A stretch of 64,000 nucleotides of DNA from a virus. Taxonomy: Duplodnaviria > Caudoviricetes. The notes below the pieces were generated by a model. It ran no database searches. It was not told where the DNA came from and saw only the letters and a list, made by a program, of their open reading frames with translations. This document shows, piece by piece, positions 1 through 64,000 of the stretch. The stretch lies in the IMG/VR virus record IMGVR_UViG_3300043642_000037, positions 64,001 through 128,000 of that record; one strand, given 5' to 3'. Positions within the stretch are counted from its first letter, which is position 1, and every line of letters begins with the position of its first letter. The translations under genes were made by a program, and so were the position numbers.

Positions 1-118
1 TGTCGGTGAACTGGACCTCGTCGAGCAGGATGTTGTTGTCCGCGCGGTCCCGGAGGAACATGCGAACCTGGTCCCTCGAGAGGATGACGGGCGTGGTTGG
101 CGTCGCTACGACCGGCAT
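1..118 (-). CDS. 5' part of a probable head-completion/neck protein (runs off the window)
   Basis: Manual translation MPVVATPTTPVILSRDQVRMFLRDRADNNILLDEVQFTD; its ATG overlaps the TGA of the upstream gene (TGATG); lies downstream of the capsid module. Confidence 0.55.
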   Translation of the reverse strand, partial: MPVVATPTTPVILSRDQVRMFLRDRADNNILLDEVQFTD

Positions 119-618
119 CAGCGCACGAACGTCCTCTCCAGGCTGGCGACGACCCGAGCGATCTGCGCGGCTGCGTTCGCGGTGCTCACGATTTTGATGG
201 CCTGGTAGGGGAACACCACCACCTTGAGCTTGGTTTCATCCAGCGCCAGAAACGTCACGCCGGTGGCCTGCTCGATCGTGATGTCCTCCCCGGCGACGGT
301 CGTCGGGAGGTCGTCGTTGACCGTGGACGGTACGAGGTTGCAGAGCTTGACTACGACGTCGCTCGCGGCACCGAAGTCGACGTGGATCTGCGTGCACATC
401 AACGGCTCGTTGGCGTTCCAGAAGAACAACCCGCCCTTGGCCGCGGCTGGGTACTTGTACACTGCGTTCGCCTGGCTGAGCGGGCTGTCGGCTCGAACGC
501 CCGCGGCCTGCGGAAGGGTCCCGTCGAAGTTGCCCGCCGCCGAGATCCTCTGCTGGATGACGGTGGACCAGCTGAACGCCTGACGAGAGGCTACCGGGGT
601 GACGGAGGGTGACGCCAT
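118..618 (-). CDS. hypothetical virion structural protein (166 aa)
   Basis: Beta-rich composition; -10-like box 8 nt upstream; coupled to the next gene. Confidence 0.6.
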   Translation of the reverse strand: MASPSVTPVASRQAFSWSTVIQQRISAAGNFDGTLPQAAGVRADSPLSQANAVYKYPAAAKGGLFFWNANEPLMCTQIHVDFGAASDVVVKLCNLVPSTVNDDLPTTVAGEDITIEQATGVTFLALDETKLKVVVFPYQAIKIVSTANAAAQIARVVASLERTFVR

Positions 619-626
619 ACCGTTGT

Positions 627-634
627 ATTGTAGG
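627..634 (-). promoter_or_regulatory. -10 element CCTACAAT, probable leaderless transcript
   Basis: TACAAT ends 8 nt before ATG 618; no Shine-Dalgarno; same motif recurs at other gene starts. Confidence 0.55.
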
Positions 635-744
635 CCATGAACAAGTGCAAGGAGCTTGAAGTCGCACGTAACATGGAAGCCGCATGCACGTTAGGAGCTG
701 GCGCGCGGTCTCGTCGGCATCTAGATGGGCGTAGATGGGCAGAG

Positions 745-762
745 GCCGATGTCACCATCGGC
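745..762. other. intergenic hairpin GCCGATG-TCAC-CATCGGC next to a TAGATGGGC direct repeat (722-740)
   Basis: Perfect 7-bp stem just past the end of the capsid/fibre genes; no U-tract. Confidence 0.35.
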
Positions 763-800
763 TCACGTGAACCCCCTCGACGTCTTTGGCGTGGCGATGA

Positions 801-1451
801 CTAGGCGAAGGTCTCGCGCGTGTCGGGCCCGAATTCGTCCGACTTCTCGAAGCGCACGACGTACGAGAAGCCGGGGTTGACCAGGATCGGATTTCGCCAT
901 CGCCCGCCCGCGTCGGTTGTGGTTACGCCCACCGGACGCGTCAGGTTGCCGGCCGCGTAGTCGCTCTTGAAGTACACGCGGATCTGCGCGTTCTCGATCG
1001 GGGACCCGCCGGGCGTCACGTACGACAGCTCGCCGGGCAGCTGGTAGTCGTGATCGATCTTGGTCGTGTTCTCGAACGGCGGCGGAGGCACCGCGGACGA
1101 GCCACCGAGGCCGACGTCGAATGGGCTCCACTGGATCGCGTCCGATACGGTCCCGTCCTGGAGCACGACGCGGAGACGGTAGAAGTAGGTCTGCAGCGCG
1201 AGCGGGATCGTGTCGGACGGGACGAGGGCCAGGTTGACGGCGGCGCGCTCGAGGCGAAACGACAGGCCGGACGGGTTGTCGACGGTCGTCAACTGCACGG
1301 CGTTCGTGCTCGAGTCGGGGCTCGTTCGGACGAGGAACTCCGCAGTCGCGCCGAGGAGCCGCTCGACGGGAAGGGGTTGACCGTTCACGTCGACGAGGTC
1401 GACGATCTTCGAGAAGGACGCGCCTCGGATGACATCGATTCGATTAGACAT
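801..1451 (-). CDS. BppU-N-like fibre-anchoring protein with C-terminal Ig-like domain
   Basis: N-terminal pattern IRGASF...DVNGQP...YFYRLRVVLQDGTV resembles BppU-N domains; C-terminal 'GSPIENAQIRVY..TTTDAGGRW' resembles an Ig/carboxypeptidase-regulatory-like domain. Confidence 0.5.
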   Translation of the reverse strand: MSNRIDVIRGASFSKIVDLVDVNGQPLPVERLLGATAEFLVRTSPDSSTNAVQLTTVDNPSGLSFRLERAAVNLALVPSDTIPLALQTYFYRLRVVLQDGTVSDAIQWSPFDVGLGGSSAVPPPPFENTTKIDHDYQLPGELSYVTPGGSPIENAQIRVYFKSDYAAGNLTRPVGVTTTDAGGRWRNPILVNPGFSYVVRFEKSDEFGPDTRETFA

Positions 1452-3636
1452 CGTTCTTGCTCCTGATCACGCCGAACAGGTGGACCTGTTCGGACGCTCG
1501 CGACTCGATGGACGGCACCACTACGCGACCCTCGAGCTTGCCCGCGGCGCGTCCGGGCGGGATCGACGGGACCACGGCGGACACGCCCTCCCCGACCTGC
1601 GTCTGCACCTCGGACCCACGCAGCGATATCGCAGCCGGCACGATCGGCACGGCGTAGGTCACGCGCGTCTGGAGCACGGCTCCGACGAGCACCAGCACGG
1701 CCGGCGTCACCGCGTCCTGCGCGCCGGACGTTACAAGGTCCTGCACGTTTCCGCCCAGGAGCGTCACGGCCGCGGGCCCCACCGAGACCTTTCGCGCGAC
1801 GCGAGCAGGGACCTGTCCTCCGGACAGCGAGATCCCCGCAGGTTGAATCGCGACACGCCGAGCGACGGCGACCGGCACGACACCGCCGACCAGCGCGACC
1901 AGCGCCGGCGTGATCGAGTCCTTCTGGCTGTTGGACACCTGGTCCTGCACGTCGCCGCCGACGATCGACAGGGCCGCGGGCGCCACGGACACGACACGCG
2001 TCACGCGATCGGGGACGCTGCCGCCGACGAGCGCGATCGCGGCAGGCACCACCGTGTCCATGCGCTCGACGCCTTCGACGACCGTCCCTCCCGTGATCAC
2101 CAGCGACGCCGGGGTGACTGCGACGCGGTACGCGACTCGCTCGCCGACGACCTGACCAACCAGGGAGGTCGACGCAGACGTTACGGGCTCAGAGAACGCC
2201 GGTTGGATCGCGACCAGACGGAGCTGCGCGCCCTGCGCGGGCGAGTGAGTCCACGTGACGCTGCGCGTGCTCGGGCCGGCGCCCGCGGGGACGTACAGGT
2301 ACGCCATCGCGCCTTGGACCTCGCCGAACTCGTTGTTCACCAAGTACGACTGCGCGACCGTGAATCCGCCATCAGGCACGGCGGTGTACGGGGTTCCCAC
2401 GCCCGGTGACGGGCTCGAGAACGGTGGAACCACCGGGGACGATCCCCACCAGTAGGCGACGAGCAGGGCCTCTCCGTCGATCGATATCGTCGGGCTGATC
2501 TGCTGCGTCGTGCCCGACGCGTTGGCGACGTTGTTGTGGACCTCCGTGACCCGGGGATGTCCGCCGGCGACGACCGCGACGAGCGCGAACGTCGTGTTCT
2601 CGTCGCTCGTGGTGACGGGCTGCGTGAAGGTTTGCCCGACGTCGCCGACCATCGGGGCCGGCGTGAGCGCCACGACGGTTCCGTATCCCGGGAAGTCGGG
2701 ATAGTCGACGACGACGCCCACGATGACCGCTGAGGCCACGTTCTTGCTGTCGGTCCACGCCACGGACACGTCGCTGCTCTTGCCGCCGGCGCACAGCAGC
2801 ACCACGGCACCCGACGTCGGGGTGTCCACGGTCACGCTCGATGAGCGATTCGCGAAGGCGAAACGCTGGAAGTCGACAGCCGTTGGGCCGAGCGAAATCA
2901 GGCCGCCCTGACCCTCCGGCACGCTTCCGCCGGCGATCGTCACGAGCGCGGAAGACACGGAGTCCGCGTAGGACCTCTTGACCGACACTGATCCGCCGAC
3001 CAGGGTGACGGAGGCCGGCGTCACCCCGTCCGAGTTTCCCCCGCGCCCCTCGCTGACGCTCCCGCCGACCATGGTCAACGTCGCAGGCGACACGACGTCC
3101 TTGAGGCCGAGCTTCTCGCCGATCGCGCCTCCCGCGATCACGATTGCGGCCGGCGTGATCGTGTCCCCCGACACGCCGTCGTCGATCGCGCTCACGCCGC
3201 CGATGAACTCGAAGTTCGTGCCGCCTCCCTGGCGACCGATCTCGAGAAGCAGCGTCGGGTCGAGAAACGGGCCGGGGAAGTCCACGCTCAGCGTGGTGTT
3301 TCCGGTCGTCGCGCCGGTGACCGTCGCGGTCAGGTGGCCAACGTCGGCGTCGACAACCAGCGTGATCGGCTGGCCCGGAGACCACGTCAGCGGGAATGAG
3401 AAGGCCAGATTGTCGTCTGGGTTGGTGTACAGCTCGAGGTTCTTGTCGTTGAACCAGAGCCCGCCGTGAAGCTGACCGAGGATCGCGTGGAAGTTGCCGC
3501 CGGTGTACGCGACGCTTCCGTCGGTCGGCGTGATGACGATGCGCCACTTCCCGGCGTTGATCGTGGACGCGGCCGCGTCGAAGGTTCCCCCGGTGAAGTC
3601 CTGGGGAACCGTCGTTATGTTGAGGACGACGGTCAC
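1444..3636 (-). CDS. putative head fibre/spike protein with ~22-aa repeats and lectin-like beta domains
   Basis: Repeated (V/I)xPAx(I/L/V)x(L/I)xGGxV motif in two blocks, separated by beta-sandwich-like domains; follows the capsid genes. Confidence 0.6.
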   Translation of the reverse strand: MTVVLNITTVPQDFTGGTFDAAASTINAGKWRIVITPTDGSVAYTGGNFHAILGQLHGGLWFNDKNLELYTNPDDNLAFSFPLTWSPGQPITLVVDADVGHLTATVTGATTGNTTLSVDFPGPFLDPTLLLEIGRQGGGTNFEFIGGVSAIDDGVSGDTITPAAIVIAGGAIGEKLGLKDVVSPATLTMVGGSVSEGRGGNSDGVTPASVTLVGGSVSVKRSYADSVSSALVTIAGGSVPEGQGGLISLGPTAVDFQRFAFANRSSSVTVDTPTSGAVVLLCAGGKSSDVSVAWTDSKNVASAVIVGVVVDYPDFPGYGTVVALTPAPMVGDVGQTFTQPVTTSDENTTFALVAVVAGGHPRVTEVHNNVANASGTTQQISPTISIDGEALLVAYWWGSSPVVPPFSSPSPGVGTPYTAVPDGGFTVAQSYLVNNEFGEVQGAMAYLYVPAGAGPSTRSVTWTHSPAQGAQLRLVAIQPAFSEPVTSASTSLVGQVVGERVAYRVAVTPASLVITGGTVVEGVERMDTVVPAAIALVGGSVPDRVTRVVSVAPAALSIVGGDVQDQVSNSQKDSITPALVALVGGVVPVAVARRVAIQPAGISLSGGQVPARVARKVSVGPAAVTLLGGNVQDLVTSGAQDAVTPAVLVLVGAVLQTRVTYAVPIVPAAISLRGSEVQTQVGEGVSAVVPSIPPGRAAGKLEGRVVVPSIESRASEQVHLFGVIRSKNDV

Positions 3637-3649
3637 GACCGCCTCTCGG

Positions 3650-4078
3650 CTAGGTCGCGGTCATCGTCCAGAGGTTGGACGACAGGATCTGATACGTCTC
3701 GCCGGTTACGCCGTTCAGCGTAATGGAGGACCCGTGGTCGATGAATCCCAGCACGGGCTTGCCGGACGCCGTGTCGTCGTAGAACACGACATAGCGGAAC
3801 GCGGCCATGCTTCCGGTGTTGGCGGTCCAGGTCGGGTTCGACGGGGCGATGGCGATCGTCTCGACGTTGCTGGACCTGGACTTGGTGCAGTTCACGTTGA
3901 CGCCGCCAGCCGCGTAGCCGTTGCCGGCCGAGATCTCGGTGATGTCGGTCTTGACCGCGGTCGTCGCCTGGACCGGCGCGACGTTGGTCAGCATCGCCTT
4001 GATGACGTTGGTGCCGAAGACGTGCGCGCCTATCGACAGGTTGTCGACGAGGACGTTGACGGGCAGGAAAGTGGCCAT
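3650..4078 (-). CDS. conserved phage virion protein (fibre-associated)
   Basis: Motifs 'ITEISAGNGYAAGG' and 'FRYVVFYDDT..LGFIDHGSSITL' of a widespread small phage structural family. Confidence 0.65.
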   Translation of the reverse strand: MATFLPVNVLVDNLSIGAHVFGTNVIKAMLTNVAPVQATTAVKTDITEISAGNGYAAGGVNVNCTKSRSSNVETIAIAPSNPTWTANTGSMAAFRYVVFYDDTASGKPVLGFIDHGSSITLNGVTGETYQILSSNLWTMTAT

Positions 4079-4101
4079 GACCGATTACCTTTCCGGGTCG
4101 G

Positions 4102-4581
4102 CTACGAGCGCCGACCAGCCTTTCGGGAGTCCGACCTGCCGGATGGCTTGTTGGACCCCTCGGGCTTGGTGGACATGTCGGTCATCGCGTCGTCTTCCGG
4201 CGGCTGGGCGGGGCCGACGTCGTCGACATGATCGGCCGCGCCGGGTGGGCTGACGCTCTCGACGGACGACGCCTCGGAGGTCTCGGGCGGGGCCTCTGTC
4301 CCGGCGGCTTCGGGGTCTCCGGACGGCTCCGGGTCGTTGGTGACAACCGGGGCCTCGGGTGGGCCGAGGTCGCTGGGCGGATCGTCATCCGGGACGTCGA
4401 CCGGAAGGCGGGCAAGGGTCACCCACTGCGCGGCCACGACGCGCTGCAGAACCGGATTGCTCCCCTCGCGGTCCGGAACGTCCCGATGCGACGGGCCGTT
4501 CAAGACCACGGGAAGCCCGTGCTCGTCCTTGACCGCTGACAGGTCAAGGACACCAGGGCTGGTTTTGGCGATCCTCAGCAT
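4102..4581 (-). CDS. hypothetical protein with acidic Pro-rich disordered tail
   Basis: Starts 4 nt after the MCP stop; in operon. Confidence 0.6.
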   Translation of the reverse strand: MLRIAKTSPGVLDLSAVKDEHGLPVVLNGPSHRDVPDREGSNPVLQRVVAAQWVTLARLPVDVPDDDPPSDLGPPEAPVVTNDPEPSGDPEAAGTEAPPETSEASSVESVSPPGAADHVDDVGPAQPPEDDAMTDMSTKPEGSNKPSGRSDSRKAGRRS

Positions 4582-4585
4582 GCGA

Positions 4586-5530
4586 TCACAGGGGGAAGTC
4601 GATGCGCTGGAAGGCCAGGGTGTTGCCGATGCCGATGCCGGGAGCGGCGTAGCTCCAGAACTCGATCAGATCCGCCTCCTGTTTGATGTACAGCGTCGCG
4701 TCCTGGAGCAGGAAGAACACGCCGAGGTAGTTCTGCGGCGCGAAGATGTACGCGCTGCGGCGGCCGATCGTCGGATCCGTCGACGGGTTGTCGATGATCT
4801 CGTTCTTGATCGAAGAAACCACTGGGATGCCCCAGAGCTTCTCCTCTGCCTCGATGCCGAGGTCGTAGTGCCGCGACGCCACGTCGTTGCCGACCGAGGT
4901 GGCGGGCAGGTCGATGGCCTCGTAGTACAGCTCCTTGGACATCAGCATCTTGCCGATCGGCTGCTTGCGACGGACGAGCGCCTGGAATCCCTTCTTGAAG
5001 GCGGACGAGCCGAAGCTCGCGGCCTGGGTGCGCTGGGTGGCCAGGTTGAGCGCGATCAGGCCGTTGATCGTGTCCGTGAACTTCTGGTCTTCCTGGTCCG
5101 ACATGTCCTTGACGGAGTTGTCGGACAGGATCTTCCTGATGTCGTTCTGGTACGTCATCAGGTTCCACTTCCGGGTCTTGAAGTGCTGGCTCTCCGTCTT
5201 GCCGAAGTAGACGGCGAAGCGCTTGCCCCGGAAGAACGTCGAGCGGCCGCTGCCGTTGAAGGGAACGAACGTGGCGATGGAGTCGGGCTCCTTCTCCACG
5301 ATCTTCTTCGGCATGTCGCTGTTCTCGTCGCGATCCAGCTCGTCGTCCTGGAGCAGGATCGGCTCGATGATCTCGCGGGCGAAGCTCTCCTGTCGGAGCC
5401 GCTGGCGGACGAACGCGCTGCCCTCGGCCTCCGCCTCCTTGGTGCGGCCCTCCTCGAGCTTGCGAACGAAGTTGCTGTTGATGTACTGGGCCGAAACCTG
5501 CTGGGTCTCGGTCTTGTAGGCTGCCGACAT
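4586..5530 (-). CDS. major capsid protein (HK97 fold)
   Basis: 314 aa; strong RBS AGGAG; follows protease, scaffold and decoration genes; HK97-like 'KLWGIPVVSSIK' and C-terminal 'IGIGN..AF.RIDF'; TKEA near the N-terminus. Confidence 0.85.
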   Translation of the reverse strand: MSAAYKTETQQVSAQYINSNFVRKLEEGRTKEAEAEGSAFVRQRLRQESFAREIIEPILLQDDELDRDENSDMPKKIVEKEPDSIATFVPFNGSGRSTFFRGKRFAVYFGKTESQHFKTRKWNLMTYQNDIRKILSDNSVKDMSDQEDQKFTDTINGLIALNLATQRTQAASFGSSAFKKGFQALVRRKQPIGKMLMSKELYYEAIDLPATSVGNDVASRHYDLGIEAEEKLWGIPVVSSIKNEIIDNPSTDPTIGRRSAYIFAPQNYLGVFFLLQDATLYIKQEADLIEFWSYAAPGIGIGNTLAFQRIDFPL

Positions 5531-5578
5531 TCAGATCTCCTGGGGGTCTTCGAGGGTTGATGGTTGCCCGGCCGAAGG

Positions 5579-6040
5579 CTACTTGGCGGCCGTGTCGCCG
5601 CCGGAGTAGTAGACGACGATCGTGCCATCGGTCGCGGTGTTGTCCTCGAGGACCTCGCCGATGATCTGGTTGTTGGTGACCGCCGGCTGCCACTTGCCGG
5701 CGGAGAACGTGAGGCGCGTGCTCGGCGGGTAGCTGCCCGCGCCGAGGTTGCTCGGGTCGAGCCGGAACACCGCGTTGGCGCGGAGGCAGACGGCCTTCTG
5801 GAGGAAGGCGCCGGCTGGATCGTCGTTGCCTTCGACGACGACCCAGGTGGAGATCGCCTCGACGGTCGACCGATCCGGGGTGGTGGCGGCGATGACCGCG
5901 CCATCGGTGCCGAGCTTGACCACCATGCCCAGGACGATGGAATCGAAGGTCCCGGTGGTGACGTGGATCGGGTACGTCTCGTCGATCGCACCCTCCTTGG
6001 GATACCCGCGCAGAATGTCGAACTTCGAGTTGAGCAGCAT
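5579..6040 (-). CDS. capsid decoration/cement protein
   Basis: 153 aa, immediately upstream of the MCP; beta-tulip-like 'GMVVKLGTDG', 'QIIGEVLE'; RBS GGAGG. Confidence 0.65.
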   Translation of the reverse strand: MLLNSKFDILRGYPKEGAIDETYPIHVTTGTFDSIVLGMVVKLGTDGAVIAATTPDRSTVEAISTWVVVEGNDDPAGAFLQKAVCLRANAVFRLDPSNLGAGSYPPSTRLTFSAGKWQPAVTNNQIIGEVLEDNTATDGTIVVYYSGGDTAAK

Positions 6041-6064
6041 GTCAGTTTCCTCCGTGGGTGCGAG

Positions 6065-6412
6065 CTACGAGAGAATCCAGTTTCCGAAGCGGCCGAAGGC
6101 GTCGTCCGACGCCTGCTTGATGCCTCGGGATTCGTTGGTTTCGGGATCCGCAGGCGAGCCGAGGGCCTCGACAACGCCAGACTGCTTCTGGAGCACGTTC
6201 TCGACGTACGCCAGGACGGACGGGTCGGTCTCCGCCAGCTTCCGTCGGATGTCGTCCGGGATGGCCTCGCCGTGCGCGGACGCGTGCGCGGACGCGACTT
6301 TGTCGACGCGAGCCAGACGAACGGACTCGGCGGCGGCTTGCTTCTCGCCCTCGACCGCATCCACGTACGTGGCCACGGCATCGAACACGTTGGCGACCTT
6401 GCGAAGGTTCAC
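6065..6412 (-). CDS. putative scaffold/core protein
   Basis: Helical; 5 of 6 Lys are in K-x-A; upstream of decoration and MCP genes. Confidence 0.6.
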   Translation of the reverse strand: MNLRKVANVFDAVATYVDAVEGEKQAAAESVRLARVDKVASAHASAHGEAIPDDIRRKLAETDPSVLAYVENVLQKQSGVVEALGSPADPETNESRGIKQASDDAFGRFGNWILS

Positions 6413-6561
6413 GAGCGCCCTCCTGCGAGCTTGCGCAGCGCGGTGATTCCGGCCGCGGCGGTGATGATGCGGACGGACTGGATCCTCCGGTGAGCGTCAC
6501 GCAGGTCCGCTTCGGCGCGGAGGTCGCTGGCGATCTTCCTGAGCGCGTCGGAATCACGCAT
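6409..6561 (-). CDS. small head/core protein (50 aa)
   Basis: MRDSDALRKIASDLRAEAD...ALRKLAGGRS; overlaps both neighbours; two K-x-A. Confidence 0.55.
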   Translation of the reverse strand: MRDSDALRKIASDLRAEADLRDAHRRIQSVRIITAAAGITALRKLAGGRS

Positions 6562-6733
6562 GGCCGTCACCGTCCTGTCGCAGGGCGGAGGCCATCCGGC
6601 GAAGCGCCTGCGCGAGGTCCGTGCGCGGCTGCGCGGCGGCTTCCTTGACGGCGGAGCGCTCCTCGCGCCGCCGACGATCCGCCTCGCGAGCGCCGCGGAC
6701 GGCGTCGTCGATCGCGTCGACAATCCTGGTCAT
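6554..6733 (-). CDS. small head/core protein (59 aa, not in ORF track)
   Basis: Manual translation MTRIVDAIDDAVRGAREADRRRREERSAVKEAAAQPRTDLAQALRRMASALRQDGDGHA; ATGA overlap with the upstream gene. Confidence 0.55.
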   Translation of the reverse strand: MTRIVDAIDDAVRGAREADRRRREERSAVKEAAAQPRTDLAQALRRMASALRQDGDGHA

Positions 6734-7005
6734 TGCCCCGGCTCCCTGGTCATGCTGTGGAGACCCCTGATGATGCTGGGCGCGGCGAGCCCGGTTGCGA
6801 CGCCGGCGCCGTACCCGACGTTTCGCGCGCGGGCGCGTGCCTCGCGCTCGTGGGCGCGCATCATGAGCGCGATCGGGATGCCGGCCGCGGCGGCGCCCAT
6901 GCCGCCGGCCGCCACCAGCGGGCCCAGGTCCGACGCCGTCCGGACAACGGACAACGCCGCGGCGCGGAGCCGATCAATCACGCACATGTCCGAGTCACCC
7001 GACAT
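6730..7005 (-). CDS. small Gly/Ala-rich hydrophobic head protein (91 aa)
   Basis: Start re-assigned to ATG 7005, just after the stop at 7008; two glycine-zipper-like segments. Confidence 0.55.
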   Translation of the reverse strand: MSGDSDMCVIDRLRAAALSVVRTASDLGPLVAAGGMGAAAAGIPIALMMRAHEREARARARNVGYGAGVATGLAAPSIIRGLHSMTREPGQ

Positions 7006-7007
7006 GC

Positions 7008-7607
7008 TCAGCGCGCGGCCTCGATGAGTCGAGCCGTGTCCGCGAAGCCGGCGACGAAGCTGTCGCTGGCCGTCTTGTGGATCCACTGGACGGTGCCGTT
7101 GTGGCCGTACAGCCACGCGGCCTCGGCGAGCTTGGTGAGGTCGATCTTGGTCTGCTCGTAGCCCAGGTCGTGGGCGTCGCGGACGATGTCCGGGTTCGCC
7201 GAGGCGAACTTCTCGAAGTCGTCGACGCCACCCGAGACCGCCGCGGTCTTCACGGCTGGCAGGGTTGTCGCGGTCCTCTGCGCGGCCTCGTCGTACTGGG
7301 CGAGGCGGGCCATGAATCCGTCGCACACCGCGGCGCCGTACAGGTTCGCCTCCTTGATGGTCGCGGCGTGCTCGTCCGCGACGACGCTCGCCGCGAGCTT
7401 GGTGAGGTCGTCGAGCGGCGAGGACTGCCCCGCCGTCTTGGTCGACGCCTCGACCTCGGCGGTCGCTTCCTTGAGGGCCTGCCGAAGCCCGGCCGCCGCG
7501 GCGTCGCTGGGCGACCCCCCGCTCGAAATGGCACGAGGAGACGGAGCCGCGGCGGCCGTCTTCTCGGCCTCGGGCTCCAGTAGCTGAAACGCTTGCGTGA
7601 GCATCAT
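7008..7607 (-). CDS. putative scaffold/core protein
   Basis: Start 7607 with GGAG RBS and upstream promoter; 9 of 10 Lys are in K-x-A. Confidence 0.65.
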   Translation of the reverse strand: MMLTQAFQLLEPEAEKTAAAAPSPRAISSGGSPSDAAAAGLRQALKEATAEVEASTKTAGQSSPLDDLTKLAASVVADEHAATIKEANLYGAAVCDGFMARLAQYDEAAQRTATTLPAVKTAAVSGGVDDFEKFASANPDIVRDAHDLGYEQTKIDLTKLAEAAWLYGHNGTVQWIHKTASDSFVAGFADTARLIEAAR

Positions 7608-7629
7608 GTGCGGTCTCCGTTGCAACGAG

Positions 7630-7658
7630 ATGATAGGGCGGTTGTCGAAAATCCCCAA
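7630..7658 (-). promoter_or_regulatory. sigma70-type promoter TTGGGG-N17-TATCAT for scaffold/capsid genes
   Basis: 17-nt spacer; nearly identical boxes to the promoter at 18125-18153. Confidence 0.6.
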
Positions 7659-7659
7659 G

Positions 7660-10527
7660 TCAGCCGATGACGACCGACCCCAGGAAGTCCACCACGTGCT
7701 CGACGTCGAGCACCAGGCCGACTATCGGATCCACGACGGATCCGATCTTCGCACGAGAAATGTCGAGCGCGCCCGACGAGGGCGATCTGCACTCGACCAT
7801 GCTGATCAGCGCGGCCATCTTGGGCGCGGTCTCGGTGACGTCCGGCACGTCCACGCCCTCGGCGGTGCCCCGCGTCGATCCGGGGCGAGGAGACAGCGCG
7901 GCCTGCCCCAGCGCGCCGATGCCGACCGCGAGCGGGGCCCGCGCCTTGCGGAGCCACGGATAGGCCGTCAGCATCTTGTAGCTTCCCAGCATGAGCGCCG
8001 TGCCTCCCAGCACCTTGCGCATGTGGGCGCGCGTGACCGCGTCCTGCGCCTCGAGAGCCGCCCCCCTGGTGGTGACCTCGTTCCCCGCGTGAAGGAGGTC
8101 CGTGGTCGGCGCGGCGTCGGGGCGCAGACCCGCCCCCTCGGGCACGAGGCGCCGGTACAGCATGTCGCCGGCGTAGGCGCGCTTCTCGCGGATCCTGGCG
8201 AGGGCGGACGCCAGGGCGGCGTCGACGTTGGACGCCTCGCCGAGCTTGCACTCGTCGAGCACGTGGTCGAGCAGCGACGGCGACTCGGAGAAAAGCTCCA
8301 GCGCCGCGTCAGCTGCGGCCGCGAGGCGGACCAGAACGTCGTGGGCGACCCTGGTCGGCCGGCCGGTCAGCTGGCTGATGGCCGCCTCGGCGAACTCCGC
8401 GTCCTTGAGGACCACGCCGGCTCGATCCGCGGTCGTGACGACGCCGCGGAGACCCACGCCGGGTGACAGCGCCGCGGCCTGCACGACGCGAGACGGCAAC
8501 CCCGGTGATCCCGACAGCCGGTCGCCCGCGTAGTCGCGAAACCGAACCGCGAGGTCCCTCTCGCCACGCGAAACGGTCGAGATCGCGATCGGCTCGCCGC
8601 GGATCACCTTGCTCATCTCCGACAGCTTTCGCGCCGCGGCCGTCTTCCGCGCCGCCGCGTCCGCCTCGACGCCGAGATCCGCCGCCAGGCGACCCCCGGC
8701 GTCCGCGACCTTCTTGAGCGTGTAGCCGATGCGGTCGGCCGGACGAAACACGCGGCTGATGTCGAAGAAGTCGGAGTCGGGGTTGTAGACGAAGTTCTTC
8801 GTGCCGTCGGGGTTGACCTGGTTCATCGCCAGCGCATGCTTGCAGTACTCGGCGCGGGACGGGGCCTTGTTGCCACACCGGGAGCACACGTCGTATTTGA
8901 TCTTGCAATTGTGAACAGCGAGGCCCTCGATGAGATAGCTCTCGTCTTCCTCAACTTCGAGATTGAACACTTGCGTCTCTGCGTACTGCGTTTCGATTTC
9001 CCGTATCGGAACGCAAACATAGTCTCCAACGATCTTTCTACTTTCCTTGCGGGCCAAGACCTCCCTTGCCTCGACCTTTGCGCAGGTAGTTTTCAGCTTA
9101 TATGCCCACTGTACACCGATGTGGATGACCCATTCAAACGTGTCTTCCGTGCTGAATCCGCTGCCAGCTTTGTGTGTCAGCTGATTGCAGGACGCGAGGA
9201 TTCCAAGCCGAAGAAGCATGTGACGCCACTGAGACGCTAAGTCACTCGAAGCGGTCGATACCTTCAACCAGCCGTCCCTACCGCAACCATCTCCGTTCGC
9301 GTACGCACCAAACAGCTCGCGCTGCATTTCAGGCGGCCAGTGCATTACGGCCTTCGATAATTTCTTTTGGCGGGCTGATACGCCTCCGTGCGTGAGGCAA
9401 AGCGCGGCTAGCTTGTCATCGCAAATCATGATTCCGCGCGCTGATTCACAATTCGCACGAACATACGTCCATGGTGCGTTTCGCGTTCCGAACTCCGCGC
9501 AGAGTTGACAAATTTCCGTGTGGATTGCGTCAGACTGATTCGTGGTCAGTTCGATGCCGTAAGGCGATCCTTCTCGCCAAATGATGTGACCTTCCGCCAC
9601 GTAATAGCCGAGCAGTCGAGCGAACGTACGGGACAGCTCAGGGGTTGTCGCTTCCGTTCGATCAATCGGAGCCAGCAGGAGTTGCGATTCCAGGCATGAT
9701 GCGTGCGTCCATTCACCTTCGACGCGAGCGTCTGGCCGCCAGCGTACGTTGCCTTTGGCTCGTTCTTTTTCTTTTACGGAGCCCCACGCGGTCGTCCAAA
9801 ATGGATGTTCGTCCGTTGCGTAGATGGTCGCGTGCGCTTCGCCGCGGATGGCGTGGATGTTTCCACGGTAAGGACGTTTGTGAGTGCTTGAGACGCGACG
9901 CGCTCTGCCTCGATGTGTAATGACCTCGTCGCCTTCGATGATCTCTTCGATGGCTTTTTGCGTCCCGTCAGCCAGGGTGACTCGGGCACCTGCCAAGAAG
10001 CAGCCCATCGACACTGCCGGGAACTCGCCCTGCTCGACGCGGTCCACCCACTCCGCGTCCTTTTCGTTGTCGATGACCGTCAGCAGCTCCACGCGGTGCA
10101 TGCGCGGGTTCCAGAACGCGCGTTTGACGTAGCCCGACGCCTTGGCAGGATCCTTGTTCTGGTGGTGCTTGAACGTGTGCGCCGGGTTGGTCTCGAACGT
10201 CCGATAGGTCTGGGTCAGCTCCTGGCCCGGGGCGACCCACCAGCGCTCGCCGCGAGCCGTGGCCTCCTTGCCGCGGGCGGGGACCGGATACTCCGAGAAG
10301 CCGTCACCGTTGCGGTTGGGCCCGTAGGTCTCCTCCGCGCCCATGGCGAGGAGCAGCAGGTGGGTCTTTCCGGGCTCCGGGCTGACGTTCTTGATGTAGT
10401 CGAGCGCGTCGGACGCGTGCTTGGTCACCCTGCCGACGTCGAACCGCCCTCCTCGCAGGGGCAGCACGAGCTGGAGGGTCAGCTCTCCCGTCGGAAACGT
10501 GTCCGCGAACTCGATGATCTTCTTCAC
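7660..10527 (-). CDS. prohead maturation protease (Ser/His) with Zn-finger, interrupted by an intein
   Basis: 'NRNGDGF', 'FKHHQN', 'PAVSMG|C', then CxxC..CxH and 'FFDISRVFRPAD'; located in the head operon. Confidence 0.8.
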   Translation of the reverse strand: MKKIIEFADTFPTGELTLQLVLPLRGGRFDVGRVTKHASDALDYIKNVSPEPGKTHLLLLAMGAEETYGPNRNGDGFSEYPVPARGKEATARGERWWVAPGQELTQTYRTFETNPAHTFKHHQNKDPAKASGYVKRAFWNPRMHRVELLTVIDNEKDAEWVDRVEQGEFPAVSMGCFLAGARVTLADGTQKAIEEIIEGDEVITHRGRARRVSSTHKRPYRGNIHAIRGEAHATIYATDEHPFWTTAWGSVKEKERAKGNVRWRPDARVEGEWTHASCLESQLLLAPIDRTEATTPELSRTFARLLGYYVAEGHIIWREGSPYGIELTTNQSDAIHTEICQLCAEFGTRNAPWTYVRANCESARGIMICDDKLAALCLTHGGVSARQKKLSKAVMHWPPEMQRELFGAYANGDGCGRDGWLKVSTASSDLASQWRHMLLRLGILASCNQLTHKAGSGFSTEDTFEWVIHIGVQWAYKLKTTCAKVEAREVLARKESRKIVGDYVCVPIREIETQYAETQVFNLEVEEDESYLIEGLAVHNCKIKYDVCSRCGNKAPSRAEYCKHALAMNQVNPDGTKNFVYNPDSDFFDISRVFRPADRIGYTLKKVADAGGRLAADLGVEADAAARKTAAARKLSEMSKVIRGEPIAISTVSRGERDLAVRFRDYAGDRLSGSPGLPSRVVQAAALSPGVGLRGVVTTADRAGVVLKDAEFAEAAISQLTGRPTRVAHDVLVRLAAAADAALELFSESPSLLDHVLDECKLGEASNVDAALASALARIREKRAYAGDMLYRRLVPEGAGLRPDAAPTTDLLHAGNEVTTRGAALEAQDAVTRAHMRKVLGGTALMLGSYKMLTAYPWLRKARAPLAVGIGALGQAALSPRPGSTRGTAEGVDVPDVTETAPKMAALISMVECRSPSSGALDISRAKIGSVVDPIVGLVLDVEHVVDFLGSVVIG
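8908..10002 (-). mobile_element. intein with LAGLIDADG homing endonuclease (365 aa) in the prohead protease
   Basis: Starts CFLAGARV, ends VFNLEVEEDESYLIEGLAVHN, +1 Cys; 'LLGYYVAEG' and 'FGAYANGDG' blocks; visibly lower GC than the exteins. Confidence 0.93.
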
Positions 10528-11066
10528 GGAAGGATTCCCCGCACCGCGCGCATCGCGTCGAGCCTGTGCCCGATGAGGTGCACCAGCGCGGCGTGCTTAT
10601 CCGCGGCGGCGCCCGATCGGCAGGCGTCCTCGAGCAGGTCGTCGACGCGCAGGTCGGCGGCTAGCCGCTGCATCGGGTCGACCGGTCCCTGATCCGGCTG
10701 CGCGCGAGAGCGAACCGCCGACTGCAGCATGCCGCCCAGTGATTGCATGCCGCCGACGCCGGCCGCGGTCAGCAGCGCCTGGTTTCGGGCGTCGCGGACC
10801 AGGTCCTTGGCGTGCGAGTGCGCGTCCGAGATCAGGGCGTGCCCCACTCCGAGCGCCGGAAGCCCGAGACCGAGGCCCCACGCCAGCGGGCGCTTGGCCA
10901 GGGACAGCGTCTCCTCCAGGCCGGCGGTCTTGACGCTGGCGTACGCCCCGAAGTCGAACACGGCCTGCCTCTCGCGCAGCTCAGCCGCGCGGGGATCGCC
11001 GTGTCTCAGCGCGGCCCGCTTCTCGGCGAGCGCGGCGGACGCGCGTATGACGTCGGCGAGGTTCAC
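10524..11066 (-). CDS. head/core protein with hydrophobic Gly-rich helices
   Basis: EKRAA, VKTAG, DKHAA; 'LAWGLGLGLPALGVG' segment; coupled stop/start. Confidence 0.6.
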   Translation of the reverse strand: MNLADVIRASAALAEKRAALRHGDPRAAELRERQAVFDFGAYASVKTAGLEETLSLAKRPLAWGLGLGLPALGVGHALISDAHSHAKDLVRDARNQALLTAAGVGGMQSLGGMLQSAVRSRAQPDQGPVDPMQRLAADLRVDDLLEDACRSGAAADKHAALVHLIGHRLDAMRAVRGILP

Positions 11067-11069
11067 GCG

Positions 11070-11342
11070 TCACGCGTCCCGCGCGGGCGACACCGAGTCG
11101 CGGATCCGACGCTCGCCCTCCGCGGACAGGCGCTCGCCGCTCGCAGCTGCCAGCGACAGGATGCCGCCGGCGACGAGCCTCGCGGTCTTCCTTCGGACGA
11201 ACGATCGCGCGCCGATGAGACCCGCCACCTTTCCCGGGTGAAGCTCGCCCACGCCCGCGATCTCGCCGACGATACGATGCAGGCCCGCGGCCTTGACGAT
11301 CGCGACTGTTTCGGGCCTCAGGAGGTTGTCGAGAGTGGCCAT
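11070..11342 (-). CDS. small head/core protein
   Basis: 90 aa; VKAAG, GKVAG, RKTAR. Confidence 0.55.
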   Translation of the reverse strand: MATLDNLLRPETVAIVKAAGLHRIVGEIAGVGELHPGKVAGLIGARSFVRRKTARLVAGGILSLAAASGERLSAEGERRIRDSVSPARDA

Positions 11343-11344
11343 CG

Positions 11345-12181
11345 CTACTTGTCCTTTCCGCCGCCGGTAACCGAGCGCTCGGAGTCCGCGATCAACTTGA
11401 TCGACATGTAGTCCGGCCCAGACCCCGACATCACCGCCTGTCGGAGGAACGAGCGGACCGCGTTCTTGTCGGTGGATAGGGTCGGCGCGAATCGAGCCAT
11501 CGTATGGTAGGCCTCCATCAGCGTCCTGTCGTCGGCGGCGGACAGAACCGGGTCGCTCTGCTTGAGGTCGCCCAGGATCGCGTGGCGCGCGGACTCGTCG
11601 CCGGCGCGGCTGACCGACTCCATGGCCTTGTTCGCGATGTCCCGGAGGAGGTTCGCGCCCGTGGTGCCCATCTCCTTGCCGAACGCGGATATCGCGGCCG
11701 ACCCGCCCATGTGCATGGGGTCCTTGCGCTCGCCGAACTCCCGGCCGAGGAGCATGCGCTTGATCGACTCTCCGATGCCCCCGCTGATCCCGGAGGCCAC
11801 GCCCTGAAGCGGCGCCGCGCCAACCTGGCTCAGCCCTCCCATCAGGCCGGATGGCTTGCCTGAGTGCATGCCTTGGCCCAGCATCTGGTCCCCGACGTTG
11901 CCCGCGAACTCCCCGATCGCACTGCCGGCACGCCTCACGGGCCCGTTGGAGGACATGGCCTGCGTGAAGGGCAGCGCGAACTGCGGAGGCAGCGCCGCGA
12001 CCTTGGACCCTGCCGCGCGATCCAGCGCCTTCTCGGTGCCCGACGCCCGGTGCACCGCCTTCTCCGCGATTCCCGGCAGCATGGCGCCGACCGCGAGGGG
12101 GAGAACGACGCCGGCCCGCTTCCGGACGAAGCGGTCCGCGCCGTGACGAGCGACCATGCCGACGATGTCTTTCAGCTGCAC
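11345..12181 (-). CDS. Gly-rich head/core protein
   Basis: RKRAG, SKVAA; Gly-rich helices, then a globular C-terminus (DPVL..FAPTLSTD..FLRQ). Confidence 0.6.
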   Translation of the reverse strand: MQLKDIVGMVARHGADRFVRKRAGVVLPLAVGAMLPGIAEKAVHRASGTEKALDRAAGSKVAALPPQFALPFTQAMSSNGPVRRAGSAIGEFAGNVGDQMLGQGMHSGKPSGLMGGLSQVGAAPLQGVASGISGGIGESIKRMLLGREFGERKDPMHMGGSAAISAFGKEMGTTGANLLRDIANKAMESVSRAGDESARHAILGDLKQSDPVLSAADDRTLMEAYHTMARFAPTLSTDKNAVRSFLRQAVMSGSGPDYMSIKLIADSERSVTGGGKDK

Positions 12182-13038
12182 AGGGACCTCACGTGTGTCG
12201 CGGCGTCGCGGACTCGCGCGGCCTGACGGGCCACCTTGACGAGCGCGCAGAACTCGCGAAGCGGTGGGGTGTCGTCGACGACGTGGCGGTCTCTGAGCTG
12301 GGCCGTCTTCTCGAGAGCCTCGCGCCCGCGCAGAGGGAGCCCGCGCTCGCGTCGCATGAGGTTGATGACGGCGAGCCCGTGTGAGTCGCCCTCGACGGAC
12401 ATCGCGTCCTTCTCGAAGTCTTCGAAGCGAGGAGCCCCGTGCGCGAGCTTGAACAGCCGCGCCAGACGGCCGTAGCCGTCGTCGAATGCCATCTCGGCTT
12501 CGACCAGCTGGTCGTCGAACACCGTCGCCAGCTTGGCCAGGCGATGACCCTTGACCATCGCCTCCTTCTGCGTGTCCTTGTCGCGGGCCCTGGCCGGCGG
12601 CTTGTCGCCGGCTTTCGGCTCGCCGGAGGGTCCGCTGCGCCCCAGGATCGCCTCGCCCTCCCCGACGGGCTGCTTGCGCAGCGAACCCATCTCATCCGGA
12701 AGCGGCGCGTCGTCCCCGTCCGGCGGGGACGGCGCCGACGGCTCGGCGCCGTCGAGCTGCGGGCCCGAGTCGATGATGGACTTGATGACGGATCGGGTCT
12801 CGAGCGGCTCGAACTCGTGGGTCATGTCCCGCTGACCGTCGGCCTTGCGCGCCTCCATCATGCGCAGGAACGCCATCGTGTTGGCCGCCTGAACGAGGCG
12901 CTCGATCTGGTCGGCGTTGAGCTGGCCGTGAACGGCTTCCTCGACGGCCGCGTCGGCCATCTTGACCCCGCGCGCGAGGAATCCGTCGACAACGCGGCCA
13001 GCCATCTCGTCGTAGTCTTGTTCCCTGAGAGCCCGCAT
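12172..13038 (-). CDS. head/core protein
   Basis: 'LNADQIERLVQAANTMAF' N-domain; many K-x-A sites. Confidence 0.6.
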   Translation of the reverse strand: MRALREQDYDEMAGRVVDGFLARGVKMADAAVEEAVHGQLNADQIERLVQAANTMAFLRMMEARKADGQRDMTHEFEPLETRSVIKSIIDSGPQLDGAEPSAPSPPDGDDAPLPDEMGSLRKQPVGEGEAILGRSGPSGEPKAGDKPPARARDKDTQKEAMVKGHRLAKLATVFDDQLVEAEMAFDDGYGRLARLFKLAHGAPRFEDFEKDAMSVEGDSHGLAVINLMRRERGLPLRGREALEKTAQLRDRHVVDDTPPLREFCALVKVARQAARVRDAATHVRSLCS

Positions 13039-13706
13039 CAGTGGAGAACCTCCGCCGTCTTGTCGACGAATTCAATCGAGGACGTCATCTCTCGATGTTT
13101 GATTTTGAGCGCGACGCTCTCGGTCATCGGCGCCCGCTTGGCGAGAACGGCGGCCTGCGCGACCGCCATCTGCTGGTGCTTGAGGGCCTCGCGCGCCACG
13201 CCGCTGTCCAGTCCGGCCTCGCGCCCCATCAACGCCTTGAAGTGCCCGTCGACCATGGCCTGCGTCTGGACGACTCCCGGGTCGATGATGACCGGCAGGC
13301 CCGACAGGTACGCGACCGCCTCGACGCCGTACATGACAGCCCAGCGAACGTACTGCGTTGATCCCACGACCGCGTCGGGCGCCTCGCTCGCCTCGCGCAC
13401 CCACTCGACCAGGTCGATGTGGTCCCGGAACACCGCGACGTCGAAGAACAGGTGACGGAAGGCCCTGATGACGTCGAAGGACAGTCGCGTCCGTCGGCTG
13501 ATCTCCTCATCGTTCGAGGTCGCGAGCAGCCACCCGCGCATGCAATCGCACGCCTTGCCCGCGCTCAGCTCGAGAGCCCTGACCACCGACTCGTCGGCTG
13601 GCTGACCCCTGCGGGACAACCACAGCGCCCGCTCGAAAGGATGCTCCGGCTGGTCGCGGGACGCGATCGCGGCAATCGCTCGATGGTCGGGGTTACGGCG
13701 TGGCAT
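13038..13706 (-). CDS. HTH-containing hypothetical protein (candidate small terminase)
   Basis: Start re-assigned to ATG 13706; HTH-like 'DEEISRRTRLSFDVIRAFRHLFFD'; function is a guess from context. Confidence 0.4.
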   Translation of the reverse strand: MPRRNPDHRAIAAIASRDQPEHPFERALWLSRRGQPADESVVRALELSAGKACDCMRGWLLATSNDEEISRRTRLSFDVIRAFRHLFFDVAVFRDHIDLVEWVREASEAPDAVVGSTQYVRWAVMYGVEAVAYLSGLPVIIDPGVVQTQAMVDGHFKALMGREAGLDSGVAREALKHQQMAVAQAAVLAKRAPMTESVALKIKHREMTSSIEFVDKTAEVLH

Positions 13707-16536
13707 AGCCCTCAGGGTCCTTCGCGCCCTGAACGCCACGCGCCAGACGAAGCACGATGTCCCCCAGGCTCTTGAACGTGGAGCCCAAGCTCTGCTCGAG
13801 AGCGTCGAACACCGACTCGCCCACGCGCTCCTTGAGATCCGACTCCTGCATCCACAACGTGAGCTGGACACGCGCGAGATTGTCGACCGCCTTCTCGAGG
13901 TTCGGCAGGTGCTGGCCGACAACCGCGTGAAGCTCCGGCGACTGCACGAGCGTCGCGACGGCGGCGACGTCGAAGATGTCCGGAGGCAGCGCGCTCGCCT
14001 GCTGAAGGAACTGCGGGTTGACCTCCGCGTCCAGCGCGTGCCCGTTGGGGCCGTCGACAGGCATCAAAGCGCCGGGCGCGGGGCCTTGTCCGCCCATCGG
14101 ACCCATGCCGGAAGCGCCCATGCCCTGATCACCCATCGGGTCGCTCATCGGGTCCGCGCCCATGGGCGGCATACCCGGATCTCCACCCATCGAAGCCGGA
14201 TCCATCGGTCCAGCACCCATGCCCGGAGCGCCGCCCATCGGGTCTGCGCCCATGCCTGGAGCGCCGCCCATCGAAGCCGGATCCATCGGTCCGGCACCCA
14301 TGCCTGGAGCACCACCCATCGGATCGCCGCCGGGCGCCCCCGGCATCCCGGGGTTCATCGGCTGGCCCGTGGCGAGGTTCGCCGATGACGGCGGCGCACC
14401 CATCATCTGGGTCTGCGTCGAGGCCGACATCGGTGCTCCACCCGCGATCTCGTGCGAGCGCTGGACAAGCGTGGCGAGCATCTGCTGCTTGTCCTGGAGC
14501 TTCTGCATCTCGGCTTGGATCGCCTGGTCCATCTCCATCGCCGCCAGCTCGACGGGCGACGGAGGGGGTGGGGCCGGAGGCGGACCCATCACGGCCTGTG
14601 CCGCGCCGGCGGCCAGGTCGGGTTCGGGGGCGGGTTCTGCGGAGGCGGGCGGCTTCCGCTTCTTTCCGCCGCCGCGGTCGCCGCTCTTGTCGCCGCCCTT
14701 GTCGCCGCCCTTGTCGTCGTCAGCAGCCAGCTTGTCGACGGCCATCTGCGCGCGCGCGACCTGCTCGGTCGACACGACCCACGCGCGGGCCGAGCCGTCT
14801 CGCGTCGCCTGGTCGAGCAGCATGCCGGCGGCCGCGACCTTGATTCCGTAGTCGGCCGCGACCTTGCGGAGAGCCTGCACGCGACCGACACCGGGACGGC
14901 CGTCGACGGAGAACTGCCGAGCCCCCGCGTCTTTGATCGACACCTTTCGCGCTCCGACCGCGGCGAGCGACGACGACACGCATCGCGCCAGGTCGTGCGC
15001 CGACTGGAACCACGCCCTCTCGTCGAGGCGCTCCCGCAACGGAATCCATATGAAGTCAGGCGGGATGTACACCACGTCCGCGCCCTTCGGCATCACGATT
15101 CCGCCGAGCGGGCTGCGCGGGTCCGTGACCAGCGTTTTTTCCTCGGTGAATCCGCGCACCGCGGTGACCCGCATGCGGCGAACGCCGTCGGCGCCGGTGG
15201 TGACCGACTTGATGTCGAGCGGGATGGTGGCCTGGAACGTCGAGCCCTTCTGGCGCACGAACAGGCCCTTGCCCGCGCGCGGCTGACCGTCGACGTCCTT
15301 GAACAAGCGCTTGTGCAGCGGGCCGGACAGCTCGTCCGCGACCGAGTCGCGACCGACCAGGCGATCCGGCTCGATGTAGTCCCCGTCGCCGAACACGGCC
15401 ACGTACTTCGAGACGTTCCACCGCCTGCGCGTGACGTAGTCGGTCTCGTCGGGCCTGCCCATCGGGTAGACCTTGTTGGCGCTGCGTCCGACGCCGCCGG
15501 GGCGACGCTCGTTGAGCAGGGGGTTGTGGCCCGCGACGGCAGGACGTCGCCCGTACTGCGTTCCCTCCCCGAGGACGTCGATCGGGTCGGAGACAACGAG
15601 CGCCGGACGCTCCTTGCCCGTGGACTCGTAGAGAACGTACACACCCGGCTGGTTCGGCTCGATCCAGCGCTCGTAGGGCTGGACCTGCACGGTCAGGTTG
15701 TGGGACGCGCGGTCGTCGCGAACCGCGTAGCCCTCGCGACGAACCCCGGCGTACGCCTCGCCCGCCTTGTCGCCGAACATGCGATGGAACTCCGACGGGG
15801 TGGTGTCCTTGTCGGCGATCCACAGCGCGCCGCCGAAGCTCTGCTTGGCGGCGACTTTCTCGAGGCCGGGGCGCAAGGCGTGCGACAGCTCCGACATGCC
15901 GTACGCGGCCGCGGCTGCCTTCAGGATGCGAGGATTGTGCGCGAGCACGTGTTGAAAGGCCGACTTGACGCGGTTGGACGCGGACCGCAGAAGAGGCAAA
16001 AGCAACTCGGGCTGCTTGTCGTCGCCCTCCTTGGTCAGGTTACTCGGCGACATGACCTGCTCGAGGTCCAGCATGGCTGACGCGTAGGAGAACCTGCCCG
16101 TGATGGGCGGCACCACGATGTTCCGTATGTCGACGTCCGTGTACAGCGTCTCGGGCGTCTTCACGCCGGTTCCCAGCGACGCCAGCCCGGCCTTGGCTAG
16201 CTCGTCCAGCCACCCCTTGTTGAGGGGGAGGAACATGTTGAGTGCCTTGTGGTACATGATGTCCAGCGGCTTGATCGCGCTGTTGGACATCACGACGGGG
16301 ACGTACAGCGACTGGCCGTGGCGCGAGACTACGAAGGCGCCCACGCCGTAGCCCTTGTCGACGTCGGTCGACAGGACCTTGAAGGTCACCACGTCCGGGA
16401 CCAGGTCCGGGACCCTCTGCGTGAGCAGCTGGTACGCCATCTCGCTCAGTCCGGACTCGAACAAGCTGGTGGCCTGGTCGGGACTTTGGCCCGTTCCTCC
16501 TTGGAGTTGCTGCATGCGCGGGCTGAGCGGGGGCAT
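13693..16536 (-). CDS. large head/core protein (947 aa) with Gly-Pro-Met low-complexity region
   Basis: RBS AAGGA; EKVAA, RKVAA, IKVAA, DKLAA; PGMG repeats near the C-terminus. Confidence 0.7.
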   Translation of the reverse strand: MPPLSPRMQQLQGGTGQSPDQATSLFESGLSEMAYQLLTQRVPDLVPDVVTFKVLSTDVDKGYGVGAFVVSRHGQSLYVPVVMSNSAIKPLDIMYHKALNMFLPLNKGWLDELAKAGLASLGTGVKTPETLYTDVDIRNIVVPPITGRFSYASAMLDLEQVMSPSNLTKEGDDKQPELLLPLLRSASNRVKSAFQHVLAHNPRILKAAAAAYGMSELSHALRPGLEKVAAKQSFGGALWIADKDTTPSEFHRMFGDKAGEAYAGVRREGYAVRDDRASHNLTVQVQPYERWIEPNQPGVYVLYESTGKERPALVVSDPIDVLGEGTQYGRRPAVAGHNPLLNERRPGGVGRSANKVYPMGRPDETDYVTRRRWNVSKYVAVFGDGDYIEPDRLVGRDSVADELSGPLHKRLFKDVDGQPRAGKGLFVRQKGSTFQATIPLDIKSVTTGADGVRRMRVTAVRGFTEEKTLVTDPRSPLGGIVMPKGADVVYIPPDFIWIPLRERLDERAWFQSAHDLARCVSSSLAAVGARKVSIKDAGARQFSVDGRPGVGRVQALRKVAADYGIKVAAAGMLLDQATRDGSARAWVVSTEQVARAQMAVDKLAADDDKGGDKGGDKSGDRGGGKKRKPPASAEPAPEPDLAAGAAQAVMGPPPAPPPPSPVELAAMEMDQAIQAEMQKLQDKQQMLATLVQRSHEIAGGAPMSASTQTQMMGAPPSSANLATGQPMNPGMPGAPGGDPMGGAPGMGAGPMDPASMGGAPGMGADPMGGAPGMGAGPMDPASMGGDPGMPPMGADPMSDPMGDQGMGASGMGPMGGQGPAPGALMPVDGPNGHALDAEVNPQFLQQASALPPDIFDVAAVATLVQSPELHAVVGQHLPNLEKAVDNLARVQLTLWMQESDLKERVGESVFDALEQSLGSTFKSLGDIVLRLARGVQGAKDPEGYATP
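14090..14360 (-). repeat. coding repeats GAPGMGAGPMDPASMGG (x2) and GADPM-type units
   Basis: DNA repeat cccatcgaagccggatccatcggtcc at about 14186 and 14267. Confidence 0.8.
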
Positions 16537-16546
16537 TGGTTCCTTG

Positions 16547-16747
16547 CTACGTGGCGGGAAAGCTCACAACTTTTGGGATGTTCGCATCGGGAATGGCTCT
16601 TGCCTTCTCGACCTCGACGACCTTCTTGGCGTGCTCATGTCCCAGCGTGTGCGTTGCGATCTCGGCGCTCGGCCTCCGGTGATGGTCGTGTGCGAGATGA
16701 TGTTCGATCTGCCGGAGGCCCTCGTGACGGACGTGTCGCGGCAGCAC
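16547..16747 (-). CDS. His-rich small protein (66 aa)
   Basis: Fills the gap between two operon genes; 10 His in the first ~40 aa. Confidence 0.45.
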   Translation of the reverse strand: MLPRHVRHEGLRQIEHHLAHDHHRRPSAEIATHTLGHEHAKKVVEVEKARAIPDANIPKVVSFPAT

Positions 16748-16750
16748 GGA

Positions 16751-18088
16751 CTACCTCGTGCCGGCTCGCATGGCGTGCTCGATGCGCCGGACGTGGTCGC
16801 GCATCGCCGCCTCCTTGCCCTTCTCGTCGTCGCCGTCCTTGTCGTCCTTGTCGTCTTTCTTCGCGAAGGGGTTCTCACCCTTCTTGTCGTCCTTGTCGTC
16901 GTCCTTCTTCTCGCCCTTGTCCTCCTCCTTGCGCATGAAGAACGGCAGACCGCTCTCCTCGGCGGCCTTGCTCTGGTTGTTCTTGCGGCCGTCGTAGGCG
17001 CCCGGGCGCGAGTGGGTCGCGTCGGAGCTGTGCTGCGCGTACCCGTCGGACCGCGAGCCCGGCGGAACCGCGGCGGGCGCCGCCGCCGCCGTGCGCTCCT
17101 GGACGGAGGTCTGCAGGCCCGTGAGGTAGGCGGCCTTCTCGGCGACCTGCATTCCCATGCACGCGCGGACGTGAGCCACCTTCTCGTCCTCGGACAGGGA
17201 GGCGGGAATGTAGGGGAAGCACTCGGCCGCCGTCTTCTTGAAGACGGCGATCCACGGGTCCTCGGCCGCGGCCTTCGACGAGTGCTGAGTGACCGAGTTC
17301 GATCCGCTCGGCGACTCGCTGGGACCGTTGGGCTGCGGGGTCTCGCGACCGATGATCGCCGGGCCCTTGGCCTGGCTCATCAGTTCGCCGAGTCCGCCCT
17401 GCATGGGGAGCACGGCGTATCCGGATGGACGCTGCGACATGTCCATCTTGCCCTCCGCGGTGGTCGGCTCCTTGTTGCCCTTGTCCCCACCGAGGATGGT
17501 GGTGCCCTCCGCGATCTTCCGCATCATGTCGGCGAGCGACGCGGTCCTGGACTGCTCGGTCACCGAGTTCTCTCCCGAGGGAGACTCGTGCGGGCGGTTC
17601 GGCTGGTCCTGCTCCTTGCCGACCGCCCCGGCGCGGGTGTCGACCTCGGTCTTACCGAGGCTGTTCTCGGCGTAGCCGGGCGGGCGCTGCGCCGCGTCCA
17701 TCTTGGTCTCGCCCTGACCCGACTCGGCCTGCGTGTTGCCCTTGTCGCCGCCCTCGATCGTGCTGCCCTCCGCGCGCTTCTCGGCTTCCTCCATCAGGTG
17801 CGTGGCGTTGGCCTGCGCGATCTTCTCGAGGTCGGCCTGGTTCTCGACGCGGTTGAACGAGGCGGCCTTGAAGCCGGGCCGCTGCTGGCGGATCCTGTTC
17901 GACGCGTCGATGACCGTGTTCGCGATCTTCGCCGTCGCGTCCCCGGGGCTCGCGGGATCGAAGTCCAGCTGGTCCGCGACGTAGTCCGCGACCTTGATCG
18001 CGTCGCCGCCGTCCTCGAACTGGGCGCGCCCGCCCTGGATCACTGCCAGCGCGACACCGCGGGCGTATGCTTGCTTGAACATGGTCAT
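16751..18088 (-). CDS. scaffold/core polyprotein-like head protein with internal duplication
   Basis: RBS AGGAG; two ~75-aa repeats (EG(S/T)TI.GGDKGN...QRP.GYA...ESPSG.NSVT); more than 10 K-x-A; K/D-rich tail. Confidence 0.7.
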   Translation of the reverse strand: MTMFKQAYARGVALAVIQGGRAQFEDGGDAIKVADYVADQLDFDPASPGDATAKIANTVIDASNRIRQQRPGFKAASFNRVENQADLEKIAQANATHLMEEAEKRAEGSTIEGGDKGNTQAESGQGETKMDAAQRPPGYAENSLGKTEVDTRAGAVGKEQDQPNRPHESPSGENSVTEQSRTASLADMMRKIAEGTTILGGDKGNKEPTTAEGKMDMSQRPSGYAVLPMQGGLGELMSQAKGPAIIGRETPQPNGPSESPSGSNSVTQHSSKAAAEDPWIAVFKKTAAECFPYIPASLSEDEKVAHVRACMGMQVAEKAAYLTGLQTSVQERTAAAAPAAVPPGSRSDGYAQHSSDATHSRPGAYDGRKNNQSKAAEESGLPFFMRKEEDKGEKKDDDKDDKKGENPFAKKDDKDDKDGDDEKGKEAAMRDHVRRIEHAMRAGTR

Positions 18089-18124
18089 CTAGTGCTCCTG
18101 GGTCGCGATCGTGTTTCGTTGTGG

Positions 18125-18153
18125 ATGATAGGTCAGATCGTCGGTTATCCCAA
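18125..18153 (-). promoter_or_regulatory. sigma70-type promoter TTGGGA-N17-TATCAT
   Basis: 17-nt spacer; CC precedes the -10; upstream of the RBS for 18088. Confidence 0.6.
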
Positions 18154-18558
18154 GACCTTGGCCTTGGCCGCGCCCGCCGCCATCGGTGGAGACGGCGGGG
18201 CCGGAGGCTTCATCGAGGGCGGAGACATCGCCCCACCCATCGACTGGCCGTTGAGGGTCGGATTGTACCCGGCGGCGCCCGCCTGCATGTTGGACATCTT
18301 GTACCGAGCAAGAGCCGCAGCTTTGCCAGCTTCAAATGCGTTGTTCATGGGTTTGAAATTGTCCTCGAAGTATTTCTTGGCGACCAACCACTGGTCTGTG
18401 TGGTCTTTTGGATTTCGAGCGATCATGTCTCCGGACTTCGGAGAGCCGTTTTTTCGATCTGCGGCGCTGATGCTGACGTCTACAAGTCGTTCTTCTGGTT
18501 TATAGGGACGCAGCTCCGCTACGTCTGTTCGACGATACTTTTCAAATTCGTCTGTCAC
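18145..18558 (-). CDS. chimeric protein: lower-GC small phage domain fused to a head-protein-like C-terminal part
   Basis: GTG 18558 overlaps the upstream TGA; N-part 'KYRRTDVAELRPY...GDMIARNPKDHTDQWLVAKKYFEDNF'; internal Met at 18348 begins 'MNNAFEAGKAAALARYKMS'. Confidence 0.6.
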   Translation of the reverse strand: MTDEFEKYRRTDVAELRPYKPEERLVDVSISAADRKNGSPKSGDMIARNPKDHTDQWLVAKKYFEDNFKPMNNAFEAGKAAALARYKMSNMQAGAAGYNPTLNGQSMGGAMSPPSMKPPAPPSPPMAAGAAKAKVLG

Positions 18559-19130
18559 GGAAGGTCCTGTCTGGGAGTGGTCCCCAACACGTGGTCCAGC
18601 CCGCGCCCGACGACGTGACCGAGGCCCCTGCCGACCCCGAGACCGATTGGGGTTCCAATCATGCCGCCGGCGGTGCCGCCGTACATCATGCCGGCAAGGC
18701 CGCCCACGCCGCCGAGGAGACGCGACATTCGGCCCTCCGAGGCGTCCTGGCGCATCATGCTCGGCAGCGCCGCGGCGGTCAGCAGGGTGCCCGCGCGTCC
18801 GGCGGCCTGCATGAATGGCCGGCCGGGCATCGAGGGCCACAGGACGTTGCGCCAGTGGAGAGAGCCGCCGGGTGCGAACGTCCTGGCGCCCTCGACGAAG
18901 GCGTTGGGTCCCTGCCCGAAGGCGACGAGCTTGGCGGTGCCGGCCGCGGAGTCGACGAGGCCCTGGCCCAGGTAGGCCAGCTTGGCGGCGCGAACCCCCT
19001 CGGTGAGGGCCTGCACGATTGTCGACAGCTCCGTCGAAGGTTTTGCATGTTGGTGCGGCCGATGTCCGTGTCTTGCGAAGTGTTCGCGCATGGTGTCGAC
19101 GGAGTACCCTGGGTCGTTCGGACCGAACAC
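18555..19130 (-). CDS. glycine-zipper head/ejection protein candidate
   Basis: C-terminal 'LLGGVGGLAGMMYGGTAGGMIGTPIGLGVGRGLGHVVG'; AKLA; exact start uncertain. Confidence 0.55.
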   Translation of the reverse strand: MFGPNDPGYSVDTMREHFARHGHRPHQHAKPSTELSTIVQALTEGVRAAKLAYLGQGLVDSAAGTAKLVAFGQGPNAFVEGARTFAPGGSLHWRNVLWPSMPGRPFMQAAGRAGTLLTAAALPSMMRQDASEGRMSRLLGGVGGLAGMMYGGTAGGMIGTPIGLGVGRGLGHVVGRGLDHVLGTTPRQDLP

Positions 19131-20908
19131 TAGTACCTTCCTTCCGGGCCCTGCCCGAACTCGGTTCCGGCGGCGTACGCCGGAACGGGCGAGTAGCCGT
19201 GAACGTCGGCGTGGTCGCCGCGGTGGGCGCCGGCCAGCAGGCTCTCCTTCAGGTACCGGTGACCAAGACGCGCCATCCAGTCTGGGTTCAGCAACGGGGT
19301 TCTCGACGCGGGCCGCATGAGCGGGGCCGCCATCGGAGCGTTGTCCGCCACGTTCACCTCGTGAACCCCGCGACGCGCGAGCACGCTTGCGACGTCGGGC
19401 GTCACCCGGGTTCCGGCGGTGAAGTGGAACGCGTCCTGCGCGAGCGTCTCGCCCGCTGCCTCGGCCAGGCCGACACGCCTGTGGGACGCGGCGAGCGCGG
19501 CGCGGAACCTGTTGTAGTCGATCACGTCGCCCTTCATGAAGGCGTCGTCCGGCCCCGGATCGATGATCTGGACGTGGGACAGCACGCTTCTCGCGAGCGT
19601 CTCGAGGTGGCGCTTGTCGACGTCCGCGCCGGCGCGCCGGTACACGTCGTGAAGAGCGTCGACCAGGTAGCGCCTGCCCTCGCCGAGCCCCTTGTGACGG
19701 ACGATCTCGTCGGGACGAGGCACGCCGTCCGACAGCGTGTCGCCGGCGAACAACGGCTGGCCTACGGCCACCGTCACCCGCTGGTCCGGCGGGACGTAGT
19801 GGCGCGACCCCTCGACGGTGACGTAGGCGCCTCCCTGTGGGGCGGGCTCGACGATCCCGACCTTGCCGTCCCTGTCCGCGAGCACGGCCTTGTGGAGGAA
19901 TGAGGTCGGTATCTCGAGGAGCTGGCGGACCCCCTTTATCCCCTCGAGCTGCTTCTTGTCGGTCGCGGCCGCAGCGACGCGGCCGCCGTGCTTGGCGTTC
20001 AGGCTGAACTGGGTCAACGGCTCACTGAGCGCCTGCGCCGCGCGCATGCCGACGTTGGTGCCCAGCACGTGCGGGTGTCCCGAGGGGTCGAGACCCTGGC
20101 AGCGCTGGCAGATGCCGTGCGGCGCCTCGCAGGTCATCGGCGATCGGACTGTGACGGGGTCCCCCTTCGCCGCGATTGACGATGCGAGCCCAGGAGTCAC
20201 CAGACGACCGTCGGTCAGGTAGCGATCGATCAGGTGCGGATCGGCCGCGGCCATCTCGATCCCGTTCCGCGTGCCGCAGTCGAGGGTCGTGATGAGCTTG
20301 TCGCCCATATTGTTGACGAGGATCTTCGCCAGGTCCCCCGGCTCGACGACCGAGATGTTCGACCTCACCGCGTTGACTCGAGCCTCGCCGCCCGCGACCC
20401 AGGCGTCGGCGGGCGTCAGGCCCTCGGAGAAGCTCTTCTTGATCAACCAGGGCACCGTTCGGTCCCTGGAGTCCCTGGCCAGGACCGGAGAGCCGACCGC
20501 GCGCATGAGCTGGGCCGCGTTGCCGCGTCCGCCCGACCTCACCATCTCCCCCATCGCCCCCTTGTCGCGCTTGGCGAGCGAGAGCATCGCGTCCTGCGCC
20601 GCGAACAAGGCCTTCTCCCTGTCCGCGTGCGTCCTCGCCGCGTGGAAGGCGTCAACGTGCGGCGCCAGCATGGCGTCCCGCTCCGGGTGCGGCGCGATGT
20701 CGTCGAGCCCGACCGAGATGCCCTCCAGCGTCGCGACCTCGTCGCCGAGCCGCTTGAGCCTGGTGACGACCTCGGGATACGCGGAGGGATCGGACTTCGC
20801 CAGGCGAACCAGGCTGTCGTTGAGCACGCCCTTGGTCAGGGCCTGGTCGTCGTGTCGCCAGCCCTTCGGCAGCACCGCGTCGACGAGATGTTGTCCCAGC
20901 GTTCGCAT
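19130..20908 (-). CDS. rpoC: DNA-directed RNA polymerase, beta' C-terminal subunit
   Basis: 'SGGRGN', 'SFSEGL', bridge helix 'EAR...EPGDL', Zn site DCGT/RSPMTC/ICQRC, trigger loop 'AAQALSEPLTQFSLNAKH'; start re-assigned to ATG 20908. Confidence 0.93.
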   Translation of the reverse strand: MRTLGQHLVDAVLPKGWRHDDQALTKGVLNDSLVRLAKSDPSAYPEVVTRLKRLGDEVATLEGISVGLDDIAPHPERDAMLAPHVDAFHAARTHADREKALFAAQDAMLSLAKRDKGAMGEMVRSGGRGNAAQLMRAVGSPVLARDSRDRTVPWLIKKSFSEGLTPADAWVAGGEARVNAVRSNISVVEPGDLAKILVNNMGDKLITTLDCGTRNGIEMAAADPHLIDRYLTDGRLVTPGLASSIAAKGDPVTVRSPMTCEAPHGICQRCQGLDPSGHPHVLGTNVGMRAAQALSEPLTQFSLNAKHGGRVAAAATDKKQLEGIKGVRQLLEIPTSFLHKAVLADRDGKVGIVEPAPQGGAYVTVEGSRHYVPPDQRVTVAVGQPLFAGDTLSDGVPRPDEIVRHKGLGEGRRYLVDALHDVYRRAGADVDKRHLETLARSVLSHVQIIDPGPDDAFMKGDVIDYNRFRAALAASHRRVGLAEAAGETLAQDAFHFTAGTRVTPDVASVLARRGVHEVNVADNAPMAAPLMRPASRTPLLNPDWMARLGHRYLKESLLAGAHRGDHADVHGYSPVPAYAAGTEFGQGPEGRY

Positions 20909-20909
20909 G

Positions 20910-21323
20910 TCACATCGACGGCGGGTAGCCCGGGGGCGATCCATAGCCCTGCTGGGCCATCATGGCTCGACGTCGCGCCTGCTCATCCTGCTCCTGGTTG
21001 CGTCGGTGCCACATGTACAACCCGCCGGCGGCGAGCGTCGGCGCGAGCTTGCCCGCGTTTCCGATGGCCTGCTGTCGGTGAGTCGCGCGCGCGAGGTCCA
21101 TGCTCTGCGGTGGCACGGCCCCTGTGATCAGGGTGGGGTTCATCTGTCCGCCCAGGCCGCCTCGCAGGTTGCGAAACAGGTCCTTGGCCGCGCCGGCCTG
21201 ACCCGCGCCGAACGTCTTCAGCTTGTCGAGGATGCCGGCCGGCGCGACGTCGGCCATCTTGAACCTCGCCAGGGCGTGTCGGACGCCCGCATGCGCAAAC
21301 GGGGTGACGTGTGTCGTCGACAT
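20910..21323 (-). CDS. small head/core protein between the RNAP genes (137 aa)
   Basis: ATG overlaps the upstream TGA; 'AGVRHALARFKMA' motif; hydrophobic 'LAPTLAAGGLYMW'. Confidence 0.6.
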   Translation of the reverse strand: MSTTHVTPFAHAGVRHALARFKMADVAPAGILDKLKTFGAGQAGAAKDLFRNLRGGLGGQMNPTLITGAVPPQSMDLARATHRQQAIGNAGKLAPTLAAGGLYMWHRRNQEQDEQARRRAMMAQQGYGSPPGYPPSM

Positions 21324-21790
21324 CAGACGCCTCCAAACGCGGATGGGCCGACGCCCGATCGGCCGCCGGCGTCGCCCGCGGCCGTGCTGCTGGGCGGACC
21401 CCAGTTGGTCGATCGATCGAGCGGGTTCTTGGCCGCGACGGGCGCCCCCGGCTGCGGCGGCTCGTCGAGCGCCTGGAGCATTCGAGCCAGGTCCTCCGAC
21501 GATCGTCGATCGCCGTACTCGTTCGCCTTCTTGGCGTGGCCCTTCGCCGCCACCGTCTTGCCCGCCGCGTCGAACCCGTGAAAGGTCCGATCCGGGATCT
21601 TGAGCCGAAGCTCCTCCCCCGCGCGCTTGAGGCCGAAGCGCTCCAGCGCGGCGATCGCGCCGGACGCTCTCGCGTGCTTGACGTGCTCGGGCAACGTCAC
21701 GTCCTTGGGCGTGTGGTCCGCGAACTCCCGTGCCACCTCCGGGTGGTTGGCCCAGAGGTACTTTCGTTGCGCGTCGGATCGGAAGGGCAC
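21323..21790 (-). CDS. small head/core protein with PF(K/R)S-x-AQR N-terminal domain
   Basis: GTG 21790 gives 'PFRSDAQRKYLWANHPEVAREFADHTP'; 'SGAIAALERFGLKRA' motif; -10 box 9 nt upstream. Confidence 0.6.
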   Translation of the reverse strand: MPFRSDAQRKYLWANHPEVAREFADHTPKDVTLPEHVKHARASGAIAALERFGLKRAGEELRLKIPDRTFHGFDAAGKTVAAKGHAKKANEYGDRRSSEDLARMLQALDEPPQPGAPVAAKNPLDRSTNWGPPSSTAAGDAGGRSGVGPSAFGGV

Positions 21791-21799
21791 GGCACCCCA

Positions 21800-21807
21800 A
21801 GTATAGG
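21800..21807 (-). promoter_or_regulatory. -10 element CCTATACT, probable leaderless transcript
   Basis: Same CCTATACTT as at 50242-50250; 9 nt from the start codon. Confidence 0.6.
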
Positions 21808-21810
21808 CCG

Positions 21811-24800
21811 TCACTCGCCGATGTGGATATGGTCGTTCAGGGCAACCTCTCCGCGGTGATACGCGGCGCGGGCGTCCTGCAGGGACGCGAACCTCTTCGC
21901 CGTTCGACCGGAGGCCGGCTGGGTGGCCCTGTGGAGACCGAGCACGGCCTCCATGTCGGGCGCGACGTTGAGCATGCCCGGCCTTCGATCCGCGAAGATC
22001 TGGTGCGAGAGCGTCATCCGCTTGACGTCCTCCACGCCCGCGGGTGTCACCGGGGCGTGGATCTGCATCGCGTCGCCATCGTAATCCGCGTTGGTCCCTC
22101 GCTCAGCGAAGGGGTTGAGTGTGATCGTCTTGCCTTCGGTCATCCTTGGGTAAGCGCCGATGATGTTGTGGCGGGTCAACGAGGGCGCACGGTTGACCAT
22201 GACCGGGCGCTCTCGTGTCTCGTTGATCAACTCGTCTTTGGCGATCGGCGCTTTGTCCTCGACCAGCTTTTGCGCGTCGATAGCCGAGTAACCCCGCCGT
22301 ACGAGCCGTCCAATTACGAACTTGGAATACATGCCCCAGAGCATGTCGGTGGGTACGCCGATCTCATCCATGGATAGCGTGGGGTCTGGCGCGATGGTCG
22401 CGCGTCCGCTGACGTCCTGCTGGCGCTTCATGAGCTTCGATTGGAAGAACCCTGAGCCAGGCCGGCTTCCGGTGATCGTTGCGATGTATCCCTTGGCACC
22501 TCGGCGCAGCACCCCGGGGCTAACGGGGTCACCGACGCCGAACAACGCGCTGACAGCGTCGAACAGGTGTCTGCGCGGCGCGTGAAGCTCGGATTCCGGT
22601 AGGACCTTCGTCGAGTCCTTGAGCTGGTCGTTTGCCAGGAACGCGTCGCGGTACAGCAGGTTCGCGTCGCCGACCTGGAGCCTGCCGTCCTTGAGGGGAA
22701 GGATCGGTCGAATGATCGGCGGCGTGACAGGGACCTTGCTGATCACGTAGGCATCCGCGGGCTTCAATCCGTGCGCCTGGAGGGCCGCCAGGTACTTCGC
22801 CTGCTTGACCGCGTCGTCGAGCGCCGCGCCGCGCAGGTGCCTGGATCGATCGCGCAGCTCCTCGAGACGGGACGGCACGTCGATGCGGCCCAGCTCGCTG
22901 CGAAACCACTCTCCGCCGCGGCCGGTTCTCTCCGCGAACTCCTTCTGGGTCAGGCCGAGGAGCCGGCGCACGGGCTCCTCGAACACGGGGTTGACGATCG
23001 ACTCGGACAGCTCGACGTGCGACCACTTGGTGCCGGCCATTCCGCCGGTCCTCGCGGGGTCGAACATCCCGCCGGTCTCCGGGCGCAGGTCCTTGGCTCG
23101 AATCATCTTGCTCGGGTCGGGCAGCTCGCCGGAGGACATCTTCAGGATGTCCGCGTCGGTGAGCGGCCCTAGGGCCAGCCTCGAGCCCGCCTTGGAGATC
23201 TTGACGCCGGCGCCCGAGAGCATCGCGTGCAGCTTGTCGTACGCGAACGGCGTGCGCGGGGCGGGCGCGGGGGTGCCGAGCTGCACCGAGCGCCAGAACT
23301 CGTCGTTGCGCTGGCTCTTGATCGCCGCGGACTCGCGGAGCACGGCCCTCGCGTTGTGCGCGACGAGACCGTCGAACTCCATCTTGCCGATGCCCTTGGC
23401 GCCGTCGTCGCCGCCTCGCGCGGGCTGCTGGTTGTAGTCGTAGCGCTCGGCGCCGTGCGCCGCCCAGTTGCTGTCGGTCGTCTTGAAGAGCTTGAGGAAG
23501 TACGACTTGCCGACGAACACGCCCGGCACGCTCTTGCCCGTCATCGGGTCGACCACCGTCTCCTTGTCCGACAGGCCGTTGCTCTTGAGCAGGCCCTTGG
23601 CGTATGCGACGGCGTCCCGCGCGGCGAACTGCGGGACGAGAATGGGCTCGCCCCGGTGGTCGGCGACCTTGCCGAGCGACGCCTCGACCAGCTGCGCGGG
23701 GTTGATGCGCGTGATGATGCCGGCGCTGGTGAGGATGACGTCGACCGGGCGTCCCTTCTCGTCATGAATCATTTGTGCATCTGGGATTATTTTGGCGACT
23801 ACGCCTTTTGCGCCAAACCTGTTCGAGATCTTGTCGCCGACCTGCAGGGTCTCCTGCGTCTTGACCGTGGCGCTGTGGCGCTCGCCGGTCTTCGAGACGT
23901 CCGTCACGACTCCGGGGTGGTCGTGGGTCCACGTCTCGACGATTTCGGCGTAGGGACGAACGAGCGACTTGGAGAGCTTCCCCAGGAGCGCCGCGTCGCC
24001 CGTCGCCGTCTCGGGCCTCACGCCGATGATGATCGGGTCGCCCTTCTGCAGGACGGTGCCAGGCCGGGCGACGCCGCTCTCGTCGAGCGCGTCGTACTGC
24101 CGGGCGGAGTAGCGCCCGCCGAAGTACGCCCGATGCTTCTCCCTGCTGGTCTCGACGTCGCCCGCCTTGCTGAGCACGTGATGGAACATGTGCTCGGACG
24201 TGAGCTTGTCCGCCGCGCCTTGGCTGACCACGATCCCGTCGTTGGTGTTCAGGCCTCGGTACGGCATGTACGCGACGCGCAGGTTCGTCCCCAGCGCCAG
24301 CACACCGTCCCTGGTGAAGTTGGACTCGGCGAGCGGCTGTCCCTCGCGCACCAGGTCCCCCTCCTTCACCGTCAGCTTGTTGTTGAGGTAGGTCTTGGCC
24401 GCGAGCGGGAAGTCGTGATCGTAGTGCAGTCGAAGGGGGCCGTCAGCGGCGTGCTTCTCGCCGCCCGGAACGAAGTGAATGTAGTCGGCGTCGATCTTGT
24501 CGATGCGGCCGGCCGACGGCGCGGTCGGCACGATGAGTCGAACCATCTCGCGCTCGACCGACATTCCAGGATTCCAGGACTCGACCTGCACCAGAGGCGC
24601 CTCGCGATGCGTCAGAGGGAGCGCCTGGCCCTGGTGCTTGGACGCCATCAGGGCGCGGTTTCCCTGCATGCCGTTGAGGAGGGGAAGGAGGTTGGTCGTC
24701 GCGCCGTACATGTCCGACGCGTGCCGCACCTGGTGCGTCACCTCGGACGACGCGACGCGCTGCACGGATCCGTCCTTCATCACGTCGACGATTCGTCCCG

Positions 24801-26187
24801 CGCCGAGGTCGCCCCCGGGGAACGCGACCACGGCCCTCGCCATGTCCGCGGCCTTGAGGTACTCGTCCTTACCCGTCCGGACGTTTCGCACCGGCGCGTA
24901 CAGGTTGCCGTGATCGTCTCGTCTCGTGCCCACGCCGACGCGCAGGTCCACGCCGACCTTGAAGGACTCGGGCACGCGCGTGGGATCGATGATGCCGAGA
25001 TGCGTGGGATGGACGTCCCGCGCCTCGAGGGGAATGGCGCGCTCGGACGCGATCGCACCCTCGCCCAGCAGGGTGACGCGCGACGCCTCGTCGATAAGCT
25101 CCATCGGGTTTATCTGCATCGGGACCGCCGACAACGAGCTTGTCGTCAGGAACCCGGTGACGGCCCGCGTGAGAGGCGCGGCAGGCAGGGCGTCCTTGAT
25201 CGAGCCGCGGCTGGCGTCCAGCTTCCAGCCCAGCTTGTTGCGCATGGCCCGGGCGTTCAGCTGCAGGCGCTCCTTGACGAAGTCGTCCACCGAGTGGAAC
25301 GTCTTGAACGCGAGGCTGTCGCGGTCGTCCACGTCCGCGGCCTTGCGATGAATCTCGAGGATCTTGTTCGACGCGGCGAGCATCGCCTGTCCCGACGCCT
25401 TGTCGAACGGCGCGCCGAGCGTCACGCGGTTGACCTCCGGGTCCATCGACGTCGCGTCGAGGTACTCGCGAATGGCTCCGACGCGGGCCTCGGGCGTCGC
25501 GTGGTTCCGCTTGGCCGGGTGGATCAGGGCCTCGTAGAGACGCCCGACGTGGGCGTCAGGCGATCGAAAGGCGTCGCGATTGACGGCCGCGACCTGCGAT
25601 CCCCAGCTTCGAACGATGTCCGGATGCGGGACGTCGAGGGCGCGAAGGACCGGGTAGAGCGCGACGCGGGCGGTCGTGTGCCCCGGCTGCATGTACAGCA
25701 GGCCCTTCTCGGGCTCCATCATGACCTTGAAGTTCGCGCCCTTCGACAGGTTGAAGGCGGCCTCCAGCTCCTCGTTGCCCCGTCGCCTGACGTAGACGCC
25801 CGGCTTGGTCCGGAGCTGGTTGGACACCGAGTACTCGGTGCCGTCGAGAATGAACGTGTGGCGCGGTGTGAAGTAGGGAAGGTGGAGCAGCGTGAATCCC
25901 TGCGCGCGACTGGTCACCGCGCCCTGGGCGTCGCGCACGGTCAGGTCGCCGCGGACGCGCTCGGACAGCGTCTTTCCCTCGAGGATGGCCACCTTCTGCT
26001 CGCGCGACGAGAACTCGCGCGGCTCGACCCTGGCGTCGGCCAGCTCGACCGTCCACTTGCCCGCCTTCATGGGGAAGGCCCTGCCGAGCCCCTGAATGGC
26101 CGCCTGGCGGATCTTCTCCCGGCGCGTGGCGCTGTCCTCGAGGACCGGCCTTAGAACCGGCTGCGTTTTGGTAGAAGCATCCGTCAT
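21811..26187 (-). CDS. rpoB: DNA-directed RNA polymerase, beta subunit fused to the catalytic N-terminal half of beta'
   Basis: Beta motifs 'GNRALMASKHQGQA', 'GDKISNRFGAKG', 'GKMEFDGL'; beta' motifs 'VSGRATI', 'NRAPSL', catalytic 'NADYDGD'. Confidence 0.95.
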   Translation of the reverse strand: MTDASTKTQPVLRPVLEDSATRREKIRQAAIQGLGRAFPMKAGKWTVELADARVEPREFSSREQKVAILEGKTLSERVRGDLTVRDAQGAVTSRAQGFTLLHLPYFTPRHTFILDGTEYSVSNQLRTKPGVYVRRRGNEELEAAFNLSKGANFKVMMEPEKGLLYMQPGHTTARVALYPVLRALDVPHPDIVRSWGSQVAAVNRDAFRSPDAHVGRLYEALIHPAKRNHATPEARVGAIREYLDATSMDPEVNRVTLGAPFDKASGQAMLAASNKILEIHRKAADVDDRDSLAFKTFHSVDDFVKERLQLNARAMRNKLGWKLDASRGSIKDALPAAPLTRAVTGFLTTSSLSAVPMQINPMELIDEASRVTLLGEGAIASERAIPLEARDVHPTHLGIIDPTRVPESFKVGVDLRVGVGTRRDDHGNLYAPVRNVRTGKDEYLKAADMARAVVAFPGGDLGAGRIVDVMKDGSVQRVASSEVTHQVRHASDMYGATTNLLPLLNGMQGNRALMASKHQGQALPLTHREAPLVQVESWNPGMSVEREMVRLIVPTAPSAGRIDKIDADYIHFVPGGEKHAADGPLRLHYDHDFPLAAKTYLNNKLTVKEGDLVREGQPLAESNFTRDGVLALGTNLRVAYMPYRGLNTNDGIVVSQGAADKLTSEHMFHHVLSKAGDVETSREKHRAYFGGRYSARQYDALDESGVARPGTVLQKGDPIIIGVRPETATGDAALLGKLSKSLVRPYAEIVETWTHDHPGVVTDVSKTGERHSATVKTQETLQVGDKISNRFGAKGVVAKIIPDAQMIHDEKGRPVDVILTSAGIITRINPAQLVEASLGKVADHRGEPILVPQFAARDAVAYAKGLLKSNGLSDKETVVDPMTGKSVPGVFVGKSYFLKLFKTTDSNWAAHGAERYDYNQQPARGGDDGAKGIGKMEFDGLVAHNARAVLRESAAIKSQRNDEFWRSVQLGTPAPAPRTPFAYDKLHAMLSGAGVKISKAGSRLALGPLTDADILKMSSGELPDPSKMIRAKDLRPETGGMFDPARTGGMAGTKWSHVELSESIVNPVFEEPVRRLLGLTQKEFAERTGRGGEWFRSELGRIDVPSRLEELRDRSRHLRGAALDDAVKQAKYLAALQAHGLKPADAYVISKVPVTPPIIRPILPLKDGRLQVGDANLLYRDAFLANDQLKDSTKVLPESELHAPRRHLFDAVSALFGVGDPVSPGVLRRGAKGYIATITGSRPGSGFFQSKLMKRQQDVSGRATIAPDPTLSMDEIGVPTDMLWGMYSKFVIGRLVRRGYSAIDAQKLVEDKAPIAKDELINETRERPVMVNRAPSLTRHNIIGAYPRMTEGKTITLNPFAERGTNADYDGDAMQIHAPVTPAGVEDVKRMTLSHQIFADRRPGMLNVAPDMEAVLGLHRATQPASGRTAKRFASLQDARAAYHRGEVALNDHIHIGE

Positions 26188-26552
26188 GGGATCCTGAATG
26201 GCCTGATCTCGGCCTCCTCCGCGCCCCCGCCGCCACCCGCTGCGGGCTGCGGACGCTGAGCCGGCGCGTCAGTGAAGTAGGACAGGATGATCACGACTTC
26301 GCCCTCCTTGGTGAAGGTTCGATCCTCGAATCGGATCTTGCCGCGCCCGGCCCACAGCTCGTTGCAAAGCTCGTCGTACGCTCCGATGTCGCGCGGCAGG
26401 TTGAACACCTGGGTCGTCTGCCGGATCGGCAGGCGCGGGCCCTGCGCCAGGGCCTGCTGCGGAATGCCGAAGGGGCTCGCGATCGGGCTCTGCGTCATCT
26501 GGTTGGCCTGATCGATCACGTCCTGAAAGCCGCCCGGATTTGGCTTGTTCAT
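26184..26552 (-). CDS. hypothetical protein between portal and RNAP
   Basis: AGGA RBS; ATGA overlap with the RNAP start. Confidence 0.65.
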   Translation of the reverse strand: MNKPNPGGFQDVIDQANQMTQSPIASPFGIPQQALAQGPRLPIRQTTQVFNLPRDIGAYDELCNELWAGRGKIRFEDRTFTKEGEVVIILSYFTDAPAQRPQPAAGGGGGAEEAEIRPFRIP

Positions 26553-26556
26553 GCCG

Positions 26557-28353
26557 CTATCCTATCTGACCCGAGGCGCCGACGCCGTCCATGTCGGCCC
26601 CGCCCGCGGTCGGATCCTGTCCGGTCCGCGCCACGCTGATCGCGGCGCGGTTCTGCTGGTTGACCGCGTTCTCCATCCGCTCCTTGATCAGCGCGTACAT
26701 CGGCAGGTCGGTGGTCTGGAGCTGGTGCATCTGCGACTGGCGGGTGCCCTGGTCGAGCGGCATGAGCTGCTCCACGACGCTGTCGGCCTGGGCGATCATC
26801 TGCTGCGGATCGTAGGCGGCGCCCTGCTGGCCGAGCTGTGCCTGCGCGCGGACGCGGGCGCCAAGCTCGGTCTGGCGCTTCTGCATCTCGACCTGCGTCT
26901 CCGCGGCCATGCGCGCGTCGTCGAGCATCTCCTGCTTCCGCTTCTTGCGCTCCTCGATCGGGTCGACGTTGAACGGCTTGCCCATCGTGGTCTTGGAGAT
27001 CCAGGGGCCGCCCTGGGGATCCGCCATGTTGAGCTGCATCAGCAGCGCCTTCTGCTGGACGTCGTCGATGAACCTGAACGGCGCAAGCTCGGTCGGCATC
27101 GGTCCCCAGCCGAGCTTGCGGCCCGCGTTGTCGGTGATCCACTGCAGGAAGTCGTTGAGGTCGCCGGTCTGGTGGACGAGCTGGTTCTCCAGGACGCGGA
27201 GCTGGATGCCCGAGCCCATCGCGGAGAACCCGCCGTAGATGAACTCCTTGGGCAGGCCCATGGCCGCGATGATGTTGTCCTCGGCGGCCTGAACCTCGCC
27301 CAGCGTCATGAGGGCGCGCGCCTGGCCGCCGAGGTGCGTGACCTCCGCGGGGACCGGGGACCACATGATGTGCAGCGGGTCGCGGCGCCAGCGCTTGACC
27401 GAGTGCTTCATCTCGTTGGTCCAGGTCGCCAGGTTCATCGACAGGAGCGGGTCGGCGTTGCCGGTCGACTGCTTCGGGCTGACGATGCGAAGCGGCACGA
27501 TGTAGTCCAGCGCGATCGCCTCGTTGGCCTTGCGCAAGACCGCGGCGTAGAAAAACAACTTAATGGTCGACGCCAGCGGCGGGAAGCCCCACTGGGCCTC
27601 GATGCCCGCGGGCGCGTCCATCTTCATGTGGAAGACCTGGTTCTCCGCGAACTTGAAGATCTTGTCGTCCCTCATCGCCTTGAGGAACTCCATGGGCAGG
27701 CTGTCGATCAGGTGCTTGTTGTTCTTGGCGACCCGCTCCTTCATCTCCTTGGGGATCGTCCAGAAGTACTCGCTGTGCCCGGTGATCGGGTTGTAGTCGA
27801 TGTCGACCAGCTTGGGGTCCCACCGGATGATCGCGATCTTGTCGGGGCGCGTGATCGGCTTGTCGACGACCGCGTCGGGGCCGACGTCGACCTTGGTCCG
27901 GCACGACGCGCACTCGTAGCTGAACGAGAGCTTCTTGAGGCGGAACTTGTAGCTGACCGATCCGGCGTTGGACAGTTGGCGGCACGCCGGGCACCGCAGG
28001 AACCGCACGAACGGCGAGTACATCGAGTAGAAGGCGTTGCCGTAGACGAACTTGTCGATGGCCGCCTTGATCAGCCAGCGCTTGGTCTTGAGCTTCTTGT
28101 TGTGCAGGTCCTCGTACTTGGACTTGAGCCCCTCGTTGGTCGTGTCGTACACGATGTCGGTGATGGGGTACGTGCAGAACTTCTGCAGCGCGGCGAATAT
28201 CTGGCTGCAGTTGAAGTAGAGGTATTCGCACAGCCTGAAGAGGTCCTTCAGCTTCCTCGGCGCGAACGCCGTGAGGAAGTCGAACAACGGCGACCCGTGG
28301 CTCGACACGTTGTGGAAGGAGAGATCTGCGGCACCGGGATCGCTGTCCAGCAT
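26557..28353 (-). CDS. portal protein with Zn-ribbon insertion
   Basis: 'DKFVYGNAFYS', 'WGFPPL', 'IIAAMGLPKEFIYGG'; CPAC...CASC insert; Q-rich C-terminus; first gene of the head operon; start ATG 28353. Confidence 0.8.
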   Translation of the reverse strand: MLDSDPGAADLSFHNVSSHGSPLFDFLTAFAPRKLKDLFRLCEYLYFNCSQIFAALQKFCTYPITDIVYDTTNEGLKSKYEDLHNKKLKTKRWLIKAAIDKFVYGNAFYSMYSPFVRFLRCPACRQLSNAGSVSYKFRLKKLSFSYECASCRTKVDVGPDAVVDKPITRPDKIAIIRWDPKLVDIDYNPITGHSEYFWTIPKEMKERVAKNNKHLIDSLPMEFLKAMRDDKIFKFAENQVFHMKMDAPAGIEAQWGFPPLASTIKLFFYAAVLRKANEAIALDYIVPLRIVSPKQSTGNADPLLSMNLATWTNEMKHSVKRWRRDPLHIMWSPVPAEVTHLGGQARALMTLGEVQAAEDNIIAAMGLPKEFIYGGFSAMGSGIQLRVLENQLVHQTGDLNDFLQWITDNAGRKLGWGPMPTELAPFRFIDDVQQKALLMQLNMADPQGGPWISKTTMGKPFNVDPIEERKKRKQEMLDDARMAAETQVEMQKRQTELGARVRAQAQLGQQGAAYDPQQMIAQADSVVEQLMPLDQGTRQSQMHQLQTTDLPMYALIKERMENAVNQQNRAAISVARTGQDPTAGGADMDGVGASGQIG

Positions 28354-28426
28354 GGGGATGTTTATCCTATAAACTTTGTAGACATTGCCGCGCGCGTCGT
28401 GTAACGGTGCGCAGGAGGTTTTCCGC

Positions 28427-30388
28427 GTGAACCTTGAGATTCGAGTCGGCGCCGCGGGCAACGGGACGCCCGTGTTCATGGCGACCGGAAGCCACCCGGC
28501 GCTGGGTCGCCCGTTCGGGGCGGTCTACGACTCCGGTCGTCGGCTCTGGATGTACCCGGCGTTCTACCCGGCCTCGAAGAAGGTGCTGGCCGACCTGGAC
28601 GTGATGTCCAAGGACTTCCACGTCACGTTCTCCGATGTCGCGCGGCGCCACGTTGGGGATCTCGAGCACGTCGAGGAGAGTGTAGCGAATCGAGCGCTCC
28701 CCGTGGGGTTCGAGTACGTGACGCGGCCCTACGATCACCAGGTCCTGGGGCTGTGCCACGCGTGGTGGATGCTTCGTGCCGCGGTGTTCTTCGACCCGGG
28801 GCTGGGGAAGTCCAAGATCGCGGTCGACCTCATCCGGCTGATGCGGCACGTCGGCCGGCGCGGCACGGTCCTCGTCCTTGGCCCCCTGGTCACCGTGACC
28901 AACTGGGGTCGGGAGATCGACCGGCACTCCGGCGGCCAGCTCCGGTGGGTGATCCTTCACGGGTCCCCGGACGAGCGCGCGGACATCCTGTCCTCGATCG
29001 TGGAGTCGCCGCCGGACGTCGTGCTTCTCACGTACGACGTGGCCCGCGTGATGTCCGTCGACCTCGTGCGACGGGTGCCGTACGAGGCGATCATATGCGA
29101 CGAGTCCCATCTGGTGAAGTCGTGGGACTCGGGTAGGACGGTCGCGACCTACGACATCGCGCAGAAGGCGTCCCGGCGGGTCCTGATGACGGGGTCCCCG
29201 ACGCAGGGAGACCCGCGGGACACGTACGGCCAGTACAAGATCCTCGGCGACTGCTTCATGCCGGAGGACTACGCGCGGTTCAAGCGCCAGTTCCTGGTGA
29301 CGCCGAGCCCGCGGTCCCACGCGGTCACCGGGTTCAAGAACCTGGACGTGCTGAACGGTCGGGTGACGTTCCTGTCGCTGCGCAAGACGAAGGAGGAGTG
29401 CCTCGATCTCCCGGAGCAGGTTGTCGTGGACGTCCCCTACTCGCTGTCCAGGACGCAGAAGGTGCTGCACAACCAGCTCGTCGAGCAGATGGAGGTCGAT
29501 CCCGACGTCCTCGCGATCCTCATGTTCGGGCGACAGGCGACGCTCCCGCCGGCGTCCCGCATGCCGCATCGCGCGGCCATGCTGCTCAAGCTGCTGCAGA
29601 TCGCGTCCGGGTTCCTCATCACCAACCCGATCGACGACGCGTTCTGCGACCAGGCCGAGCCGGGCGGCTGCCGGTACCTCGAGGCCTGCGTGGAGGCCCG
29701 GGTTCGCCCGCACACGCCGCGCTGCCTGGTCGACTCGTCGCGACTTCCCGACGTGCTCACGACGTTCGACGAGAACCCCAAGCTCGACGCGACGGAGGAA
29801 CTGCTCGAAACAATCCTGGTCAACCCGACCAACAAGGCGATCATCTGGTGCACGTTCGAGAACGAGCTGAATATCGTGTCCGCCATGCTCGACCGCCGAG
29901 GGTGGGGCCACGTCCGCGTCGACGGGTCCAACAGCCGGGAGGCCCAGGACCTCATCGATCAGTTCACCGTCGACAACGGGCTCCGCGTGTACCTGGCGCA
30001 GGTGTCGACCGGCGTCGGCGTGACGATCAACGCGGCGTCATACATGATCTACTTCGCGCTCCCGTTCTCGCTGATCGTCTACGAGCAGTCCAAGGATCGA
30101 AACTACCGGATCGGGCAGACGCGGAAGGCCACGGTGTATAGGATGCAGGGCGAGGGGACGCCTGAGCCGGCGATCGCGCGCCTTCTCGACGTCAAGATCG
30201 ACGTCGACGACGCGCTCACGCGGCGCACCGACTGCCTGCGCTGCGAGCACAATCCCACGTGCATTCCGGCGGGCGTTCACCCGTTCGACGCCGGGTGCTC
30301 CGTGTACAAGAGAAACATTGACAGACCGGTCACGCGAGCCCGCTCGTTCGAGGGGGCCGACGCGCCGGACGAGACGGAGGAACCTTGA
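28427..30388 (+). CDS. SNF2-family helicase
   Basis: 'DPGLGKS', 'DESH', 'MTGSP', 'QSKDRNYRIGQ'; RBS AGGAGG before GTG 28427. Confidence 0.9.
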   Translation: MNLEIRVGAAGNGTPVFMATGSHPALGRPFGAVYDSGRRLWMYPAFYPASKKVLADLDVMSKDFHVTFSDVARRHVGDLEHVEESVANRALPVGFEYVTRPYDHQVLGLCHAWWMLRAAVFFDPGLGKSKIAVDLIRLMRHVGRRGTVLVLGPLVTVTNWGREIDRHSGGQLRWVILHGSPDERADILSSIVESPPDVVLLTYDVARVMSVDLVRRVPYEAIICDESHLVKSWDSGRTVATYDIAQKASRRVLMTGSPTQGDPRDTYGQYKILGDCFMPEDYARFKRQFLVTPSPRSHAVTGFKNLDVLNGRVTFLSLRKTKEECLDLPEQVVVDVPYSLSRTQKVLHNQLVEQMEVDPDVLAILMFGRQATLPPASRMPHRAAMLLKLLQIASGFLITNPIDDAFCDQAEPGGCRYLEACVEARVRPHTPRCLVDSSRLPDVLTTFDENPKLDATEELLETILVNPTNKAIIWCTFENELNIVSAMLDRRGWGHVRVDGSNSREAQDLIDQFTVDNGLRVYLAQVSTGVGVTINAASYMIYFALPFSLIVYEQSKDRNYRIGQTRKATVYRMQGEGTPEPAIARLLDVKIDVDDALTRRTDCLRCEHNPTCIPAGVHPFDAGCSVYKRNIDRPVTRARSFEGADAPDETEEP

Positions 30389-30837
30389 AGAACAAGACCA
30401 CCTACGAGATGAGCGACATCATGGGTCTCATCACCAGAGACCTCGAGGAGAAGGGTCTCGCGCCCGACTCCGCGTCGGTCGAGATCTGGGGCCGCGTGGA
30501 CGGAGCCCGCATCAGCGTAAAGGAGATCGAGATCGAGGCCAACGTGTCCTGGGTCGGGGTTCCCGAGCAGGGCGATGCCAGGGCCGCCGCGCCCCGGGCG
30601 CGCAACCGTCGCGAGCCGGACCTGGAGGCGGAGCCCGCCCCGCAGGACCTTCTCGATGAAGCGCCCCGACCCGGCGGCGGGCCCGCGCTCGAGATCGGAA
30701 TCGACGAGGTCACGGCCGCCAGCACTCGCATCGCGCGGTCGGGCGGGCCAGGTCCGTTCTCGCCGGAGCGCGTGAAGCGCCGGCTGACGGAGGGCGAGTC
30801 GACCGAGTATCCGGGCACCACCCCGAGGGAGCGCTGA
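30385..30837 (+). CDS. hypothetical protein
   Basis: Coupled to both neighbours; GGAGG RBS. Confidence 0.65.
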   Translation: MKNKTTYEMSDIMGLITRDLEEKGLAPDSASVEIWGRVDGARISVKEIEIEANVSWVGVPEQGDARAAAPRARNRREPDLEAEPAPQDLLDEAPRPGGGPALEIGIDEVTAASTRIARSGGPGPFSPERVKRRLTEGESTEYPGTTPRER

Positions 30838-31757
30838 TGGCGACCGGGATGGAGGACGTCGAGGATCTCATCGATCCGGCGATCAGCATGCCGTCCGAGG
30901 TCGAGCCGGAGATGTCCGACCTCCTGCCGCGCGGGTATCTGTCGGTGTCGCAGGCCGCGACGTTCATCAAGTGCCCGCGCCAGTGGGCGCTGCTGTACGT
31001 CGAGCAGAAGGCGCGACGGGCGTCCGCGCGGATGCTTCAGGGCGTGTTCGTTCACACGGCCGTGGAGATTGTCCTCAAGGAGATTCTGGCCACCGGAAAG
31101 CTCCCGCCGCTGGCGCTGGCGACGGACACGTTCGCGGACACCTTCGAGGCCAACAAGAGCCTCATCGACGACTGGGAGGACTCGCAACCCGGCCTCGTCA
31201 AGGACGTTGGCATCGAGTGCGCGAAGATCTTCCACCAGAACGCGGGACCGACCTCCACGCCGGTCTCGGTCGAGACCACGTTCCACGTGGTGATCAGGTC
31301 CGAGGACGGCAAGGTCCGGCTCCCGATCCTGGGGCGCATCGACAGCACGCAGGTCCAGGCGCACACCGACGCCGAGTACCAGCAGATTCGAGAGGACCTC
31401 GCCGCGGGGAAGCCGTCACGCAAGCCGCTGAGGATCCACGACCTCAAGGTGTCCGCGGACAAGAAGAACGAGGCCGACATCGAGAACAGCCTCCAGTTCG
31501 CCACGTACGCGCACGTCGAGGGCATCCCCGACGTTCAAATCGACAACCTGGTCAAGGGACGCGCCAAGGTCCCGAGGCCTCGCTACGAGAAGGTCACCGG
31601 CGTCATCACGCCGCGACAGGCCAAGCACGCGCTGCGAGTCCTCGAGGGCGCCGCCCGCTCCATCGCGCTAGGTCACTTTCCGTGCACCGATCCGGACAAC
31701 TGGTGGTGCTCCTCGAAGTGGTGCCCCGTGTGGAAACATTGCAGGGGTGCCGACTGA
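30837..31757 (+). CDS. Cas4/RecB-like PD-(D/E)xK exonuclease
   Basis: 'LSVSQ..FIKCP', 'GRID', 'DLK', 'LQFATY', C-terminal C..C..C Fe-S staple. Confidence 0.85.
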   Translation: MATGMEDVEDLIDPAISMPSEVEPEMSDLLPRGYLSVSQAATFIKCPRQWALLYVEQKARRASARMLQGVFVHTAVEIVLKEILATGKLPPLALATDTFADTFEANKSLIDDWEDSQPGLVKDVGIECAKIFHQNAGPTSTPVSVETTFHVVIRSEDGKVRLPILGRIDSTQVQAHTDAEYQQIREDLAAGKPSRKPLRIHDLKVSADKKNEADIENSLQFATYAHVEGIPDVQIDNLVKGRAKVPRPRYEKVTGVITPRQAKHALRVLEGAARSIALGHFPCTDPDNWWCSSKWCPVWKHCRGAD

Positions 31758-32038
31758 TGGTGAGCCTGAATGACCAGGTGGAATTCCGTGTTTTTCTGGT
31801 TTGGAAACTCATGGACCATGGCCCTGTTCTCGTGGCCATCGACACAAGTCAGTCCCGTGCAGATCAACATGTCCTCCTTGTTCGGGATGAGGCTCGATGC
31901 CTCGAGAAACCAATCCCCGAAACGTTCGTCGAGGAATCGAAGCTGAACCATCTGTACGGGCAAACGGTTTCAGACATCTCGAGCTTCAAGTACGCTTCTG
32001 CACTTTCAAAACTCCGCAACAAGACCAAGGATTACTAG
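31757..32038 (+). CDS. hypothetical protein (93 aa, lower GC)
   Basis: TGATG coupling; MVSLNDQVEFRVFLVWK... Confidence 0.55.
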   Translation: MVSLNDQVEFRVFLVWKLMDHGPVLVAIDTSQSRADQHVLLVRDEARCLEKPIPETFVEESKLNHLYGQTVSDISSFKYASALSKLRNKTKDY

Positions 32039-32530
32039 ATGAGCAACGCCAACAAGAGCATCCCCGCCACGCCCCCCGCCCCCGCAGCTGTTCCATCTCC
32101 GGTCGCTACGTCGCCGGCCGTCGCATCCGTCAAGCCACCGATCGCGGTCGTCGCTGGTGACGTCAAGGTTTCCGCAGGAAACGAAACTCCGGTTTCGCTG
32201 TCGGCGGTCTCACCCGCGGTGGTTTCGTCGGATGAAAGCGATGATAAAGACAAGATCCAGTACTTCATCATCGTGGGAAAGATCGAAACATTCCCGGACG
32301 TCTCCACGGCGGAGAAGTTTCTCAACTCGCCCGACGCGCCGGTGTGCACGGTGATCTACGGTAAAGTCTCGTTGGTCAACGAGTGGCATATCACCACGGG
32401 CAAGATCCACTCGTTCAAGACCCTCGTGAAGGCGCAGAAGTTTCTCAAGGAGTCCACGGCGCCCAAGGAGTTCGTTATGGTCCGTGGACGAATCACGGTG
32501 CCCGAGGTCCGGGTCTCGCTGCGCAGCTAA
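32039..32530 (+). CDS. hypothetical protein with a tandem-duplicated small domain
   Basis: GKIETF..V..AEKFL..G / GKIHSF..L..AQKFL..G. Confidence 0.6.
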   Translation: MSNANKSIPATPPAPAAVPSPVATSPAVASVKPPIAVVAGDVKVSAGNETPVSLSAVSPAVVSSDESDDKDKIQYFIIVGKIETFPDVSTAEKFLNSPDAPVCTVIYGKVSLVNEWHITTGKIHSFKTLVKAQKFLKESTAPKEFVMVRGRITVPEVRVSLRS

Positions 32531-32548
32531 CCGGAGTAACCTGTAGCC

Positions 32549-32722
32549 ATGGAAAAGTACGGAGTCGATGTCACCGACACCGCCAAGGTGTCCGAGGATC
32601 TAACAGTTACCCGGCGCTGTGGGGCTTGCGGCTCCAGGCTCGAGTCGTCCTCGAACGTGCCCAAGTGCCCGCGCTGCGGCACCGAGCCGTTCGAATCGTC
32701 GACGACGATTCGGAAGCCGTGA
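32549..32722 (+). CDS. small Zn-ribbon protein (57 aa, not in ORF track)
   Basis: MEKYGVD...CGACG...CPRCGTEPF; GGAG RBS. Confidence 0.65.
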   Translation: MEKYGVDVTDTAKVSEDLTVTRRCGACGSRLESSSNVPKCPRCGTEPFESSTTIRKP

Positions 32723-32967
32723 GCGGAAAGCAGCGCAAGGGGTCCAGCGGCACGAGCCAGCGGGTTACCGGTGAGGTGGTCGGACGCCTCAAGGCAATCC
32801 GCGCGCTGTACTTCGCGGTGATGAACGATCCGACCTACTCCATGGCCGACCTGTCCGACGAGTTCTACAGCAAGGTCGGCGACGTGCTCAGCGGCATGTC
32901 GCTTGCCGACCTGACGTACTACAGGATTTCCAAGACGCGCGTGCTGGAGCACGCGAAGGACGCCTGA
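32719..32967 (+). CDS. hypothetical protein (82 aa)
   Basis: GTGA coupling; typical codon usage. Confidence 0.55.
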   Translation: MSGKQRKGSSGTSQRVTGEVVGRLKAIRALYFAVMNDPTYSMADLSDEFYSKVGDVLSGMSLADLTYYRISKTRVLEHAKDA

Positions 32968-33125
32968 TGCGACGAATCACCGCCAGCTCCCGCGTCCGGG
33001 AGGCGGGCCTGTTCCTACTGCGCGTTGCCACGCTAGGCTCGGCGGTCCTGGTACTCAAGGACCCCAAGGCTCGCGTGGCTGCGATCAACCAGCTCGGTCA
33101 GATGGCACGCCAGCTGATCGGATGA
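32967..33125 (+). CDS. small hypothetical protein (52 aa)
   Basis: TGATG coupling; MRRITASSRVREAGLFLLRVATLGSAVLVL... Confidence 0.4.
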   Translation: MRRITASSRVREAGLFLLRVATLGSAVLVLKDPKARVAAINQLGQMARQLIG

Positions 33126-33138
33126 CCTAGAGGACCTC

Positions 33139-34086
33139 ATGAGCAACGCAACCGAGGAAGAGACGAAGGCGGCGAAGTTCAAGCCGCCGTTCGTGGCGTT
33201 CGCCGACATCGAAATCGGCGACAACATCAGCGATCAGAAGACGGGACGGATGAAGCTCGACCTCGAGAACTCGGTGGACCTCGAGTTCGCGCTCAGCATC
33301 GATCGGGAGGGGTTGATCTCGCCCCTGGCCGTCCGGGAGGGTGGACCCGCGCGAACCACCGGCAAGCGCAAGGTCGTGCTCGACTGCGGGTACCGCAGGT
33401 ACGGTGCGATCGGGCTGCTTCGCGAGAACAAGGTTCCGGGGCAGAAGACGAAGGCGTCGTCCTGGAACCAGATCCCGGTTCGCTACGTGAAGGGCGACGA
33501 GGAGGACCAGGACGTCCGGAACCTGGTGGAGAACCTCCAGCGCCTCAATCTCGACCCCTACCAGGAGGGCGCCGCGATCAAGGCGTACATGGAGAAGCAC
33601 AAGACGACGCAGACCGAGGTCGCCCACCGGCTCGGAAAGTCCGAGCCCTGGGTGTCCCAGCGCCTGTCCATGCTCCGCAACTCCAGCGACGAGGTGAAGC
33701 AGGCGTACGACGACGGCATCATCTCCGCCACGATGGTTCGGGAGATCACGGACCTGCCCAAGGACAAGCAGCCGGGCCTGGTCCAGTCCCTGCGCAAGCA
33801 GGCCGCCTCGGGCAAGTATCCGACTGTCGAGGACGTCAAGGAGGACATCGCCAAGATCCCGTCGCCGAAGAAGAAGACCGGGCGCAAGGCGAACACGTTC
33901 GACCAGGACAAGATCCTCCTTGCGAAGGAGACCTACGCGAACAAGAAGATCATGCCCCGCCCGCGCCTGGCCCTGTTGGAGGTGCTCGGCGCGCTCGTCA
34001 CGCGCGAGCAGCGTAACGCGACCGACAAGACCAAGTACCAGCTCCAGACCATCGAGTACGTGCTCGGCCTACGTGACACCCTGTGA
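33139..34086 (+). CDS. parB: ParB/Spo0J-like protein (ParB-N plus HTH)
   Basis: 'SIDREGLISPL', 'CGYRRY' (GxRR), 'ENLQRLNL', HTH 'TQTEVAHRLGKSEPWVSQRL'. Confidence 0.85.
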   Translation: MSNATEEETKAAKFKPPFVAFADIEIGDNISDQKTGRMKLDLENSVDLEFALSIDREGLISPLAVREGGPARTTGKRKVVLDCGYRRYGAIGLLRENKVPGQKTKASSWNQIPVRYVKGDEEDQDVRNLVENLQRLNLDPYQEGAAIKAYMEKHKTTQTEVAHRLGKSEPWVSQRLSMLRNSSDEVKQAYDDGIISATMVREITDLPKDKQPGLVQSLRKQAASGKYPTVEDVKEDIAKIPSPKKKTGRKANTFDQDKILLAKETYANKKIMPRPRLALLEVLGALVTREQRNATDKTKYQLQTIEYVLGLRDTL

Positions 34087-34583
34087 AGCTCGCGGAGTAC
34101 GTGATGTCCCTGCGCGAGGGCGCGGACCCCCGACGGGACGCCTCGTCGGACCCCGTGGCGCGCGAGGTTGTCATCCAGCTTCGCGACCACGCGCCGCCCA
34201 CGCTCCTGGGGCGGCTCGCGAAGCTGGATCGCATCGGACTGCTCAACGGCGATGTGCTGATGTCACTGATCGCGCAGGCGCCCATCGATCCGCTCAACCT
34301 GTTCGCCACGATCCAGCAGAGCAGCCCGGGCGAGTGGGCGTTCAGCGGGATCGACTTCGGGGTGGTGCGCGTGCTCGCGCGAAACGCCGCGGGGAACGTC
34401 GCCGCCGCGGTGCGCATCGACCTGATGGACTCGAGCGTCAGCACGCTGGTCCTCAACCAGGCGGGGCAGCTCACGCCGTTCCGGCGCTACGAGCCCGAGG
34501 GGGCGAGGATCCTGGAGCAGGTCCAGGCGATGTGTGACGCGGCCATCGCCGCCGCCGCTAGGGAGTCTGCGCCGGCTCGCTGA
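34083..34583 (+). CDS. hypothetical protein
   Basis: GTGA coupling with parB. Confidence 0.6.
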   Translation: MKLAEYVMSLREGADPRRDASSDPVAREVVIQLRDHAPPTLLGRLAKLDRIGLLNGDVLMSLIAQAPIDPLNLFATIQQSSPGEWAFSGIDFGVVRVLARNAAGNVAAAVRIDLMDSSVSTLVLNQAGQLTPFRRYEPEGARILEQVQAMCDAAIAAAARESAPAR

Positions 34584-35439
34584 CCAGCCCGAAGAGCGAA
34601 GAGTCGGCCTCGAGGTCGCGGCGAAGGACGTCGGACTCGAGACTGTGCCGGACGAGGCGGAGCGCGACGACCTTGATTTGGCGCACGCGCTCCGGGGTCA
34701 TCGACATGATCTTCCCGATCTGCTCGAGGCTGCGAGGCTCGTCCCTGACGCCGAAGTGGAGGCGAATGATGGTCGCCTCCCGCATCGGTAGCCGGGACAA
34801 CGCGGCCTCGAGCAGGTCGGAGAGCTGCTTCGCGTGGTAGTCGCTGGCAATCTCGATCCCGGAGCCAAGCTCCTCGTCGCACACGTCCTCGATGCGCACG
34901 ACGGGGTAGGTGACGCACTCGACGGCGGATGCAGCCTCGGAGCGCAGGCCGTGCTGGGTGGCCGCTATCCGCTGGGCGTGCGCCTGCTTGCGCTGCTCCT
35001 TCTGCTTGTGTGTGGGGATGTGCACCGTCGAGCTGGACGCGTAGTCCTGGTCCATCATCTCCTTGTACACCCACGTCCCCGCGTAGGTGAGGAACCGGAT
35101 GTACGGGGTTCTCTCGGGATTGAAGTGTCCCGGCTCGATCGCGCGCAGCAGGCCGAGATTGCCCGCGGCGATGTAGTCCTGCAGTGCGTTGCGATCGTTG
35201 GTCTTGCGGTGCGCCTGGCGGACCACGAAGCGGAGATGGCTCTGGACCACGATGTCCCGGGCCCGCGTGTCCCTGTGCCGCTGCCACAGCCGGATGAAGA
35301 CCCGCTCCTCCTCGGGGTCCGTCACCGCCCTGGTGCTTCCTATGCTCGCGTAGTACGAGCGACGGCTGTCTTCCTCATTCGCCAGGCGGCGGACCATGCG
35401 AGGACGATCGTGTGTCCTTGGACGGAAAGACTGGCGCAT
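34558..35439 (-). CDS. sigma70-family RNA polymerase sigma factor (RpoS/RpoH-like architecture)
   Basis: Region 2 'HLRFVV..A..QDYIAAGNLGLLRAIE..F..RFLTYA.TW'; region 4 'LPMREATIIRLHFG..SLEQIG..MTPERVRQIK'. Confidence 0.92.
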   Translation of the reverse strand: MRQSFRPRTHDRPRMVRRLANEEDSRRSYYASIGSTRAVTDPEEERVFIRLWQRHRDTRARDIVVQSHLRFVVRQAHRKTNDRNALQDYIAAGNLGLLRAIEPGHFNPERTPYIRFLTYAGTWVYKEMMDQDYASSSTVHIPTHKQKEQRKQAHAQRIAATQHGLRSEAASAVECVTYPVVRIEDVCDEELGSGIEIASDYHAKQLSDLLEAALSRLPMREATIIRLHFGVRDEPRSLEQIGKIMSMTPERVRQIKVVALRLVRHSLESDVLRRDLEADSSLFGLVSEPAQTP

Positions 35440-35451
35440 TCAGCTTCGACC

Positions 35452-35480
35452 ACACTAGCGGAGCGAGGCCGCGTCTTCAA
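35452..35480 (-). promoter_or_regulatory. promoter TTGAAG-N17-TAGTGT for the sigma gene
   Basis: 17-nt spacer; -10 ends 12 nt before ATG 35439. Confidence 0.5.
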
Positions 35481-35486
35481 GAGGCC

Positions 35487-35500
35487 TTCCACGCGTGGAA
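35487..35500. promoter_or_regulatory. perfect 14-bp palindrome TTCCACGCGTGGAA (operator or parS-like site)
   Basis: Self-complementary; extra half-site TCCACGCG at 35503-35510; lies in a divergent intergenic region. Confidence 0.5.
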
Positions 35501-35567
35501 CCTCCACGCGCGCCTCACGGCCGGGATCGACGCACCGGGGCGGACCCTCGAACGAAACCTAGCCCGC

Positions 35568-35597
35568 TTGCTTTTACGGCACCCGGGCGCCTAGACT
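35568..35597 (+). promoter_or_regulatory. promoter TTGCTT-N18-TAGACT for the replication genes
   Basis: CC precedes the -10 as in the other copies; upstream of the RBS for 35668. Confidence 0.5.
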
Positions 35598-35667
35598 GCG
35601 AGACCGAATCAGTCGAAACCATCGATTGAGACGATCACAACAACGGAAGTAAGGGAATAAAGGAATC

Positions 35668-36768
35668 ATGAGCACGAAGAGCAAGAACGACAAGAACGGC
35701 GCGAAGACGGAGAACAAGACCGAGGCGAAGCAGGAGGTCGCGTCGATCCCGACGGAGACCTCGGAGACCGCGCTCGCGGCGCCCAAGCCGACCTCGGTAG
35801 CGCGGTCTCGCAAGCTCGCGCCTGCGCGGGGTCTCGCCCTGATGAACAGGGACCCGGTGGAGCTTGACGACGCCGTGGTTGCCGCGATGGACGAGCTAAT
35901 CGCGCTGTCGACTGATCCCACGCTGCCGTCCCAGTACCAGAAGGTCGTCGCCGAGCTAGTGACGCAGGCGTCGACCGAGAAGCCGGGCATGGAGGAGGTC
36001 GTCCTCGGCTGGAAAATCCCGCTGATCCAGATCAACCAGCCGACCACGACCTCGGCCTCCAAGCCGGACACCGCCAAGCTGGGGGACATCTTCACCAGCG
36101 AGGGCAAGGTCCTCGAAAAGCCGTTCGGATTCCTGGTGTTCTCGCTGTTCCAGGAGAACGTCAACTTCCCGCAGGGCGCCAAGATCCCGGCGTGCACGGC
36201 GCCGGATGCGCAGCTTGGCAACACCTACGGCAAGTGCGTCGATTGCCCACACCTGCCGTACGGGATGCAGGGAGCCGGAGACCAGAAGGTCACGGACTGC
36301 CAGAACCAGATCACGGTCGTGATCGCAACCACGGACCTGTCTAAGATCTACATGATCAGGTTCGCGAAGACCTCCAGGAAAGCAGGATCCGCGCTGCAGT
36401 CGCTTGCTGGCGCCAGCGGTCGCATGTGGGACAACAGCTTCCTGCTATCGACGGAGAAGGGGACGGGCACCCAAGGCAACTACTTCATCTTCAAGGTGGA
36501 GCCGACAGGCAAGCACAACGACGAGCACGCACGTCGCATCGCGCAGACGCTGTGCAACCTGTATCGCGCAGAACGCGACCGGGCGCTCGCGGATCACTAT
36601 CGCGCGGCGGCCTCGGCCCCGGCCACCGCGGCGGCTGCCGAGGCCTCGTTCGAGGGCAGCAAGCTGGACGCAGGTCTCGCAGGCGAGACGGAGTCGTACG
36701 ACTTGGGGGAGGGGGCGACGCCGGCGGTGGGCGCAGGTACGGTTCGGACCGCAGCCAAGCCGATGTGA
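35668..36768 (+). CDS. putative ssDNA-binding/recombination protein
   Basis: 'IPLIQINQP..GDIF', Cys cluster (C..CPH..C), acidic flexible tail; precedes nuclease, primase and polymerase. Confidence 0.55.
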   Translation: MSTKSKNDKNGAKTENKTEAKQEVASIPTETSETALAAPKPTSVARSRKLAPARGLALMNRDPVELDDAVVAAMDELIALSTDPTLPSQYQKVVAELVTQASTEKPGMEEVVLGWKIPLIQINQPTTTSASKPDTAKLGDIFTSEGKVLEKPFGFLVFSLFQENVNFPQGAKIPACTAPDAQLGNTYGKCVDCPHLPYGMQGAGDQKVTDCQNQITVVIATTDLSKIYMIRFAKTSRKAGSALQSLAGASGRMWDNSFLLSTEKGTGTQGNYFIFKVEPTGKHNDEHARRIAQTLCNLYRAERDRALADHYRAAASAPATAAAAEASFEGSKLDAGLAGETESYDLGEGATPAVGAGTVRTAAKPM

Positions 36769-36774
36769 CGCGTC

Positions 36775-36796
36775 GGCCGCGCCCTCGGCGGCCTTT
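36775..36796 (+). terminator. weak intrinsic terminator
   Basis: GGCCGC-N7-GCGGCC-TTT just after the stop. Confidence 0.4.
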
Positions 36797-36830
36797 GTCG
36801 ACTCAGATCCCCTAGCAACGAGGTGCGGCC

Positions 36831-37658
36831 GTGGCCCAGGCATTGACCGTGACCCCGGCGGCGTTGAAGCACGCCGCGTGGTCGTTCTCGAAGATGGAAA
36901 CAGGCGAGTCCTGCCCCGCGCAGTTCAAGCACAAGCACATCCTGCGGACGGCCGCGGGACCGTCGGCGCCGGAGACCGTGGTCGGCACCGCAGCCCACGG
37001 CGTCCTGGAGCATCGGGTCAAGGGCACCAGCGCCTCCGACGCAAAGAAGATCGCGCTCGCGAACACGCCGCTGACCTCGGACGAGCAGGACATGCTGCGC
37101 ACGCTCGAGGACCGCATGGACTCGTTCATGCGAAAGTTCGACGGGTTCTGCAAACGCGAGGGCGTGAAGCGCATCCTGGTAGAGGAGGCGTGGGGAATCA
37201 CCTCGACGTTCCAGCAGGCGGACTTCTTCGCCAAGGACGTCTTCTTTCGCGGCAAGGTCGACCTTGGGGTGGTCACGCGCCACGACGACCTGGTCGTGAT
37301 CGACCACAAGTCAGGCGTGGCGAAGGACCTCAAACGGGACCTCAAGAAGCGCCAGCAGCTGTGGTCGTACTACGTGCTCGCGCTCCCCAACGTTCCCGGC
37401 GTGAACGGCGTTCGTGGGGCGATTCACTTCCTGCAGGGCGACGAGGCCAAGGCGGTGCAGTGGATGGAGAACTACGACGACGCGACCCGCGTCCGCGAGG
37501 TGTACGCCCCCTGGCTGTTCTCGCGAATCAACGAGATCGCCGAGACGCTAGTCGAGCCATTCGTCGCCAAGCCCAAGCTCCGGTGGCCCTGTGAGTGGTG
37601 CACGTACCGAGGCAGCTGCGGGCCGTTCCAGGAGACCTACGGTGGCCAAACGAGCTAA
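36831..37658 (+). CDS. second Cas4/RecB-like PD-(D/E)xK exonuclease
   Basis: 'WSFSK..SCP', 'GKVDL', 'IDHKSG', 'QLWSY', 'CEWCTYRGSC'. Confidence 0.85.
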   Translation: MAQALTVTPAALKHAAWSFSKMETGESCPAQFKHKHILRTAAGPSAPETVVGTAAHGVLEHRVKGTSASDAKKIALANTPLTSDEQDMLRTLEDRMDSFMRKFDGFCKREGVKRILVEEAWGITSTFQQADFFAKDVFFRGKVDLGVVTRHDDLVVIDHKSGVAKDLKRDLKKRQQLWSYYVLALPNVPGVNGVRGAIHFLQGDEAKAVQWMENYDDATRVREVYAPWLFSRINEIAETLVEPFVAKPKLRWPCEWCTYRGSCGPFQETYGGQTS

Positions 37659-40600
37659 GGGCGGAGGGGACAAGCGCGTCCTCTTCGCCAGGCTCGATCA
37701 GATTTGGAGCGAGGTGTCGGTCGCGGACTGGCTGCTGATGGCGGCCGAGCTGCGCCCGGAGTCGATGTTCACCAGGCACGGCCCGCACGTGAAGGGGCGA
37801 TGCCCGTTTCACGACGACCCCGGCCCGTCGTTCTGCATCACGCCGGTCAGCCACCGCGGGACCGGGATCGCGAAGTGCTTCGGCTGCAATCGGCTGTTCA
37901 CGGACCCCGTGAAGCTGGTGGCGGCGCTGCGCCGCTGCAACCACGGCGACGCGATCCTGTTCCTGCGGAAGCGGTTCGGCCTGAAGTCCGTGATCCCCGA
38001 GGCGCTGTTCGAGCGCGTGCGCGATCACGAGAGGCACCAGCAGCTCAAGGGCGACATCGCGGACTTCATGTCGTCGCAGCTGCTCGAGGCGATCCGCCTG
38101 TGGCCCTCGGAGGAGGCCCTGGGCAAGGCCCAGCTTTACTGGGCGAAGCCGACCGTGGACTACCTGATGTCACGACGCCTCGGCGAGACCGCGCCGGGTG
38201 AGCTTCGCCCCGCCGGCGAGACGACGCCCGTGGGACCGGACCCGTGGGGCGTCTGGCAGGCGATCTGCGGGAGCCAGCTGGTCGGCGTGCTTCCCCCGCT
38301 CGCGTCCGTGCAGGGCCACTTCGGCGTCGACAGCGAGACGTTCAAGTTCTACTCGAGCTACTTCGACAAGTTCCTGGCCGAGGGCAACAAGTTCGTGGGC
38401 TGGGTCGTGTTCATGATGCACGACGGGCCTCGGTCGGTGTGTCGGATGAAGATCCGATCTCCGAACGACCTCAAGGAGATGTTCTTCATCGACGACGCGT
38501 ACGAGGCGGAGATGGGCGGGTTCCGGGGGTTCTTCGGGCTCAACTACTACAGGACCTACATGGGCCCGAAGTCCCCGGACGACTCGTACACGCGCACCGT
38601 CCACGCCCACGAGGGCGAGTTCGACGCGCTGTCCGCGATCGCGCAGCAGATTCGTCGCGGCACCGACGACTTCGTGGCGCTCGGCCTCGGCGGCGGCAGC
38701 GCCCAGCCTCTCGATCGCCTGGTCAACTACGGCGTGTCCCGCGTTCGGGTCGTGCCGGACGACGACGCGGGCGGCGTCGACTTCACCAAGAACTGCCTCG
38801 AACGGACGCGGACCAAGCTGATCTCGTTCCAGGTGTTCGCGTGGCCGGACGAGTACAAGACGTGGACCGACCCGACCAACCCGTCGAAGCGCATCAAGGA
38901 CGCGGACGAGGCGATCAAGACTCTCGGGTACCCGCGGTGGGCTCGCGTCGTCGACGACCCGGACTGCTACTCGTCGATGCACGAGTGGTGCTTCGACCGG
39001 GTGGTCGACGACGTTCGACGGACGGCGGTTAACGACGTGCGCCAGCAGAGCCGGATCGCCCAGGAGTGGGGCCAGCTGGTCACCGATCGCCAGGAGCTGG
39101 GCCGGTTCTGCAAGGACGTCGAGCGAACCTACGATCTCGACGCCCGCATCCTGGAGCGCGACATCTGCGCGAAGGACGAGGACGAGGAGGCGTTCATCGA
39201 GCGCCTCGGCCGCGCGCTGCTGGAGCACTTCTACCCGGTCGGCGTGCAGAACGCCGAGGGTCGCAAGCGGCTCCTGATCCTGTGGAACAAGTCGACGCGG
39301 GCCATGGACTCGGTGGTCCTCAACGACGAGCGCGGCGTGGAGACCCTGCTGTCCCGCTACTTCGGCGCGCTGTACGAGTTCGTGCGCGAGCACGTCGGAG
39401 ACCCGTCGTTCCTCTCCATGGAGGGCGAGGAGGCCGCCCTGCCCATCCCGATCAAGATCAAGCGGTACCGCGAGTACCTCACGCTGGCGCTGCTGAGGAT
39501 GGCGAGGGGCTTGCCGTCGCTCGACGTCTCCGGCAGCAAGGGGCAGGGCATCCACCTCGCGCACGTCGATGGGCCGGCGCTGCGCTCGTACCTGGTGAAC
39601 GGGCGCGACGTGTTCTGCCTGCAGCACGCGTCCGACGGCGGGTTCTCCGCGTTCCTTCTCGACGGGCCGAGCCACGAGGGCGTGGTGTTCAATACGGACG
39701 GCGTGGTCGACTCGAACCGCGGCGGCGCGTGGCTTCCGGGGCTGACCCTGGAGCAGGTCACGGCCAAGGTCGACGTCGTGGACCTCTTCGTTCGGCTGCG
39801 CGACATGATCAACGACGGATGGTCGTGGCGACACCAGGGGCTCGACGCGACCTTCCTGGCCGCGTACGTGATGTGCCTGCCCGTGATGACGGCGTTCAAG
39901 CGGCAGACCTCGATCTTCGTCACAGCCGAGTCGACGTCCGGCAAGAGTCGGTTCGTGTCGGGCTTCATCGGCGGCAGCGGGTTCTCCAGCATCAACATCG
40001 TCGCCCACGCGCTCGCGATGAGCCAGTACACGCCGGCGTCGATCCGGCAGATGCGGAACGGAAGCTCGCTGTGCCTGTGCCTAGAGGAGTTCGAGGACTA
40101 CGGCAACAACGAGCGCAAGGCGGTGCAGGTCCGCGGCGTGCTGGAGATGACACGCGACCTGATCTCGGAGAACGCGGCCAACATTTCGATCGGCACGACG
40201 TCCGGCGAGGCGAAGACCTACCACCTCCGGTTCCCGATGGTGGCCGCGGCGATTCGCCCGCTGCGGGACGCAGCCTCGCTGTCGCGATTCGTGACCTTCG
40301 AGCTTGTCCACGACTCGGCTCGCGTCGATCCGGCCGTGGTGCTCATGGAGAAGTACGGCGAGGTCGGGATTCGATCAACCAGGAGGGACCTGGCCGTCGG
40401 GCTGCTTCGCCACATGGCCGAGCTTCGGTCGGTGCAGACGAAGGTCGAGAGCGAGTTCGCCTCTGGCGCCCTGCTCCCGCCGCACGCCCAGGCCCGCTTC
40501 CGGGAGGCGCTGTACCCCGTGCTGACCATGCTGCGCTTTCTGAGCGAGGAGGCTGTGAGAACAGGCAAGAAGGCAGACCTGATACCCGACCACAAGCGAT

Positions 40601-41169
40601 TCGCGACCGAGTTCTCGAATTCGAGGCGAGACCAGCTGACTCGGCTCAAGGCGACCTCGGAGAACGAGCAAATCTTCGAGACGATCCTCGGGTCGGTGAT
40701 CCATCTGCAGAGCGACCGGAGCAGCGAGAGGATCAGCAACGGCACCACGATCCGGATCATGCTGGCCAGCCTCAACGAGCTGGACGACATCAACAAGACC
40801 AAGCAGGGAGTCTACCTCGACATCAAGATGGAGTGGCTGATCGTCAACTGGGTCGAGGCCCAGCAGGGCGTGCTCTCCAACACCCGGTACAAGCAGGACA
40901 GCCCGACGTTCCTCAAGCAGGTCTCGGAGCGGTCGCCGCACCACGTGGCCCAAGACCAGGTTCGCGACAGCCGAACACTGGAGCGCCTGGTCGACGTGAT
41001 GGGCCCGTGCCAGAAGCTGGATTTGATCACGGCGTTCTCGATTCGTCACCTGCTGGACGCCGTCCGCAAGCGCAACGCGGACGCGTTCGCCCCGATGGCG
41101 GCCGGCGTCGCGCAACCCGACCTCGGCGCCGACGAGGCGCCGCAGCAGTCCGAAGACTTCATCGCATAG
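37642..41169 (+). CDS. DnaG-type primase (CHC2 Zn finger plus TOPRIM) fused to a P-loop helicase
   Basis: 'CPFHDD..SF..CFGC', 'EGEFDA', 'PDDDAGG', Walker A 'AESTSGKS', Walker B 'LCLEEFE'; GTG 37642 with AGGAG. Confidence 0.85.
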   Translation: MAKRAKGGGDKRVLFARLDQIWSEVSVADWLLMAAELRPESMFTRHGPHVKGRCPFHDDPGPSFCITPVSHRGTGIAKCFGCNRLFTDPVKLVAALRRCNHGDAILFLRKRFGLKSVIPEALFERVRDHERHQQLKGDIADFMSSQLLEAIRLWPSEEALGKAQLYWAKPTVDYLMSRRLGETAPGELRPAGETTPVGPDPWGVWQAICGSQLVGVLPPLASVQGHFGVDSETFKFYSSYFDKFLAEGNKFVGWVVFMMHDGPRSVCRMKIRSPNDLKEMFFIDDAYEAEMGGFRGFFGLNYYRTYMGPKSPDDSYTRTVHAHEGEFDALSAIAQQIRRGTDDFVALGLGGGSAQPLDRLVNYGVSRVRVVPDDDAGGVDFTKNCLERTRTKLISFQVFAWPDEYKTWTDPTNPSKRIKDADEAIKTLGYPRWARVVDDPDCYSSMHEWCFDRVVDDVRRTAVNDVRQQSRIAQEWGQLVTDRQELGRFCKDVERTYDLDARILERDICAKDEDEEAFIERLGRALLEHFYPVGVQNAEGRKRLLILWNKSTRAMDSVVLNDERGVETLLSRYFGALYEFVREHVGDPSFLSMEGEEAALPIPIKIKRYREYLTLALLRMARGLPSLDVSGSKGQGIHLAHVDGPALRSYLVNGRDVFCLQHASDGGFSAFLLDGPSHEGVVFNTDGVVDSNRGGAWLPGLTLEQVTAKVDVVDLFVRLRDMINDGWSWRHQGLDATFLAAYVMCLPVMTAFKRQTSIFVTAESTSGKSRFVSGFIGGSGFSSINIVAHALAMSQYTPASIRQMRNGSSLCLCLEEFEDYGNNERKAVQVRGVLEMTRDLISENAANISIGTTSGEAKTYHLRFPMVAAAIRPLRDAASLSRFVTFELVHDSARVDPAVVLMEKYGEVGIRSTRRDLAVGLLRHMAELRSVQTKVESEFASGALLPPHAQARFREALYPVLTMLRFLSEEAVRTGKKADLIPDHKRFATEFSNSRRDQLTRLKATSENEQIFETILGSVIHLQSDRSSERISNGTTIRIMLASLNELDDINKTKQGVYLDIKMEWLIVNWVEAQQGVLSNTRYKQDSPTFLKQVSERSPHHVAQDQVRDSRTLERLVDVMGPCQKLDLITAFSIRHLLDAVRKRNADAFAPMAAGVAQPDLGADEAPQQSEDFIA

Positions 41170-41178
41170 GAGCCCAAG

Positions 41179-44100
41179 ATGGCCGCTTCCAAGAAGGTGA
41201 AGCTTCCCGTAGTCGCGGATCACGGTCCCGAGGACGTCGACCCCGAGAACCAGTCGCCGCGCAAGGGCATCGTGTGCCAGGGCTGCGATCTGGAGAACAA
41301 GAGTCGGGTGCCCGGGGCGGGCGCGCACGGCGAGGTCGACGTGATGTTCGTGTCGGAGTCGCCGTCGTCGTGGTCCACGAACAACCACCAGGTGTTCTAC
41401 GGGCGCGGCGGCCGGATCATCCGACAGGCGTGGAAGGAGCTGACCGAGCTGGACAACCGGACCGGCGGCAGCCTCGGGATGCGGCGACTCCGGAAGTGGG
41501 ACACCTACGCGGTACAGTGCCAGGTCGAGGAGGGCAGGGACCAGACCGCGAAGATCAACAAGTCGACGCTCGACAGGTGCTCGCACTACCTGAGAGCGGC
41601 GATCGCGCACAAGAAGCCCAAGATCATCGTGCCCCTTGGCGCAACCGCGATGAGGGCCCTGGGGTACAAGACCGAGAAGTTCGGCGAGGCCCGCGGCCGC
41701 GTGCTTCGCCACGAGATCGACGGCCAGGAGGTCCTGATCCTGCCGACGTTCGGCAGCAAGCAGCTGCTGGTCAAGACCGGCCTGTACCCGCTGTTCTACA
41801 ACGACCTGATCAAGGCCGTGAAGATCGCTTCCGGGGTCGAGGCCGCGGCGGCGCAGATCACGCTCGAGGAGCTGTCGCGGGACTACGTGATGCCGAAGAC
41901 GGTCGCCGAGGTGAAGGACCTCTGCGATCACATCATCGAGTACGTCATTCCCGGCGCGCCCTCCGCGTCGAAGTGCGCGCTGGCGGTCGACACCGAGACC
42001 AACACGCTGAACCCGCACCGGATCGACGCGAAGGTCCTGTGCGTGTCGTTCGCGTGGGACAGCGGGCGGGCCACCGCGATCCCGCTGTGGCATCCGATGG
42101 CCCCCTGGTCACCGGAGGAGCTGACGGAGGTCGTTGGCCACGTTCAGCGGGTTCTCGAGTGCCCCAAGCCGAAGGTGTTCCACAACGGCGGGTTCGACCT
42201 CCGCATGCTGGAGCTTCGCCACGGGCTCCGCGTGGCTAACGTCGCGTGGGACACGCTGCTCGGCGAGCACCTCCTGCGCGAGGACATGAGCGGCGCGTAC
42301 TCGCTCAAGGTCCTCGGACGGAGCTACTTCCCGCAGTTCGCGAACTACGCCGACAAGGTCGGCGAGCTGGCGGCGAAGCTAACCGTCGAGGAGGAGGGTG
42401 TCTCCAAGCTCCTCAAGGACATCCGGAAGCGCAAGATCAAGTCCCCGGGCTTCGACGAGGGGATGTCGATTGAGATGAGCAAGTCCGAGCTGGAGGCGTA
42501 CCTCTACGGGGACAAGAAGCACCGAAAGAAGCAGGCGAACGACAACGGGTACTCACGCGTCCCGCTCGACATCCTGCTGCCGTACGCCGCGGTCGACACC
42601 GACCTGACGCGCAGGCTGCTGCGCAACCAGACTGCCCGCGTCAACGAGGAGGGCTGCAGGGGCGCGCTGTCTCTGATGCGCACGCACTGCATCCCGGGGT
42701 CCCGGGTGCTGGGGAAGATGGAGTTCGACGGGTTCCCGGTCGATCGGAACTACCTCGACCACCTCGAGACCCAGCTCGGTCGAATCGTCGACGAGAAGAT
42801 GTCCGAGCTGCAGCGCCTGTGGACATCGACCACGCGGTTCTACCCGGACAAGAGGAGCGAAGAGTTCAACCCGAACTCGACGCAGCAGGTCGCGTGGCTA
42901 CTGTTCACCGCCGGCGTCATGGACCCGGACAACCCGGTTCCCGACGTCAACGGGGCGCCCAGGCCCGCGACCCGGCAGGGTCCGTGGTGCGAGATCAACA
43001 AGAAGAGTCAGCAGTTCAAAGTCGACAAGAAGACCCTGAAGGCGATCGCCGAGAAGACGAAGTGCCCGTTCGCCAAGACGCTGCTCGAGTACCGGGCCGC
43101 GCACAAGGCGCTCACGGGCTTCATCGTCGAGATCCGCGTGCTCTCCGAGTACGATGGCCGGCTGCACACGTCGTTCCTGCAGCATGGCACGTCGACGGGG
43201 CGGCTCGCGAGCCGCAACCTGAACATGCAGAACCTCCCGGTCAAGTCGATCGCCGGGCTGAACATCAAGAAGCTGTTCATCCCCGACGACCCGGAGGAGG
43301 AGGTGATCTTCAACGTTGACTGGAAGGGCGCCGAGATCCGGGTATTTACGGCGTACGCCCGCGACGAGCAGCTCGAGAAGGCGATCAACGACGGTCTCGA
43401 CGTCCACAGCTGGTTCACGCAGGAAATCTTCGGCATCCCGTACGACGAGGTCGAGCGCGGCAAGGAGGACGTCCACAAGGAGGTCCGGACCACCGTGAAG
43501 CGTGTTGTGTTCGGCATCCTGTACGGTGCGATGGCGAAGAAAATCGCGGAGACGGCCGGCATCTCCGAGGAGCGAGCCCAGGAGGTCATCGACAAACTGT
43601 TCGCCCGGTTCCCCAGCCTCAAGGGGTACATGGACGAGGTCGTCGCGTCGATCCACAAGCACGGATTCGTCGAGACGTTCTTCGGCCGGCGCCGGCGCTT
43701 CCCACTCGTCAGGGTCAACCGTTTCTTCGCCGGGCAGGCCGAGCGCCGCGGCAAGAATATGAAGATCCAGTCGACCAGCTCCGACATCGTGATCGGCCAG
43801 CTGATCGAGATCGCGGAGCACATTCACGAGCTGGGCGGGCGGCTCTGCATCACGGTGCACGACTCGATCGTCGGCACCATCAAGAAGAAGTACCTGCACC
43901 TCGCCGAGGCGTTCTTCCAAAAGTACTGCGTGGACCGCGTCAGCGAGAAGTACCCCTGGCTGCCCGTCGCGTTCGCGTGCGACCTGACCGTGGGCCCGAG
44001 CTACGGAGAGGCCAAGTCGACTATCCAAGAGTACATCGCGAAGAACGCGCCGACCCCGGCCACGCCGGAGCAGGAGTTCTTCGCCGAGATCGACGAGGAG

Positions 44101-44187
44101 GCGCTCATCGAGCTGCGTGAAGACGAGGACGAGGCCAGGGAGCGGGAGCAAATCGAGGAGGCCCTCGGGGCCAAGGCTGCATCATGA
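41179..44187 (+). CDS. polA: family A DNA polymerase with N-terminal UDG-like domain and 3'-5' exonuclease
   Basis: Exo DTET / HNGGFD / YAAVD; pol motifs DWKGAEIR, RTTVKRVVFGILYG, VHDS; N-terminal family-4 UDG-like Cys pattern. Confidence 0.93.
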   Translation: MAASKKVKLPVVADHGPEDVDPENQSPRKGIVCQGCDLENKSRVPGAGAHGEVDVMFVSESPSSWSTNNHQVFYGRGGRIIRQAWKELTELDNRTGGSLGMRRLRKWDTYAVQCQVEEGRDQTAKINKSTLDRCSHYLRAAIAHKKPKIIVPLGATAMRALGYKTEKFGEARGRVLRHEIDGQEVLILPTFGSKQLLVKTGLYPLFYNDLIKAVKIASGVEAAAAQITLEELSRDYVMPKTVAEVKDLCDHIIEYVIPGAPSASKCALAVDTETNTLNPHRIDAKVLCVSFAWDSGRATAIPLWHPMAPWSPEELTEVVGHVQRVLECPKPKVFHNGGFDLRMLELRHGLRVANVAWDTLLGEHLLREDMSGAYSLKVLGRSYFPQFANYADKVGELAAKLTVEEEGVSKLLKDIRKRKIKSPGFDEGMSIEMSKSELEAYLYGDKKHRKKQANDNGYSRVPLDILLPYAAVDTDLTRRLLRNQTARVNEEGCRGALSLMRTHCIPGSRVLGKMEFDGFPVDRNYLDHLETQLGRIVDEKMSELQRLWTSTTRFYPDKRSEEFNPNSTQQVAWLLFTAGVMDPDNPVPDVNGAPRPATRQGPWCEINKKSQQFKVDKKTLKAIAEKTKCPFAKTLLEYRAAHKALTGFIVEIRVLSEYDGRLHTSFLQHGTSTGRLASRNLNMQNLPVKSIAGLNIKKLFIPDDPEEEVIFNVDWKGAEIRVFTAYARDEQLEKAINDGLDVHSWFTQEIFGIPYDEVERGKEDVHKEVRTTVKRVVFGILYGAMAKKIAETAGISEERAQEVIDKLFARFPSLKGYMDEVVASIHKHGFVETFFGRRRRFPLVRVNRFFAGQAERRGKNMKIQSTSSDIVIGQLIEIAEHIHELGGRLCITVHDSIVGTIKKKYLHLAEAFFQKYCVDRVSEKYPWLPVAFACDLTVGPSYGEAKSTIQEYIAKNAPTPATPEQEFFAEIDEEALIELREDEDEAREREQIEEALGAKAAS

Positions 44188-44822
44188 CCGATCAACACGA
44201 CGTTCACGCCCCCACACCGTGGCGGGCACAACGAGTCAAGAGGAACGCAATGAAGAAGCAAGCACAGAAGACGGTGAAGACCAAGGCCAAGCCTGCGGAG
44301 GTTGCGTGGCACGTGCGGGCGCAGGCCCTGCCCCTCGCGCTGTTCCACACCACGATAGGCCCGATCATCGGGCACGTGGAGAAGGCAGTCGAGCCGGGCG
44401 CTGGCTCGTTCAATATCCGGCTGTGGGCGCCGGCGGCAATTCGCATGGGCTACCAGCCCGAGCGGTCTGGGGCGTTCGTCGCCCGGTACTCGGTGACGTT
44501 CCAGCCCATCGCTCTGATCGAGACGTATCTCGACCTCTCGGCCGAGACCCCGTTCGGTCGGTCTCCCGTCCCGCAAGCCCTCGTCCCGGCGTACGAGGAC
44601 TATTTCGCGAAGGTCGCGGCCGGCGAGTACTCGTTGCGATCGACGGCTCACGTCGAGCAGGCCATGCCGCACCGAACACCTGTTGGCGGTGAAACTGATC
44701 AGCCCTCTGACGAAAACCGGGCGGACGTGGCCGCGAGGGGATTGCCTTCGGAAGAATCACCACAAACCGAAGCAGACGCCGATAACTCGGACGTCGCTCC
44801 GGACGAAAGCCCGCTGTCGTAG
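44184..44822 (+). CDS. hypothetical protein (alternative start 44250)
   Basis: ATGA overlap with polA; RBS before 44250. Confidence 0.6.
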   Translation: MTDQHDVHAPTPWRAQRVKRNAMKKQAQKTVKTKAKPAEVAWHVRAQALPLALFHTTIGPIIGHVEKAVEPGAGSFNIRLWAPAAIRMGYQPERSGAFVARYSVTFQPIALIETYLDLSAETPFGRSPVPQALVPAYEDYFAKVAAGEYSLRSTAHVEQAMPHRTPVGGETDQPSDENRADVAARGLPSEESPQTEADADNSDVAPDESPLS

Positions 44823-44872
44823 TCGAACCAGACCTGTTGCTTACAGTATAAGCGATAGTCGAAGGAGCATCC

Positions 44873-45463
44873 ATGTCCATTCGACCATCGCTTCCCCACG
44901 TGAAGGACGCCAACATCCTGTTCCTGGACACCGAGACCGGAGGGTTCTCGGCGTCCAGGACGGACATCATCGAGATCGGCTGCGTGCTGACGGACCCCTC
45001 GGGCCGCGAGGTGATCGAGGAGTGGGAGACGCTCGTCGTCCCCACGCGACCCGTGGAGCCGGACGCCGCGCGGATCAACGGCTACAACGCCGAGAAGTGG
45101 GCCGCCGAGGGCGTGCCGTTGGCGACTGCAATGGTCAAGGTGCTCGGAATGGCCCGCGGCGCGGTGATGTGCTGCCACAACGCGCCGTTCGACAAAGCGT
45201 TTGTTGAAGCAGCGCTAGCAATTTGCCGACAGCGATGGACGGGGCGATACCACACGCTCTGCACGGTCTCGATCGCGCAGCCGTTCCTGCGACGCGGCCT
45301 GGTCAACGACGTCAAGCTCGAGACCTTGGCGCGCTATTTCGGCGTCGAGCACAACGACGCGCACCGGGCGCTCCCGGACGCGAAGACCTGCCGCGCGGTG
45401 TACCTCGCGATGCAGGACATTCTCGAGCCTGCGATCGATGCGTACGCCGCGTCCCGTTCCTGA
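44873..45463 (+). CDS. DEDDh 3'-5' exonuclease (DnaQ-like)
   Basis: 'LDTETGG', 'HNAPFD', 'AHRALPD'. Confidence 0.92.
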   Translation: MSIRPSLPHVKDANILFLDTETGGFSASRTDIIEIGCVLTDPSGREVIEEWETLVVPTRPVEPDAARINGYNAEKWAAEGVPLATAMVKVLGMARGAVMCCHNAPFDKAFVEAALAICRQRWTGRYHTLCTVSIAQPFLRRGLVNDVKLETLARYFGVEHNDAHRALPDAKTCRAVYLAMQDILEPAIDAYAASRS

Positions 45464-45472
45464 AAGGAAAAC

Positions 45473-45661
45473 ATGAACCCGTTCTCGTGGTGGAGGATGC
45501 TGTATTGGCGGTTTCGCTGGTACGTGTTTCCTCGTCGAAGATACGACACGAAGTGCCAGTACTGCACCGTGACGACCGGCCGTACGATGCACGCGTGGGC
45601 GACCGAGGATATCTGCAACACGTGTGCAACGCGGCACATGTATTGTGAACAACCTCAGTAG
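45473..45661 (+). CDS. small Cys-rich protein
   Basis: AAGGA RBS; CQYC...CNTC. Confidence 0.5.
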   Translation: MNPFSWWRMLYWRFRWYVFPRRRYDTKCQYCTVTTGRTMHAWATEDICNTCATRHMYCEQPQ

Positions 45662-47277
45662 AAGACCAGGTCCTTGCACAGCAATCGCCACGCAAACCAG
45701 CCGAAAAGTTGTGCGTGAAGCGAATCATCAGGGACATTGGGCGGGTGCTGCCAGACCTTGTGACCTGCGCGCGTCACGTTCTCGTACACACTGAGGATGT
45801 CGTCGATCGCCGGCTTCATCTGCGCCTTGTTCACGTAGATCGCCTGCTTGAGCATTAGGAAGCGGGCGAAGTTGTCGATCATCGTCGTGCGATCGACGTG
45901 GTAGGCCTGCTTGTCTGGCCGCCAGTCGAGGGGCTTGCTGAGGTGCATGTAGCGAATCTGCATGACTCGATGCTCGCCGAGCTTCTGCCGCAAGATCGAG
46001 TTTGCAAGGGCGCCCTCGCCCTCGTCGCCGGCGATCATCTGGACGCCCCATGCGTTGCACAGCTCGACGATTTCGTCGACCCAGCCCGTCGCGTGAGCGT
46101 TGGGGAAGACCTTATAGAACAACGTCCTGAGCCGACCGTCCTCCGTCTGACCCCAGATGTGGAGGACGGTTCTCGACTTGAACAGGCCTTCGCTACCCTT
46201 CACCTCGCCGCCGCCGCCCGACCAGTCGACGCCCGAGGCCACCCTGACGATTCCATCCTTGGATCGCGGCATCGGAAGGCGCGTCATGGTGCGCCGCTCG
46301 TCACACAGGCCCTCGAGGATCTCCTTGGTCAGGAGCTTCACGCCCGTCGAGGTGCTGACGGCGATGCACTCGTTGAGGAACTTGGTCTCGCCGTACGACT
46401 CCATCTTCCCGAGCATCTCGTCCCAGTGCTTGACCGCCTTGGCATGCATCGGGCTCGACGTTGGCCAGGCCGCCGGCACGTTACGCGGCATCATCGGCTG
46501 GCTGACGTGGAAGCCCTTGATCGTCTTTCCCGAGCAGAGGTCGATCCAGCGTCCGTCCCTCGGGTTGAGGTTCTTGCCGCACGCGAGGCAGATCGGGCCG
46601 TGCTTGCCGAGCGCCTTGACGCCGTCGATGTACGTGAACTTCGCGCAGCCCGTGCACCGCATGCACCACTCGGTCTGCGACGACCACTGCCACAGCAGCT
46701 CGATGGTGTTCTCGCTCGTCTTGGGCGTGCCCGCGTACATCGAGAACGGGCCGAACTTCGAGTTGCCCATCGACTCCTCGATGACGGGGATGACCTCGTC
46801 GTAGAGGATGTCCTGGACCTCGTCGAACGCGGTGCGATCGGCCGAGATGCCGCGCGTCCGATCCGGATCGTCCCAGGCGTAGCTGAACGCCATCTCCGAG
46901 CCGTTTCGCAGCATCCGATGGAGGACGTTGTCGACGGACTCCGGGCTCACGAACGTGCGCTTCAGGTCTGGGCTGTAGGACAGGATCTTGCCGATTCTCG
47001 AGTTCGAGAACTTGCAGGTCTGCTCCTTGCTGGGGCTGATGTAGTAGCACTTGAAGTGCGGGGTGCCGACGCACTCCGCGATCATGAAGCACGCGATGGC
47101 GGTGCTCTTCGCGGTCTGCCTTGCCATCTTGAGCAGGAGCTTCGCGTAGTCGCCGTCATATATCGCCAGGTGCGTCGGGTAGTCCTCGAGGCTGAACGGG
47201 CTGCCCTCGACGTGGAACAGCGCCTGCGCGATGTCCGACCTATACCCGCTGATAACTTCCCCGGCGACCGCGGTCAC
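45655..47277 (-). CDS. terL: terminase large subunit (lambda GpA-like, with Zn finger)
   Basis: Walker A 'RQTAKST', Walker B 'AFDEVQD', 'GTPK', CxxC..CxxC, nuclease 'GVDWSGG' ... 'PDDSLHA'. Confidence 0.88.
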   Translation of the reverse strand: MTAVAGEVISGYRSDIAQALFHVEGSPFSLEDYPTHLAIYDGDYAKLLLKMARQTAKSTAIACFMIAECVGTPHFKCYYISPSKEQTCKFSNSRIGKILSYSPDLKRTFVSPESVDNVLHRMLRNGSEMAFSYAWDDPDRTRGISADRTAFDEVQDILYDEVIPVIEESMGNSKFGPFSMYAGTPKTSENTIELLWQWSSQTEWCMRCTGCAKFTYIDGVKALGKHGPICLACGKNLNPRDGRWIDLCSGKTIKGFHVSQPMMPRNVPAAWPTSSPMHAKAVKHWDEMLGKMESYGETKFLNECIAVSTSTGVKLLTKEILEGLCDERRTMTRLPMPRSKDGIVRVASGVDWSGGGGEVKGSEGLFKSRTVLHIWGQTEDGRLRTLFYKVFPNAHATGWVDEIVELCNAWGVQMIAGDEGEGALANSILRQKLGEHRVMQIRYMHLSKPLDWRPDKQAYHVDRTTMIDNFARFLMLKQAIYVNKAQMKPAIDDILSVYENVTRAGHKVWQHPPNVPDDSLHAQLFGWFAWRLLCKDLVFY

Positions 47278-47289
47278 GCGTCACCGCCG

Positions 47290-47297
47290 ATCGTAGA
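47290..47297 (-). promoter_or_regulatory. -10 element TCTACGAT for terminase
   Basis: Ends 12 nt before GTG 47277; fits the CTAnnnT motif. Confidence 0.4.
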
Positions 47298-47327
47298 ACC
47301 GAAACAACGCACAACAGGAGAGTCTAC

Positions 47328-48596
47328 ATGTCCAAGCCCCAGAGCAGTTACCACATCGAGGAAACCGCGGCCACCCAACTCGGAATCGACACCGTCACGC
47401 CTCGTGTGCTCGAGAGGATGATCGGCGTGATCGGCGATCAGAATCTGGTCCTCACCGTGATGGGCCAGTCCGGCATCGGCAAGACCGCCATCCCCAAGCA
47501 GATCGCCCAGCTGCGCGACGTCCCGTACGCGCAGATCCACATGCCGACGGCGTCGCCCGAGAGCTTCCAGCTGCCGACCCTGCCGAAGGACGGGTCCCCG
47601 TTCTTCGATCAGAAAATCCCCAGGACGTTCCAGGAGCTGCTCGCCTACGTCGAGGAGGAGTCGAAGAAGCACCCGGGCGGCAGGATCCCGGCTAGCCGCA
47701 AGGCAGTGCTGGTCATCGAGGAGCTGAACCGCGCCCCCGACAAGAGCACCACGCGCTCGGCTTTCGTGCTCATCGGGGACCGGATGATCGGCGACGCTCG
47801 GATTCCCGACGGCATCCAGATCATCGCGACGATGAATCCCTCGGGACAGGGGTTCAGCGTCAACGAGTACGAGAAGGACCCGGCGATGCGGCGGCGCACC
47901 ATGATGGTCTACCTCGCGGCCGACTACGCCGACTTCATGGCGTACGCCGAGCGCGTCGAGTTCCACGACGAGGTCATCGGGTACCTGCGGGCCCACGTCA
48001 GCCACTTCTACGACGAGACCGCGGCCCGCGCCGGGAAGGTGTTCGCCTGCCCGGCCACGTGGGAGTCGGTGTCCCGCGTGTGCTTCGCGTTGACGGCAGC
48101 CAAGGAGTCCCTCACCGGCGCGGTGGCGCGGGCGGCGTACGCCGGCATCATCGGCACGGCGACCACGCAGACGTTCTGCGAGTACGTCAAGGACCGGACG
48201 ACCACGGTGGCGCCCGACGACGTCCTGTACCGCTACGGGCAGGTGAGGGCCCGGGTGCAGAAGCTCATCAAGGACGAGCGGCTGGACCGGATCACGGATC
48301 TCGTCGCGGGCCTGGTGGTTCGCGTGGTGAACCTGCCCGAGGACCGACGGGTGCCCAGTGAGTTCATCGACAGCCTGGCGCTGTTCCTCGGCGACATCCC
48401 GGTGGACATCGTGATGTTGTTCATGAACGCCGGCGTCGACAACGCCGAGCGCAGCGGCGGCTCCGCGGAGACCTGGTGGCGCCAGGGCATCAACCTCGCC
48501 CTCGTCAGCAACCCGAACTACGCCAAGATGATTCGGGCGTATAAGCTGGCGAGCACCAAGGCCGACAAGGAGGCCAGGGAGACGGGCGTCAAGTAA
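47328..48596 (+). CDS. MoxR-like AAA+ ATPase
   Basis: 'GQSGIGKT', 'VIEELNRA', 'ATMNP', 'DPAMRRR'; AGGAG RBS. Confidence 0.85.
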   Translation: MSKPQSSYHIEETAATQLGIDTVTPRVLERMIGVIGDQNLVLTVMGQSGIGKTAIPKQIAQLRDVPYAQIHMPTASPESFQLPTLPKDGSPFFDQKIPRTFQELLAYVEEESKKHPGGRIPASRKAVLVIEELNRAPDKSTTRSAFVLIGDRMIGDARIPDGIQIIATMNPSGQGFSVNEYEKDPAMRRRTMMVYLAADYADFMAYAERVEFHDEVIGYLRAHVSHFYDETAARAGKVFACPATWESVSRVCFALTAAKESLTGAVARAAYAGIIGTATTQTFCEYVKDRTTTVAPDDVLYRYGQVRARVQKLIKDERLDRITDLVAGLVVRVVNLPEDRRVPSEFIDSLALFLGDIPVDIVMLFMNAGVDNAERSGGSAETWWRQGINLALVSNPNYAKMIRAYKLASTKADKEARETGVK

Positions 48597-49239
48597 GCCG
48601 GGCAAGCTCGGCCTCCGCCGCGGCCCTGCGCGACCGCACGTGAAGCTCGACGGCGGCCAGGCGCGCGATCTGGACGTCGACCGGGTTCTCCTGGAGCGGC
48701 AGGTCCGCGAGTCGGCCCTTGTCGATCCCGGACCAGCGCTGCCGGACGTCGTCGAGCAGGCCGGACCTCGACCGTCTGGCGTCCAGCGCGTCCTGCGCGA
48801 ACGACAGCTGCTCCGGCGCGAGCACGAACCCAGCGCGATCGAGGACGACGGCGACGTACGCGATCGGCTCGTGCTCGGGTCGCAGCGCCTCGAGGTCGTG
48901 GCGACGGCGAAGCCACGCGGCCTCGACCACGGCCCACGCCAGCGCGGCTGGCGGCGCCTCCTCGAGAATCTCGACGTGCACCGATCGACCGTCGAAGGCG
49001 ACCGCGGTGTTGGCCAGCACCACGGCGTCCCAGTAGAAGGCGGGAACCAGGCGCAGCGAGATCGCGGCCATCAGCCGGTCCCGGGTCTCCGATGGGACAA
49101 CCACGCCCTGGTGCTCCAGCTCGACCCACACGGTCTCGGGCTCCCACGCGATGTGATCGCCGAGCACGATCTCTGCCGCCCGGCACAAGGCGACCGCGGA
49201 GGTGGTTCTGCCCGCGAGCAGGTCCTTGGCAGGCGTCAT
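48589..49239 (-). CDS. hypothetical protein, probably virion
   Basis: ATGA-coupled to the K-x-A-rich gene; 'WEPETVW' motif. Confidence 0.6.
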   Translation of the reverse strand: MTPAKDLLAGRTTSAVALCRAAEIVLGDHIAWEPETVWVELEHQGVVVPSETRDRLMAAISLRLVPAFYWDAVVLANTAVAFDGRSVHVEILEEAPPAALAWAVVEAAWLRRRHDLEALRPEHEPIAYVAVVLDRAGFVLAPEQLSFAQDALDARRSRSGLLDDVRQRWSGIDKGRLADLPLQENPVDVQIARLAAVELHVRSRRAAAEAELARLT

Positions 49240-50234
49240 GCTCCCATGCAGGACACAAGAACGCGCTGCATGTCAACGGGAAGCGTGCCGAGCACGGCGG
49301 CCAGCTTCTCGACATCAATCTGACCGCTGCGGTCGGTGGCCTCTCGAGCGATGTCCGGTCCCAGCGCGTCCTCGTAGAAGCTGGTGGGGTAGGCCGCCAT
49401 GCGCTCCATCGAGATGAACCGCCCGGCGAGCGTCACGCCCGGCCCGGCGACCTTCGTCGTGTTGAACACCGAGGCGTGCGGGTCGGGCAGCCGGCGACCC
49501 CACAGGCGATCAAGGCCGGCAAGCTGATCCAGCTCCTCGATCGCCGAGGCCAACCGGGCCTGGACCCCGCGGTCGCGAAGCTCGTTGGGCAGCCGGCGAA
49601 CCTCCGCGGCGAGCTTGTCGTAGCCCCCGCGGAAGGCGTCGGAGGTCGCCTGGCTGCGCGCCTCCAGCCAGTCGGCGAGAACCGGCGTCGACGTCGCCAC
49701 CAGGCCGGCCATCTTTCGGACCTCGTCGCTGACACGCACGCCGAAGAACGCGGCCTTCTCGACGAGCCGAGCGCCCGCGAGCACCCGGTGTCCCGGGGAC
49801 AGTCGGTCACCCTCCTGCACCAGGCGATCGGCCGCCGTCTTGACGTGGCCGGCCTCGGTCACGCGGAGGCGCTTGATGTCGGGCAGGAGGTAGTCGGAGG
49901 CGTCGTCCGCGCGCGCGGCGGCGGCCACCTTGGCGCGGGCGAAGGTTCCCTCGTCGACGCCGTAGACCTCGAGGGCCTCCTTGATGGTCGCGTCGACGTG
50001 CGCGGGCACGCGGCTGACGACGCCCACGCGGTACGCCTGCGAGAGTGTGGCGTGCTCTCGCGAGTGCACGGGGAAGGCCCGCTTCTCCGGCCACGCAAAG
50101 GCGTCGTCTGGCAGGGTGTCAAGCTCGGAGACGTCGACGTCGAAGCGCATCACGGCCGCGGCCAGCTTCGGTCGCTCGGCAGCTATCTTCGCGAGTGTCC
50201 CCAGGACCGGATCGTGAAATTGGTCGATCACCAT
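49236..50234 (-). CDS. putative head/core protein
   Basis: 11 of 12 Lys are in K-x-A; own promoter, with the -10 8 nt from ATG 50234. Confidence 0.65.
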   Translation of the reverse strand: MVIDQFHDPVLGTLAKIAAERPKLAAAVMRFDVDVSELDTLPDDAFAWPEKRAFPVHSREHATLSQAYRVGVVSRVPAHVDATIKEALEVYGVDEGTFARAKVAAAARADDASDYLLPDIKRLRVTEAGHVKTAADRLVQEGDRLSPGHRVLAGARLVEKAAFFGVRVSDEVRKMAGLVATSTPVLADWLEARSQATSDAFRGGYDKLAAEVRRLPNELRDRGVQARLASAIEELDQLAGLDRLWGRRLPDPHASVFNTTKVAGPGVTLAGRFISMERMAAYPTSFYEDALGPDIAREATDRSGQIDVEKLAAVLGTLPVDMQRVLVSCMGA

Positions 50235-50242
50235 CACCCATA

Positions 50243-50271
50243 AGTATAGGACAGGACACCATGAAATTGAA
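50243..50271 (-). promoter_or_regulatory. promoter TTCAAT-N17-TATACT, probable leaderless transcript
   Basis: 17-nt spacer; CCTATACTT identical to the copy at 21799-21807. Confidence 0.6.
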
Positions 50272-51655
50272 CGTATCAGAGTTCGTCGTTCACCTGCTGA
50301 AGAAGCGGGGGTTCTACGGGCGCCTTGCCGGCTCGCTGAGCCGCGTGTCTCGCCCGGGCCTCGGCGCGCTCGCGGTCGGGGTCCGCGGCGGGCGGCTCTC
50401 GCTGTTCTACGACCCCGAGTACGTCGAGGCGATCGACATGGCCGCCGCGATGTACATGATCGAGCACGAGCTGTTGCACCTGGCGCTGGACCACGTGCCC
50501 CGGTACATCGAGCTGCTGTCCCGGTACACGGACGACGATCGGGACAAGGCCGACTTCGTCATGGGGATCGCGGCCGACCTGGCCGTGAACTCGCTCCTGC
50601 GGAACAACCCCAACCGAGGAGCCGCGATCGCGTTCCAGAGGAAGTGGATCCTCGACCATCTCGAGCCCGGGCAGGTCATGGACGGCAAGGAGGGCCTCCA
50701 CATGCCCGAGCACTTCGGCATGCCCAACGACCTGTCCTTCGAGGACTACGTCGAGCGGCTGATGAAGATGGTCGACATCGTCAAGATTCCGCTCACCGAT
50801 CACAGCCTGTGGGACGGCGATCCGACGGAGAGCGAGGACGGGGACGATAAGGGCCCGGGCAAGGACGGGGACGAGACGGGCAAGGGTCGGTTATCCGAGT
50901 CGAGGGTGGGCCTGGCTCACCATCTTCGCGACCAGATCAAGCCGCTGCTCCGCCAGGCGCTCGCGGCGGACGGGGGCAAGAATCGCGGCCTGCTGCCGGG
51001 GTCGGTCGAGGAGTTCCTGATCAGCTACCTGGCCGAGCCCGTTGTGCCGTGGTGGGAGGTGTTCGCGTCGCGCGCCAAGGCCACGAAGCTCGCCAAGGCT
51101 CGCAGGTCGGTGTCGGTGCCCAACCGAGCCCTTCTGGCGCTTTCGGAGCAGGACGACGCGATCATCGCGTCCCCGGGGCGCACGAAGGACCGGAGCTGGA
51201 AGGTCGTGTTCGCGCGGGACACCTCGGGATCGGTGCCGTCGGAGGAGGCCCGGATCGCGATCAACGAGCTGCACCACATGCTGAGGGTGGACGAGGCCAT
51301 GGAGATTCGCTCGATCGACTTCGACGCGGCCGTGCATCGAGACCTCCTGCTGAGGCCAGGCGACAAGATTCCGACCAACATCATGGGGCGAGGCGGCACG
51401 GACTTCGACGCGCCGTTCGAGCACCTGCTGCAGTACTACGGCAACGAGTCCACCGAGCCCGACATCATCATCGTTCACACCGACGGGTACGCCCCGCCGG
51501 TGTCCGAGGAGAATCGACCCCCATCCCACATCCCCGTCATCTGGCTGGTGACCCCACAGCACGCGTCGAACTTCGACGGCCTGGGGGAGACCATCGTGTG
51601 CGATCCCGCGCACCGAAGCCTTCATCCCGAGCCCGAGATCTTCAGCGACAACTGA
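50261..51655 (+). CDS. DUF2201-type HExxH metallopeptidase-like plus vWA domain protein (MoxR partner)
   Basis: 'HELLH', MIDAS 'DTSGS', 'GRGGTDF', 'HTDG'; ATG 50261 with AGGA. Confidence 0.85.
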   Translation: MKLNVSEFVVHLLKKRGFYGRLAGSLSRVSRPGLGALAVGVRGGRLSLFYDPEYVEAIDMAAAMYMIEHELLHLALDHVPRYIELLSRYTDDDRDKADFVMGIAADLAVNSLLRNNPNRGAAIAFQRKWILDHLEPGQVMDGKEGLHMPEHFGMPNDLSFEDYVERLMKMVDIVKIPLTDHSLWDGDPTESEDGDDKGPGKDGDETGKGRLSESRVGLAHHLRDQIKPLLRQALAADGGKNRGLLPGSVEEFLISYLAEPVVPWWEVFASRAKATKLAKARRSVSVPNRALLALSEQDDAIIASPGRTKDRSWKVVFARDTSGSVPSEEARIAINELHHMLRVDEAMEIRSIDFDAAVHRDLLLRPGDKIPTNIMGRGGTDFDAPFEHLLQYYGNESTEPDIIIVHTDGYAPPVSEENRPPSHIPVIWLVTPQHASNFDGLGETIVCDPAHRSLHPEPEIFSDN

Positions 51656-51674
51656 CGTTACGAGGAGACCGTCG

Positions 51675-51845
51675 ATGATTGGACCTGACTCTGATTCCCG
51701 CGACGTATCAATCGCGTTTCTGATGTGGGAGCTAGTGAAGGCTCAGCGTGAGATCCGTGAGTTGAGGACCGACGTCAAGGACTACAAATCGGACAACGCC
51801 AGGATCGCCGCGCAGTGGGATCGGCTCCGCAAACAACACCCCTGA
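51675..51845 (+). CDS. small coiled-coil protein (56 aa)
   Basis: GAGGAG RBS; manual translation MIGPDSDSRDVSIAFLMWELVK... Confidence 0.45.
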   Translation: MIGPDSDSRDVSIAFLMWELVKAQREIRELRTDVKDYKSDNARIAAQWDRLRKQHP

Positions 51846-51873
51846 CAAGCCAACACTAAACCCAGGAAACTTC

Positions 51874-53067
51874 ATGTACCACCACGACAAGCGCGCGTAC
51901 GGCGTCGCCCTCAAGGACGCCGAGGCGCATCTCCAGCAGCAGATCGCTCTCAAGTCGGCGTCCGCTGTAAACGTCATCACTCGAGTTCGCGACACGGTGC
52001 TCGTTGACCGAGTCGTCCCGACCAAGAAGGTCCAGTTCTCGTTCCGCACCGACGTGGTCAAGGCGAAGACGAAGACCGAGACCGACGGCGACCGCAAGGT
52101 TCACCGCGTGATCATGGGCACGAAGGGTCGCGGCGAGAGCGCGTTCTCCGCGCCGCTGCACAAGCACGCTCTCGAGCAGGCCGCGTCCCGCGTGGACATC
52201 CCCGTCACGTTCGTCAACCGGTTCCTCGGCGAGGAGTACGGCGGCGAGTTGATCACGGACGCCCTCAACACCGTGTACAAACACCGGGGCGAGGAGAAGT
52301 TCTTGGTTCGGTCCAGCGACGAGGAGATCCGCGGCGTCCTGTCGGACACGTACCGGCGCATGGACAGCGGCCCCATCCTCGACGCGTTCGCCAGGACGTG
52401 CAACGACATCGGCGCAGTGCCCATCGAGGGCATTGGCGGCGAGCTTCGCTTCAGCGTCAAGGCGCTGATCCCCAAGACCTACGTGATCGGCAAGCAGCAG
52501 GGCAACGAGGAGATCTTCGCCTTCGGCGTGTCCCTCAGCAACAGCGACTTCGGCTGCGGCGCGCTGTCGTTGCAGTTCTTCCTGTGGCGGATCTGGTGCA
52601 GCAACACCGCGACGCGGGAGGACAGCCTGCGCAAGGTTCACCTCGGAAAGAGGCTTGCGGAGAACATCGAGTACGCCCAGGAGACGTACGCCGCGGACAC
52701 CAACGCGATGGCGCTGATGGTGCGCGACCACGTCCGCGGGATCCTGTCGCCCCCGAAGATCGACGAGGCGGTCGCGACGCTCGAGGTCGCGATGGAGACC
52801 TCGGTCGACCCGAAGAAGTTCTTCGACAAGGATGGAGAGCTTGCGAAGCTCAAGCTGACCCGCGCGGAGATCGACGCGACTCGCGAGACCTTCAACAACG
52901 GCGACGTCACGGTCCTGCCGCGCGGAACGAGCGTCGCCCGCATGTCGCAGGCCGTGGCGTGGATGGCCCAGTCAGCAACGCCCGAGCGGCGGCTGGAGCT
53001 GGAGCGCGTGGCCGGGGCCATCATGGAGCCCAAGACGACCAAGCCCGAGCCGGCGGCCGCGGCATGA
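51874..53067 (+). CDS. DUF932-family protein
   Basis: 'IRGVLSDTYRRMD', 'GVSLSNSDFG.GAL', 'RIWCSN', 'RKVHLG'. Confidence 0.75.
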   Translation: MYHHDKRAYGVALKDAEAHLQQQIALKSASAVNVITRVRDTVLVDRVVPTKKVQFSFRTDVVKAKTKTETDGDRKVHRVIMGTKGRGESAFSAPLHKHALEQAASRVDIPVTFVNRFLGEEYGGELITDALNTVYKHRGEEKFLVRSSDEEIRGVLSDTYRRMDSGPILDAFARTCNDIGAVPIEGIGGELRFSVKALIPKTYVIGKQQGNEEIFAFGVSLSNSDFGCGALSLQFFLWRIWCSNTATREDSLRKVHLGKRLAENIEYAQETYAADTNAMALMVRDHVRGILSPPKIDEAVATLEVAMETSVDPKKFFDKDGELAKLKLTRAEIDATRETFNNGDVTVLPRGTSVARMSQAVAWMAQSATPERRLELERVAGAIMEPKTTKPEPAAAA

Positions 53068-53150
53068 CCATAACAATCTGGGCCGCGATTGCTTTTGGTT
53101 GTTCAGTCGTACTCGTCTTAATAACCAAAGCTTATCGCCTGAAGGATTAG
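53064..53150 (+). CDS. 28-aa single-TM peptide
   Basis: ATGA coupling; MTITIWAAIAFGCSVVLVLITKAYRLKD; AT-rich. Confidence 0.35.
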   Translation: MTITIWAAIAFGCSVVLVLITKAYRLKD

Positions 53151-53155
53151 GTACC

Positions 53156-53392
53156 GTGCACCCCAAACATCGCACCGTAACAATCGAGGGCGATGGCCGG
53201 CTCGTCGTCGTCGATCCACTGCGCGTCGATCTTATCCGCGAGGGCCTGACGGCGCTGGGATGGTTCATCCTGAATCGATCTCCGCTCGCGTTCCTTCGAC
53301 CCCGAGAGCGCACGCTGTTCTGCAGCGTGCCGCTGACGAGGCACCTGCCCGATGCGCTTCTACTAACCGAGGTCCTGGGACAGCTGCCGTAA
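53156..53392 (+). CDS. hypothetical protein (78 aa)
   Basis: AAGGA RBS, GTG start. Confidence 0.5.
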   Translation: MHPKHRTVTIEGDGRLVVVDPLRVDLIREGLTALGWFILNRSPLAFLRPRERTLFCSVPLTRHLPDALLLTEVLGQLP

Positions 53393-53448
53393 ACGGTGGT
53401 ACGTATGAAGCCTGAGGTCACCACAGCCTAGTCGTCTATGCTAGGTTA

Positions 53449-53524
53449 ACCTTGCCACGGGGGAGCGTCTTTCGCGGGGCTTCTTCGGAGGCAGAACGGT
53501 CTGACAACCGTTCGGCCTTTTTTT
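53449..53524 (+). ncRNA. candidate small structured RNA
   Basis: TATGCT -10 at 53437-53442; long G.U-containing stem (53452-53466 with 53479-53494); terminator follows. Confidence 0.35.
53494..53524 (+). terminator. intrinsic terminator between convergent transcription units
   Basis: GAACGGT-CTGACA-ACCGTTC-GGCC-T7. Confidence 0.7.
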
Positions 53525-53528
53525 GGCC

Positions 53529-54518
53529 TCAAGGCTCGGTGTCGTCGACGAACGGGATCGAGTGCTTGTCGAAGTCCGGACACACGGCGAGCACGGCCGA
53601 CAGCGCCGCGGTCTCGATCGCGATCGCGGTCGTCAGCGCCTGCGATTTCGAGATCTGGTCGATCGTGGTCGTGGTGATCGCGGCGGACGCGGTGACCGCC
53701 TCGCCCTGCCGAGCGCTCTGGTAGGTGGTGACCAGGGCGAGCAGCGTGCCGGCGTCCGCGCCGAACGCGACGGCACTCGCGCCCTGCGACGCGGCGAGCG
53801 TCAGCGCGGCCTGGAACGCCGCGATTCCGGTGCCCGAGGGGTTCGCGCCGGCGAACGTCGTTCCCGCCGCCTGCAGCGTCGAAAGGAATCCCGTGACCTG
53901 CGACATCTCGGTCTGGTTGATGACCGCGCCCGACGCGATCGGCGCGATCCCGGTGACGAGGCCCTGCTTGTACGTCGAGTCCGCCTGCGCCGCGGCGAGC
54001 GCGGTGTCCGCGGCGGTCTTCGCGAGCTGCTTCTGATAGCGATCCTGCTTGGCCACCTTGTACGCGTTGATCAGCGTCGTTCGCGGCGAGGTGTCGGCCG
54101 TCGGAAACGTGTAGACCGCGGGCGTCGGGCTGGGCGCGTTGAACCGCGTGCGAAACGCCTGCCAGTCAACGACCAGCTTGTTGACGCGGTCGCGAAACGC
54201 CTGCGCCGCGTCCAGCCCCGTCTCCAGCGTGTCGTACGAGGCGATCCATGAGGATGACAGAAACTGAATGCCATCGGGGCCCGGTGCCGCGATGCCCACG
54301 TCCCTTCCGATGGGCACGCGGGTCAGGTCGGCCAGGGTGGCCACGCGCGCCAGGGTGTCCTGCTTGGGGTCCAAGACGTCGACGACGTTCACCAGGAACA
54401 CGCTGAGGTGGGGAAGCTCGGCCGGGATCGCGGCCGCCTTCATCTCGTTCTCGATTACGAACGCCTGGTCCCCGCCGGCGATCAGCTCGACGTGCCGCGT
54501 CTGGTCGAACGTCGCCAT
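53529..54518 (-). CDS. Ala/Thr-rich helical protein, possibly virion
   Basis: TGATG-coupled; long heptad-like C-terminal half. Confidence 0.6.
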   Translation of the reverse strand: MATFDQTRHVELIAGGDQAFVIENEMKAAAIPAELPHLSVFLVNVVDVLDPKQDTLARVATLADLTRVPIGRDVGIAAPGPDGIQFLSSSWIASYDTLETGLDAAQAFRDRVNKLVVDWQAFRTRFNAPSPTPAVYTFPTADTSPRTTLINAYKVAKQDRYQKQLAKTAADTALAAAQADSTYKQGLVTGIAPIASGAVINQTEMSQVTGFLSTLQAAGTTFAGANPSGTGIAAFQAALTLAASQGASAVAFGADAGTLLALVTTYQSARQGEAVTASAAITTTTIDQISKSQALTTAIAIETAALSAVLAVCPDFDKHSIPFVDDTEP

Positions 54519-54901
54519 CAGCCGACCTCGATGTCGACGGTCTTGTCGATCACCGCGGCGGCGCCCCGCTGCGACACCTCTCGCGCCAGCCCGCGCAGGC
54601 GCGCCTCGGTCATCGCAAGATCATCTTGCATCAGACCCAAGGTCGGCCACTTTCGAGTAAGGCTGTCCTGCCGATAGAAGGGCAGGCGCTCCACGACCGC
54701 CAGTTCCAGCGACGTCGGAACGGTGGCCAGGTCCGCGGGCGTGGCGTAATGGTCGAACCCCTTGGTGTCGGTTCGGTAGACGAACACCTCACGTTCGATG
54801 CCGCGAGCGGCCTCGACGACGTTGGTGGCCTGGTACGACGCCCCGTTGTCGTTCTGCGTCACCGAGGTCGTCTGATGAAGCGTTAGGGACACGGCCGACA
54901 T
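54518..54901 (-). CDS. hypothetical protein (127 aa)
   Basis: GGAGG RBS before ATG 54901; GCTACTAT -10-like box at 54953-54960. Confidence 0.6.
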   Translation of the reverse strand: MSAVSLTLHQTTSVTQNDNGASYQATNVVEAARGIEREVFVYRTDTKGFDHYATPADLATVPTSLELAVVERLPFYRQDSLTRKWPTLGLMQDDLAMTEARLRGLAREVSQRGAAAVIDKTVDIEVG

Positions 54902-54981
54902 GGTCCTCCAATCAAACAAAACGTTCGATTCAATTGCGTCGATCTCCGAGCGATAGTAGCGTGGGAATCCGTCACGGCGCC

Positions 54982-55548
54982 ATGCCATCGTACCTCGGGA
55001 TCGACGCCTCGCTGGAAGGAACCGGGCTCTGCCTGGTGTCCGCCGTCGGGCTCGTCCTGCGGTCCGAGACGGTGCTCCCTTGCGGACTTCGGGACATGGC
55101 GCGCCTCGCCATGATCAAAGCGGCCACGACCACGTTCGTGGATGGTCTGGATGTCGCCTACACCGCGATCGAAGGCTACGCCTTTGGTGCGGTCAACCAG
55201 GCGTTCTCCTTGGGCGAGGTCGGCGGAGTGCTCCGCCTGCTGGTGCACGAGCTGGGCATCCCCCGCGTCGACGTGCCGCCGGTCAACCTGAAGAAGTGGG
55301 CCACGGGACGCGTCGAGGCCGACAAGGGCGAGATGATCGCCGCGGCGATCGCCGACGGCGCGTGTCCCGGCGACCACAACCAGGCAGACGCCTACTTCCT
55401 GGCTCAGATCGCACTCGCGCTGTCCGACGACAGCCCCGAGACCCGGCCTCGACAGAGGTCCAAGCTCGAGGTTCTCCGCAGCATCACAAGCCCGCCACGG
55501 AAGAAGACGAGGGCTCGTCCTCGTCGCCTCGTGAAAAACCCCGTCTGA
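54982..55548 (+). CDS. ruvC: RuvC-like Holliday junction resolvase
   Basis: 'LGIDAS..TG', 'IEGY', 'LGEVGG', 'LKKWATG..ADK', 'NQADA'. Confidence 0.85.
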   Translation: MPSYLGIDASLEGTGLCLVSAVGLVLRSETVLPCGLRDMARLAMIKAATTTFVDGLDVAYTAIEGYAFGAVNQAFSLGEVGGVLRLLVHELGIPRVDVPPVNLKKWATGRVEADKGEMIAAAIADGACPGDHNQADAYFLAQIALALSDDSPETRPRQRSKLEVLRSITSPPRKKTRARPRRLVKNPV

Positions 55549-55562
55549 AGGAGACCGAGCCG

Positions 55563-58500
55563 ATGGAAGAACTCGCCCTGTTCACCTCACCACCCACGGT
55601 GCGAAAGCGCGATGGCGTAACGACGCAAGCGTTCGACGTCTCTAAAATAATGGTTGCGATACGAAAGGCGTGGGTCGAGGTCGAAGGGGGCGAGCCGAAG
55701 CCAGCGGTGCTGCGCGGCGTGGCATTCAAGGTCGCGCGAGTGCTGGGCGACGAGGAGGTCGAGGTCGAGCGCATCCAGGACGCAGTCGAGACCGCCCTGA
55801 TGTCGACGGGATGCTTCGCGGTCGCCAAGGCGTACATCCTGTACCGGCAGAAGCGCGCCGAGGCTCGCCGGGCTCGGCGGGCTCTGGACCCGAGCGCGAT
55901 CGCCAACTACATCCACGCAAGCAAGTACGCCCGGTATCAGCCGTCCCTGCTTCGTCGCGAGGTCTACGAGGAGACCGTGGCCCGAGTCGAGGCGATGCAC
56001 CTGCGGAGGTACGGGGGCATCCCGGGCATGCGCGAGGAGATCGCGTGGGCGTTCGGCCTGGTCCGCGACAAGCGCGTCCTGCCGTCGATGCGCTCGATGC
56101 AATTCGGCGGCGCGGCGATCGAAACCACCCACAACAGGATGTACAACTGCTCGTTCACGCTCGTCGACAGGACGCGGGCGTTCGCCGAGGCGATGTTCCT
56201 GCTGCTGTCTGGCTGCGGTGTGGGCTACTCAGTCCAGTTTGAGCACGTTGGCAAACTTCCTCGGATCGGCTACGTCGACGAGAAGCGCGTCGTGCACCAC
56301 GTCGTCGCGGACACGATCGAGGGGTGGGCCGACGCCATGGACGCACTGGTCGCGAGCTACGTCGAGGGCACGCACGTCGAGTTCTCGTACCATCTTATCC
56401 GACCTGCGGGGTCTCCGCTGAAGACGTCGGGTGGTCGCGCGCCCGGGCACATCAAGCTCAAGGCCGCGCTCGAATCGATCCGTCACGTGCTTCACGGAGC
56501 GCAGGGCCGGAAGCTCCGCCCGATCGAGTGCCATCGCATCCTGTGCCACGCGGCCGGCGCGGTGCTGTCCGGCGGGATTCGACGATGCTTGCCTGCAGGC
56601 ACCCTCGTGCACCTGTCGCGAGGTCTTGTTCCAATCGAGAATGTACGTGTCGGTGATGTTGCTCGCACAGGAACTGGCTGGTCCCGTGTAACTGACACGA
56701 TCACGCAAGGCAAGCAGCCGCTCGTACGTATCACGACACAGATGGGACTCTTTGAGTGCACGGCCAACCATCGGGTAGCCGTGCTGGTCTCAACCGGTGC
56801 GTACGCGTGGAAAACAGCAGGCACACTGGAGCAAGGAGATAGACTTGTATTCGTCGAGCATGTCGTGGAAGGTTCAACCACGGAACTACCACTATGGCAC
56901 TACGAGCGCTTGGAAAGCGACCATACGAGCGTGAACATTCAAGTTCCCAACCTGGACAACGATGTTGCATGGTTATTGGGCTACCTACATGGCAATGGCT
57001 ATGTACACGTGAATCGAACGTCCAAAGACGGTGGATCCAACGTTGTTTCGTTCTCGATGAACGACTCTGACGCGGAAACCGCAGCCCGCGTGCATCGGCT
57101 GAGATCAACGCTGGCTCGGTTCGGTGTCAGTGTGCGCGATGCTAAATTAGAGGGCGAGAATACACGAAGAGTATCAGCAGCAAGCAAACAGCTCGCGCTC
57201 TATTTCGAATACTTCAAACGACCTAGTCAGCATCTGCAGGTTCCCACCTGCATTCTGGAAGGTAAACCAGCTCTGCGGGCAGCTTATCTTGCAGGGTTAT
57301 TTGACGCAGATGGCGCCGCAGGTAATCGTCCGATTCTACTCGTCGCGTCCGTGTATCCTCGCTTCTTGGCGCAAGTCCAAGCAGTCTACGCCAGCCTCGG
57401 AATCGTGACACGTCTCAAGCTAAATCGCCCAGAAGACGGACAATGGCAAGCTTTGTGGCATTTGGTGCTCGTCGGAGAGCTGCCCCGCTCCGTATTCGAC
57501 GCCCGGGTCGCACCTCATGCATTGAAGCGAGCTACTGAACGCGTAGGCTCTCAGTTCGACTACGGTTACCCGCGCGCATTCATATTGTCTGAGAATGTCA
57601 ACTACGATAAGCGCTGGAGCCCGACAAGCCAGCAAATGACTGCAGGCACATTCGAGCGGTGCGGCGGTGACCGACGCGGACTCCTGCCTGTCGCTGTCAT
57701 CGGAGTCGAGGTTAACGTCCGTGAGGACGAAACCTTCGACCTCTCAATCGAAGACAACCATGAATTCGTAGTCAATGGTCTTCTCGTCCACAACAGCGCC
57801 ATGATCTCGCTATTCTCTTCCGACGACGGTGAGATGATGGTGTGCAAGACCGGCGACTGGTGGAAGGAGAATCGCGAACCGTACTTCGCCTACGCCAACA
57901 ACTCGGTTGCGCTGCTGCGCCACGAGACGAAGGAGGCGCAGTTCAAGCGCGTGTTCGAGATGATCCGCGAGTTCGGCGAGCCGGGCTTCGTGTTCCTCGA
58001 GCAGAGCCACTACGGGACAAACCCGTGCGCCGAGATTGGCCTCGACCCGGTGCTCGAAATCGACGTGTCTCTCCTGGACAAACGTCTGGCAAAGGACGAC
58101 GCGTTCGATGGTCGAGAAACGATGCAGTACGTCGCGGACAAGGGACGCGGAACCAAGGTCACAGGCTGGGCATTCTGCAACCTCTGCGAGATCAACGCTG
58201 CGAAGCTAACCTCGTTCGAAGACTTCGTCGAGGCTGCCCGTGCGGCAACACTTATCGGCACGCTGCAGGCGGGCTACACCAGCTTCCCGTACCTGGGTTT
58301 TGCCAGTGAGCTGATCGCGAGGCGAGACGCGCTGCTCGGCATCGGCATGACGGGCATGCTCGACGCGCCTCACATCTCGTGCAACCCCGAGTACCAGCGC
58401 GCGATCGCCGGGCGGATCAAGGAGTGGAACGCCGACTACGCGGCCCAGATCGGCATCAACCCGGCGGCGCGCACGACGTGCGTCAAGCCCAGCGGCACGA

Positions 58501-59090
58501 CGTCTCTCGAGCTGGGGAGCGTCGGCAGCGGCCATCACGCGCATCACGCCCGACGCTACGTCCGCCGCGTGACCGCCGACGAGTACGAGACGGTGTTCCA
58601 GGCCTTCAAGGCCGCGAACCCGCACATGTGCGTGCGCAAGCCCGACGGCAAGTACGTGATCGAGTTCCCGGTCCAGGCGCCCGACGGCGCGATCATCAAG
58701 AAGGACATCGGCGCGATCGAGTTCCTCGAGATGGTGCGCTCGACGCAGCAGAACTGGGTGCTTCCCGGGACCGACGACTCCGGCAGATCCCCGGGCCTAA
58801 ACCACAACGTCAGCAACACGGTCAACGTCGCGCCTCACGAGTGGGACCAGGTCGCCGACTACCTGTGGACCCACCGCGACAGCTTCACGGGCGTCTCGCT
58901 GCTCCCCGAGGACCCGGTCCTGCCGTTCATGCCGTTTGAGGACGCGACCACAGGGGACTCGGAGCGCCGATGGAATGAGCTGGTCGCGAAGTACCAACCG
59001 CTGGATTACGCTTCGATCGTCGAGACCGAGGACGGGACGGACCTCGCGGGCGAAGTTGCATGTCAGGGCGGTTCTTGCTCGATTGTGTGA
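55563..59090 (+). CDS. nrdJ: class II (B12-dependent) ribonucleotide reductase with ATP-cone, intein-containing
   Basis: ATP-cone 'VRKRDG..FD..KI'; 'YNCSF', 'GCGVG', 'GGIRR|SA', 'TNPCAEI', 'FCNL', 'KPSGT', C-terminal 'ACQGGSC'; AAGGAG RBS. Confidence 0.92.
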   Translation: MEELALFTSPPTVRKRDGVTTQAFDVSKIMVAIRKAWVEVEGGEPKPAVLRGVAFKVARVLGDEEVEVERIQDAVETALMSTGCFAVAKAYILYRQKRAEARRARRALDPSAIANYIHASKYARYQPSLLRREVYEETVARVEAMHLRRYGGIPGMREEIAWAFGLVRDKRVLPSMRSMQFGGAAIETTHNRMYNCSFTLVDRTRAFAEAMFLLLSGCGVGYSVQFEHVGKLPRIGYVDEKRVVHHVVADTIEGWADAMDALVASYVEGTHVEFSYHLIRPAGSPLKTSGGRAPGHIKLKAALESIRHVLHGAQGRKLRPIECHRILCHAAGAVLSGGIRRCLPAGTLVHLSRGLVPIENVRVGDVARTGTGWSRVTDTITQGKQPLVRITTQMGLFECTANHRVAVLVSTGAYAWKTAGTLEQGDRLVFVEHVVEGSTTELPLWHYERLESDHTSVNIQVPNLDNDVAWLLGYLHGNGYVHVNRTSKDGGSNVVSFSMNDSDAETAARVHRLRSTLARFGVSVRDAKLEGENTRRVSAASKQLALYFEYFKRPSQHLQVPTCILEGKPALRAAYLAGLFDADGAAGNRPILLVASVYPRFLAQVQAVYASLGIVTRLKLNRPEDGQWQALWHLVLVGELPRSVFDARVAPHALKRATERVGSQFDYGYPRAFILSENVNYDKRWSPTSQQMTAGTFERCGGDRRGLLPVAVIGVEVNVREDETFDLSIEDNHEFVVNGLLVHNSAMISLFSSDDGEMMVCKTGDWWKENREPYFAYANNSVALLRHETKEAQFKRVFEMIREFGEPGFVFLEQSHYGTNPCAEIGLDPVLEIDVSLLDKRLAKDDAFDGRETMQYVADKGRGTKVTGWAFCNLCEINAAKLTSFEDFVEAARAATLIGTLQAGYTSFPYLGFASELIARRDALLGIGMTGMLDAPHISCNPEYQRAIAGRIKEWNADYAAQIGINPAARTTCVKPSGTTSLELGSVGSGHHAHHARRYVRRVTADEYETVFQAFKAANPHMCVRKPDGKYVIEFPVQAPDGAIIKKDIGAIEFLEMVRSTQQNWVLPGTDDSGRSPGLNHNVSNTVNVAPHEWDQVADYLWTHRDSFTGVSLLPEDPVLPFMPFEDATTGDSERRWNELVAKYQPLDYASIVETEDGTDLAGEVACQGGSCSIV
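56586..57794 (+). mobile_element. intein with LAGLIDADG homing endonuclease (403 aa) in NrdJ
   Basis: Starts CLPAGTLV, ends TFDLSIEDNHEFVVNGLLVHN, +1 Ser; 'LLGYLHGNG' and 'LAGLFDADG'; lower GC. Confidence 0.94.
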
Positions 59091-59102
59091 TAAACATTGA
59101 GC

Positions 59103-59312
59103 ATGCAAACATGCAGCAACTGTAACGATTCGTTCGATGACTCCAAAGACGGTCTCGTCGTCACTGGCAAAGGCAAGCACGTGGCCGCCATCTGCGGCGC
59201 GTGCTGCGCCGACGTTCGCGTGGGAAAGATCGTGGTCCGCCGTCCGGACCACGGAGGCTATGTCTACGATCAGTGGTTACCCACCGAAGTGATGGGTGGA
59301 GCGGCGGGCTAA
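59103..59312 (+). CDS. small Zn-finger protein
   Basis: CSNC...CGAC. Confidence 0.55.
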   Translation: MQTCSNCNDSFDDSKDGLVVTGKGKHVAAICGACCADVRVGKIVVRRPDHGGYVYDQWLPTEVMGGAAG

Positions 59313-61720
59313 CCTATGCCTTCAGCAACGTAAAACACTGCACGGTGAATTTTGGTTGGCGTGCCGCTATTGAATACGTTGCTGTGTACGTATGCAATAT
59401 ATCTATAATCCACAATCGAAGCTGAATCGAATAATCCTGGGCTGGTTATGTTTACAGTGTCTCTAGTGGTAGTGTGCCATTTAGTACCGTCGCACCATAT
59501 CGGTGATCCGTAAGCTTTACGGGGAATACCACCACCCGGTGTTAGAGGCGTAATTCCACCGCCTACTTCGAGAGTTTCTAGTCCCACGCGCTTGAAAGAT
59601 GGCGAGGCGCCATTTGTTATCAAATTAACAGGGGGAAATATAGAGTCTCCAAAACCTGAAGATTCAAACATTGTTTCGATAAAACCTAGGGCACTATTTC
59701 CCTGCTCGCTTACCAAGCCTACGCCAATTAGACGACCTCGGTTAGTTGGGCATGGAATAATTACTCGATCTTGTTGAGACGTTAATGCACTGATGTTTCG
59801 AATATTTCGCTTAAACCCTGGATTGCCACCTGCAATAACATCTCCCGCCTTACCAGACAATGTCCACGCATCGTCATTGTACATCATGTTTACAGGGTAC
59901 ACTGTGTATACTTTGACACCGAGCGGCATTCGTTGATCGTGAACTACTGCAGTCGTATCCAGATACAAATCACCATTAAAGGGGCCAGTCCCTGTATAGT
60001 TCTTTCCGGATACTACGTAACAGATCGGCACAAATCCGGTATCAGGAGCGGGGTACGCCGGTATAGCTCCCGGCGTGCCTGTTTTTACGTTTACAGTTGC
60101 ACTAACCACGCTTGACGGTGAGACACCCGTCCATTGAAGTCGGATTTGAATCAGATCCGCTCTTGGATTGACGCCATTGCCGTTAGCAATAGTGAATTGG
60201 TCAGTACCAGGAAGCGTAAACGAAATAAACGTGGCCTGTGGACTGCTCGGCACACGCTGGAAAACAGTGCCGGATGATATCCGAACAATATTATTCGAAG
60301 ATCCCTGTATTGGAATACCTGCACTTATCGTAGCTGCGTAACACCATTCAGTGCCTGTTCCATCGGAACCTGCAGTTACGTTTCGCATCTCAGGGTTCGC
60401 GGCGGCCCCTAAGTCACCGGGCACGAGTTGAGCGGCGAGTCCATCAAGAAGGCGTACTGCGTTCTGGTTCTTCGTGTCGTTGATGAGCGTGATCAAGCTA
60501 CCGATCTGAGCAAATAACGTGCCTGCAGGAACATCAGACGTAGGGCCTGCAGCAGCCCCCGCGATCTTCGCCGTTCCCGATCCGGATCCGAGGTCCGTTA
60601 TGATCTTGTCGAGCTGAGTCTCGACAGACGCAGCGGGGTTAGTGGTTCCATCGGCCCAGTTGGGCCCACCGCTGTACGTGATACCCTGCGCCGACCCGCT
60701 CAAGGGGAAGTTGACTGCGCCCGCAGGGACTTCAATGCCCGTACCGAACACTAATTTGCTCAAGAGCACTTTGCAGACGGGTAACGCGTTGACCAAAAAC
60801 TCTGGATGAACCCGGCTGTTGAACAGTGACCCCGCAGGCACAGAGGTGTTGCTGTTTTCGACAAGAGACTGTCGCCGCCCTCCTGTGGAGGCGAGGTCAG
60901 TCATCATGTCATAGCGAATGCATAGCGTATCACCCTCAGCCAGGGCCTGTGTCGGATTGCTGGCGAAGAAGCCCGACATCGTAGCTGGAACGATCTGGTG
61001 ACCTTCCGCGTCATAGTTGCCTGTAACTAGTTGCCGAGCCTGCGGAACGAGAAGGAAGTCGCCCGACGATGCTCCGCCTTCGAGCGCCGCGGTCACAAGT
61101 TGTGTGTTGTCCGGGGCAGGAGGAATTAGCCCGTTGAGCGCAGTGATCACAGCACCTAGTGTGGTGGTTCCCGTAGCCACGATCTTAATCGTTCTTCGGA
61201 GCCCAATCTCGACGTCGAGCGCGCACGAGAACGAAGCACCAGACACCACGGTTACGTTGATTTGATCGCCAGCAGCATAACTCCGGCGTCGGCTTGTCAC
61301 CGAAATAGCGTTCGCACTGTCGCTGGACCGCTTGAGATGTAAGACACCGAAGAAAGATGCGATAGGCAAAGCCCCAAGGCCTCCCTGTAGAGTGCCCGGC
61401 GTGAGTATGGGTACCAGCCAGAGCGTGTTGGTGAGCACGGGAATTCCGCTTGCAGAAGTTGTAGTACTGCCCGGCCACGTGATCCCACCAAGGCAGAACG
61501 CGACGAAGTTGCGGTCCGAGTCGCGGAGATACAGCGAGTCCGTCATGACGTCGCGGATGGCCTCGGTGCGCTGGCGCAGGCTCTCACTCGGGCGCGCGAG
61601 GACCGTCCCGCTCACGCCCTCGCCGTCAGCCATCGGCTGGATGCTCGCAGCGTTGTTCTCGCCAGTGTCGTTGTTGGTGTTGCCCGTGAAGTCGACGAAC
61701 TGCTTTACGTTTCCTGACAT
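59309..61720 (-). CDS. tail fibre / receptor-binding virion protein
   Basis: Downstream of baseplate and collar genes; G/S/T-rich; 'NPRADLI' and 'VHDQR' baseplate-fibre-type motifs; GC falls towards the 3' end. Confidence 0.65.
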   Translation of the reverse strand: MSGNVKQFVDFTGNTNNDTGENNAASIQPMADGEGVSGTVLARPSESLRQRTEAIRDVMTDSLYLRDSDRNFVAFCLGGITWPGSTTTSASGIPVLTNTLWLVPILTPGTLQGGLGALPIASFFGVLHLKRSSDSANAISVTSRRRSYAAGDQINVTVVSGASFSCALDVEIGLRRTIKIVATGTTTLGAVITALNGLIPPAPDNTQLVTAALEGGASSGDFLLVPQARQLVTGNYDAEGHQIVPATMSGFFASNPTQALAEGDTLCIRYDMMTDLASTGGRRQSLVENSNTSVPAGSLFNSRVHPEFLVNALPVCKVLLSKLVFGTGIEVPAGAVNFPLSGSAQGITYSGGPNWADGTTNPAASVETQLDKIITDLGSGSGTAKIAGAAAGPTSDVPAGTLFAQIGSLITLINDTKNQNAVRLLDGLAAQLVPGDLGAAANPEMRNVTAGSDGTGTEWCYAATISAGIPIQGSSNNIVRISSGTVFQRVPSSPQATFISFTLPGTDQFTIANGNGVNPRADLIQIRLQWTGVSPSSVVSATVNVKTGTPGAIPAYPAPDTGFVPICYVVSGKNYTGTGPFNGDLYLDTTAVVHDQRMPLGVKVYTVYPVNMMYNDDAWTLSGKAGDVIAGGNPGFKRNIRNISALTSQQDRVIIPCPTNRGRLIGVGLVSEQGNSALGFIETMFESSGFGDSIFPPVNLITNGASPSFKRVGLETLEVGGGITPLTPGGGIPRKAYGSPIWCDGTKWHTTTRDTVNITSPGLFDSASIVDYRYIAYVHSNVFNSGTPTKIHRAVFYVAEGIG

Positions 61721-61732
61721 GGCCAGCTCCGT

Positions 61733-62293
61733 TCAGGGAATCGCGGTGAACGCGATCGTCCAGGAGTAATCGATCACGATCGAGATCGTCTTTAGGACGT
61801 CGGGATGGACCTGCCGCGCGAGCATGCGCGTCGCGCCCGGGGTCGTTCCTGGCGTGTCGCTGGTCGACGGGGCCGCGCCCGCCGTGAACAAGGCGGCCTC
61901 GCGCAGCGTCGACCCGTTGGCGTCACCGGAGTCCAGCGTCGTGACGAACTGGATCTCGCCGGGCGCGCCGGTCACCTTGCCGACGTCGCCGAGCACCTTG
62001 CCGATCACGAAGGCGCCGAGGTTGGTGTCGGAGCGCTGGGCGGCCGTGTTGGAGCTGCCCATCCGCATCGAGTACACGAGGTTCCGCGCCGGCGTGGGAT
62101 CGGTCGTCCGCTGCGCGATCAGCTCGACCAGCAGGTCCGCGGCGAGGAACGTGATCTTGTTCCGGACCTCGTAGGCGCGGCGAACCTCCCGCGTGCGGGC
62201 GTCCCGGATCGTGAGCCCGACGCGTCCCCACATGGGCACGCCGTCGAGACCCTCCTGCTTCGTTCGTTGAGTGCGCAAGGTTCGCTCCAGCAT
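61733..62293 (-). CDS. baseplate/tail-collar fibre-like protein
   Basis: 'NKIT', 'MRMGSS..A..SDTNL', 'ANGSTLREAALF', 'IDYSWTIAF'; start uncertain. Confidence 0.65.
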   Translation of the reverse strand: MLERTLRTQRTKQEGLDGVPMWGRVGLTIRDARTREVRRAYEVRNKITFLAADLLVELIAQRTTDPTPARNLVYSMRMGSSNTAAQRSDTNLGAFVIGKVLGDVGKVTGAPGEIQFVTTLDSGDANGSTLREAALFTAGAAPSTSDTPGTTPGATRMLARQVHPDVLKTISIVIDYSWTIAFTAIP

Positions 62294-62297
62294 GGGG

Positions 62298-64000
62298 TCA
62301 ATGGGGACTGACAATCAAGGCGCGCTCGACCATACCGAGGTCGCGCGGGGCCGTGGGTGGGTTGGCGGTCCCGTCCCAACCGGCCGCGGCCGGGTCGAAC
62401 GCGGCCGTGGTCAGGGCGGGATCGACGCCGCTGATCAGCAGGGGCATGTCGCCGATTCCCTTCGGCCCGTCGGCGAGGTTTCCGATGTTGAGCTGCCTGT
62501 ACGTGACGTTGACCGTATTCGAGGCCCACGCGGTCAGGCGCATGACCGTCCTGCTTCCGTAGCTCACGAAGTAGTCCAGGTTCTCCACGAGCGCTCGGCC
62601 GGATGCCGACCCGGCCAGGTGCACGATGACCAGGCGGCCGTGGCGCGGCGCGACAGGCGCCCCGGTCAACGCGACCGGCACCCCCACCGAAGGGAACGAG
62701 GTGGTGACGACAGAGAACTCGTACTTGAAATAGTCCCCGACGCTCCAGATTCCGGCGCCAATCACCGGGATGGCGTCCGCGTACACGACCTTGTCGGGTC
62801 CGAACACGCGGGAGCCGAGAAGGCGGTTGAACGAGATCGTCGACTCCAGGGCCTGGATCTCGTCGCGGAAGAATGTCTCCGGCGTCGTGAAGGGGAACGT
62901 GTGCGACGGTCTCGCTGTGAGCACCAGTTCGTTGAGGTCCTTCAGGCTCTGGGGAAGCGCGTCACCGACGGCGGCGGCCAGCTCGATGGCGTTAAACTTG
63001 ATCGAAAACGTGTGGTACTTCAGGTACTGGTCCATCAGGACGAACGCCAGACGGTGACGCAGCACGGGCTGCCCCGGGGGAGGGATGAACCCGGTCTCGT
63101 CCGCGCCGATCACCAGGCCCGGATCGCCTATGACCGGACCGTCGGAGGCCCCGATCAGGTGCTCGACGTAGAAGGGGCTCGCGGTGCGGCGCGATATCGT
63201 CGGCCGCGCGCCGTCCACGGCCCCGAACATCTGCTCCGGGATGACCGCGCCGTGCCACCAGTCGGGAGACTGGACCCAGTCCACGACGGACACGACGGTG
63301 GTCAGCGGCGAGAACGACTCGAGCACGAGCCCGGACACCAGGTCCGATCGGAACGGGGTTCCCTTGGGAAACGTGTAGGTCGCGACCAGCCCGGCGGGCG
63401 GCCGGGACGTCAGCACTCGATCGAACTTCGGATCCGACGTGTCCACGGACAGGAACGTCTCCTCGTCGTCGCGAACCACCGGATAGCCGAGCACCACGTT
63501 GAGGGCGCTCTCGATCCGCTCCAGCACCGGACCCAGCACGTACAACTGGAAGATGCCGGCCAGGAAGGCCCGGTAGGCCTCCGTGCTGGGCAGCGAGCGC
63601 CCGATGAGCGAGCCGAAGTTGTTGGCCAGCGTCCTCCGGTCCACGCGGGCGTCCGGGGCCCACAGCGCGATCTGCAGGACGCGCGCGGTCGACGCGACCC
63701 CGATCGCGCCGTTGGTCGCCAGACGCGGGGAGGGCCCGCTCGCGGGGCGAACCTCCGCCCGCCAGAAGTAGTCCGCCGAGAACGTCCCGGCGCCGCTGAT
63801 CATCCCGATCCACGACGTGACCGCGACGATCAAGCCCTGCTCGTAGTTGATGACGTAGTCGACGCCCTCGACCACGTCCGAGCCGTCGGGCGCCTTGGCG
63901 AACACGCGCACGGAGCCGACGTCGACGCGAGTGTGCGCGAGCGTGGCCGCGGAGGACGACAGCGTGAACGCCTCGGCGATCACGCGCGGCGCCTGCGGGA
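62298..64000 (-). CDS. baseplate wedge-like protein (5' truncated)
   Basis: Frame open to the window edge; 'NNFGSLIG', 'YVLGP..RIESALNVVLG', 'ARPSHT' wedge-type motifs. Confidence 0.6.
   Translation of the reverse strand, partial: PQAPRVIAEAFTLSSSAATLAHTRVDVGSVRVFAKAPDGSDVVEGVDYVINYEQGLIVAVTSWIGMISGAGTFSADYFWRAEVRPASGPSPRLATNGAIGVASTARVLQIALWAPDARVDRRTLANNFGSLIGRSLPSTEAYRAFLAGIFQLYVLGPVLERIESALNVVLGYPVVRDDEETFLSVDTSDPKFDRVLTSRPPAGLVATYTFPKGTPFRSDLVSGLVLESFSPLTTVVSVVDWVQSPDWWHGAVIPEQMFGAVDGARPTISRRTASPFYVEHLIGASDGPVIGDPGLVIGADETGFIPPPGQPVLRHRLAFVLMDQYLKYHTFSIKFNAIELAAAVGDALPQSLKDLNELVLTARPSHTFPFTTPETFFRDEIQALESTISFNRLLGSRVFGPDKVVYADAIPVIGAGIWSVGDYFKYEFSVVTTSFPSVGVPVALTGAPVAPRHGRLVIVHLAGSASGRALVENLDYFVSYGSRTVMRLTAWASNTVNVTYRQLNIGNLADGPKGIGDMPLLISGVDPALTTAAFDPAAAGWDGTANPPTAPRDLGMVERALIVSPH

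Follow-up and report, generated by a model that had tools for sequence, protein, structure and literature searches.

Many lysines in the head-morphogenesis operon of this uncultured phage are followed, two residues downstream, by alanine, which raises the question of what the resulting K-x-A pattern does. The initial annotation of the 64,000-nucleotide stretch of DNA analyzed here (the window) had read K-x-A as the recognition site of a prohead protease, spread across the head and core proteome and marking a virion cargo list that includes the RNA polymerase.

Distribution and specificity of the K-x-A motif

Lysines in K-x-A were counted for each protein of a 195-gene set and compared, by a binomial test, with the expectation from that protein's own alanine fraction. 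The early hand counts of 11/12, 9/10 and 5/6 were reproduced exactly with this independent gene set, the single sites quoted alongside them (TKEAE, TKHAS, KKVAD, RKTAA and EKHAA) all lie where they had been placed, and the enrichment persists far above expectation after alanine correction. The strongest signal in the genome belongs to a remote helical protein of 332 aa (49236-50234, minus strand), where 11 of 12 lysines are in K-x-A against 1.9 expected (p = 1.4e-8), followed by a scaffold-like, alanine-rich protein of 199 aa (7008-7607, minus strand; 9 of 10 against 2.2 expected, p = 1e-5). Both remain significant after Bonferroni correction over 195 proteins. Four further proteins, all on the minus strand, are individually borderline but replicate in orthologues: a small head-operon protein of 115 aa (6065-6412; 5/6, p = 6e-4), a 445-aa protein (16751-18088; 13/35, p = 5e-4), a head-module protein of 288 aa (12172-13038; 7/14, p = 1e-3) and an operon protein of 90 aa (11070-11342; 3/3, p = 0.005). 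The enrichment in a 180-aa operon protein (10524-11066, minus strand; 3/5, p = 0.054; sole orthologue detected in L016) is suggestive only, and a possible 50-aa protein with a weak gene call (6409-6561, minus strand) has both of its lysines in K-x-A and orthologues only in L001, L002, L007 and L008.

Only lysine, only offset +2 and only the coding frame show the signal. Genome-wide, alanine is found at +2 from lysine 252 times against 188 expected (z = 4.7), with no alanine enrichment at any other offset from -5 to +6 and none for R-x-A. For six core proteins, alanine occupies +2 of 48 of the 80 lysines and each other offset only 6-17 times; at the nucleotide level, the coding frame holds 48 copies of AAR-NNN-GC and each of the five alternative frames between 0 and 3. 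The enrichment is also confined to about 6-8 proteins, and so does not extend over the whole head proteome as had been proposed. The protein at 13693-16536 is not above chance (8/42, p = 0.1), nor is the remaining genome (174 against 158.5 expected). Tail-side virion genes show no clear depletion (28/176 against 20.4 expected), such that counts alone do not provide the clean virion cargo list that the initial annotation had envisaged.

Inspection of the individual proteins reveals distinct arrangements of the sites. The gene at 7008-7607 lies between the protease and capsid genes, the usual place of scaffold genes, and its K-x-A sites are spaced 10-35 residues apart; we predict its product to be the main protease substrate, cut to small peptides. 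In the 16751-18088 protein, residues 1-105 contain six lysines, every one in K-x-A, two internal repeats of ~85 aa each start immediately after a K-x-A, and the Lys/Asp-rich tail is free of the motif. The 49236-50234 protein gives a well-defined AF2 model (pLDDT 88.6) in which most sites are within helices and not loops, and the model has no structural match above Z 5.5.

These patterns are retained in homologues, as the conservation check shows across the clade. In 120 homologue clusters for each of two families, 1304 of 1726 lysines (382 expected) are in K-x-A for 7008-7607 and 1267 of 1753 (245 expected) for 49236-50234, that is to say 72-76% of lysines over 240 clusters. An alignment of 35 sequences of the latter family contains eleven columns with lysine in 33-35 of 35, invariably in K-x-A. 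Orthologues of 7008-7607 (35-54% identity) place 11-14 of 13-19 lysines in the motif; the corresponding values are 5-7 of 8-13 for 6065-6412, 7-12 of 15-28 for 12172-13038 and 9-15 of 24-40 for 16751-18088. Within motif columns Lys is about 12 times as frequent as Arg and Ala is found at +2 in 98-99%, with a variable middle residue; sites are gained and lost among homologues. The residue after the alanine is biased toward Ser and Ala, and that after the lysine is diverse (T, E, L, F, I).

The clade has cultured representatives, Salmonella phage Arash (OQ632216) and Vibrio phages D69, D181 and D148, whose capsid proteins are 37-39% identical to that of the window. In these phages the head module is syntenic, the protease and the 12172-type protein are orthologous, and K-x-A recurs in equivalent proteins that are annotated merely as 'structural' or 'hypothetical'. 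By BLAST, 12172-13038 is orthologous to Arash gp220 (K-x-A 10/21) and D69 0268 (11/30), and the positional equivalents of 6065-6412 are enriched too (Arash gp225, 7/13; D69 0273, 6/10). When all 229 Arash proteins are ranked, gp220, gp225, gp223 and a weak match to the 49236 family are the top four and the protease is sixth. An unbiased ranking of the 189 proteins of relative G003 (51% GC) likewise puts orthologues of the same families at the top, and the head module of D69 (44% GC) carries the same pattern, with Ser following Ala. Bacillus phage G and mycobacteriophage Myrna, whose proteases are distant family members, gave no comparable signal in the neighboring head-module genes examined. 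Taken together, the data support K-x-A as a conserved short linear motif centered on the head-morphogenesis operon.

The prohead protease and the capsid protein

The gene at 7660-10527 (minus strand) encodes a prohead (capsid maturation) serine protease precursor of 955 aa, with 11 of 45 lysines in K-x-A, in which an N-terminal catalytic domain is followed by an intein and a C-terminal extension of ~400 aa. It matches phrog_18299 ('head maturation protease') with E 9.6e-6, and an intein-less orthologue does so with 1.5e-9; the only other sequence-family matches are two PHROGs without a named function. No Pfam protease family was matched at E<=1 by the window protein or by three intein-less orthologues. 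The domain of the intein-less orthologue was modeled with AF2 (pLDDT 89.4) and searched with VIA-align against 48,161 chains, where only T4 gp21 (5jbl; Z 10.0, rmsd 2.6, 128 aligned) and the VZV protease (1vzv; Z 9.6) reached Z>=8. The HCMV (Z 6.9) and KSHV (Z 6.6) proteases were the next matches, and in Foldseek herpesvirus proteases ranked top with weak scores (E about 0.1). As judged from the modeled fold, which is that of T4 gp21 and herpesvirus assemblin, the product is the capsid-maturation protease that had been proposed from the sequence. Fifty homologues all retain S179 and H128 of L014, which correspond to Ser173 and His122 of the window protein, and His121/122 and Ser173 are the putative catalytic residues; a Zn-ribbon-like Cys/His insert lies C-terminal to the candidate catalytic Ser. 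The gene order of protease, scaffold-like protein, small proteins and major capsid protein (MCP) is kept in relatives, Arash and D69.

The intein (8908-10002, minus strand; 365 aa) carries a LAGLIDADG homing-endonuclease domain (Pfam LAGLIDADG_3, 33.2 bits with a cut-off of 22.5), and its Hint/Intein_splicing matches are below cut-off. It extends from Cys176 to His-Asn540 ahead of Cys541, with junctions G|CFLAG and VHN|C, and intein-less orthologues read continuously through SMGC(R/K)IKYDVC, lacking exactly residues 176-540. Since the insertion is immediately after Ser-Met-Gly of the predicted active site, excision would be required before the protease can work.

K-x-A sites flank the catalytic domain. 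TKHAS (10411-10425, minus strand) lies in the flexible N-terminal arm, within a low-pLDDT part of the orthologue model, and at this position of alignment A1 K-x-A is found in 44 of the 46 sequences having a lysine; self-cleavage at this candidate site would release a propeptide of ~38 aa. KKVAD (8701-8715, minus strand) coincides exactly with the C-terminal boundary of the domain. Among 50 diverse homologues its K and A are near-invariant, all 48 sequences with a lysine there have K-x-A, and Bacillus phage G gp19 shares a site at this position (EKVAS, residue 248). By position, KKVAD is a candidate release site analogous to the herpesvirus R site. RKTAA (8635-8649, minus strand) is the next site after it. 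Across the family, K-x-A is depleted within the catalytic domain (21 of 733 lysines against about 54 expected), and the C-terminal extension shows an enrichment (324 of 1005 lysines, at an alanine fraction of 12%).

The gene at 4586-5530 is called MCP because its product is 37% identical to gp226 of Arash, which bears the annotation 'major capsid protein'. Only one of its 21 lysines is in K-x-A, namely TKEAE in the N-arm (5429-5443, minus strand; K31-A33), and the mature part is not above chance. The site is invariant among all orthologues, with equivalents at residue 27 in Arash gp226 (VKEAG) and D69 0275 (TKEAG), and it is a candidate for a maturation cut, by which the protein would lose about 33 residues from its N-terminus. 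Some relatives have K-K-A within the mature capsid protein, which counts against reading the motif as a cut site.

Interpretation of the motif

We consider it probable that K-x-A↓(S/A/G) is the cleavage code read by the prohead protease that the phage itself encodes, since that protease has the gp21/assemblin fold and known members read P3-x-P1. By analogy with these, the cut would come after the alanine, with P3 occupied by Lys and P1 by Ala. The earlier reading of K-x-A as the protease recognition site gains support from the domain-border sites and from a P3-x-P1 shape that fits the fold; cleavage itself, the scissile bond and the fate of each substrate are inferred. No literature report of K-x-A specificity was found for a phage head-maturation protease. 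In the proposed pathway the protease precursor would first lose its intein, and the prohead would take in the protease, the capsid protein, the scaffold-like 7008-7607 protein and further core proteins (6065-6412, 12172-13038, 16751-18088, 49236-50234 and small neighbors). The protease would then free its own catalytic domain via the conserved flanking sites and trim the capsid protein N-terminus, and the multi-site proteins would be chopped to short peptides able to exit the shell ahead of DNA packaging.

Several other explanations bear weighing against protease cleavage. The enriched proteins contain 13-22% alanine and the genome is 66% GC, from which K-x-A could arise as a by-product of composition. 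This explanation is refuted, and retains practically no probability, because the excess survives the per-protein alanine correction, concerns only lysine and only +2, and is also found in relatives of 44-53% GC. An unlikely but more substantial alternative is that K-x-A docks proteins to the prohead, whether at the inner capsid surface, the portal or a protease exosite, with no cutting. Many sites sit inside predicted helices of the well-folded 49236-50234 protein, their positions are strongly conserved in its family, and the published Arash virion proteome recovers gp220, gp223 and gp225 at 80-100% coverage, unlike complete degradation; the purity of those particles is doubtful since 116 proteins were detected. 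However, residues i and i+2 point to opposite sides of a helix, which makes a helical binding face unlikely, and the pattern suits a segment bound in extended form in the cleft of a protease. Nor does docking account for the near-invariance of sites bordering the catalytic domain of the protease or for the depletion inside it, and the lone N-arm site of the MCP suits a maturation cut.

Two further readings place the weight on the lysine. That the same protease cuts directly after it (Lys at P1, Ala at P2') is improbable, even though a P1 pocket could impose the strict preference for Lys with little Arg, and maturation of the HK97 capsid protein involves a cut after Lys. The characterized proteases related by fold recognize P3 and P1, the Ser/Ala bias following the alanine is P1'-like, and the diversity of the residue next to Lys would be unusual for P1'. 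Covalent modification or cross-linking of the lysine by another enzyme would agree with selection acting on Lys itself and with the poor tolerance of Arg, and yet we find it very improbable, given that a scan of head-operon proteins and other large ones found no Lys-modifying enzyme, and that the domain-border sites and the scaffold-like distribution are left unaccounted for.

The RNA polymerase (21811-26187) has 9 of 77 lysines in K-x-A against 8.4 expected. At this chance level the motif gives no evidence for its proposed role as marked cargo, despite the EKHAA site at 24445-24459. Relatives G003-G005 carry an insert of ~130 residues in the beta module at the EKHAA position, with K-x-A on both sides, and in particle preparations of Arash no protein is more abundant than RNA polymerase (PMC10585845). 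These two observations suggest that the protease might cut the polymerase, or excise the insert, in the capsid. It is doubtful that K-x-A reaches beyond scaffold clearance as a clade-wide, sequence-readable program that also processes packaged enzymes such as the polymerase; if it did, the virion would carry a proteolytically matured multisubunit RNA polymerase.

Comparison with known maturation proteases

T4 gp21 cuts after (L/I)-x-E, and the phiKZ and SPN3US prohead proteases (gp175 and gp245) use an S/A/G-x-E motif. Cleavage at K-x-A by the prohead protease would resemble these systems in that a three-residue P3-x-P1 motif recurs in several head proteins, often with many sites each; K-x-A is enriched in 6-8 head-associated proteins, each of which has 5-13 sites, and this is conserved across the clade. 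The fold is shared with T4 gp21 (Z 10.0), and the gene here also belongs to a head module. SPN3US gp245 cuts after A-x-E (P3-P2-P1) with Ser preferred at P1', cleaves itself C-terminally and acts on multi-site propeptides (PMC10052503, PMC5694885). In contrast to the Glu at P1 and the hydrophobic or small P3 of all three phage proteases, the window protease is predicted to read Ala at P1 and Lys at P3. Because the third motif position is Ala and not Glu, the comparison suggests a T4/phiKZ-like mode of working in another specificity class. The window protease further differs from the three in its Zn-ribbon-like insert, long C-terminal extension and intein, and its sites are predicted from sequence. 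The Arash paper mentions neither a protease nor cleavage.

Herpesvirus assemblin is a protease-scaffold fusion of the pUL26 type, and it cuts at R and M sites of the form (V/L/I)-x-A↓S. It differs from the window protease in belonging to a herpesvirus and not a phage, in its aliphatic P3 in place of Lys, and in having two sites in one polyprotein as opposed to many in several proteins. The two share their fold, Ala at the presumed P1 and, here as an enrichment of Ser/Ala, the P1' preference, and the likeness to the R site extends to a conserved site that ends a catalytic domain of ~250 residues and is followed by a long C-terminal part.

K-x-A enrichment in the head-morphogenesis operon

The source virus record comprises 156,126 bp at 66% GC, and 195 genes were called with our own codon-usage caller in the window, which covers bases 64001-128000. 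The head-morphogenesis operon lies on the minus strand and includes the capsid protein gene (4586-5530(-)), small genes, an intein-bearing protease of 955 aa (7660-10527(-)), further proteins up to 18088 and the RNA polymerase. Pfam indicates this multisubunit polymerase to consist of two chains, a beta/beta'-N fusion (21811-26187(-)) and a beta'-C part (19130-20908(-)). Among cultured phages, a Megablast search with the operon returned no matches. A plus-strand ORF picked by the caller at 6560-7027 is probably a shadow call, and a small Gly/Ala-rich minus-strand ORF within 6730-7326 resembles gp224 of Salmonella phage Arash in composition.

Lys residues in the K-x-A context (Lys, any residue, Ala) were recounted with an independent gene set, which reproduced the hand counts of the initial annotation exactly and recovered every single site quoted there at its position. 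For the protein encoded remotely at 49236-50234(-), 11 of 12 Lys residues lie in K-x-A (binomial p=1.4e-8 against its own 15.7% Ala). The scaffold-like protein at 7008-7607(-) follows with 9 of 10 (p=1e-5) and the 6065-6412 protein with 5 of 6 (p=6e-4), each tested against its own Ala fraction. The binomial test also flags the proteins at 16751-18088 (13/35), 12172-13038 (7/14) and 11070-11342 (3/3). Pfam and PHROGs searches with the K-x-A-rich proteins gave nothing informative, where the sole match was phrog_16160 (function unknown) for the 49236-50234 protein.

The initial annotation had named a correction for Ala content as the step that might dissolve this signal; with that correction applied, the enrichment persists. 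Across offsets -5 to +6 genome-wide, Ala is in excess after Lys at offset +2 only (252 versus 188 expected), while Arg-x-Ala occurs at expectation. Within the six core proteins listed above, Ala stands at +2 of Lys in 48 of 80 cases, as compared with 6-17 at each other offset, and Lys alone is enriched among residues two ahead of an Ala. The corresponding DNA pattern, AAR-NNN-GC, appears 48 times in frame versus 0-3 times in any other frame. The enrichment therefore survives the composition test, and the K-x-A observation is confirmed and robust.

The signature had been described as extending across the head proteome, including the RNA polymerase, and this breadth is not borne out. Counts are at or near chance for the polymerase (9/77 Lys in K-x-A versus 8.4 expected), the 947-aa protein at 13693-16536 (8/42, p=0.1), the capsid protein (1/21) and the rest of the genome without the operon and the 49236 gene (174 versus 158.5 expected). 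The signature therefore belongs to about 6-8 proteins. As K-x-A counts in the polymerase do not exceed chance, the motif lends no support to it as marked cargo, and we reject that proposal.

Conservation of the motif in relatives

An IMG/VR search with the capsid protein returned 18 related loci (68-98% identity, 52-68% GC), several of them on 168-190-kb contigs. The initial annotation had suggested examining the sites in homologues, and alignments reveal a fixed Lys and a fixed Ala in K-x-A on either side of a variable middle residue. Orthologues of the 7008-7607 protein (35-54% identity) carry 11-14 K-x-A among 13-19 Lys, the 6065-6412 and 12172-13038 families retain the motif in like manner, and new lineage-specific Lys sites are again K-x-A. 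Neither the capsid-protein orthologues nor those of the adjacent 153-aa protein show such enrichment. Across 120 homologue clusters of the 7008-7607 protein, 1304 of 1726 Lys (76%) lie in K-x-A versus 382 expected, where the share in no cluster falls under 58%; the corresponding figures for 120 clusters of the 49236-50234 protein are 1267 of 1753 versus 245. Inspection of the latter family reveals eleven alignment columns with Lys in 33-35 of 35 sequences, always as K-x-A, whereas the remaining Lys-bearing columns are never K-x-A and swap freely with Arg. In motif columns, Lys is about 12 times as frequent as Arg, and Ala occupies the +2 position in 98-99% of cases. Flank preference is weaker, with Glu, Thr, Val or His ahead of Lys, and Ser (3.4-fold) and Ala are favoured after the motif Ala.

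The same pattern is found independently in other genomes. When the 189 called proteins of the relative G003 (168 kb, 51% GC) were ranked for K-x-A, orthologues of the 7008, 49236, 12172, 6065 and 16751 proteins fell within the top six. Cultured relatives were identified by a protein-level search, namely Salmonella phage Arash and Vibrio phages D69, D181 and D148; their capsid proteins share 37-39% identity with that of the window, and their head modules are syntenic with it. In Arash, K-x-A holds 10/21 Lys of gp220, 8/16 of gp223 and 7/13 of gp225, and these three proteins lead a whole-genome ranking of 229 called proteins in the order gp220, gp225, gp223. The protease, gp222, ranks sixth, and rank 4 is an ORF at 174466-175335, the sole and weak match of the 49236-family profile. 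In D69 (44% GC), the counts are 10/17 for 0271, 11/30 for 0268 and 6/10 for 0273, where the residue after the motif Ala is mostly Ser. The sole K-x-A of the window's capsid protein, at residues 31-33, is invariant across the clade, and the capsid proteins of Arash, gp226, and of D69 carry VKEAG and TKEAG, respectively, at residue 27.

The protease, its candidate substrates and the RNA polymerase

The protease is interrupted by an intein of 365 residues with a LAGLIDADG domain (8908-10002(-)), delimited as an insert relative to intein-less orthologues. The insertion point directly follows the Ser-Met-Gly of the predicted active site, a stretch that is uninterrupted in those orthologues. Lengths of about 1000 aa or of 1300-1400 aa, with 2-3 matched stretches, recur in many database homologues, pointing to one or two inteins as a common feature of the family. 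In an intein-less orthologue, the first 250 residues match phrog_18299 'head maturation protease' (E 1.5e-9) and no Pfam family, and the protease domain found only a chance match to a Cys-rich toxin among PDB sequences. An AlphaFold model of this domain, built on 50 homologues (pLDDT 89), was compared with 48,161 PDB chains, of which only T4 gp21 (Z 10.0) and the varicella-zoster protease (Z 9.6) reached Z>=8, with the HCMV and KSHV proteases ranking next. A Ser and a His are invariant throughout the alignment. Directly after the putative catalytic Ser, a Cys-x2-Cys ... Cys-x-His cluster (8716-8907(-), residues ~541-604) looks like a zinc-ribbon insert, and its residues C189, C192, C203 and H205 (numbering of the intein-less orthologue L014) are invariant in the 50 homologues. 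We know of no such insert in T4 gp21 or assemblin. An exhaustive search places 3277 representative homologues in the family at 50% identity, with Rhodococcus phage E3 gp77 (annotated 'prohead protease') and Bacillus phage G gp19, named head maturation protease (PMC12484599), as distant members.

Within the protease family, K-x-A is near-invariant at two places, the flexible N-arm (44/46) and the precise C-terminal boundary of the catalytic domain (48/48), where the latter is positioned like the herpesvirus release site. The motif is depleted inside the catalytic domain (21/733 Lys versus ~54 expected) and 2.7-fold enriched in the C-terminal extension. The richest multi-site protein, at 7008-7607, occupies the scaffold position, with its K-x-A sites 10-35 residues apart. 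In the 16751-18088 protein, two tandem repeats of ~85 aa (17264-17779(-); GGDKGN ... KMD..QRP.GYA ... SPSG.NSV) each begin directly after a K-x-A (EKRA, RKIA), and they are followed by a Lys/Asp-rich tail whose lysines lie outside the motif.

ESM Atlas and two fold searches assigned no function to the 49236-50234 protein; the best Z was 5.5, and BFVD yielded two viral proteins that are themselves uncharacterised. A 650-aa BFVD 'Prohead protease' aligns to part of its model (probability 0.90, E 1.1). A similar short helix lies near the C-terminus of the protease (LDVEHVVDFLG, 7663-7716(-)) and of this protein (IDVEKLAAVLG, 49281-49319(-)), which may, on weak evidence, be a shared capsid-targeting tag. 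A pattern derived from the two proteins matched those two only, and it is therefore not evidence for a C-terminal tag common to K-x-A proteins.

The EKHAA site of the polymerase (24445-24459(-)) marks an insertion hot spot in the beta module. At this position, the relatives G003-G005 (loci L043-L045) hold a Lys-rich insert of ~130 residues bracketed by K-x-A (KHA and KSA ahead; KEA, KSA and KVA after), and the site is absent from the closest relative. A 2842-aa open frame spans the G003 polymerase gene, which may hold further inserts. The beta subunit is reported as the most abundant protein in the particle preparation of Arash (OQ632216, locus L038), and the authors of that study warn of possible carry-over (PMC10585845). 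In both Arash and the window, the polymerase genes are located within or next to the head module, as is the beta'-C orthologue in D69. A virion-packaged multisubunit polymerase would be plausible in the clade, and the K-x-A sites at EKHAA and its inserts are a tentative lead only.

A candidate cleavage code among prohead proteases

To our knowledge, readable prohead protease cleavage motifs are known for few model phages only, and the phage examples we know of always cut after Glu. T4 gp21 cuts after (L/I)-x-E, and herpesvirus assemblin cuts (V/L/I)-x-A↓S. Those members of this fold that have been characterised recognise P3 and P1, a geometry shared by K-x-A with a Ser, Ala or Gly behind it. 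By analogy, the cut would fall after Ala rather than after Lys. SPN3US gp245 cuts after A-x-E, favours Ser at P1' and undergoes C-terminal self-cleavage. Propeptides in that system contain the motif in several copies, which, as the authors of that work suggest, yield fragments small enough for capsid exit (PMC10052503, PMC5694885).

We consider a prohead protease code, K-x-A↓(S/A/G), the likeliest mechanism and a reasonably probable one. The cleavage reading is weakened by the Arash virion proteome, which gives coverage values for 116 proteins and places the K-x-A-rich proteins at 80-100% (PMC10585845). It is weakened also by the 49236-50234 protein, predicted with confidence as a folded helical protein that matches no known fold and has most of its sites inside helices, and by tail-side virion genes, where the expected K-x-A depletion was not found. 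A further weakness comes from phage G, where mild enrichment occurs only in the protease (8/32) and gp21 (7/50), and from mycobacteriophage Myrna, where it occurs only in the large protease-bearing gp97 (15/61); the neighbouring head-module genes examined in these phages carry no comparable scaffold-level signal. The initial interpretation is partly supported: a cleavage code remains the best reading of the motif, with a cargo list reduced to a handful of core proteins without the polymerase.

Our literature search, of incomplete coverage, did not turn up any earlier description of K-x-A as a prohead motif. Most likely, the novelty is the specificity, in a protease subfamily lacking a Pfam model, and the kind of system is known. 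A different prohead code, Lys-x-Ala, appears to be in use across a large, mostly uncultured clade, which extends over the protease representatives, 156-190-kb metagenomic genomes and cultured Salmonella and Vibrio phages. If confirmed, this code would allow processed head proteins, mature termini and disposable scaffold proteins to be predicted purely from sequence among hundreds of metagenomic proteins annotated as 'hypothetical', and two cultured phages permit a direct test. The enzyme connects the herpesvirus branch of the protease fold with the phage branch: in contrast to the Glu at P1 of gp21- and gp245-type phage codes, the K-x-A code has Ala at the inferred P1, in common with herpesvirus assemblin.

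Follow-up and report, generated by a model that had tools for sequence, protein, structure and literature searches.

A phage-encoded RNA polymerase with fused beta and beta' subunits next to the portal gene of an uncultured soil phage and in a diverse family of relatives

The genes located between the portal and the capsid genes of an uncultured soil phage with a genome of about 185 kb encode two chains that are probably the catalytic core of a multisubunit RNA polymerase of bacterial type owned by the phage itself. This enzyme belongs to a distinct and very diverse phage family and would be assembled, packaged, injected and used for the phage's own transcription as set out below. The stretch of DNA analysed, referred to as the window, comprises 64,000 nucleotides; the record carrying the polymerase locus has a length of 156 kb and is 84% complete.

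The open reading frame at 21811-26187 on the minus strand specifies a chain of 1458 aa that consists of a complete beta subunit, a link of about 10 residues and the N-terminal part of beta'. Its beta moiety (23197..26187, minus strand, approximately residues 1-997) is recognized by the Pfam models Rpb2_3 and Rpb2_6 (the latter with E 2.1e-42), and the beta' N-terminal moiety of the same frame (21811..23163, minus strand, approximately residues 1009-1458) by Rpb1_1 and Rpb1_2 (the latter with E 1.1e-19). In full agreement with a preliminary description of this DNA, both halves of the active site reside on this one chain, i.e., the G-D-K...G-x-K-G lysine motif of the beta double-psi-barrel (GDKISNRFGAKG at residue 784) and the catalytic aspartate triad of beta' (NADYDGD at residue 1366; canonical form NADFDGD). 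In a phmmer comparison, residues 100-990 match residues 103-1047 of cyanobacterial beta (E 7.5e-59), the best PDB match for the beta moiety is cyanobacterial, and the C-terminal end of this moiety aligns to about five residues from the end of Salmonella RpoB. PDB beta' chains match with their residues 176-560 to residues 1088-1456 of the fusion, while the local alignment of the beta' part begins at approximately RpoC residue 24 and the chain terminates 86 aa past NADYDGD, equivalent to about position 550 of E. coli beta'. Identity with the bacterial proteins is about 30% for both moieties, and the alignment spans nearly all of beta. The fusion chain does not contain a single cysteine, the zinc-finger loop being deleted between ...FDPARTGG, which is part of GGMFDPARTGG at residue 1039, and ...WSHVEL, so that the four-cysteine N-terminal zinc site of beta' is absent, as had been proposed. 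GC content at the third codon position amounts to 0.89, as expected for a coding gene in a GC-rich genome.

The remaining part of beta' is encoded at 19130..20908 on the minus strand. This second chain matches Rpb1_5 (E 9.4e-17) as well as PDB beta' chains in phmmer (E 1.4e-40) and carries the bridge helix, a four-cysteine zinc site, a trigger loop (FSLNAKH) without insertion and the clamp's C-terminal part. It contains exactly four cysteines (C211, C260, C267 and C270) and aligns with bacterial beta' from around residue 573/661 through the end, with its residue 3 opposite E. coli-type beta' 573. Similarity to gp216 of Salmonella phage Arash extends over the full length (29% identity, E 3e-81). 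The true start is ATG 20908, resulting in 592 aa; an open reading frame of 604 aa starts upstream, the chain has 592-593 aa in relatives, and the alignment of Arash gp216 sets in at residue 15. FSLNAKH is aligned opposite LTMRTFH with the trigger-loop histidine kept. Changes in this loop, with asparagine in place of the arginine R933 of E. coli, could point to altered catalysis. The division into a beta::beta'N chain and a separate 592-aa chain with bridge helix and FSLNAKH trigger loop, as originally suggested, is thus supported by Pfam and by alignment to PDB beta' chains.

Two small genes are situated between those for the polymerase chains. The reading frame of smA (21323..21814, minus strand) is apparent from codon-position GC and from homologues in the same position. 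It comprises 163 aa when read from GTG 21814, and relatives point to a start at GTG 21790 that would yield 155 aa. Ten homologues in equivalent position share 42-79% identity, and distant relatives retain a C-terminal W-G-x-P...G-D motif. The product is a candidate accessory or virion protein; an AlphaFold2 model calculated with 10 homologues is unreliable (pLDDT 51, pTM 0.21). The second gene, smB (20910..21323, minus strand, 137 aa), is supported by the codon-position GC frame, its start and a ribosome-binding site, GGAGG, ahead of it, and has eleven homologues at 27-81% identity. A motif scan revealed an N-terminal helix motif (...G-x3-A-L-A-R-F-K-M), a glycine-rich middle and a hydrophobic C-terminal segment. 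Neither smA nor smB has a Pfam match at E<=1, and protein-atlas scores stayed below 0.8. The helix motif, which is common to neighbouring small virion-module proteins, was absent from both polymerase chains in the same scan, so that no targeting signal is evident on these. Two small K-x-A genes and an internal promoter had been described between the subunit genes. Two conserved small genes are present indeed; the K-x-A label is not supported because enrichment did not exceed that in shuffled sequences for smA, smB or either polymerase chain (p >= 0.17), and neither is the promoter because the sole sigma-70-like match (21827-21800, 9/12) is at chance level, with 0.5 +/- 0.7 matches in shuffled sequence.

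The genes for the polymerase are co-oriented, overlap or abut, and are translationally coupled. The portal gene (26557..28479, minus strand) is an open reading frame of 640 aa related to the Arash portal gp204 (BLASTP, 31% identity, E 2e-84); its start may be internal because gene calls in relatives give 591 aa. A small gene predicted between portal and fusion (26184..26552, minus strand, 122 aa) is weakly conserved at the equivalent position in relatives (29-44% identity) and remained without match in Pfam and PHROG searches; Arash gp205 (92 aa) is its positional analogue without detectable similarity. The portal is also found immediately upstream of the polymerase in at least 20 related loci and in Vibrio phage D181, as well as beside a full-fusion relative in locus L126. 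Downstream, a structural-module gene for a 947-aa protein (13693..16536, minus strand) exhibits N-terminal homology to Arash gp218 (tblastn, 31% identity, E 5e-11 / 9e-16), and the gene at 4586..5530 (minus strand) is identified as that for the major capsid protein solely through Arash gp226, annotated as such (tblastn, 37% identity over 306 aa, E 2e-62, at 5506-4610), as it has no Pfam match. The block is collinear with that of Arash from the portal through the polymerase and homologues of gp218/219/220/222 to the capsid gene, which corroborates the earlier placement of the polymerase in a head operon directly after the portal. A gene for 445 aa at 16751-18088 did not yield matches in tblastn against phages, and an Rfam search of 18900-28700 for introns or other structured RNAs had no match at E<=0.1. 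The terminase is of the GpA type (PF05876, GpA_ATPase). In a soil metatranscriptome library, short contigs are 95-99% identical over portal, fusion, smB/beta'C junction and beta'C; contigs from an RNA library do not constitute proof of transcription and carry no information about its timing.

The whole 156-kb record did not yield matches to alpha (PF01000, PF01193) or omega (PF01192) at E<=10 while 14 of 14 control genomes were positive, which extends the absence of these genes reported earlier for the window. PF01000 and PF01193 are likewise absent in Arash and in three relatives, two of them complete and one 94% complete. The lack of alpha genes here and in the two complete relatives indirectly suggests that the polymerase may be alpha-independent, although a phage without such genes could still draw on the alpha of its host. 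There is one polymerase set per genome: the record, the two complete relatives and Arash each have just one PF00562 locus. T7-type polymerase (PF00940) had no match in the phage and no positives among the control genomes either. A sigma-70-family factor of 293 aa with regions 2 and 4 is encoded at 34558..35439 (minus strand; Sigma70_r4 E 1.9e-12, r2 E 2.5e-6). It is conserved, with 43-52% identity to its counterparts in relatives G001-G003 and 30% (E 3e-12) to that of Arash, and is likely to serve as promoter-specificity subunit for the phage polymerase. A second sigma factor, homologous to the virion sigma Gp10 of Arash, is encoded elsewhere in the phage genome (G000, 132543-133232, E 6e-31).

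The fusion/split architecture is shared by 26 IMG/VR loci, by Salmonella phage Arash and by Vibrio phages D69/D181, and so is the gene order, which leads from the portal over a small gene to the fusion and over one or more small genes to beta'C. A beta-to-beta' junction is present in at least 150 clusters at 50% identity, and at least 120 clusters at 57-95% identity share the Pfam set, with contigs reaching up to 197 kb; two NCBI-derived relatives are on metagenome-assembly contigs. Among the best 150 cluster representatives, all with E<=1e-111, 69 have the split form and 41 comprise all of beta and beta' in one chain of about 2050 aa. The full fusions carry Rpb2_3/6 and Rpb1_1-5, and their match to beta'C, from its residue 15 on, sets in within about 5 aa of the point where the match to the fusion ends at residue ~1457. 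A scan for host or prophage copies in genomes, one for each of 185,579 species, did not uncover any relative of the fusion protein.

Phylogenetic analysis of the polymerase with IQ-TREE resulted in SH-aLRT supports of 100 each for the family, the bacteria and the YerA41/Carin-5 phage polymerases and of 99 for a clade of split forms nested among full fusions. FastTree supports the split clade with 0.999, and a node with 0.989 leaves out a basal full fusion. In a beta' tree the family received 100, bacteria from at least eight phyla 99, and the window phage together with Arash 95; bacteria were sampled more widely for this tree, while the bacteria-only genome scan had returned almost only Proteobacteria. 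In both trees the family is one clade outside the bacteria and outside the YerA41/Carin-5 polymerases. The preliminary description had left membership in a lineage to a phylogeny, and the trees place the polymerase not with the phiKZ/AR9 type but in its own clade together with Arash and many metagenomic proteins. What had been missed is that the wider family is defined by the single-chain beta::beta' fusion and that the two-chain state is a derived interruption: split forms constitute one clade nested among full fusions, and the split is therefore derived, a polarity that depends on rooting with bacteria and other phages and on branch supports from two methods. In the split clade (window phage, Arash, Vibrio D69/D181) the gene was interrupted once, about 86 residues past NADYDGD (E. 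coli beta' ~552-572), and the gap is now occupied by other genes, which in the window phage are the two conserved small genes.

Fusion of the two large subunits as such is not restricted to phages. In natural rpoB-rpoC fusions (Helicobacter, Wolbachia) and in the engineered E. coli beta-beta' tether, the C-terminus of beta is joined to the N-terminus of beta' by a short linker in operon order; these enzymes are cellular, contain alpha2 and omega and have the zinc finger intact. In the phage family, which constitutes a clade of its own, beta' is devoid of its first ~20 residues and of the zinc-finger loop. The split of cyanobacterial and plastid beta' (gamma/RpoC1 plus RpoC2) resembles that in the window phage in that the cut separates the catalytic barrel from the bridge-helix module; the phage chain is cut about 30-50 residues earlier and does not have the trigger-loop insertion. 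As the family is not nested in bacteria, its split is independent in origin from that in cyanobacteria and plastids.

Among cultured phages, Arash with gp206 and gp216 (OQ632216; PMC10585845) and Vibrio phages D69/D148/D181 share with the window phage a fusion of ~1450-1525 aa and a beta'C chain of ~600 aa, the order portal, small gene, fusion, the collinear structural block and the position in the same clade of both trees, with 33-35% identity over the full length. They differ by their hosts (Enterobacteria/Vibrio) and AT-richer genomes and by the ten genes, some on the opposite strand, that separate the polymerase genes in Arash instead of two small co-oriented ones. GenBank labels the Arash genes 'subunit beta' only and the Vibrio genes 'hypothetical protein', and no paper on the fusion was found; a literature search, with most subscription journals outside its reach, also did not retrieve any description of a family of fused bacterial-type phage polymerases.

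The enzymes of phiKZ/AR9 are also two-barrel polymerases without alpha or omega, with beta' cut past the catalytic barrel, and one set is packaged in virions. However, their beta is split into two or three polypeptides and unfused, whereas that of the window phage is uninterrupted and fused to beta'; they occur as two paralogous sets per genome (virion and non-virion) instead of one; they rely on gp68/gp226-type promoter recognition without a sigma-70-type factor; and their sequences are very divergent (PF00562 E 1e-7 to 3e-22, PF00623 none or 5e-4), while the window phage is far closer to bacteria. The mReC group (Weinheimer and Aylward 2020, PMC7481178) likewise comprises uncultured tailed phages, many of 100-300 kb, with beta and beta' alignable to cellular proteins and branching outside Bacteria. 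In the mReC contigs, beta (1000-1400 aa) and beta' (900-1300 aa) are listed as adjacent separate genes (Supplementary Data 2, PMC7481178) and not as a fused reading frame. Their T4-type capsid (PF07068) and terminase (PF03237/VOG01069) contrast with the PF05876 terminase and the capsid gene without Pfam match in the window phage, and none of the metagenome identifiers of our related loci appears in the accessible part of the mReC contig list (PMC7481178). Two short beta' proteins considered as mReC-like, P0364 and P0307, proved to be cellular, as is evident from the genes around them (rpoB and rpoC followed by rpsL/rpsG, or dnaG plus rpoD). Both barrels on one polypeptide that is packaged and injected for early transcription are also found in gp66 of crAss-like phage phi14:2 and in the tape-measure-fused polymerase of Thermus phage P23-45, but these are minimal, extremely divergent enzymes without recognisable beta/beta' domains beyond the barrels, whereas the window phage has essentially whole bacterial beta and beta'. 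YerA41/Carin-5 (145-155 kb) resemble it in encoding beta, a sigma factor and beta', the last being split in YerA41, but differ by the order beta' then beta, unfused genes, location in a replication module, the motif NLDYDGD and a separate, very long branch. 'Moraphages' (PMC12619734) do not contain polymerase genes, and PaBG (PMC7412058) has a sigma factor only.

Evidence on the virion stems from Arash. In its virion proteomics, the fusion homologue Gp206 has 128 peptides and 3516 spectra, the highest value of all proteins and above the major capsid protein; Gp216 (beta'C; 40 peptides, 1210 spectra), gp218 (36 peptides, 1149 spectra) and sigma Gp10 (24 peptides, 467 spectra) were also detected, with 2.3 and 2.0 spectra per residue for the two polymerase chains vs. 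1.5 for the portal (PMC10585845). By analogy to this 35%-identical enzyme, the polymerase of the window phage may be packaged in virions, and its gene position would be indirectly in line with late expression.

In the scheme that we favour, the two chains would reassemble non-covalently into one core, like the split beta' of cyanobacteria and plastids, and the covalent beta-beta' link would take over the assembly role of the bacterial alpha dimer. The polymerase would be made together with the head proteins, packed in the capsid and ejected with the DNA, as suggested by Arash particles rich in both chains and sigma, and would start transcription at phage promoters in the cell without host polymerase. 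As the phage has no other polymerase, later genes are probably transcribed as well by newly synthesized copies acting with the second sigma. A further reading, possible yet tentative, sees a large phage family (~180-200 kb where complete) with a self-contained, sigma-dependent single-chain beta::beta' polymerase that does not need alpha or omega, is packed beside the portal and injected as a ready holoenzyme. It is unlikely, on the other hand, that the polymerase stays outside the virion and is made during infection to serve middle and late genes, with early genes left to host polymerase redirected by phage sigmas and the signal in Arash particles due to carry-over. The sigma factors of other large phages do act with host polymerase (reviews PMC7824862, PMC13282480), a capsid-targeting motif was found on neither chain, and the 116 proteins of the Arash particle preparation include many plainly non-structural enzymes such as ribonucleotide reductases and helicases; as no CsCl or PEG step was found in the text, carry-over of an abundant cytoplasmic enzyme is possible (PMC10585845). 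Against this stand the top rank of Gp206 and near-equal spectra per residue for the two chains, and the portal adjacency within the structural block, which is kept down to 30-35% identity and in the full-fusion lineage.

Nor does a hybrid enzyme of phage chains and host alpha (and omega) appear probable. It would fit nearly full-length bacterial beta and beta' moieties with ~30% identity, and alpha is still employed by certain bacteria in which beta and beta' are naturally fused. Dependence on host alpha would be awkward for an injected enzyme that must act at once, however, the phiKZ and AR9 enzymes function without alpha, and alpha is not reported among the Arash particle proteins in the accessible data, for which host proteins may not have been searched. 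Assignment to an already described lineage, phiKZ/AR9 or mReC, is quite improbable. Ready alignment to cellular beta/beta' and branching outside bacteria are shared with mReC and the cut of beta' past the catalytic barrel with phiKZ/AR9, but phiKZ/AR9 subunits barely match the Pfam models strongly matched here and come with split beta, two sets and no sigma, and mReC has separate genes, a different capsid and terminase and stems from other metagenomes. Extremely unlikely is a recently captured host rpoB-rpoC segment, decaying or without function of its own: beta precedes beta' as in the bacterial rpoBC operon, but the sequence is not nested in any sampled bacterial phylum, no catalytic motif is damaged, an open frame is conserved across 150 or more clusters at 50% identity, its third-position GC is high, and the species-wide genome scan holds no relative.

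The family represents a fourth form beside the fragmented, sigma-less phiKZ/AR9 polymerases, the unfused mReC enzymes and the minimal single-chain two-barrel enzymes, namely bacterial beta and beta' that are retained almost entirely, linked covalently and combined with sigma-70-type factors, without alpha or omega. Public records annotate the polymerase genes of Arash and the Vibrio phages insufficiently; since these phages are cultured, the predictions are testable at once. The family offers a test of whether beta-beta' tethering can replace the alpha assembly platform and, for structural and synthetic studies, a polymerase of bacterial type that is compact. If our interpretation is true, a single chain was cut by gene insertion, and in D181 once more by a homing endonuclease, and still works. 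No simpler near-complete polymerase of bacterial type would then be known, and nature would have provided an experiment on the origin of polymerase subunit boundaries. The direction readable from the tree, i.e., fusion and then split by inserted genes, bears on such boundaries in cyanobacteria, plastids, archaea and phages.

The two polymerase genes belong to a gapless run of minus-strand genes that extends from position 28479 downwards in the window, the middle 64 kb of a record of 156,126 bp estimated to be 84% complete, with stops and starts abutting or overlapping (G+C content about 66%). The run opens with a 640-aa ORF (26557-28479), recognized as the portal gene by similarity to gp204 of the cultured Salmonella phage Arash (31% identity, E 2e-84); as the portal genes of relatives are called at 591 aa, this ORF probably begins at an internal codon. 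It is followed, all on the minus strand, by a 122-aa ORF (26184-26552), the 1458-aa beta::beta'N fusion ORF (21811-26187) with the Pfam domains Rpb2_3 and Rpb2_6 and then Rpb1_1 and Rpb1_2, two small ORFs termed smA (21323-21814, conserved) and smB (20910-21323, with a GGAGG ribosome-binding site), and the gene for the second chain, beta'C (592 aa, 19130-20908), which matches Rpb1_5 and for which a 604-aa reading begins 36 nt upstream. More genes continue downstream. The fusion and smA genes join in the sequence GTGA, and the ATG of the beta'C gene lies one base past the smB stop. Homologues of smA open with M-P-F-[KR]-S-E-A-Q-R-R, which points to the GTG at 21790, not the one at 21814, as its start. 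The motifs given in the preliminary description, including those of the active site, were recovered at fusion residues 784, 1039 and 1366, with FSLNAKH on beta'C, and the two small genes between the subunit genes are indeed present; the internal promoter proposed there corresponds to a single consensus match at chance level, and the K-x-A pattern used there to label the small genes is without enrichment. Elsewhere, the window encodes a family A DNA polymerase of 1002 aa (41179-44187, plus strand) with an N-terminal domain of the uracil-DNA-glycosylase superfamily and a 3'-5' exonuclease; the PaBG paper (PMC7412058) reports a comparable UDG-PolA fusion from another group of jumbo phages.

Against solved structures, fusion residues 100-990 correspond to nearly the whole of cyanobacterial beta (E 7.5e-59), with slightly lower scores for beta from Thermus, E. 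coli, mycobacteria and Bacillus, and residues 1088-1456 correspond to beta' 176-560. In local alignments with Salmonella RpoB and RpoC, the beta moiety ends within about 5 residues of the natural beta end and is connected by a linker of about 10 residues to beta' residue ~24, the fusion chain ends at about beta' 551, and the beta'C chain starts at about beta' 573. This cut point differs from the cyanobacterial gamma/beta' boundary in lying some tens of residues upstream of it. The fusion chain contains no cysteine at all, so that the beta' N-terminal zinc finger is gone, as the absence of its cysteines had already indicated. The beta'C chain has exactly four cysteines, positioned like the second zinc site, and its trigger loop keeps the histidine and is free of insertions.

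With regard to relatives among known phages, a tblastn search with the window polymerase against 50,697 phage records returned full-length matches only for Arash (35%) and the Vibrio phages D69, D148 and D181 (33-34%); the remaining hits came from contaminating bacterial rpoBC or from distant phage enzymes. In Arash, portal gp204 is followed by the small gp205, gp206 (1525 aa, the fusion homologue), ten genes and gp216 (606 aa), which shares 29% identity with the 592-aa chain from residue 15 to the end. Comparison of the whole record with the Arash proteins by tblastn revealed a collinear structural block in which the portal and the polymerase are followed by homologues of gp218, gp219, gp220 and gp222, all virion-detected in Arash, and which ends with the major capsid protein (4586-5530; 37% identity, E 2e-62). 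As far as gene order is concerned, the earlier description of the polymerase as lying within the head operon, right after the portal, therefore holds. The gp222 homologue harbors an intein (Hint plus LAGLIDADG) within a 955-aa ORF (7660-10527, minus strand), the flanks of which match at 10440-10000 and 8946-8680.

Among metagenomic sequences, a word-indexed search yielded at least 120 clusters with the same Pfam set, at 57-95% identity and on contigs of up to 197 kb. One order is common to 26 IMG/VR loci and two NCBI metagenome contigs, namely an SNF2 helicase gene on the opposite strand, portal, small gene, fusion, smA, smB, beta'C and the same downstream genes, and independent gene calls in these loci give lengths, from portal to beta'C, of 591, 123-126, 1461-1577, 151-156, 132-135 and 592-593 aa. 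Relatives at 48% identity have a single gap gene, in which the smA C-terminal motif is kept. Contigs 90-99% identical to window positions 19130-28479 stem from several studies of soil and freshwater-sediment metagenomes and differ mostly at third codon positions, as would be expected of related strains. Matching short contigs were also found in one soil metatranscriptome library and hint at expression only weakly, if at all.

The wider family was delineated by an exhaustive HMMER search of 1.84 billion cluster representatives with fusion residues 860-1458 as query, a segment that bridges the beta/beta' junction. The best 150 hits all had E<=1e-111, while counts at looser thresholds take in ordinary bacterial beta'. 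When these best hits were sorted by BLAST comparison with the two chains of the window, those listed included 69 proteins of the split type (fusion plus separate beta'C) and 41 complete single-chain fusions, the rest being fragments. In the complete fusions, the beta'C match (from residue 15) lies within about 5 residues of the fusion match (to residue ~1457), and four of them (2032-2448 aa), located on phage-like contigs, carry Rpb2_3, Rpb2_6 and Rpb1_1 to Rpb1_5 in order. Since the matches adjoin and the whole domain series resides on one chain, many relatives have as a single continuous protein what the window encodes as two chains, one for each half. At one such locus (L126), a 2064-aa fusion gene comes immediately after a portal homologue (30%, E 7e-85). 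Many family members contain an additional domain, a GNAT acetyltransferase (PF00583/PF13508). It is inserted in the fusion near window residue ~575-580 in P0060, P0062, P0072, P0074, P0077, P0081 and P0103, and is also present in the beta'C chains P0277 and P0278; other members have LAGLIDADG/Hint inteins (P0100, P0259, P0287-P0289 and P0293) or inserts of about 350-700 aa. The distant hit P0367 (2081 aa, on a Logan contig of 36.7 kb) combines, according to a precomputed Pfam list, Rpb2_3/6/7, Rpb1_2-5 and the alpha insert domain PF01000 in one protein, and may represent another type of polymerase fusion, or else an artefact of assembly or gene calling.

Phylogenetic analysis of beta plus beta'N (53 rows, 1463 columns, LG+C20 PMSF) separated, each with an SH-aLRT support of 100, the fused family, 13 bacteria (Proteobacteria, a Firmicute and an Acidobacterium) and the YerA41/Carin-5 phage enzymes, the latter at the end of a very long branch. 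The 18 split-type rows, with the window and Arash among them, make up a single clade (99) located inside the full fusions; two of the full fusions, P0220 and P0231, fall outside a node supported at 99. With FastTree, the same columns gave the split clade (0.999) and a node of 0.989 that leaves out a basal full fusion. A second tree for beta' only (45 rows; Bacteroidota, Planctomycetota, Firmicutes, Synergistota, Acidobacteriota, Proteobacteria and small-genome bacteria) placed the family (100) apart from the bacterial clade (99), with the window and Arash together (95). If the family is rooted from outside, and judged by branch supports, the full fusion came first and was split a single time. 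The placement that the preliminary description had left to a phylogeny is a separate clade shared with Arash and many metagenomic proteins, outside the bacteria; the subunits of phiKZ and AR9 match Pfam so weakly (beta E 1e-7 to 3e-22; beta' 5e-4 or no match) that they cannot sensibly be concatenated. The mReC lineage of phages with multisubunit polymerases (Weinheimer and Aylward, 2020; PMC7481178) is described as having beta and beta' in separate genes and different capsid and terminase families, and may still prove to be related to the family.

The comparison suggests that the fusion gene was split by foreign genes inserted into it, because the alignment ends abut in the complete fusions, because the content of the gap varies from one or two genes to ten in Arash, and because a present-day parallel exists in the Vibrio phages D181 (L135, OZ196140; 3980-9494) and D148, whose fusion gene has been interrupted again. 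Here, a free-standing homing-endonuclease gene (205 aa) and two tiny ORFs lie in the beta::beta'N gene at window residue ~505-511, leaving ORFs of 514 and 1006 aa; all of these genes are annotated as 'hypothetical protein'. The outcome could be an enzyme of three chains or a spliced intron. In the sister phage D69 the fusion gene is intact.

A single Rpb2_6 locus is present in each of the record, two complete relatives (184,915 and 187,862 bp, with terminal repeats), a 94% complete relative and Arash. In the same five genomes, neither alpha domain gave a match at E<=10, with 14 of 14 controls positive, and omega was not found in the record, in line with the initial impression that the window has no recognizable alpha or omega gene. 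A sigma factor of 293 aa with regions 2 and 4 is encoded at 34558-35439 and is kept in relatives, more weakly in Arash. A second sigma-like gene, a homologue of Gp10 of Arash (33% identity, E 6e-31), is located beyond the window, at 132543-133232 of the whole record (minus strand); it was not found by a Pfam Sigma70_r2 scan. The products of smA and smB are conserved and helical-to-disordered and match no family. They have in common with a third small ORF, located immediately downstream (frame 18145-18840, minus strand), the helix motif G-x3-A-[LA]-x-R-[FY]-[GK], which reads ASGAIAALERFGL, HAGVRHALARFKM and EAGKAAALARYKM in the three ORFs flanking the beta'C gene, is conserved in smA and smB homologues and was not found in either polymerase chain. 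A role as subunit, packaging adaptor or unrelated head protein is possible for smA and smB.

Particle mass spectrometry of Arash identified 116 proteins (PMC10585845), among which Gp206 ranks top by spectra (3516; 128 peptides), with 1210 spectra for Gp216, 467 for the sigma factor Gp10 and 877 for the portal. Per residue, this amounts to 2.3 spectra for Gp206 and 2.0 for Gp216, both above the portal (1.5), and the two values are what a 1:1 complex would be expected to give. The authors themselves point to possible carry-over of abundant enzymes, and mention of gradient purification was not found in the text (PMC10585845).

Public records under-annotate these genes, as 'subunit beta' in Arash and as 'hypothetical protein' in the Vibrio phages, and a literature search including reviews found no bacterial-type phage polymerase with fused beta::beta', with a derived split, or with sigma pairing without alpha. 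The polymerase of the window is a new member of this family, which these sources do not describe. Its two chains would reassemble, as in organisms with naturally split beta', and the beta-beta' tether may stand in for the alpha platform. The enzyme would be made with the head proteins, packaged and ejected, early transcription would proceed with the packaged sigma factor, and newly made enzyme with the second sigma factor would serve later genes.
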